Origin: Seison nebaliae
Taxonomy: Eukaryota
DNA: 37,963 bases
NCBI GenBank assembly: GCA_023231475.1
Contig: JALJEE010000063.1
Coordinates: 1 to 37,963, forward strand
Reading direction: 5' to 3'
Positions 1 through 37,963 of this stretch are shown here, piece after piece. A program made the position numbers and the translations under genes. The stretch's first letter is position 1, and the number at the start of each line of letters is the position of its first letter. The notes beneath the pieces were generated by a model that was not told where the DNA came from, did not search any database, and was given only the letters and a program-made list of their open reading frames with translations.

Positions 1-1
1 T

Positions 2-127
2 ACTTCTCATATTCCAGAATATTTAAGAGATGAAATCGTCATTGGAAGAAAACTTATCACTGATAACATGTACAGTAATCTATCTCATTTTCTTTTTAAT
101 TTACCCCGAGGGGATTTGATTTTATAA
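2..127 (+). CDS. probable 3' end of a gene entering from the left edge (product unknown)
   Basis: Frame open from base 2 to TAA 125-127 (TSHIPEYLRDEIVIGRKLITDNMYSNLSHFLFNLPRGDLIL*), with AATAAA at 126-131 and 130-135 directly after. No recognisable motif. Confidence 0.4.
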   Translation, partial: TSHIPEYLRDEIVIGRKLITDNMYSNLSHFLFNLPRGDLIL

Positions 128-440
128 TAAATAAAAAAAAAAAAAAAATTAACAAAGTTTTCATAATTCATATAGATATATAGAAATTGAAGTAGAATTG
201 TAAAATATAATAACAATATAGTATATTATAAAAAAATATTGTTAAAGTTTTTTTAATATAAGATGATAAAACGGTTTAAGAAAATTTGATTATCGTTGTT
301 TTCCAAGAGATTTCCTTGAGTAACAAGTTAGTCTATCAATAATATATGTTGTTGAAATGAAATGGAGAAACATAAAGATGCATATCCAATGAAGTTCTTC
401 ATCTTTTCAAAACGTCAAAATATTAATCCAACTATAAAAT

Positions 441-2382
441 CTAACAACTTAATCGGAATTTTGCGAATAATATTATCATAACATTCCGGTTGAAATAAAA
501 GAGATAGATACTTAATACATTAACCAAATAAGGAATGAACAGTAGACACTTTTTCACTATCTGATTCGTTTGATACTAAATGCACATTAATTTCTTATAG
601 TTTACTCAATAGTTATTTAACTTTCTCAATTGATATTTGCATCAAATAACTTATGTAACAACAGATGGACCAATATAATAAATTTATTGTTCGCCCATGC
701 CAAATATAAACGAAACTATAACAAATAAACCCAGCCAATAGAAAATTTGTGTTTCTCAACGGAATATATAATGTTCGTACGAGATATTCATATATTCCAA
801 CATCAAAATATCTGTTAATTATCAAAGATATCGAATATTAAGTTGATGAATAAAATAACTTCCACATACCTTTAGGTAAAGGTAAAAATGTGATACCAAA
901 TGGTAAAATTGGTATTTCTATTCCATCTACAACAGCAGAAATCAGTAAACCAATACCATAAAGATATAAATATTTTAATCCATATTCAATAGTACCCAAA
1001 TAATAAAAGAATCCATAATATCTGAAACCAATTCGATCGAATGTTGGAATAGTTGAATTATGAAAACCAGGATAAATTTCCTCTACATTTGATACAAACT
1101 CTACCAAACTAATCGGATAAATATACAGAGCCAATTGATACGTTACAAAGAGAATAATTCCAAAAAATAAAAAGTATTTCATTAGCTTAATTACTTTATT
1201 CATCATATTTGATTCTTTCGTTTCATTAGTTAAGAAATTCTGAAAATTTCCAACTTTCACTAATTTGAAATAATAAAGAATTTAACTGAATTATACCATC
1301 TCTGATAATCGACATACGGTCCATTAAACAGGTTCGGTAAATAATAGGAATATACTAAAAAATGAAAGAATGAATAAAATTGTTTTGTTCTTTCATCTTT
1401 ACATGATATTCGTTGAAATATAAATCCTGACATTCTCATCATCAAAAATCCTGAACAACTAATTTCCGGGATATCCCATCTTGATATTATTCCATCTTTG
1501 ACATCCCACTGAAAAATTAAAAGAATTAAAAAGGAACGTATTCGATAGAATAACTTGGAATAATTTTGATATCGTTTCTAATCCGCAAAGATCAGCCGCA
1601 ATTAGAACGAGCAAAAGAAATATATAGTACCAATATTTTCTTGTTAATTTCTCTAAAATTAAACAGCTAATCCAAAAATAAGCAATCGGTACAACAATCA
1701 ATAGTGTGAGGAATTTGGTATGTAACGAAAAGAAGATAAACGAGAATGTCAGAAAAACAGAAAAAGAAAGACGAATTTGATCTGAATTACAATTATGAAA
1801 GTTCATTTTTTCCCATTCTGGTAGTTTTATAGTAATTGGAAATACTTTAGTTGTTTTATTATCATCAATCGAAGTATATTCTGACTCAGCAACAAACTTC
1901 CCAAGTAACACATAATAGTTACAATAACCTCCATTATGACGCTTACTTAAAATTTTTTTCTTGTTCTTGAAAATTATTCACTTAAAACGATGTATAATTC
2001 ACAAAATAGTAACTTTGTTCTTTTGCCATTTAAATTCATCATAAATTATCATCAGAACAATGTACAAAAGAATATAAATTGTATGAGATGAATAAACTAT
2101 GGTCAATATGGTTGTTAGTTCTGGATCGACTTTCTACAATAAACTAATTCATTTTAAACTATATTTTTTACTTTTAACTTCCTCACTATGATGTTCGTCA
2201 AAAAAGTCTTTCCAAAAATATGTTCTTTTAATATCTACAAAATATAAATTTATATCACTATTATAATCATTATTATAAATAAAATAACTTTCAACATCAT
2301 CATAAATTAAGTAGAATAAAAATATAGATAATAAACCAAATACTACTGTGGCTATACGAAAATTAAGAGTACCGAACATCAT
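441..2382 (-). CDS. HHAT: MBOAT-family acyltransferase, Hedgehog acyltransferase (HHAT/rasp)/GUP1-like; multi-exon, 3' end uncertain
   Basis: Splicing GTT..AG introns (2178-2134, 1554-1509, 1286-1240, 859-812, 621-576; less certain 2013-1966 and 1928-1881) joins five ORF fragments. It restores the motifs YSYYLPNLFNGPYVDY, GMWKYFDVGIYEYL..LYIPL and FVYIWHG (catalytic His retained), with many hydrophobic segments. The simplest stop is TAG 443-441. Confidence 0.8.
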
Positions 2383-3096
2383 TATTCAAAATATCTTAAC
2401 CGTAATACATAAAAGATTTATCATTTGACGGTTATTAGTAAATTTTATCAAATATTTATCAACGAATAACCTTCTTATTCTTCCATTTAAATAAGAAGCA
2501 TCTGTTAAACTTTTATATTATAAATTTTTAAACTCTGAAAACGGGTTAATTTTATTAATCAACCTAACAACTAAATTGTTTTTACGAACTGTTCATTTCT
2601 AGACGACGAAAATTCATATTTCTATATAGAGGTGACGAAAAGACTAATAATACACACATAGGATGGTGGATTGTCCAACATGAATACAATGAGATGGGAA
2701 AATATAAGGGTACCGAAAACACCGTGATTCTAAAAAATAGAAAAAATGAAAATAGAAATGATGATCATGAAGAGTAATTGTCAGTCAAATATTTCAAACA
2801 TTCAGTGACTTACTCGAATTGGTTTTTTCTGGTCGGTTTCAAATAATTTTTAAACTTGCTAAAAAATTTCTGAGATTGTTGAAATATAGTTATTTTTGGC
2901 AAAATAGGTTCAGTGGTTTAAAAAAGATTTTATTTTATTTTTATAAAATATGTTAAAAGATGTTAGGACGAAAACAGTTAAATCTAAAATGAAAAAAAAA
3001 CTGTAAAAATGTCCACTAAATCAGAAATAATAAAAATAGAAAATTAATTTCATTACTTACCATTACAAGTACATTACAATTGTTAGTAATTCCAAA

Positions 3097-4647
3097 TTAG
3101 GCTCCTTTTTTAAAGAACTGAGCCATTTTAGTGATATTATCATCTGAACAGTCATTTACATCTATTTTATTTCCTTCCCAAAAACCGCCCATTACTGTTA
3201 CCTGTGCGGACCTTCGAGGTTCGACGAACTTATTCATCATTCGGTATTTTTGATGATTACCAAAACATTGGTGCTCCATAATAGATTGGACGTCTAAAAG
3301 AAATAAAGATTAATTAACAGAAGCAGACATAACATTAAATTAACGTGTTTTCCTTTTCAAAATATTAATGTCATCCTTTGCTGTATTTTCTGAACTGTAA
3401 ATTCGAATATATTTACTACCGTCTAATTTTCTATAAACGAGTTGTGTTTGATATGGAACTTTCTTATTATTCCATTTCTTTACATGATCATTGGAAATGT
3501 CTTTCAATTCAAATTCAAATGTTTCCTGTGATCCTGCCACAACATTTCCTTGTTCGATAATTCGAATGTTCTGTTCCTCGTTTGTGGCATCTAAAACACG
3601 AAAACCTTTTGGCATTCTAAATGTCGTCTCTACATTCGTTGCCAACTGTTCCACTTTCAACAGATCTGCAAAATCGTTAGATTCATCTTTTGGATCGAAC
3701 ATTCTTACATCGCCTTCTGTCAATAAAGCAACATGGCCCAAATCTTTTAGGTTGCAGTGACAATCAGCGACTGACATGAGATCGACGATAACTCCGCATT
3801 CTTTTGCCAATTCACCTAATTCTTGATAGAATTTTTTGTCACCACTTTTTCCCATTCCTATATTAGCCTCTCCATCCGTTAAAATGACCACACGAGAACC
3901 AGGTGAACGTGACGTATATCGAATAGCTGAATAAAGAGCCGGTCCCATCGCAGTACCACCACCACAACGAAGCGATCGAACTGCTTTCGATATTGCTTCA
4001 TAACTCTCCTTAACTGGTTTGGGCTCATTAAATTTATTAGAGAAGTCTGTCCATTTATTCTTGTCCATGATATTACCAACTTGCTGCTCTTTAGCGTTCG
4101 ATGTAAAATCACCGTAACAGATTACAGATGATTCGAATGTGATTAACGATAGTTTATTGTTGAGATATTTCTTGCTTTGAAGGTCGATAGCTTTCAAAGT
4201 CATTTTCTTAACCGACTCCAATAGACTGATATTTCTATGGGGAACGTGTTGACCCATACTTCCACTAATATCAATAACAAATACGACCATTATCGATTTT
4301 CCATTATTTTCTTCAATGGTAGAAGTAGTAGTTCCTGTAATTGTACCATCTTCCAATTTATATGTCATTGCTTTTGAACTATTACACAAGGACTTAATCT
4401 GATCTTCTGGATATTGTGTAATATCATTCAAATTATCACAGAATTCACATTTCCATTCATTCTTACCATCTTTCATCACCACATTATTCTTCGACAAATG
4501 AGATAGCACGGCACCACAGTCACAACGCACGATCTCACCCAAAGATAATGACCAATCATTTCTTATGTCATCATAATTAATTTGAATCAATTGAAAAGAG
4601 TTATCTTGTACATTTCCCGTATAAAAATGATCTCTTCCTGCGTGCAT
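3097..4647 (-). CDS. Sec23/24-type Zn finger + vWA protein, resembling the 'circularly permutated Ras protein 1-like' family without a Ras domain
   Basis: IVRCDCGAVLS...WKCEFC zinc finger and intact MIDAS-type motifs (VFVIDISGSM, GGTAMGPAL, ILTDGEANIG). One 51-nt intron 3344-3294 (GTTAAT..TAG) fuses ORF 3340..4647 in frame to ORF 3097..3279. Confidence 0.8.
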
Positions 4648-5423
4648 TCTCCAAAATCTTATTACTTATAAAAATATCTTTCTATTAAAAAGAATTAAAA
4701 ATCTTATAATCGTATTTCTTATATATCTTGTAAATAGAAAAAAGTGATGTAATTATACAATTTAGCTTACTATTGCGTAATTGGCGTGATTAATAATTTA
4801 TTTTTCAAATGTAAATGTAAAAATTGAAAAAAATACCAAATACTACACAATTTTTTCTACAAAAAGAATTTATTTTATTTAATATATACTACCTATTTTA
4901 TACATATCATTGCTATTTACATGTCACGTATGTTGTGTAATTTTATGATATATTGCAGAATGTTTTTCACTTCTTTTTGTTGAATATTTAACATTTTACA
5001 CTTCCTGATTTGTTGAATTATTAAAATTTAGTGTATTTTTGTTCAAGGACTATCTCATGAATGATGTCTTTTCTATTTTGTTACATTTATTAAGTTCACC
5101 CAAATGAAATTTATTGTTCTGGTTGTTGTAAATTCTTTTTGATAAGGAAATCCCAAAAAGAATCAAGACTAGTAATAAAAAAAGGAAATGTTAAATTTTA
5201 TTGACTTTTGGAAAATGTTATATAATATATAGTATATATTAATATATATTGGAATTGGATCCATTTAAACAATGTATAAAAATCAAAAATTTAAGTTATG
5301 AGTTTAAGACATGAATTTTTAGGATTATTTTCTTAGAATTTTTTTTCAGATTTGATGACATATATATTTACACGAACATATATTTGGCGTCTCTTTCGTA
5401 CCTGCTGAAGAAATTGAATTTAT

Positions 5424-5759
5424 TCAATAAACTGAAATACTGAAATAAATGAAGTTCAAGAAAGTAGTACTCCTTACGAGAAGTATATTTATCTTTAACA
5501 ATATTTCTACCACGATCTTGAAACACGATCTCTCCTTTTTGACATAAGCCCTTCTCTTGATCTCTCTCGCTTTCTCTTTCCTCATCTTCTTCTTTAGCTC
5601 TTCTAAGCCACCACCGCTACACCTCTCCCCCATTATTTTTAATTGCCCATAGTGATCGCATTCCGGGGAACAAAACCATTTAATGTCTCCCGTCAAGTCC
5701 TTTTTTGTCACCTGGACACAACCCCAATTATAATCATCATTAAAGACAAAAGGATCAAA
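5424..5759 (-). pseudogene. fragment with the C-terminal half of a PHD-like finger plus a basic tail, probably transposon-derived
   Basis: Frame reads ..DDYNWGCVQVTKKDLTGDIKWFCSPEC.., resembling the H-x2-CV...W-x-C-x2/3-C end of a PHD finger. The N-terminal Cys pairs are missing and the fragment abuts a transposase-like fragment. Confidence 0.35.
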
Positions 5760-5979
5760 AATAGAGGAACGGAAATACCAAAACTTTATTCTGAGGTGAA
5801 TTGATGGTCCAATTTTCTTCCACTAAATCTTCAATATATTTGATGATTTCAGGGGTTTGCTTTCCATGACGTCGACCTCCCCATGCAGAAGTTTCTTTGC
5901 CATCATTGAGTATCCAACTACGAGCTGTTGTAATTGGTACTTGATGAATTTTGCAAAGTTCTTTCCAATACATCACCAA
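5755..5979 (-). mobile_element. Tc1/IS630-like transposase N-terminal HTH relic
   Basis: WKELCKIHQVPITTARSWI....WGGRRHGKQTPEIIKYIEDLVEENWTI matches the HTH-GG.R..K-linker-second-helix pattern of IS630/Tc1-type transposases. No DDE domain follows. Confidence 0.55.
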
Positions 5980-6219
5980 GACAGATCCTCCATCAGTACA
6001 TCAAGATCTTCAGTATGCGACAGTTTTTAAGATTTATAAATTTTACAATATATAATTTAAATTATTATTATAATTTTATAAAAATAATACTTCTGCACAT
6101 GTTTTACTATTTTAAATATATTTTGACCAGGATGTCAAATTAAATTTTAAAAAAAATGGTTTTTTGAATATTAACATCTTACTTTATTTCATCTCAGAAA
6201 CTTAAGTTTATATTCTGCA

Positions 6220-6323
6220 AACTTGATTTTAAATTTTACGAACTTGAATTTTAATTATAGGAACTTGAATTATAATTTTATGAACTTTAATTTTAATTTT
6301 ATGAACTCGAATTTTCATTATAC
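6220..6323. repeat. degenerate 21-bp minisatellite, about 5 copies
   Basis: AACT(T/C) recurs at 6220, 6241, 6262, 6283 and 6304; consensus approximately GAACTTGAATTTTAATTTTAT. Confidence 0.85.
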
Positions 6324-6540
6324 ATATAGTATTGAACTAATTGAGGAATTGAGGAATTGGTTAATAGAAATAACACCTCGAAATTCTGGTCTTTAATGAG
6401 AAAAAAAGAATGAAGTACTTCGATTATTAGTATTGAAGAAGCCAAAGGTATCTGAAAGTAGTTGAGTCTATTCGCATAAAGCGAGGGCTTTTCGCCATCA
6501 ACAACGTATTTCCGTTCATAATCTAAACCTCCAATTTTTT

Positions 6541-6793
6541 CAAATTAAGCCATCCTGGGAAATCGAGATTAAGAGATAAAAGAACGAAGGAATTGAAGGT
6601 GACGAAAACATTTTCTCTTTTTGGAGCTATAGAAGTAAATGTCCAATTCTGGGGAAAACAGCGGCCGAAATATTCTCCAACTGCTGCCTGGGAAGCCACC
6701 TTTAATATTACGTAATCGAAGCTATGACGACGATGGAAACTAAAATTGACAGATTTAATGAAAGTAGTTTTCGTGACCTCAAACTCTGAATAA
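6541..6793 (+). mobile_element. hAT transposase C-terminal dimerisation-domain relic (not in the ORF track)
   Basis: Reads EIKR*KNEGIEGDENIFSFWSYRSKCPILGKTAAEIF / frameshift / PTAAWEATFNIT*SKL*RRWKLKLTDLMKVVFVTSN. This follows the hAT pattern E..Y....l.fW.....P.L...A...l..p.saa.Er.Fs......rR.rL....l..lvF...N, with three internal stops and one frameshift. Confidence 0.7.
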
Positions 6794-7401
6794 GAATACA
6801 CCTTGTGTTCTCTTTAAAAAGCTTGTAGTGTTTCACCCAGTGGATTTAAATAATTTTGAATCAATTCGGATGAACAAAACCATATGAACATGGGATTATC
6901 GGTTCTAGCGAACAAATTTCTCTAATTATGCATTCTCCAATCAGAAGAAGATTATTGAGGAGAAACTAACATCGAATTGGTAAAGAATTGGGCGACTGAA
7001 TTTAAATAAATTAAATTTAAGAATTCTTTATTTTCGCATTCTCATTGTGATATTTTCCCCTCATTCGCTAATGTGAAGAGAAAAGTAACAACTTAAGATC
7101 ATCGAAATCAAGAACTGAATGTGAGTTAATTAATTTATTTTTTCCAAATGCATCCATATATTGGAAGAAAGATTGTTTCTTGGCATTATCGTTTGTGTAA
7201 ATGAAGAGAACGGTAAATGGCTGAATGATAAATTTAAAAATGGATCCAAATAATACAAATAGAAATAAACTATTCTTATATAATTTGTAGAGTTTCCTCC
7301 GTTGGATCAGAGAGGAAGTTGAAGTAGATGAAGAAAAAAACTTTACAGAAAAAGATGTGTGTAAAACGGAAAACGAAAATGATTTGGGAATAGATGAAAA
7401 A

Positions 7402-10400
7402 TCAGAGACGTGTCCGATATTGTGAATTTGAAGAGATATTTGAAGAAGACTTTTTCTCGATTAGATGATAATATGTTGAACTTTCATTATTTTCAGTTGA
7501 ATTCATCAATTTCTTTTCGTTCAATTCCGTTCTCTCAATCTTTCGATATTCAACTTGACTGATGTCCATCGTCGATTGAGTGGAATTAGTGGATTGTGAT
7601 TTTTGTGATTCGTTTCGAACTTGAGAAGATGAATAAGAAGATAATGATTCTTTGGGTGTTAAAGAAATCGAAGGAGCTTCGGGGACATATATAGGAATAA
7701 TTCTTGTTTTTAATTGATCATTCGTCGTCCTCAATTTGGAGTTATTGTAAAAGTAATTTAGTGAACTATTATCATTATTCTTTCCTGGATTAATAGAGCG
7801 ATTAATTATTTCTTGTTTATTTGAAAATGTTTTATTAGAGGTTTCTATCGTTTCTTCATCGTGCGAAAACTTTGCAATAGGCGCCATATCTTTCCAAGGA
7901 GACATCACTAAATCACCATGACGACCAAGCGATCGAATGACATTGATATTCTTATAATCTTTATTGTTCATTAAATTGATCTTGTGAGTAGGAGAGACAG
8001 GTGATGAATGATGATTGTCATTACAACTGAGATTCGTCAAATATTTAGGAAACGTCGTCAATCGAGTAGGATCGATCGGATGTGATGGTGAATTTGTTCT
8101 CCTATCATCGATGTGTAATGATCCCAATCGGGCTGATGTCGAATTTAATAAACAATCAATATCATCGATTTTGTTTCGTTGATTAACTTGATAATCCAGA
8201 AGTTTTAAACGGCTGTCTAACAACCTTTCAGCTTTTTTCGATTTTTCAGTTCTAATTGGGAATTCTTTTAATTTCATGTCACTTTCTATTGGTAATTTCG
8301 ATTTTTCTTTATCATCATTCTCATAGATATTCTTCAATGGTTTCCTTTGTCGTTTAATCAATGAATTGATTCCCATTTGTGGAACATTATCATAATGAGA
8401 TAACGGTCTCAAATCATTATAACAGGATTTGGAAATAGTTGAATGACTTCGATTAATTTTCTTCGGAGACGTATCATCTCGATCGAACGTATTTGTTATT
8501 GTTTTATTGAGGTTCTGTGATTCTACTACATCTTCTTCATTATCGATCGTTGTCCTCGGCAATCGCCGACGTAATAATGATGAAGATGTTGTTGATGATG
8601 AGACAATATCACTCTCTTCAATTAGTAAACTATTTTTTTTGTCGAAAATGATTTGATCTGAATTCATATTCATTTCCAAACTCTCAGAATTATATCGATT
8701 GTGATTCATCTGAAATTTCGATTTTTCATTTTTGTTCGCTGATGCAAGAACCGAATGTTTCCGTCGTAAATTTGTTTTGATGGAATTCATTAACGAATCT
8801 TTTCTCGAAGTTTTTCCTCGTTTGTTGTTCGATGATAAATTCTTATTTCTTGATGATCGTTCATTTGATAGGATACAATTTTCAGTTAAATTATGTTCGG
8901 AAATGGATGTTGGAACAATGTCGGAAATATTTGAACGATCAAATGATAAATTGTTTATGTCGCCAGTACTGCCAATATATTGGTTGACTGAAGCACTAAT
9001 CATATCAGTTTCGGTGAGAATACTTTCCGTATCATTATCAGTGTGTTGTGAAGAAGAATTTTTATTCTTATTATCGATATTCTGAATCTTTTCAATATTT
9101 CCATGCACCGTATGATAATTGGGCAAACCGGAAATAAATGTAAATTGTTCATCATTTCCGTTAAACGACGTAATCATCGTACGATCTTCCACCATCAAAT
9201 TAGTCATCGATCTCTTCCCACCAATTAGTGTTTTTGGTGAAATCGATTCATCTTTATTATAATTTCTCGTTGAAATGGATATATCATTTGACAATGAACT
9301 AAGAATTGAATCCGATTCACTTTCAGTTGTATTGACAGTGGAGATACTTCGAATATCAGCATCGATTGTATTAATATCAATAATTGGTTGGTATGCTTTC
9401 GAATTCGTTATTTTATTGATCTCCTCAGTTACATTCGTGGACAAACTTCTTTTCTTCTTTTCACTTTCACTTATTCTTCTTTCATTCATTTCTTTACCGT
9501 CATTAGTCGTCTTTATTTGATCAACATGATGATGATCATCATCATCCGTTTCTTTATTATTATCCTTATTATCAGTTCTATTAGCCATTTTATCATCTTC
9601 AATCGATTTCAATCTCTCTTGTCGGAGGACATCATCGTCAATGATCGATCCGAATGGAATTTGTGGTCGTTCGTCTTTAATGGCAACTTTGTCGATCGAC
9701 AAGTTATTCTTCTCAACTTTCCGCAAAGTTCTCTGAAATATTCTCATAATTTCATCATCAGTTATAAGTCGTTCGTTCAATATCTCATTTTCCATCTCCG
9801 TGAAAAATGTGAGTGCCATATCTTGATCTACTTTTATACGTTCTAAATTCCAATTTTAATATAAAATAATTAAAATAAATAATAACTTGAGAATAATTTA
9901 ATGAGACAACATCCGAAAATATTGATGACGTTAGTTCCGTAAAAGAAGAGAACATCCCAAAATCGGAATAATAATGATATAGGAACCTGAAACAAATAAA
10001 AAACAAAATGAATATCAACATTGTTCAATATCCGATTATTGATGATTATAACTTTATTGATGAATAATTTCAAATACCATTGAGTCGTACAGAAAGTTGG
10101 TTTAATATTGAAACGGACAAGATTCTTGTAAATTCGAGGCGACAGTTTTGCCAACATTGATTCAAAATGATCGCTATAACGGAATAGTTGTGGGAAGCTG
10201 GGACAAAAGAATCCTGAAAAAGAAGAATTATTATAAAAAAACTTTGAAAATTCAAAAAAAAAAAGGGAACCATGCATTGCCAAATTAGCTTTCGTCATAA
10301 TTTGAGATAATGCCCAAAATGAATTCTGATTTTTACTTCGATTAGATTAACATGAAATTATAAAGAGGAACTTCTTCATTATGTAAGATTAAGAGAAGAG

Positions 10401-10959
10401 CAGCAGCAATATCACACATTCCTTGACAATATCCGATTTCTGAATTGTAAATTGAATAAGCGATTAATATTCGAAATAGCATTCGTTGATATCGACAATA
10501 ATCGACGACGAAGAAATGATTAGTTCGAAATGTTCGAGCAATATCTCGATCAACTTGAATAATATCATTATTCGCCGCTAATTGTGATGATCTGTCCACC
10601 AATTGATAATAGAGATCAGGATAATGCTGTTTAATTCGATCGATTTCTAAAAATTTCTTATAAGCGATCTTTCTAGTCTTATAAGGAATTCCTTTAAATA
10701 ATCGATTTGTCATTTGTTTCGTTTCTGATTTGTTCATCGTATTCCATTTCTTTAACATCTCCTTCCATTTTTGTTCACGGATATTTTGTCTCTTCTCATT
10801 CAAATCATAATTCAATTGAGAATATTTCGTCCAAACGAATCCATATCGGTCATATTTCGTCTTATCCATCTCACACTGAATATCATGTTCTTTCTCTTCG
10901 ATCGTCAACGGTTCAGTATATGCCGCAAAATAATCGGCTCTTGTCTTCTCTTTGCTCAT
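7402..10959 (-). CDS. USP6NL: TBC-domain Rab GTPase-activating protein, USP6NL/RN-tre-like, with a long low-complexity C-terminus
   Basis: YDRYGFV, REQKWKEMLKKW, KGIP, VDRDIARTFR (arginine finger), IGYCQGM (glutamine finger), EENSFWAL, AMHGFFCPSFPQL. Introns 10371-10326, 10270-10214, 10052-9987 and 9886-9843 join everything in frame to ORF 7402..9819. Confidence 0.88.
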
Positions 10960-13401
10960 GATTCTTCTGTTATTTCAATGAATTTCATTTTATCGTTTCA
11001 TTTAATCGGAAATCGTATCGTCGAATTTGGAAAAATTATATTTAACAATCCTCTCATGTTGTTGTTCCATCACTCGAATTAAATGGAGAGAGTATAAATA
11101 ATTATGTTAAAGAGATTTCGTTCAATTCTTTCCCGATTTACCTCCAACCGACTGTCTGCGATAAAGTGGAAAGAATGATCATTTTAAACAGAATAATATC
11201 ATTTTGGACGAATTATGCAAATTGATTATCTCATTAGAAATGATTGGATTTATTTGGAGATGACATATAAAATAAGAGGTATCTCTTCCACAAAAATGAA
11301 AAGAATCTATAAAGAAATGTAAACGAGTCGAGAATTGAGAAAAGACTTCTATTTCACTGGCAATTTTCATTCACTTCCTTATTCACTCATTTTTCTATTG
11401 TTTGTTTGTGAGAACACATAAAGAAAATTGACGGGACCCACACAACAATTGAAAGAAATGTTATCAAAAGAACATAAAATTTATATCTTCCGTTTGACCT
11501 TCATTCACAACAAATTATTCATATCAGATGGATAAATGTCATTACTATTCAAATAATTTACAAATCCTTTTTATTTTTACATTCTAAAATATTCTCAGTT
11601 TCAAGCAATGAAACTTTCATTATAATTTACATTATCTTCTATTATTTACGAATTATTCGATAACAATTTTATGCAACATTAAATGAATTTTTTTTCTGTT
11701 GACAATAAAAACGTATCAGATGAGATATGAATAAATAAAATAAACTGATAATAAAATGGAGGAGGGGAAGTTGATAGTAGGGAAATAATCGATAAACAAT
11801 GGGGTTTTGGAAAATGGCTAAAAAAAATGTCCATTTGAAACGAGATAAATTGAGAAGGAAATAAATGTTTTTTATTTATTTTAATGAGAACTTTCCGTTG
11901 AATGAAAGTTCAACCAAGGATAAATCGGTATGGCTCTCGATGCCTCTCTACATTTGTGTGTGTGTATAGGCGAAATGAGTGAATGAAGAAGGAAGTTATT
12001 ACATAGAGAAATACGTAAAACTAAACATAATGTTTCCAAATAAGATTTTCAATAAATAGAATTTATCTCTTCTGGTGTAGTTTAGCGAGTGGAAATCTAT
12101 TACCAGTCCAACTGAAGCTTAACTACGTAAACATTTTCGATAAGATATTTCAAATAGAATTAACAGAAATCTGGTGAGATGTTCTCTCACATTTCTTATC
12201 TAAATCAGTTCTAATTAATTCATACTTCTCACATCCGAATCTGATGATTAGATACTTTGGTGCATCAAAGTGATGATGTTTTCATCATTTTATAAGAAGA
12301 GGAAACATTTAAAAAAGGAAAATTAATTAAAATGGGAATTGTCCATTTGTGATGGGGAGGGTGGGAAGGCATCATTCTAATAATAATTTTCTACGTATTT
12401 TCTAACGTGTTTCTTTTATTCTGATTAAATGTTGAACTCTCCATCATCGATGGAATATCCATACATCTGCCATCAGAATATCAGAGCATGCCAATACTAT
12501 ATGATGAGATACACAATAGGATTCATACAGTTAGTCGTCTAATGACAAGAACGACTGAAAAAGGCGAGAGAACAAATGGGAGAACTGTATTCGCAAAGTG
12601 TTCTGTTATCTTCTCTTAATTTACTTCGTATTTACTATCTCCATCTACCAGGAATTCTTGTCTCTTTTCATGATGAACCTTATTTATTTTTAGTTTTTTC
12701 TCTCTCTTCTCTCTAATCATTCGAACTCCTTTCATTTCACATTTCTCCAATTTAATTCACTCTCCATTTTGAGAAGAAATGATCATTCAGTTTACCGTCT
12801 TCCTTTCTCCTCCTCTCAATAAAAAGATTTATGAAGAGGATTAAATTTATCTATATATCATTGCCATATCATCAAAAAGAACTAGATAAATGATTATTAT
12901 ACTTTTCTCTATATACAAAAACATGAATTAGAACACTAATAATAATGAGGAGAAAGTCGATTTTCTAATTTAACAAAACTTCTTCTATCCAAACTACTAC
13001 GACTACTAAAATCTTTTGGATTGAGCAAATGTTACAGGAGGTCATTTCTAGCTAAGTAACCATCAAGATATATTCTATGTCTATCTCAAGATCATGAACA
13101 GACATTGAATTCATGTTTATCCGTCATCTACCAGAATGCATAAATTGCATTTCCTAATTGATTTCCATTATTCAACATTTAAGTTTGAATATCTTTCATT
13201 AATTTCAATTGAGGATTAAAGAAAATAAATCGTATTATTTTAGCTCATTCTTACATTTCGGTTATACAAAAGAAAGTTAGTGGACAAAACAAAAAAAAAA
13301 GAAACTTTTAAAACGTACTAAAATTTGGTTGAAAAAGAATCAGGAAAAAATAAATGAAATATTTAATCCACGAACGAAATTTATTAAAAAAAAGAAATTA
13401 A

Positions 13402-13782
13402 TTATACAAAGTTTGATTTAGACATCATTGGACAAGTTTTCTGATGACGCACTAACGATTGATGATGCTGATAGTCTTTATTACAAAAAACACATAGATA
13501 ACGTTCACTTCGATGTTTATCTAAATGATTACGAAGAGTACTGATATTATAGAATCTCTTTCGGCAAATAGCGCAACTAATATCTTTCTTTTTAAATTGA
13601 CGACGCTCTGTCGTTTCTGTTTGTGTGTAAGAATGTTCAGCTGAACATTTCCCGTTCACATTCCATGATAAACACGATTTGCATATCGATATTTTCCATT
13701 CATAATGAGCATTTACAAGATGATTAACATATTGTTTCAGATTAATAAATCCGTCCAATCCACATAATGTACATCTTGTCAT
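13402..13782 (-). CDS. small C2H2 zinc-finger protein (126 aa, single exon)
   Basis: CTLC..HLVNAH, CAIC..F.....L..HLDKH and CVFC..Y.....L..HQKTC fingers. Confidence 0.85.
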   Translation of the reverse strand: MTRCTLCGLDGFINLKQYVNHLVNAHYEWKISICKSCLSWNVNGKCSAEHSYTQTETTERRQFKKKDISCAICRKRFYNISTLRNHLDKHRSERYLCVFCNKDYQHHQSLVRHQKTCPMMSKSNFV

Positions 13783-13931
13783 TTTAAAATAATCGACTCA
13801 ATTGCCTTGCTGGCCACCACTTCCTCAATTGAAATTTATATTTTCTATTTTGATCTACGAGGAAGAAAAGTAAATAATTTTGAAGCTTCGTAATTTTTTG
13901 GTAATTTCAGTTTTATATTTTTCTAACAACG
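13783..13931. promoter_or_regulatory. putative bidirectional promoter between the zinc-finger gene and ADCK5-like
   Basis: Only 149 bp separate the divergent ATGs. It contains a local GC patch and two opposed ETS-like cores (CACTTCCT about 13819-13826, AGGAAG 13860-13865). Confidence 0.5.
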
Positions 13932-16032
13932 ATGCTTCAGAACAATAAATTTCGTCTAGTTGCCTTTGGAACAGTAATTGGTGGCAGTCTCATTACTTAT
14001 CATAATAGAAATAATCAAACATTTTCTTCCATCGGAAGATTAGTTCGAACAGCAACTATTGGAATCACATTAGAACTGGATTACCAAAAAACAAAATATA
14101 TTTCACGAAATCTGAGTAAAGAAGTTTCTTTCATTTTTCTTTGATTTTCCAACGAGATAAAAAATTTGAAATTTGTTTGAAAAAATTTTTTTTTAAAATT
14201 TGTAACAAAATCAGAAATCGGATGAATTATTCGAAGAATACTTTCAACGAGCAGGAACACGAGTTCGAGATACATGCATAAGAAATGGAGGAGTCTATAT
14301 AAAACTTGGACAAGGCCTCGCCACATTCAACCAAATGTTTCCACGAACTTTCATTTCAACATTAAGCCAATTAAATGATCGAGCTTTTCAACAAACCCCA
14401 AATAAAGTTTTCCATTTCTTAACTTATTCTTCTTCATTTTTCAGATTGATCAATTGTTTAGGAAACAATTCAATTGTTCACCGACTGATCTATTTCAAGA
14501 ATGGAATGACAAACCGATCGCTGCTGCTTCATTGGCTCAAGTCTATGAAGCGACGACGTTTAAGGACGAAAAAGTAGCGGTGAAAGTTTTGGAAATTAAA
14601 ATTTAGAATGAAAAAAATTATTTGAAATATTTTTGAGGTTCAATATTTCGATTTATTGGAACGATTTCCGTCGGATATGAAAACAGTGGAATTATTATTA
14701 AAATTCATAGAATATGTCCATCCGAAATTTGGATTTTCTTGGGTCGTCAATGTTTAAATTGAATTCGATGGGATAATTAAAATAATTTCTATTTGGAAGA
14801 TAATTCGAAGGAAATTGGAATTGGAAATGGATTTTCTCAATGAAGGAAACAATTGTGAACGTTGTGGTCGAGAATTGGGACATCTTCATTATTTGAGAGT
14901 ACCAAAAATATATTGGAATTATAGTACAAAAGTTGAGAGGATTTTCGACTTTTTAAAATTTTTTTTTGTTTTCAGAGAATTCTGACGATGGAATATATTG
15001 ATGGAATTAAAATCGATGATGTGCATATGTTAAAGAAAGAGGATTTCTCATTAAAAGATGTTAAGATTCCAATTTCCAATTAATTAACGATGTTTGACGA
15101 TTAGATTGGAGAGAAGATCGTACGAATTTTTGGAGAACAGATTTTTTCTACAGGCAATGTTCACGCAGATCCACATCCTGGTAATGGTTCTTATCTTTTT
15201 TTTATTATTAACTTTTTGTCGATTAAATAAAATTCTTAAAAATTTATTTTCATTCATTTTTTCTTTCCTAAAATTTATTTGAATTTTTGTTCTTAAAAGT
15301 TTTTGTGCGAAGAAATGAAGATCATCGAACCGAAATCGTTTTATTGGATCATGGATTATACGAGCACATCAATGAAACGTTGAGAATTGATCTTTGTCAT
15401 TTTTGGAAATCGATTGTTGAAAGAGATTTAGTGGAAATGGAAAAATATTCGAGGAAATTAGGAGTCGAAGGTTTTTTTACTTTTAAGAATTTATGGAAAT
15501 CAATTAAAAAAACTTTGAAGAATATCGATTATTTGCTGAAACGTTATTTATGAGACCGTTATATCTGGATAATAAATCGAAAATAATGAATGATATGAAC
15601 AAAATGACAAAAGAAGAAATTGAATTAGTGAAGATGCAAGCACAAGAAAATTTCGATATTATTATGAATCGTCTATTAAAAGTGATGCCATTGGAATTAT
15701 TATTAGTATTTAGAAATTTGAATATTGTTCGTTCGATAGTTCGAAAGTATGATGCAGGAATTAATCGTCATATAGAATTGGGGAAAATGTTTAAAATTTT
15801 TCTTCGAATTTCCTTTTCACATTCTCTTTCCAGTGCCATAAATAGTTTAACTGATAATGTATCGCCTTATTTTTGGGATAGACTACGACAATTGATCAAT
15901 ATTCAACGATATTATTGTTTGTTATACATCGATTGGATTCGAGTGAAAATGATGAGTAATCTCATTTTCTTAATGTTCAAATTCAATTTAATTTCGAAAG
16001 AATTATATAGATTGTGGATAAGTATTCTATAA
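13932..16032 (+). CDS. ADCK5: ABC1/aarF (UbiB) atypical kinase, ADCK5-like; 10 exons
   Basis: NGGVYIKLGQGL, PIAAASLAQVY, VAVKVQY, EMDFLNEGNNCERC, HADPHPGNVFVR, LLDHGLY and YRLFAETLFMRP are restored by introns 14124-14214, 14407-14444, 14586-14637, 14752-14799, 14932-14975, 15060-15104, 15187-15299, 15471-15520 and 15789-15833. KLGQGL favours ADCK5 over ADCK1. Confidence 0.88.
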
Positions 16033-16139
16033 GTTCGAAGAAGAATATTATTATTTTCTCAAATTTCATCTTTAATAATCACCCACAAATTTTTAATTTA
16101 TATTCATTCTGATAATTTTACCATTAAATTTTCCATGAA

Positions 16140-17756
16140 ATGTTTTCAATTAAAATTTCTCTTGTAGATTTTTCTCTTTTGCAAATGAAGAAAGTTAGGA
16201 ATCTACAATCACTTCTTAAAGAAGTCATCAAAAATAATGGTCCGATAACAATTTCTAGTTATATGAAACAATGTTTATTTCATCCAACATTAGTTTCCAT
16301 CTATTTCTTTCTTCTATTTCTCTCACTAATGCTTTGATATCTAAGGGATTCTATTCGAGTCAGAAAGAAGTTTTTGGAAAACATTTTATAACTTCACCGG
16401 AATTAAATTCAATTTTTGGAGAAGTTTCCACTTATTTCGTTGTATCTTCTTTCTTCTATTTTTAGATTGTCAGTGTTTATTTAGCAAATGAGTATAAGAA
16501 GTTGAATGGGAAGGCAGCAGATGAAATTCATTTAATTGAATTGGGACCAGGTCGAGGAGTTCTGATGAATGATATCCTCAAAACACTTCCCCCTCTTATT
16601 GGAAGAAATGGGGATATTAATGTTCATTTGGTGGAGAAGAGTGGGAATTTACAAAATGTTCAAAAGAAATTGTTTTCAAAAGTTCTTCCACTTAAAAACT
16701 TTTCATTTTTCCCACTTATTCATTGATAGTTAGAGAATGGGAATATATCACTTCGTAATGTTAAATCAATTAATTGGTATGAAGATGTAAAAGGTCTTCC
16801 CAATTTCAAATCTGATCAGTTAAATCGTTTAATTCTCGTTGTGGCAAATGAATATTTAGATGCATTACCAATAAATATAATTATCGTTTATAATATAATT
16901 TTATAAAATTATTTTTTTTTAAATTTTTTTATTAGAAAGATGATAATAAATGGAATGAACTTGCAATTGGTCTAAATAGAAAGTCGGAAAAATTGGAATT
17001 TGTACAAAATCGAAAAATCTCTTTATCCATACCTCAATATTTCCAGGTGAATTCAATTTAGTTTTAACCATTTTCATATTTGTAAAGTTTATTGAGAATA
17101 TGAAAGAGAAGAAGTATATAGAAATAATGAGTGAATCTTTGGGAATGATAGAGGAACTGATAAAGAAATGTTTCATTCATTCAAATATCCGTTCAAGTTG
17201 TTTGTTTATCGATTATGGACACGATGGTGATAAAGTCGATACATTTCGAGTTTGTTCATTCGTTTTCCTATTGATTCTAACTATTTTTTATGTCTCTTAT
17301 TCATGTTTTCTATTTGGTAATTCGATTCGATATGGGGAACAACAACGATAACAGGCGTATCATGAAAATAAACAAATAAGTCCTTTAGAAAAATGCGGCG
17401 AATGCGACTTGACGGCTGATGTGGATTTCTCACAAATTCGTCAATTGATTCTTCAGAACACCAAAAAAGGTTTTTGTGCGTTTTCATTCGACTTGAACGT
17501 CCCACAATTTTGAGCAGTTGTTACTAATGTGGAAGTTTCCAATCTTGAATCACAAAAGGATTTTCTTTGTCGATTCGGTCTAATCGATCGAACGAGAATT
17601 TTAATGAGAGAAGAGACATCGAAGAAAAAAAAGAATTCTCTATTGAATACAATTGAAACGTTCCTTCATCCGGATAAGATGGGAACTCGATTTAAAATAT
17701 TCACATTTCGAAGTCGGATCAAATCACTAAATCGACAATCGACTAGTGAAAATTAA
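16140..17756 (+). CDS. NDUFAF7: mitochondrial protein arginine methyltransferase / complex I assembly factor NDUFAF7 (MidA); 8 exons, start uncertain
   Basis: GPITISSYMKQCLFHP..GFY, FITSPELNSIFGE, IELGPGRGVLMNDIL, ANEYLDALP, IDYGH, DLTADVDF, MGTRFK. Introns 16293-16345, 16424-16465, 16682-16729, 16886-16935, 17047-17087, 17250-17354 and 17470-17517. Confidence 0.92.
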
Positions 17757-19435
17757 GTGGATTTAATGAATCTTTTCCTGTCTCTAATCCGAGATAAATG
17801 TTAATGAAAAGATAAATATTATTTATCTGTTTAACAAAATCACAAGATGATGGTTGTGGACAAGAAAGAAAGATGAAGTAAATGAAACAAATTCACAATA
17901 TTCATTTATTTACGAATTCGTTTCATGTTTATTTCATTTTATAAAATTTATTTTCATTTTTGAATTCTTGTCAATTCATATTTGGAGGAAAACTCATTAC
18001 TCATTCTAATCATAAGGAGATGTAGTAAAACGGGAGGAAAATGTTGTCTTGTTTAAACTCAAGTAATCATAGTAATAGTTAGGGAAGTTCTAGTATTAGT
18101 ATTCGTCGAACAGTAACCGCTAGTGGGAATATTGAGGGAAGTTATAGTATTGGTACTATTTGAAGAGTCAACCGTATTAGACGTATTGTCGTATTCGAAG
18201 GATAGTGGCAAATAGTACGAGTTGGTAATAGTAGTTGATGATAAAAGACAGAAGAGTCGAACGGAAACAAAAGATCGGAGGAGAATAGGAAACGGAAGTT
18301 TTGTAACTATTCGCTGCCATTTTTTTAACGTCGATTCTCGTCTTTATTTTCCCCATTTCTCTCCCATTAATTTCCGATAGACGTAATTTATGAACTTCGT
18401 GTGCGATCTAAATTTCATAACATCATTCAACATGTGTCACTTACATCAGCTGAAGATAAACGTTTTAACATGATGTTAATAAATCAATTAAAATGAGGAA
18501 GAATTTGAATGTTCATCATCATCATCATCATCGTCATTATTACGGATGATATGGCGTCCATATTCTTTTATATGGGAATTTCTTGTTATAAAATCGATAT
18601 ATTGCAACCACACGATTATACAACCGCTATTATGATCAATTGTTTCTGAATGAGTACTCATACGTGGTCACATAGAAACTTATTGACTGATCGATATCTC
18701 GGAAAAATTTATATAATAAAAGATATCTCGGATCGATTTTTAACACAGAATCATCACAGAGAAATCATTTTGATAGAAAATTAAGAAAGAAAAAAGAATG
18801 GTAATATTATAAAGAAATGATTCATTATGAGAAAACAGGTATACTAAACGTGATTGTTTAACATAGCTTTCTCTAATAATGTTAGTTGATTAGTTGAGAA
18901 ATTTTCATTATATTATCGAACATTAATCAATATCGGATTGATGATGACACAAACGAAGTAGTATTAAAAAGGAACAAAAGAAATGTTTAATACTTTAAAT
19001 TTTTTATATTTTTATTTGAAATCATATGAGAATGTTTATTCATTCGAATGTTTTTCTTCTTCTTTCTTTGATGGAGTCGGATGATGAGAAATAAAAGTTT
19101 CGTATAATTCATTTAATTTCTTGAGATGTCGATGTTTATTAATTCAAGAAACTATTTATTGGACATCGGCTATTTGTTGGCGAGTCCCTCTTTCTCTCTC
19201 TTTTGTGTCGTATTCAATAATCATATTAAGGAGAAATTTGTGTGTAATTCGTGTATAATGTCCCATCGATGTTCATTTGAGAATTGTGCAAAAGAAATCT
19301 TATTAAATGGAGCGTCGTTGAACTTTCGTCGATAAGAAAATTTATTAAGTTCGATAAAATTCGTACGTTCGTATCATGTTGCTTATCTGTCAATTTTTAA
19401 TGTTTATTTATAGGAACGAGTCAGTTACACGTTGG

Positions 19436-19631
19436 TGAGGTAGTAGTTGGAATAATAATTGATGATGAAGTGAACTCCTTGAGGTGGCGATAAGTGGAAC
19501 ATTGTGGAGATTTCTTAAAACGGTCAACCGTACCAATAATATGAGATACGTGACAATTCGGTTTGAGGATGAAATCGGAGACGACGTAGTCGTACACAAA
19601 AGAAGATGTATGTTCAATCATTATCCTCACT
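19436..19631 (+). ncRNA. candidate let-7-family pre-miRNA with a very long (about 150 nt) loop
   Basis: 19436-19448 TGAGGTAGTAGTT contains the let-7 5' sequence UGAGGUAGUAG. An extensively complementary arm, TATGTTCAATCATTATCCTCACT, lies at 19609-19631. The site is in a non-coding gap. Confidence 0.4.
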
Positions 19632-20922
19632 ATTTATTCAATCTTTTTCGATTGGAGATAAACTTTCTTTTTCAGGTGAAGCTAATCCTTAACTCTATTT
19701 ATTTCTATTTCTCATCACTTCAATCATGTCTAAATGTAGAATATCGATCAACTAATTAATTTCTTTTTTTTCTTCTCCGTCCAAAAATATTTATACTTCT
19801 AATAGATAAAATTAGATGAATTCGAATTGATAGGAAATTGATATTCTCTTCAAAAATATAAGAAATTCGGGAAATACATAGTATTGTAGATAATATCATT
19901 TTCCTTTCATTTGCTCGTTGTGGAATATGTTAATATTGAACTTTATTGTTTTGAGAAGAAATTGAAGAGAATATAATTGTTTATTATTATTAGACGAAAG
20001 ATTGTTTTCCTTTTCAGATATCTTTCAGAGAGAATATATTCGGAACATATGTTCCGAACAATTCCTTACCCGATACTCCCTTACCTCCACGATAGTCGAG
20101 GAGATGGAACTACCAATAATACTAAATTGTTATACTTATTCAAATTTATATAATTATTTTCTCGTTATACAGTACTACACCCGCCCATTCCCATTCCCAT
20201 TCTCATTCCCAATCCAATATTATTTGTATTTAATATAGTAGTATGGAAACTTTTATATTTTGTCTAATCGGAAGTCTCAATCTGATTAGCGATATGATGT
20301 CGAATAGTAAATGGAATGAATGGGAAACATCCCTGAAACAGGGTCTTGATTAATTAGTTAGATTGAATAGACGAAGATTAGCAATAGTAAAAATAAGATT
20401 TTAATCGAACGGTTAACCTTCTTCTACGATTAAATTAAATTGGTTTAATTTTTATGACTATTCAATTTGGCGTCCGGGACGAACTGAAAGGAAAGAAAAT
20501 TACCAAGTATTCTCTTCTTATACTTTTCTTATTGTTGTTGTCTGTTATGTTTGAATGTTGATTTATGAATATTTTTATGTATCACTCAAAACCATATCGA
20601 TCCAAAGGAAACGATAATAATTCTGAGCAGAAATCTTTCGCATTCTTCTCCTTCATTTCCAAACGGGATGCAAATTTTGTTTCATTAATTAGTGTTTTCT
20701 TTGGACGTCAAATAATCTACTTCTAAATGTCGTTAGTGTTGTTGAAAAATAATAGTAGTCTAATTACGTATTAATATGAATTCGTTACAACATTATGATA
20801 ACTCTATATTATAGAGTCTATAATCAACCAATAGATGGACTAACTGAAAAATATTGATATTGAGATATGGAAATTAAGTTTTTTCCCTTATTTATTATAT
20901 CAACAAATTATCAAATTATTAG

Positions 20923-20949
20923 GTTGTTGTTGTTGTTGTTGTTGTTGTT
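20923..20949. repeat. (GTT)9 microsatellite
   Basis: Nine perfect GTT units about 400 bp upstream of the ATG at 21357. Confidence 0.95.
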
Positions 20950-21356
20950 GTCATTGTTTTTCTTAGTCATATTAGCTACTTCGATTTCTTTATTTTGTTT
21001 ATAAATTCACTATTCTCTATTTAGTCGCTATTATTCTCTTCCAACTAGTACTTCTAATTTTCTTTGTAGAGATCTAACAAATATTAAGAAGTTTGCGGTT
21101 AGCAAATTGTGTAAGTGAACGAGTTGCATAAAATTTCGTTAAGGAGATGATGTGTGGTTGATTATGCAGAATTCTACTTTCTAGGTTAATAAGTTAGATG
21201 AGATGTTGGTAAAACTTCACTTTACTTTTCCTGAAGTTCTTTATGACTACCGGAAAAAATTTCTATTTTTCAATTTCATAAGTTCTCCCGAAAGAAATTC
21301 TTGAAAAACATATTCATTCTTATTCTTTCCTCTTTCCATCACAATTAGATGATATT

Positions 21357-23218
21357 ATGGAGAATGTTTTCTGTTCTAATAAATTTCGCAAGAAACGATC
21401 CGATTTATTGATTTTTCTCATTCTATTCAATCTTTCTTATTCGAAACGGATTCATCAACGATCACTTTGTGTCGATCTTCAACAACCGTCTAATGAAATC
21501 GAATTTAAATCACAACAAATTCATTTGACATGTACGAAAGATGAAATAATTTATATAATCTCAGAACAATATGAGGTGGTATCAACTGATACCATAAGTT
21601 TATGTGAAAGTGATAGAAGTGAAGTTCAATGTCGTCAAAATGTTTCTGAATTCTCAAACGTATGTAATGGAGTCCGACATCGATGTCTGTTACATTTGCG
21701 ATCAGTATTCCTTCATTCTTGTTTCGTTCAAGCGAATGTTGTCCGAATTCAATACGAATGTATCAAAGACAAGAATGAAATGAACATGTGCAAGTTTAGT
21801 GAAAGGAAATTATCGGCAATCAACGAAACGATTATCTTGACAGGATACTCATCCATCAAACACAAATCTTGTTCTTGTCATTTGAGTTTGAGTGAAAGAT
21901 TTGATGGCGATTTATTGAGAGTGATGCAATTCCGTACAGACGAGCCCAATCTCCATGAGATTGATGAGATGTTCAATAATGAAGAATCATATCAAATTCA
22001 ATCAGCATTGAAACATTTGAGTATCACCCAAAATAGAAAGATTTGTCAGAAAGTTTCCCATTTGACATTACACACATCTTCCAACAACCGAACGATATCG
22101 ATGTGTGGAAGACTTTATGCACAACGGCCATGGATTAATTTGCAATTTAATCATTTCATTCAAAACAGTCGTATGAAAGATTTTCGTTTGACAATCCACA
22201 ACATTTCAAACAATTCATTTGACCTATTTCTATTAATACGTCTTCTTAATGGTTAGAGATTGCATGTAGATTCTCATTTGAAATTGACATGAATTCATCA
22301 ACAACCATATTTGTGGTCTATTAGAAATTTGGATTGATAGATCTTATTAAAATGTTTCTCCAATAAATCTAGAAATTAATCTAATGACAATTCTTTTCTT
22401 TATTCGGAACAGATCGTACACAAATCAAATTGACTTGTGCTCCGTCAATATTGAAGAAAGAATCAGATTATTTCAAATCGATGCATCATATCAGATCGTT
22501 GAGATTGAAGCATAACGAAAATATGTTACAAGCAGAAATTATCGATCTACCACTGCCAATCACTAAAAATAAATCGTTGACGGAGAACCGAATTATTTTC
22601 TCTGAAGAGAATATGAGCACAGAATATTTACTAATTGCCTCGCTTGTTTGTTTGTTGTTGATCATTGTATTTCTCATATATGCAATCTTTCAAAATAATT
22701 CATGGTTATGTCTCAATGAGAAGGATGGGACAAATAACAAGAAAGAACAAAATTATAAAAATAATTTGATGTCAAATGAAGAAGGATTCAAATTACTCAA
22801 TTATACGACAACAGACCACACTGAATCCAATCCAACCAGTCATTATTCTTATCAACAAATTCCTGTAACATTATCTCGATGTCATGAATATGAGAGACCG
22901 TCCTTGGGCGATTATGCGATAACATCAAATCGATTAGGTCTTCCATTTCCTTTGCAGAATGTGGAGGATGCTGAGAGATATGCAACTTTCGCAATTCAAA
23001 ACATCTTCTCTTTGTCGAACGAATGTCCATCTCGTCACTATACGATCAATTCAGTTTTGAGAAATCGAGAAAATGTTTATGAGAAGTCAATCCATTCAAA
23101 GATACTTTATTCGAAGCCTCGTCATTTTTGGAAGATTGTAAAGAGATATCGATTGAATCGTTTAAAAAAACGTCAGGTAACAAATTTAAGAAATTTATTT
23201 CATTTATATAAAAGATAA
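21357..23218 (+). CDS. type I membrane protein with a SUEL/galactose-rhamnose lectin-like domain and a second Cys-containing (possibly CUB-like) ectodomain
   Basis: Signal-like LLIFLILFNLSYS. LTC..DEIIYIISEQY..C..C..VS..CNG..C.L..C..VRIQYEC is the SUEL cysteine pattern. There is one TM segment (YLLIASLVCLLLIIVFLIYAIF) and a Tyr-rich tail. Intron 22252-22412 joins the two ORFs in frame, and AATAAA follows the stop. Confidence 0.72.
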
Positions 23219-23474
23219 ATAAAAAGATTTATTTAAAAATTTTTCAATTTCGTTTCGAAATCGATGAAATTAATTGTTCTTCTGATTACTTCATTTCATC
23301 TACACTGTCACCTGATAATTTCATTAATTGTATAATAAGTTGAATAGAATTTACTTTTCTCTTCTCTGAAATTATCGTTTGATGAATAATTTGGATGTTA
23401 TTATAAAATGGAATTGTTCTTGACTATTGTTGACTATTTGTTCTTGAATAAAAGTCGAATGAATTCAGATTTCG

Positions 23475-25514
23475 TCACAATACACAAGATTCACAACGAC
23501 GATGTTTCATCAGATTCTTTTTATCGATAGTTGTCCGAGCTTTACACAAAAAAAATTTTAAGGATTTCGGTAAAATTCTTAAAATATCATTCCGTAGACA
23601 TTGACGTACGGCCGTGTTCAAAGTGAAATAAATAATCGGTTGGATTGCTCCATTGCAACAAACGACTAATAGAACGGCATGCATCACTAGATTGGTATGG
23701 CGGACGGCGGTCTTCTCTGCCTTAGTAGAATTGTGGAAATTGTCACTGTTATTTCTAGGAGAAATCGAAGTAGTATAATTAAATTCTTCAAAAATCGTCG
23801 GTTCTCGAGTAATAAACATGGTGGATGTTGTTGCTGTTGCTGATGATGGTGTTGCTGTGTTTTGTGGTTCAGATGGATAACCTTGAAATCCCATACGAAT
23901 ATAATCCATCAGAATGACAACCATGAATGGCATCGACGTCACAATATATGATGCCATCAACATGAATACGGTGAAAATTGTCTTTTTCTGAGCTGCGAAG
24001 AATGTATAACCGTTGTCACTTAAGAAATTCCGGATAGATGTTCCAATTCGTTTAGTTGTGCTTTTTGTTTGAGACAATCGAAAACTATTCTTTTTTTTGA
24101 TGATTTTGTTCGTGGTCGTATTTCCATTAGAAATGGTCGCTATAATTTGAGCATTCGGGTTATTTTTCATTTCTAACATTTCTGGATATTCATCAATACT
24201 TCGATTAATGTTCAATTGATATTCCAACTTATTTTTCGCTCGAACGATATTTTTAATTTTCGAATAAGGATTATTTGTGAATTGTATTTGTTTCATCTGA
24301 ATCTCATCATCAATGCTGTTATTTGTGGATACCGATATCATTGTTGGTGATTGATTAAACGAATATGTACCTGAATTATTTTTCAATTTCAATCTCATTT
24401 GTCTTTCTACTTGCTGATAACTGATAAGTGGTGTTGATAGACGTTTGGTGGCAAGATACGTCGAATTAGCAGAAATATTAGAGACACTTAATTGATTATT
24501 TCTAGTTTCTCGTTTCTTTTCGCCACCTCTCAATTTAGTGTTGGGTGAATAATGATTATTCTTTCTCTTCTGCAGTCCTCCACTAATACAAATGATTCGA
24601 TTATAAATCACCGTTTGTACAATAGTACAAATCATCCAAACGGCAACAAACCATCGAATGAAAGTTCGAGTGACAGTTGTATTTGTTCGACAAAGAACTT
24701 CCTCCATTTTTCCTGATTCGTAATTATTGGAAAAGGATATTGGTACGATTGTTACACAGGCAGCGATGACGATATCGAGGAATAATACAATTCCAACATT
24801 TCTTCCCATCATAAACTTCTTGTATTGAAAAGGATATTCCGCCGCAAAATACTTCTCCAATGCCATGGACAATAGAATAAATTCAGTTAACAAATGACAA
24901 AAGAATTGGAACGCGGGCATTATTATACAAAAAGTTTTGATTTTACGAAATTGATCAATTTGAATGTATAACTCATAATTGAATGTTTGTTTCGAATATA
25001 TGACGAGAAAGTTGATTAACGATGGAATGAAATAAGTGATGGCAGTGAAGATGTCGCACAATAATAATGAAACAATAAAGAAGTTCAGTGTTGTATGAAG
25101 ACGTCGATTACGACTGATTGTTATAAGAAGGATTAGATTAGTAATTAGGATAAAGAGAACGAGGAAGGTTCCTACAATATCGATCGCTAATGAATTCATT
25201 TCAATTTGCTGATATGCTTCACAAACATTATCATTGACACGATTGAAGAATTTTTTGGCTTCAGCCATATGAGACATATTTTGAAAGTCTTCAAAACAGA
25301 CTGTACAATTCTTAATATACGTCAATCGACACCAAAAAAAGACGTTCTTGTAAATTCGATGAATTATCGATTGACTACTGTTCGCTTCAAGTGATAAGAA
25401 ATTTCGGAAGAATTCAACTTCATATGCATATTGTGAAGTATTCCTAATGTTGCACACATTTGTCTCATCCGAACAGTAATCACCATAGAATGTTGAAATA
25501 TTTAATTCATTCAT
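23475..25514 (-). CDS. orphan rhodopsin-like (class A) GPCR, single exon
   Basis: Seven hydrophobic helices: TM1 TN, RRLHTTLNFFIVSLLLCD (TM2), C atop TM3, MALEKYFAAEYPFQY, TM6 SMPF, TM7 NGAIQPIIY, helix 8 NTAVR, C-terminal CVL. Confidence 0.9.
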   Translation of the reverse strand: MNELNISTFYGDYCSDETNVCNIRNTSQYAYEVEFFRNFLSLEANSSQSIIHRIYKNVFFWCRLTYIKNCTVCFEDFQNMSHMAEAKKFFNRVNDNVCEAYQQIEMNSLAIDIVGTFLVLFILITNLILLITISRNRRLHTTLNFFIVSLLLCDIFTAITYFIPSLINFLVIYSKQTFNYELYIQIDQFRKIKTFCIIMPAFQFFCHLLTEFILLSMALEKYFAAEYPFQYKKFMMGRNVGIVLFLDIVIAACVTIVPISFSNNYESGKMEEVLCRTNTTVTRTFIRWFVAVWMICTIVQTVIYNRIICISGGLQKRKNNHYSPNTKLRGGEKKRETRNNQLSVSNISANSTYLATKRLSTPLISYQQVERQMRLKLKNNSGTYSFNQSPTMISVSTNNSIDDEIQMKQIQFTNNPYSKIKNIVRAKNKLEYQLNINRSIDEYPEMLEMKNNPNAQIIATISNGNTTTNKIIKKKNSFRLSQTKSTTKRIGTSIRNFLSDNGYTFFAAQKKTIFTVFMLMASYIVTSMPFMVVILMDYIRMGFQGYPSEPQNTATPSSATATTSTMFITREPTIFEEFNYTTSISPRNNSDNFHNSTKAEKTAVRHTNLVMHAVLLVVCCNGAIQPIIYFTLNTAVRQCLRNDILRILPKSLKFFLCKARTTIDKKNLMKHRRCESCVL

Positions 25515-26511
25515 TATTCCATTTGATTAAAAGAATTTTGAAGAAGAATGAGAATCAGAATAAATTTCTATTTAGAAAAGATGCAGAAAATCAGTGACGT
25601 CTTTCACATGAGGAGGATAAGGACATAAATGACGAAAAATTTATATGATTTACCCAAAAATTCTCCTGTAAACAATTCGGAAGATTCTAATGAACTTTCT
25701 GCCTTCATCTACACATCAAAAAGAAAATAAAAGATGCAATTCATGTCAACAATATGACAGAATTGAAGTAAATAAAATTTCCATGCCAAATACTAAACAT
25801 TGGATGGAGGATGTTACGGAAATATGCGAAGGAGCTTATTAGTTATTAGACCAATTAGTCATTATTTTGAATTTTTTAAACTGAAAGTGCCAGTCAATTC
25901 CAAATTATACTTTTCGAAGTTGTCTCCGAATGAATATTGTACGGAATATTCTTAAAAATATTTTTTCCCCTCATCCACTCCCATCAACCAACGAATATGT
26001 CATTCGTTAGTCTCTAATTCAAATATTTATAATTGTTTAATTAAGTCTAAATGAAGATTGAGTTAGCAAGGTAGCTTATCAAACGAATTAGCTTCGAAAG
26101 TAAATGAGTTTTGTTTATTTCTCAATAAAAAAAATGTTGTTGACATCATGAATATCTGACAATATCTGTGAGAGTCGTCTCATGAATCTAGTACGAAAAT
26201 TTTCGAACTGTTTGGAGAAGGATTGCATATTATGTATATGCAAATTAATTATTGAATCAGTGAAATTTTTCGCTAGGAATACTTATAAACATTTATATAT
26301 ATTCTCTTATACTTATGAAAACGATTCAAGAATGTTCAATTCATTCACGTCAGTCTAATTTACTAATCAAGAAGTTTAATTAGAATTAGTGTCTTTTTAA
26401 GGGTTTGTCTGATGGAATATTGAATGAAGAAATTATTTAATGAACTGATTTATTCTAAGCCGTTTATATCCTAAAAAGGATGGTAATGATGATGATGAAT
26501 ATGGGAAAGAT

Positions 26512-27582
26512 TTAATGATTGGATAAACGAATTACGTCTAATCGATTCTTTAATGCTTCGATGTATGATGGATGAAAATGATTAAAATCATGCACATCTT
26601 CTAAATATGTTGCATGTTTGATCTCATTCAGCCAACTGATGCTCAATCGCATATCTAAATTATGTCCTTGTAATGACTTGGCGATAGCTTCTGATGAGAA
26701 TAATGATTCATTCCTTAAAAGTTCATCTGAATTTGGTCGTCTTTTCGGATCGACGGTAAGACATTCTTTTACTAATTGTACGAACTGATTGGAGACATGA
26801 GGACTTTCTATTAATTTTCCTATTCTTCTTCTGATAGACTGCTCTATATTTTCTAAACTAAATCTTTCTATTCGATAAGCACCATGTCTCATCGTTAGAT
26901 AACATAATAATGCTCCATAACTAAAGATATCGGAATTATATGTATAGACATTGTTGCTGGAGGATTTTCGTTGACCTTTATAACAAGCAACTTCACAAAT
27001 TTCAGGAGCAATATATCCATTGGGAAAATAGGCCGTTTTCGCATAACCATTTCGCAAGTAGATCGCTTCTGTCAAACCGCCAATACAAATGTTACCATTA
27101 AATGTAACAAAAATACTATGTGGTGTAAGATTCCTGTGAACTATTCGTTGTGTTCGCATATAATCGATACCGGCCAATATTTGAATGGACCAGATACGAA
27201 CAGTTCTTTCAGTGAAGACTCTTTGTTTCCTCAAATAATTCAAATCTCCATAAACTGGAAGTTGAAATAAACATATCGTCGATGGTCCCAATTCGACAGT
27301 GTTCGAAAGCGATAATATAAATGGAGAATCGGCCAGACGACGATGCATCTCAACTAAACGATGACAACGTAATTGTTGCTTCTTTGCATAAAGAATCTTT
27401 GCTGCATTAGTATCCAGTTGGCGATAATGATGGATATGTTGTGCGTAGAATAATTTGGGTGTTCTACGAACAGAAACAAAGTATCTATCATCTAATTGTT
27501 CATTCGGTTCGAATTTAACTACAATCTTCACCGAATGTGAATCGTACGTTTGCACAGACATGGCATGGTTAGGTGAATTCAT
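26512..27582 (-). CDS. Ser/Thr protein kinase-fold protein, probable pseudokinase (AGC-like), single exon
   Basis: SPFILSL, YGDL..L, FTE..VR.W..QI..GIDY, IVHRNLTPHSIF, ICIGGL, GYIAPE, SDIFSYG, L..DPKRRP. The fold motifs are present, but the catalytic HRD, the catalytic-loop K/N and DFG are replaced. Confidence 0.85.
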   Translation of the reverse strand: MNSPNHAMSVQTYDSHSVKIVVKFEPNEQLDDRYFVSVRRTPKLFYAQHIHHYRQLDTNAAKILYAKKQQLRCHRLVEMHRRLADSPFILSLSNTVELGPSTICLFQLPVYGDLNYLRKQRVFTERTVRIWSIQILAGIDYMRTQRIVHRNLTPHSIFVTFNGNICIGGLTEAIYLRNGYAKTAYFPNGYIAPEICEVACYKGQRKSSSNNVYTYNSDIFSYGALLCYLTMRHGAYRIERFSLENIEQSIRRRIGKLIESPHVSNQFVQLVKECLTVDPKRRPNSDELLRNESLFSSEAIAKSLQGHNLDMRLSISWLNEIKHATYLEDVHDFNHFHPSYIEALKNRLDVIRLSNH

Positions 27583-28603
27583 AAAAATGAGTCTTTCTTG
27601 ATATGATAATTGATATGAGAGAAAAGAATGTGAAATTTAAATAAAATAAAAATTGAGAAAAAAAATGTCCTTTCAAATAAATTGAGATGATGCGCATCTG
27701 CTCATCATTTCATTTAATTCGAATTTTCTTCGTCTTTTTCAATATTTTGCGCGAATGCATTTCTACCATTTCCCATCAAATATGAACTAGTCATTAATTG
27801 AGACGAAATTGTACGTACTTTGTACGAAATTCTGAGATTTATTAAAAAGGAAAAGAGACTGTCAACATCAGATTATCGTCCACGTTATGAAAACTTACCA
27901 CTTTTACTCCCATTCTTTTCACAACAATTACTCCACTCCTCTTTTCTTTATTCGTGTCATGGAAGATAATTAAAGACATCAAAATTCTATCTCGATGATT
28001 ATTATCAGATAAAGTGTTAATTAAAAATTTATATCTTTTCATAAACATTTCCTATTACTACTACTACTCCCATTAGTGCTGTACTCTTTATAATGAATTA
28101 TCTCATAAATATGATAGAATATCATCAAATAAAAGAAATAATCGAAAATATTTGCAATGCTTATAATAAACACAAGCCATTAATAACAGATAAACAGACA
28201 ATTAATAAGACAAATTAATAAAGTATATTTGATATAATAGGTGGGAGAATAATCATCCATTAAATCAATGAGAAATATAGGTAAACTGAAAGAAGAATTT
28301 TAAGTTTTTTAATGAAACTAAAACTTGTAATGAATGATCGGTTATCATCTTATTTATTTGAGACTAACTAACTTGTCTAGAGAAAACTCGGTAATTGAGA
28401 ATATTTAAAATGAATTCCCATCTTATAATGTTGACAAATAGATCATCTAACAAAAATTGTCGAATCGATGGCTGAAATTTTCTGCTTAGAAATTCTCGTT
28501 GAAATTTTTCGTTAATATTCTCCTTTCAACTTCTTCGCTTGATTGTTCTCTATTTACATAAATAATCTATATCTGAGGATTGTTGGAAGAGTTTTGGCTC
28601 GAG

Positions 28604-30035
28604 ATGGAGAAGTTTTTTGAAAAATATGTGAATTGGAAAATGGTTATAGGAATTGGTCTTCCCAGTTATTTTTTCCTTTTTTTTTTTATTAGGATAAAAG
28701 ATAATTCGTTAATTTGCTTTTCCAAAACTTTTCTCTAAAAAAAAACCTACGACAGTTTCCTCAGCATTTGTATTACATCGATTCTATTTTGCCGGAGGAC
28801 GATGTATTTCGTCAAAGAAATTCTCTAATGACAACATAATTATTACTGGAGCAAATTGTGGAATTGGAGAAAAGACAGCACTGGATTTAGTGAAGCGCGG
28901 TGCACGTGTTATTCTCGCCTGTCGTGATGTGACATCCGGAAAGAAAGCATTAGATAAAATTCGACAGAATGTCGCCGATATCCATCGCTCGACTGTGATG
29001 CATCTCGATTTGGCTAATTTCGATTCTGTAAGAAATTTTGTCGATAAATATGTTGAATTGGAAGGAGATAGACATCTACATTCAATCATTTGCAATGCCG
29101 GTTAAAAAAATTAATTAAAAAAAGAAAAAATTTTTGAAATCATTTTTCACTTAAAAATTTACATCATGAAGTCTTTCCGGATTTTCTTTACTGTGAAAGG
29201 AAAAAAAAAGTTGATTTCTTCCCGACATTATTACCTTCTAACATTCCTTATTCATTTTCCTTCGATCGTTCGAAGAGAACGAGAATGTTGAGGAGAAAAT
29301 TTGAAAATTTATTACAATATTTTTCCGTTTGATTTAGGCGTTATGAGACCACCATTTCAATTGACAGTTGATGGTAACGAACAACAATTTCAAACGAATC
29401 ATCTGTCACATTTTCTTTTGGTAAATCGACTTTTGGAGTTAGTGGTAGCGAAGAATAAGGAAGATTATACCGACAGTTATTGCCGTATTTTATTGTTATC
29501 GTCAATCGGTTACAAAAGTTACATTGAATATGATTTCTAATGGAATAATGATGTTGAGACAGGAGGGAAGAAGGATGAGCTTCATGAATTGAGAGAAGAA
29601 ATCTATGAACCGAGATCAGCATATTGTTCAAGTAAACTGGCAAATGTTTATCATGCAAAAGCTTTAGCTTATTATGCTAATGAACACCAATTGCCAATTG
29701 AAGTATGTTCAATTCATCCAGGTATTGTCCTAAGTAATTTGGGGAGGAATATGTTGGCGACTTGGAGAGAAAGAGGATTATTCTACTTTTATTCTCGACT
29801 TCTACTCATATCTCCTATTGCATTGGTTTGTTTAAAGACGACAACAGAAGGCTCTCAAACTTCAATACATTGTGCCACTGTTGACAAACTGAAACAAGGC
29901 GCTTATTACACCGATTGTTCAGTGACTGCCACTTTACCGATAGCCAATGATATTGAAAGCCGTAACAATCTTATAAAATATTCGGAGAAATTAACAAAAT
30001 CTTCATTTAGTCAACTACATGAATTATTTACATAA
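28604..30035 (+). CDS. retinol dehydrogenase 11/12/13-like short-chain dehydrogenase/reductase; 4 exons, start uncertain
   Basis: YFAGGRC, IIITGANCGIG, RGARVILACRD, LDLA.FDSVR.F, NAGVM, QFQTNHLSHFLL, YCSSKLAN (YxxxK), IHPGIV. Introns 28665-28755, 29101-29337 and 29518-29562; AATAAA at 30062. Confidence 0.9.
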
Positions 30036-30266
30036 CATTCTTCTCCTGATAGATATAAGTCAATAAAAAAGTTCTTGAGACAACAAAAAGAAGAAAAAGT
30101 TTTTTTTTAAATTTATTTTTGAAGAATGAATATTGCAATGATGTAGATGTATATACTACTAGTACACCAGTAATTTGATGATGAAATAATAAAAAAAAAT
30201 GTTGAGAAAGGAAGTATATGTATATTAATATTTTATGAGTAGAAAAAATAATAAAAAAAAAGAATC

Positions 30267-33200
30267 TCATATATTTTCCCAAAATATTTCCTTCTCAAAA
30301 ATATTTTCCTTAACAATTTCAAAATGAAAAGTGGTAAGGCTTCTCCCGCTCTTTTTTCCCCTTCAGAACGCAGAAAAGAAGAAAAAAGTTCTGTTTTTTT
30401 TTACGAACAAAAAACCATTGTAAAAACCGGGTAGTCTTATGTTTTTAACTAATACTAACTTCCTTCTCACAATCCACGTCCAGACAATAGTAATAATAAA
30501 TTCGGAATAATTCGAAGTAATTTGGATATTGTCTTAAAATCTTCACGATAATTGCAAGCAACTTTAATTGGGAGGGAAGGATGATGGAATAATAGAAGAA
30601 GATTAATTGGTAATTCTTTAAAAAAAATACAACTTGTTTCAATGACGTAAAATTAGAAAGATGTTTCAAATATCTTGAAAGGGGGACAAATTGTACATGA
30701 ATTGTTGTCCCATCGGACACAAAGTCATTCAATCAACAACAAATAAGAAAAGAATAGAATTAACCTGATCCACAATAATTCGTCATTAAAAATGACTAAA
30801 CTCTCCAATTCTTTCTCTTCCGAATGTTTCTTCAACTTCTTTTCCACATTCTCAAAGGAACTAATCAGATCATCATCATTATCTGAATCGTAATTGTCTG
30901 ATAGTTTTGTACTTGTCGTTTGGACATTTGAATTGCTTGTAGAAATGTGATCTTGTGCGAATGTTTGGAGGAATTGGACCTCTTCATCTGTCGTTAAGAC
31001 ATCTAAGAAACTGTGTAGAATTGTCGATGATAGAAATTGTAAATTATAGAAAATGAATGAGAACTATCGGAAAACTGGACCAAATGAATTGGGACCGATC
31101 ATTGGTAGGAGGTAAGTGGTAAAGAACGATAATCTGAGTGACGGATGAATGTAATTGGAGAAGAATCTGAAAATTAGATTATAAAAATATTTACAAGATA
31201 ATTCCTTCAAAGGAGACGTTTCCATCAATTGGAGATGTTGTTCACCATATTCAAAAGATGTAATGAAATGATTTAAGAATTGGATAGTTGTTGTTCTCGT
31301 TGATTTTGTTGTTGATTTCTTGATAATATTATCGACCAATGATAAATAATTGAAAAGAAGATATTCCTTTTCCAAATAACTAATTATCATTGATGATTGT
31401 TTGGCTATTGAGAGAGTATAAGAATATTGATGAATTGTTCGTTCATCAAGAAATTGAAGGAGATTAATATAAATGATAGACATCCAAACAATATAAGAAT
31501 CACTAATTTTCGATGATATCGAATTAATATTGAAATTCAATAATTTCTCTAATGTATTTAATAATCCATAAATATTCTCTTCTTCGATCCAATAGCCTAA
31601 ATGCTTCAATAATTCCTTCCCAATTGACATCTGAGCCAATTGATTCATCTTCTTTCCCTCTTGAGACATGTCATACATTTTAATCATTTTCACAAAAATT
31701 GATCGTTCTTCATAAATGTCTGATGAGAACAAACGAATAAGTTGTAAGAACAGATCATAATTTTCATTTTTTTCCATTCTGTAACAAATTGTTTCACCAA
31801 AATTATTAAGAATTTCATTGTTAATATGACGATAATATTGATGGAATGTTTTCCTTTCTTCCTGAATTCTTTCATTTAGTCGACTCAAAGTCTCATGTTC
31901 GGAATGAAGATTGTGAAGGAGAAGAAAAATAAATAATTGAATATCCCAATCAAACTCATTTACCCCATAACGATTGAAATATAAAAGAATCGTTCCGTAA
32001 TTCTCTGTAAGAGTAAACACGATATCTGTTAAATCCGAACCAGAAAGAAGATGAAAACAATCTATTTTCAAATCTTCAATAGAAAGTATATCAAATAAAA
32101 TGAATTGTAAACAAATCATCGAAATAATTTTCCTGTATAATTCATCAGATGTCGACAGACTCACCATATCCACAAGTGAATTTAACGTATCAGAAATTTC
32201 ATCTTTGAACGATTTTGACTCATTTGTTGAATAATTTTGATTTGTTGGATGCCAATATTGGAAATAGATCGATAACATCGACATAATATCCAGCGAAAAT
32301 TTCCGAATATGATTTCCCTTAACGAATGTGGTTAAGAGAACGTACAAATGAAAATAATCTGATTTTGATATGGAATTTTGTTCCGATAAATGTTTCAATA
32401 AATTTTGGAATATTCTAATGTTGTACTTTTCGGGAAATCCTTCAATATTTTCATATAATATTCTATCAAATATCGAAAGATTAATAAGAGCAATATTTTC
32501 TTTCACTTTTTCATTTGTTAATATCAAATCATTATCATTATTTTCATTTGAATTTCCTATTTTTTTCAAATTATCATTATTTTCATTTGAATTTCCTATT
32601 TTTTTCAAATTCTCATCATTTTCATTTTCACTCGATTTTTCTGATATGACAACGTTTGGAATGGTATCTGTAAAGTCAATATCATCATCATCATCGTCAT
32701 CATTATCAGATGAAGATAATTCACTTAAATGATTTTCTATGTGATCGATTTCTTGATTGTCATTATCTTTATCATCAATTAATCGAGATAATTTGTAAAT
32801 TATATCATTCTTATCATCGATTGCCATCGATTTCCAAGAGACATTACTTTGGAGAATGAAAAGATAATTGGAACATATATTATTGATATCATTCATGGAA
32901 CTGTCATTTGCTGTCAAAATGAGGAACATGAAAAGAATTTGAACATTCTTATTTAATCGATCAATTATCATTCCATCATCAAAAAGATTATTCATAAAGA
33001 TCTTCCACAAATTATTTATAAGAAAACATTCATTCGTTTTCGTCGAGATAATTGATGAGAATTGAACTTTCTCTAATCGATCAGCCAATTCACGCCATTG
33101 TTTCGTGATGATGAGATTAGTTTGCTGATTCTTCTTCGAATAAGTCAACAATTTATTATTCCATTCATGATTTTGTTCGGTGGAGATTTTCCTGAAAAGG

Positions 33201-36025
33201 AATTTCGATTTGAAATTACTATTCTGTTTCTCATACATCAATTCTCGTTGTTTGGGTAATTTATATTGTCGATGGAATAAAGCGAAGAGAAATGAATTCA
33301 TATTGACATTATATACACTTCGCACTTTCTTCACTATCGTCTTACACATATGATTCAAATGACGACTATTCAATTCTGTTATTTTCAATTCGTTCTCATA
33401 TAAACTCTTCAAATTTTTAATTCCTTCCCAAATATTGTTCGAAATGATTTCTTCATTCATTTCCATCGTTCGATGACTTTCTTCAAAATCCGTCGTCATA
33501 CGACGATGAAGATATTGAGCATATTCTTTCAGGACATTCTCTTGTGAATTATGATAATAATCTTTGAAATGTTGAGCGATACACATGTTGTCAGTACATC
33601 GATTGAAATAGAATTCTTTCGAACATATCGGAACATTCGGATGTGGAATACTCACTAAACTTTTCGATAATAAATTGTCATATAATTTATCTTCAGATAC
33701 GAATCGATATGATCGAAACATCGATAACAATGAAACATATTTCGTATTTTTACTAAATCTCATTAACTTTCGAGAAGTTTTCTTATTCTCCAAAAATCTC
33801 ACCAAATTATTTCCTGTTGACCAGTTGAATGACGATGATTTGTTCTCATCGAATTCTCTCAAATAATCGGAAAAATTAGATTTAGTATAACGTACTTTAT
33901 TCGTATAAATATTCCTATAAATATCGCCATTCATGTTCTTCTTCAATTGATTGCGATTGTCAATGAAATTGATCAAGTTCTCTTTCGATATAAATTTATG
34001 ATGAGAAATATTTAAAAAGAAATTTTTGTTACAATAAATTTGTAAATCTCTGGAAATCTTATTTTTTGATTCTTCTTCGAATTCCTCATAACGTTTCTGA
34101 CGTAACATCTTTTTCATTTCTAACTCGACTTTATTCTCTTCATCTTTCATCAATTTCAATTGACTCGTTAACTTCCTTCGATTGTCAATTGAATTTGTAT
34201 AATTTTTATGAATTTCTTTATATTCATTCCTCGCAACAATCACTTGACTTTTCGCTTCAATTCGATCATTCTTTAATTGTAATCTTTGTTGTTGCAATTT
34301 TTGAATTTCTTTCGATATCTCTCCCAATTGTTTTTCAAATGAAAATAAAGTTTTCTTCGATGAAGTGAATTCTCTTAATAATTTTTCCTTCTTATCACTC
34401 AAACCATTCAATTGTTGTTGTTGTTGATTAACCTTCTCAACGAGAATATTTTTCGCTTTTTGTTTCCGTTTCAATTCCGTTTGTTTCAATAGAAAACGAT
34501 CATTTTCCCGTTTTTTTCTTACAGATTCTGGTATAGAATTCTCTTTTAATGTTTTCATATTATTATTTTGAATTTTTGGTCTTATCACTTTCTTTTCTGG
34601 TATTTCCTCTTGGAAATAAGAAGCTGACAAATTATAAAGTAATTGAATCTCTTTCGCTCTCTCCAATTGGCGATTGGAGAATGTGATTTGATTCTTATTC
34701 GATTCCACTAATTGATGAGAATCATCTAATAATTTCTTTATTCGATTTTCTAATTTATTTTCTTCTTCGATTAATTGTTGACGATAAAATTCTAAACTTT
34801 CTTCTTCCTCGTCTAATTCGTCGATGATTTCCAGTATTAATGATGGTTCTTCCTCAACTTCTTCAATATAATCCGTTTTTTCTTCTGGAAGAAATTTTGG
34901 AAAGTTATCTACTTTCGAGTTCTCTTCAATATTCATTTTAGGATGAACAAGATATTTTGGAGAATTAACTTCATCAATCCACATATCTTCCACAATTTTA
35001 CATGTTTCATTCATTTTCGATTCAATTATTTGAACATTCTTCGAATGATAATTCTCTTCATCATATTCTTTCCCAGAAGATTCATAATGATCATTTTTCT
35101 CATTTTCTTCATTGAATTCTCGTGAATTATCTTCCAAATTTTGTTGTTGTTCATTTTCTAATCGTTTTAACAATAAACGTTTTCTTATTTCTTCTTCGAC
35201 CTTTGTCAATTCGTAATTTTCATGATAAGTTGTCGATTCTGGTTCAGTGGATGTTTGAGAAGATGATGAGGGTGATAACGGTTCTGATATATCAAAACTG
35301 GACGTATTTTCTGATACCAATGTCAATCGTTGTTTAGTTCGATCGTCTCGGTCAATAAATCGATAATCTCTATCTTGTTGATCTAATAATTGATCGAAAT
35401 CGAACATCTTTTTCTCTATCTTCATATTCGTCTTATCAATTAAATTATTGGATGATGAATTATAAAGATTATTGTTTGGATTTGTCACTCCGTAATGAGG
35501 ATTGTATATCATATGATTGTTACATGGATTGGGTAATAAAACTAATCCGCGATTTTCTTTACGTGTCTTCAGAATATTCGTCTTCTGAAATAATTCCATT
35601 TGGCGAGATGTCTTTATATGATGTATTCCATTATGACGATCCATAGGATGGGATTTGAATAAAGGTGGAAGATCCGATGATGATACAATCAAATTATTAG
35701 TAAGTGAATGATGAGTATGATGATAATTATTCCCTAATAACATCGGTTGTTGAGGTCGAGGATATTTGGGTGGAAATGAAGGAGCATCCGTTAATAATGG
35801 TCGTTTAATGGAAGGATTAAGTAACGGTTTTTGATCATTAAATAAACTTGGTGGATTAGGAATATGTAACGATTTATTATCGGAATAATATGGAATATCG
35901 CTATGATAATGAAAACCATTTAATGGATAATTTATCATCGTCTCCTTACCCATCATTGCCGCGTCATAATCATCATCAATAATTTCACCTTCTTCTACTT
36001 CCGAATCTTCATCCACCATCGTCAT
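30267..36025 (-). CDS. ZFC3H1: ZFC3H1-like (PAXT nuclear exosome adaptor; Red1-like); about 5-kb first exon plus short 3' exons, last exon uncertain
   Basis: N-terminal EVEEGEIIDDD, a Pro-rich segment and a long coiled coil, then YVSLLSMFRSYRF followed by C.KE....C.D..C..QH..DY (zf-C3H1). The helical C-terminus has HAT-like LWIRYL. Intron 31064-31011 bypasses the ORF-track stop, then intron 30764-30674 follows. Further GTT donors near 30633 and 30460 are tentative, as is the stop at 30269-30267. Confidence 0.78.
32532..32609. repeat. perfect 39-bp tandem duplication inside the ZFC3H1-like CDS
   Basis: TTATCATTATTTTCATTTGAATTTCCTATTTTTTTCAAA at 32532-32570 and 32571-32609; it encodes LKKIGNSNENNDN twice. 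Confidence 0.95.
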
Positions 36026-36706
36026 GACTTCATCAAATTAATTACGATCTATTTATTAACAAGGAAATAAAAACTTTTCACATTAGAAGTAAAAAGATTT
36101 AGTTGTCAGTTAAAATTATTGTTTAACAATGTCAACTCGCTCAGTTTACACAAAAACCAATTAATACAAACGATATACATAAACTGAATGAATTTTTTAA
36201 TTCAATTTTATTTCGAATTTTTAAGCTTTCCAACTATCATGCTTCTTGATCTTATAAATACATATGCGCAAATGATAAGAACTACATATTTCTGTCATAT
36301 TTATATCCTTCTTTCATATCCGCCGTAACATTATCGTTGATATGGATGTACAACGAGGAAAACTTAAAATTTCACCTGTCAACTAATCATTCTACTAAAA
36401 TTTGTGTAATTTAAAATTTTGGCTTTGTATATTTAGAATCGAGGTAAATATTTATTAATAAATAATAGAATATAAATAAAATCAATAATTTGGAGTAGTA
36501 GGGAAATGAAATTTGGCAAAACTCAGAAAACGTAAATTCCTCACAGAAATTTATCTTTCATCATTCATTGAATAAAAAATTATTTTTTTAAGAAGAGCAA
36601 TTCATGTGCTTTCAAATGAACTATAATTTTTTTTAAATTAGAAATCCTCGAGATTAGAATCCTGAACGTAAAATTAACAAATAAAAATCAAAGAAACAAC
36701 GATTAA

Positions 36707-37418
36707 GGCAAATTATCGGAAGGACAAAAAACGATTAGGACAAATTATCATCAGGACAAACAGAAATGAGGAAAGACCTTTGACGATATTTATTTTTTCC
36801 AATTATAACATAAAATTTACCATTTAATTTGATCAAATTATTATACCACCCGAATCTTTTGGAATAAGAGATACTTCAGATGTTTCGATATTTGGATGAT
36901 ATATTTTCGTATGTTGACGCATGTAACTGACAGTGATACTTTTAATTAATTTCCCACATAATGAGCCATTGGCAATTATTTGACAATCACAATCCTTTCC
37001 ATTAGATGTCAATTTGAAATTTTTCCTAGGACGACCAATGTTAAAAAAGAGAGGATGGAAATGGATGCGAATATTAAAAAATGAATGAAGAGAAGTATTT
37101 TCTTAAATTATAAATGTTAACTCAAGTTGAGTTAGTGTTAAATGGATTGAATTGATAATAACTGGAGAAATCACGACGTTAGACACTGCGGTTCGTTTTT
37201 CCCACATTAAATTTTATGGTTACATTTTATATGATTATTAATTATAATTTTTTTAGATTGTCGTTTGTCCCGATTGTCGCATGTTCTATTTTTAGTATGA
37301 ACTTTCAAAAATTTCTTCAAAAAAATTTTGAACTAGCAAAAACTTATAAAAACTCGGTTGTCTTTTCTTCAGGTTGTCTTTCGTCCAGATTATTTTTCGT
37401 CCAGATTATCTTGTCCAG
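36707..37418. repeat. three short 16-bp-period arrays, the left one in opposite orientation to the two on the right
   Basis: GGACAAA at 36722, 36738 and 36754; GATTGTCG at 37256 and 37272; GGTTGTCTTT at 37356 and 37372; TCGTCCAGATTAT at 37381 and 37397. Reverse-complemented, the right-hand units read GGAC(A/G)AA.....ATC, like the left ones. Confidence 0.6.
36833..37039 (-). mobile_element. BED-type zinc-finger fragment, probable hAT transposase 5' relic (not in the ORF track)
   Basis: Open frame IGRPRKNFKLTSNGKDCDCQIIANGSLCGKLIKSITVSYMRQHTKIYHPNIE..*, with F..C-x8-CGK..H-x4-HP BED spacing. It begins with ATT rather than ATG. Confidence 0.62.
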
Positions 37419-37963
37419 TTATGAAAATATGAAAATATGAATATCTTGTATAGTAAAGTGAACTATATCCGTGCGAACTATTTGGGTGAAAGAATGAGGA
37501 AGGAGGTCTTTGGAGATGAGTGAGTTTCCGATTAATCAATTATACTTGCTAATTTCTCTTCATTCAGTTTTTCAGTTTTCCTCAAATAATTTATCCAGAA
37601 ATAATACCATGTAGAACTTTTAATGCTCTAGCTGATTATATACAGCTTTTTCGAGCATTTTTTAGTTTTTTCTCAATTTTTCTTGAAAAAATGGTAAAAT
37701 TTCTACATTTTTCACAAAATGGCGTCATATTTCAACAAAAATCGAGAAAAATGCTCGTTACATTTTCGTTGATAAAATCATGAATATTGATCCAAACTGT
37801 TTGACTTTTTGAATATAGGTTAACAATTAATAAGGATTTTTTTCTACATAGTTACTTCAAGAATCTGTGCACTTTTAAGTGCGCTCAAATACGTGCATAG
37901 TTTGCGCTATAAACTGCACGAAAAGTAATGCTTCAGTATTTCCAAAATCGTTGAAAATTTACA

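Follow-up and report, generated by a model that had tools for sequence, protein, structure and literature searches.

GTT in place of the standard donor signal at introns of a contig from the rotifer Seison nebaliae

The closest known counterpart of the introns described here is found in Entamoeba, where donors read GUUUGU(U) and are matched by a co-evolved U1 snRNA (ACAAAC), according to Roy and Bowser (bioRxiv 10.1101/2022.06.08.495308). The Entamoeba signal is a rigid hexamer (88–90% GUUUGU, with +5G in more than 96%), and that genome has few introns and fixed branch points. Parker et al. (PMC11732430; PMC10581693) divide donors elsewhere into two major classes, U6-type (NN/GURAG) and U5-type (AG/GUNNN). 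Human sites that pair with U1 in a shifted register, with −1A, +1G and the +3 base opposite U1 A7, are rare and backed by +6G and neighbouring bases, as outlined in PMC4856993.

Seison nebaliae (Rotifera, Seisonidea) is a tiny marine animal. In one of its contigs, analysed as a single 38-kb window of 37,963 nucleotides, we inferred 31 introns in eight genes on both strands from reading frame, homology and annotation, ten of them from frame or annotation only. Thirty introns start with GTT and one with GTG (17047), and none starts with GTA or GTC. T follows 41% of all GTs in the window (donor GTT excess, p = 6 × 10−11), 287 of the 706 non-donor GTs (Fisher test against donors, p = 8 × 10−11) and 27 of the 48 GTs inside the same introns (p = 5 × 10−7). 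This re-derivation confirmed the initial annotation, which had counted GTT in 31 of 32 introns with the same GTG exception and no GTA; all eleven donors it named were found as described on the respective strand, position 576 being the acceptor end of intron 621–576.

Apart from +3, the donors retain little of the standard signal. Information content is 0.88 bit at +3, approximately zero from +4 to +8, and 0.23, 0.32 and 0.21 bit at −1, −2 and −3. The +4 position is mixed (A14 T11 C5 G1), and G has been lost to background level both at +5 (2 of 31) and at −1 (7 observed, 5.5 expected). The exon ends are instead rich in A, with A at −1 in 19 cases (10.9 expected, p = 0.003), A at −2 in 22 (11.6 expected, p = 0.0002), AA at 15 of the 31 and T at −3 in only two (8.7 expected), so the earlier description of variable +4 to +6 positions, rare +5G and frequent AA ends holds. 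Because C makes up about 20% of intron pyrimidines, the absence of GTC among the 30 has a p-value of about 0.001–0.003, and +3 takes U only. All 31 introns have GT-AG ends and none starts with GTATCC, the U12-type donor motif, which fits U2-type (major) spliceosomal introns.

Compared with the known systems, Seison shares with Entamoeba a +3 U in nearly all donors, an AT-rich genome and a host-associated lineage with gene loss, but it differs in that GTTTGT occurs in 1 of 31 donors, +5G is rare, the exon end carries information, the genes are intron-rich and the organism is an animal. It resembles the U5-type class in its weak intron side, its strong purine-rich exon end and the apparent absence of METTL16, yet matches neither class: GURAG at +1 to +5 occurs in none of the 31 donors and AG at −2,−1 in three, −1 is mostly A, and the fixed base is +3U rather than +4U.

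The minus-strand introns lie in four genes. The HHAT-like gene contains 576..621 (gaa|GTTAAA...TAG, exon end ..AAA, 46 nt; frameshift if retained, in agreement with NCBI protein P0087), 812..859 (GTTATT...CAG, 48 nt; stop if retained, gapless junction against human HHAT), 1240..1286 (GTTAAA...CAG, 47 nt) and 1509..1554 (GTTATT...CAG, 46 nt), both placed by frame and P0087, and 1966..2013 (GTTACT...AAG, 48 nt) and 2134..2178 (GTTAAA...TAG, 45 nt), both with a stop if retained and present in P0087. In the VWA/Sec23-like gene, 3294..3344 (GTTAAT...TAG, 51 nt) is the sole open GY-AG option and is recovered by a neutral parse, that is, an intron parse without any +3 term. The USP6NL-like gene has 9843..9886 (GTTATT...TAG, 44 nt; best GY-AG placement with the outgroup profile, and P0002), 10326..10371 (GTTCCT...CAG, 46 nt; sole open GY-AG placement) and two introns that are in frame without a stop, 9987..10052 (GTTATA...CAG, 66 nt; 320.9 bits spliced versus 305.8 retained) and 10214..10270 (GTTCCC...CAG, 57 nt; 320.9 versus 305.7). 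In an unnamed gene, the intron following a 5-kb exon, 31011..31064 (GTTCTC...CAG, 54 nt), is placed by frame only and is the sole option below 70 nt.

On the plus strand, the NDUFAF7 introns were placed with protein P0001 and alignment to 5ZTZ/1ZKD: 16293..16345 (GTTTCC...AAG, 53 nt), 16424..16465 (GTTTCC...TAG, 42 nt), 16682..16729 (GTTCTT...TAG, 48 nt, in a weakly conserved region), 16886..16935 (GTTTAT...TAG, 50 nt), 17047..17087 (cag|GTGAAT...AAG, 41 nt; the sole donor other than GTT, preceded by an exon ending in CAG), 17250..17354 (GTTTGT...CAG, 105 nt) and 17470..17517 (GTTTTT...CAG, 48 nt). An unnamed membrane-protein gene has 22252..22412 (GTTAGA...CAG, 161 nt), placed by frame only, with a GTC alternative at 22240 also open. 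The short-chain dehydrogenase gene has 29101..29337 (GTTAAA...TAG, 237 nt; frame, the exon fitting SDR structures as far as the donor) and 29518..29562 (GTTACA...CAG, 45 nt; frame, the alternative donor at 29509 being likewise GTT).

ADCK5, with nine introns in a 524-codon gene, illustrates how intron-rich the window genes are and also dates the introns. A metagenome scan yielded 80 loci, mostly intronless, of which seven were examined for introns and none was assignable to a rotifer. Of the plus-strand Seison introns, 14124..14214 (GTTTCT...CAG, 91 nt) scores 12 bits over a GTA rival at 14116, 15060..15104 (GTTAAG...TAG, 45 nt) was placed with the outgroup profile, and 15187..15299 (GTTCTT...AAG, 113 nt) reaches 588.6 bits versus 571.7 for a near-standard ctg|GTAATG 6 nt upstream, which would remove catalytic-loop residues. 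The remaining six occupy positions common to other eukaryotes in codon and phase: with the outgroup profile 14407..14444 (GTTTTC...CAG, 38 nt; L012, GTAAGG), 14752..14799 (GTTTAA...AAG, 48 nt; L013, GTAACG), 14932..14975 (GTTGAG...CAG, 44 nt; L010, GTAAAA) and 15471..15520 (GTTTTT...AAG, 50 nt; L012, GTAAAT), as well as 14586..14637 (GTTTTG...GAG, 52 nt; 15–22 bits over GTG 14580 and GTA 14574; L023, GTTAAC) and 15789..15833 (GTTTAA...CAG, 45 nt, in frame without a stop; 588.6 bits spliced versus 576.5 retained; L012, GTTGGT). Because six of nine positions are shared and four of those six have a GTA donor elsewhere, old introns have been converted to GTT. Positions 38, 309 and 433 of L012, and two further metagenome positions (aa 289 and 317), are absent from Seison ADCK5.

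In all 13 tests with profiles built only from other species, GTT was the site chosen, and the neutral parse recovered all introns of ADCK5 (9/9), USP6NL (4/4) and VWA (1/1); it mis-parsed the HHAT-like gene, where it called two to four GTA donors. Taken at face value, three NCBI proteins give 31 mappable introns with 28 GTT, two GTG and one GTA. The annotated GTA intron 1402-1355 was rejected: it cuts out 13 codons with a gapless MBOAT profile match (E = 1.8 × 10−4), and the annotated HHAT-like protein lacking them has no Pfam match. The linker introns 15943-16010 (GTG) and 16033-16167 (GTT) were likewise rejected, the former sitting in a linker that fuses two genes. Besides these three, the count excludes the annotated introns 2288-2235 and 445-403 (both GTT, without homologue support), one 5′ micro-exon intron that could not be mapped in the HHAT-like model, and ambiguous introns near 30764, 30633 and 30459, the latter two with GTA rivals 3–4 nt away. 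Gene finders trained on other animals mis-annotate Seison: the three models checked contain a false GTA intron and a fusion of two genes.

The introns are short (median 48 nt; 26 of 31 between 38 and 66 nt), in agreement with 39 transcript-derived gaps from one part of a published transcript-to-genome table for S. nebaliae (PMC8351084, supplement 2; median 50 nt, p = 0.49). Compared with 46 exonic AR|GTT decoys, they are poor in G (0.09 versus 0.17) and rich in T (0.46 versus 0.29). Acceptors are relaxed, being AAG or GAG in seven of 31 and otherwise mostly YAG. Across the 31 introns, no polypyrimidine tract enrichment was detected (pyrimidines 0.62 near the AG versus 0.59 mid-intron), nor was branch-point enrichment (YTRAY in 13 versus 14.6 in shuffles), both comparisons having low power in short AT-rich introns. 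TpA is depleted in non-coding DNA (odds 0.73). Coding GTA is depleted as well (167 versus 239), and because CTA is as depleted as GTA (ratios 0.62 versus 0.61 and 0.47 versus 0.61), we attribute this to general TpA avoidance and rejected cryptic-donor avoidance as its cause.

Standard U1 pairing fits the donors poorly and could not select them: the mean duplex energy was −1.8 kcal/mol at donors, compared with −3.0 at 265 GTR sites that are not used and −14.0 for the consensus. An open in-frame GTR rival lies within 30 nt in four of the 31 introns, and a rival binds U1 better in three of these four. The exon ends, by contrast, fit a U-rich loop, and the U5-type pairing score was the best single discriminator between real donors and decoys (2.10 versus 1.24, p < 10−5), which together with the short, U-rich introns is consistent with the suggested reliance on U5, exon ends and intron length. 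The U6 score beyond +3 was 2.35 for donors and 2.33 for decoys. A variant U1 scored better on donors, but this comparison is circular because the variant was picked to fit. No snRNA gene was found by Rfam match within the window.

Because the introns start with GTT and without the other standard start signals, an altered guide RNA is likely, and the rewired donor recognition put forward in the initial annotation is partly supported. We consider it about an even bet that the donors are read by a co-evolved U1 with A opposite +3, with strong U5 pairing and a minimal U6 helix. The start signal of ordinary short GT-AG introns would have become (A)AR|GTT and U1 would have acquired the A, perhaps together with a U opposite −1; the donor would then be held mainly by U5 pairing with the purine-rich exon end, over a minimal helix with an unmethylated U6, and the intron would be defined by its length and its U-rich, G-poor composition. 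Changed U1 sequences have precedents in Entamoeba and Mastigamoeba (ACGUAC; bioRxiv 2022.06.08.495308). Five other lineages with changed donors kept a standard U1, which counts against a U1 change. The A-rich exon ends are as compatible with U5 pairing as with a changed U1.

A tentative and less probable explanation is a spliceosome that lacks METTL16 and in which U1 is largely bypassed or lost. Donor choice would then fall to U5 loop 1 and U6 at the tri-snRNP stage, and +3U would be recognized either by a protein or by U6 position 44, in the latter case through a changed base or a G-U wobble. The discriminating power of the U5-type score is consistent with this, and PMC11732430 states that +3 faces U6 G44, where purines pair weakly, and that human splicing is possible without U1 in some settings; Roy and Bowser remark that GUUUGU might pair better with ACAGA. 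However, C should pair with G44, yet GTC donors are absent, so that an A partner at +3 fits better than U6 G44, and the U6 score past +3 equals that of decoys. Both this explanation and the co-evolved U1 draw on METTL16, which a published BUSCO table (PMC12256650 supplement) lists as missing in Seison alone among 25 species, with SNRNP27 and PRP8 complete. Among the splicing factors proposed for loss or divergence, METTL16 is a candidate, whereas loss of SNRNP27 is not supported. In the same table 356 of 954 genes, LSm2 among them, are missing in Seison. Because of these many misses, which include the normally essential LSm2, the METTL16 miss is weak evidence. In METTL16 mutants, choice moves to U5-strong sites and 3′ site choice is altered, according to PMC11732430. 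METTL16 loss has also been linked to +4U and few introns; here +4 is A more often than T, the genes carry many introns and SNRNP27 is listed as complete. It is improbable that Seison gave up U1 pairing genome-wide, U1 being lost or no longer reading the donor, with a spliceosome lacking U6 m6A that uses GTT, U5-exon pairing, length and U-richness, and with looser acceptors as a by-product.

Still less probable is a standard U1 that pairs with −1A, +1G, +3U and +4A in a register shifted by one, which would need no snRNA change. Such pairing was reportedly described for human 5′ splice sites by Roca and Krainer in 2009. It predicts the purine at −1 (A/G in 26 of 31), +3U and the slight surplus of A at +4 (14 of 31, p = 0.08), and is established in human cells (PMC4856993), but its other predictions fail, with C/U at −2 in 8, G at +6 in 3 and U at +7 in 10 of 31 donors, the positions that back the human sites being at background in Seison, and the shifted score does not exceed that of decoy GTT sites (4.81 versus 4.68, p = 0.29).

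Relaxed selection, under which GT alone would suffice and the AT-rich genome and U-rich introns would have let +3 drift to T, is largely refuted and very improbable. The frequent T after intron-internal GTs, the TpA depletion and the background composition from +4 onward would agree with drift, but 30 of 31 donors far exceed the intron-internal frequency of 0.56 (p = 5 × 10−7), and background mixing is seen at +4 to +8 and not at +3. Moreover, L012, an animal-like ADCK5 locus of 27% GC, still has GTA at four of six donors, and its two GTT donors keep +5G and +6T. Slightest of all is the chance of mis-called boundaries or a burst of mobile-element copies with GTT ends, for although the annotation contains errors and four DNA-like sequence runs showed no RNA junction (against 14220-16890 they gave chance matches of about 20 nt without joints or real cover and are uninformative on splicing), the outgroup tests all picked GTT, the lengths agree with those transcript-derived gaps, and the shared ADCK5 positions are not the lineage-specific ones expected of introners. 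On informal inspection of the 31 sequences, no similarity among the introns is apparent.

Our literature search found no publication on Seison splice sites. GTT may account for an appreciable minority of donors in bdelloid rotifers and nematodes, and the splice-site matrices said to have been compiled for more than 1000 species by Nguyen et al. in 2018 might include other animals with +3T. If GTT donors are indeed read by an altered guide RNA, this would be unusual for an animal. Animal donor signals are regarded as almost fixed and as falling into two classes, neither of which the Seison donors match. Known cases of transformed donors come mainly from intron-poor microbes and involve signals that become more rigid, whereas in Seison the signal is shifted and weakened in an intron-rich animal and at old intron positions. 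Together with public monogonont, bdelloid and acanthocephalan genomes, a METTL16 absence confined to Seison would offer a natural test of whether the donor code is set by U1, U5 or U6, and of the order of events as the machinery and thousands of sites co-evolved.

The initial annotation had proposed that introns of this contig begin with GTT instead of GTRAGT, and its 11 listed donors all read as stated in the sequence. In our set, 30 of the 31 inferred introns start with GTT and one with GTG (17047), the latter standing behind a CAG exon end. Outgroup profiles were used to test 13 introns (tier A), another eight had their junctions examined by alignment with homologues of solved structure (tier B), and placement of the remaining ten relies on reading frame or annotation (tier C); the GTT share was 13/13 in tier A and 20/21 in tiers A and B together. 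Taken at face value, all 31 mappable annotated introns comprise 28 GTT, 2 GTG and 1 GTA. The annotated GTA intron (1355-1402, HHAT-like gene) excises conserved sequence matching the MBOAT profile and is very likely false.

The window has a GC content of 26-33% throughout and encodes three spliced NCBI proteins of the seisonid rotifer Seison nebaliae (SNEBB_009181, 009183 and 009185). The multi-exon genes are an HHAT-like MBOAT, a VWA/Sec23-like gene, a USP6NL-like TBC gene, ADCK5 (labelled by its nearest named homologues), NDUFAF7, a short-chain dehydrogenase and two unnamed genes. The SNEBB_009185 model merges ADCK5, whose stop is at 16032, with NDUFAF7, which starts at 16185, by way of two linker introns (15943-16185); both halves are complete known proteins. 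Intronless genes, a rhodopsin-type receptor and a kinase, as well as 2.4-kb and 5-kb exons (jointly 23475-25526, 26512-27636, 31064-36037 and 7402-9842) adjoin genes with one intron per 100-200 nt. Short overlapping, coding-like frames lacking a Pfam match lie on the minus strand at 5368-6000 and 6299-6813. TpA is depleted across the window (odds 0.73 in non-coding DNA), and GTA and CTA occur at approximately 0.6 of expectation across codon boundaries.

Relative to background, position +3 carries 0.88 bit of information and positions +4 to +8 approximately zero, with 0.23, 0.32 and 0.21 bit at −1, −2 and −3. A is enriched at −2 and −1, T is under-represented at −1 and −3, and G at −1 (7/31) and +5 (2/31) is at background level. 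Neither of the two major donor classes taken from PMC11732430 is present in the window as a class, GURAG occurring in 0/31 donors and AG/GU in 3/31. As noticed after the fact, +4 differs between genes: A in 6/6 HHAT-like donors (576-2178) versus 2/16 in ADCK5 and NDUFAF7 (14124-17517), where 11/16 read GTTT. The acceptors were CAG (15), TAG (9), AAG (6) and GAG (1); the purine at acceptor −3 occurs at 1966, 14637, 14799, 15299, 15520, 16345 and 17087 (7/31). No branch-point or polypyrimidine excess was found in the 31 introns. An AG also lies 38-66 nt downstream of 221 of 310 exonic GTTs, so splice motifs are not enough by themselves to mark an intron; true introns contain far less G and more T than the sequence after 46 exonic AR/GTT decoys.

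Using the standard U1 5′ end (PMC4856993), mean duplex energies were −1.8 kcal/mol for donors, −0.8 for 287 decoy GTTs and −3.0, thus stronger than donors, for 265 unused GTR sites, with −14.0 for the consensus. On the intron side, the slight U1 advantage that remains may be due only to the AT-rich interiors of introns. A U-rich loop against −1 to −3 scored 2.10 for donors and 1.24 for decoys, and the U6 ACAGA box added no discrimination between donors and decoys beyond +3. From the donor pattern, ancestry and pairing scores observed in Seison, we propose a model to which, as a whole, we give an even chance. The short U-rich, G-poor intron would be defined as one unit, and a U1 with a changed 5′ end would read AR/GUU, since +3 accepts only U and not C, which suits an A partner; alteration at two places would give six contiguous pairs with the modal site AA/GUUA. 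After transfer, U5 loop 1 would be the main hold on the donor, as in METTL16 mutants, and a weak U6 helix would loosen 3′ site choice, consistent with a link described in PMC11732430. Donor choice largely without U1 pairing is somewhat unlikely, and a standard U1 in a +1 shifted register is more doubtful, as donors score no better than decoys in that register.

Among 40 splicing-related rows of the BUSCO sheet of PMC12256650, 31 are complete in Seison (including SNRNP27, PRP8, ZMAT2, SMU1 and MFAP1), three are fragmented (SYF2, BUD13 and FAM32A) and six are missing: METTL16, SPF45 and LSm2 in Seison only, SNRNP40 also in one bdelloid, ZMAT5 also in both acanthocephalans, and USB1 in most species. 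In Seison 356 of 954 BUSCO genes are missing, including LSm2, so any one of these absences may reflect a gene that escaped detection. The searched rows include no U1-specific proteins, and 'splic' and 'intron' never occur in the main text of that paper.

Relaxed selection requiring only GT, with +3 drifting to T, is very unlikely. T follows 41% of GTs in the window, 41% in non-coding DNA and 27/48 inside inferred introns, and 30/31 GTT gives p-values from 6 × 10−11 to 5 × 10−7 across these backgrounds, the last against intron-internal GTs. Low GC alone does not produce the pattern, because the animal-like ADCK5 of metagenome locus L012 (27% GC) keeps 4 GTA and 2 GTT among 6 donors, both GTT donors carrying +5G+6T, although this single locus is a thin control.

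Mis-called boundaries or an introner burst are the least probable explanation, given the outgroup profiles and the shared intron positions. Profiles of 55 ADCK and 76 TBC proteins, all from other organisms, were applied to 13 introns, with 401-786 open placements scored per intron irrespective of their end sequences; the best GY-AG placement was the GTT-AG one in 13/13, at most 3 bits below the top-scoring placement overall (rank 2-47). GTA/GTG rivals at 14116, 14574, 14580 and 15181 lost to GTT by 12-22 bits, and three in-frame stop-free introns scored 12-15 bits higher spliced than retained. A neutral parser combining a codon model with intron composition and length, the latter two drawn from these same introns, and lacking a +3 term recovered 9/9 ADCK5, 4/4 USP6NL and 1/1 VWA introns at the lower penalty. 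For NDUFAF7 and the dehydrogenase some ends shifted and donors were still GTT except 17047; on the hydrophobic HHAT-like gene it failed, calling 10-19 introns, of which 2-4 were GTA. The introns have a median length of 48 nt, 26/31 falling within 38-66 nt, in agreement with 39 gaps derived from transcripts in the opening part of a published transcript-to-genome table (PMC8351084; median 50; 31/39 within 38-66). In ADCK5, 6/9 intron positions match the metagenome loci L010, L012, L013 and L023 in codon and phase, where the donors read GTAAGG, GTTAAC, GTAACG, GTAAAA, GTAAAT and GTTGGT. Because these positions are common to other loci, the Seison donors were most likely converted in place rather than brought in by a mobile element. 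The L012 gene has two alternative homologous exon blocks (2460-2803 and 2908-3097), either a tandem duplication or mutually exclusive exons.

Seison shares its near-universal U at +3 with Entamoeba, for which a co-evolved U1 is in print (bioRxiv 10.1101/2022.06.08.495308). No publication on Seison or rotifer donor motifs was found in the literature searched, with subscription journals and bioRxiv supplements outside its scope. In the passages covered of the Seison genome paper introns come up only for gene compactness, with no matches in its supplement; the Seison lamin paper is free of splice-site sequences in the portions of text and supplement covered, and the covered portions of two comparative surveys (PMC11347168 and PMC10599564) contain no Adineta or GTT matches. 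The donor code of this intron-rich animal is real and probably undescribed so far, and the mechanism of donor choice in Seison is directly testable.
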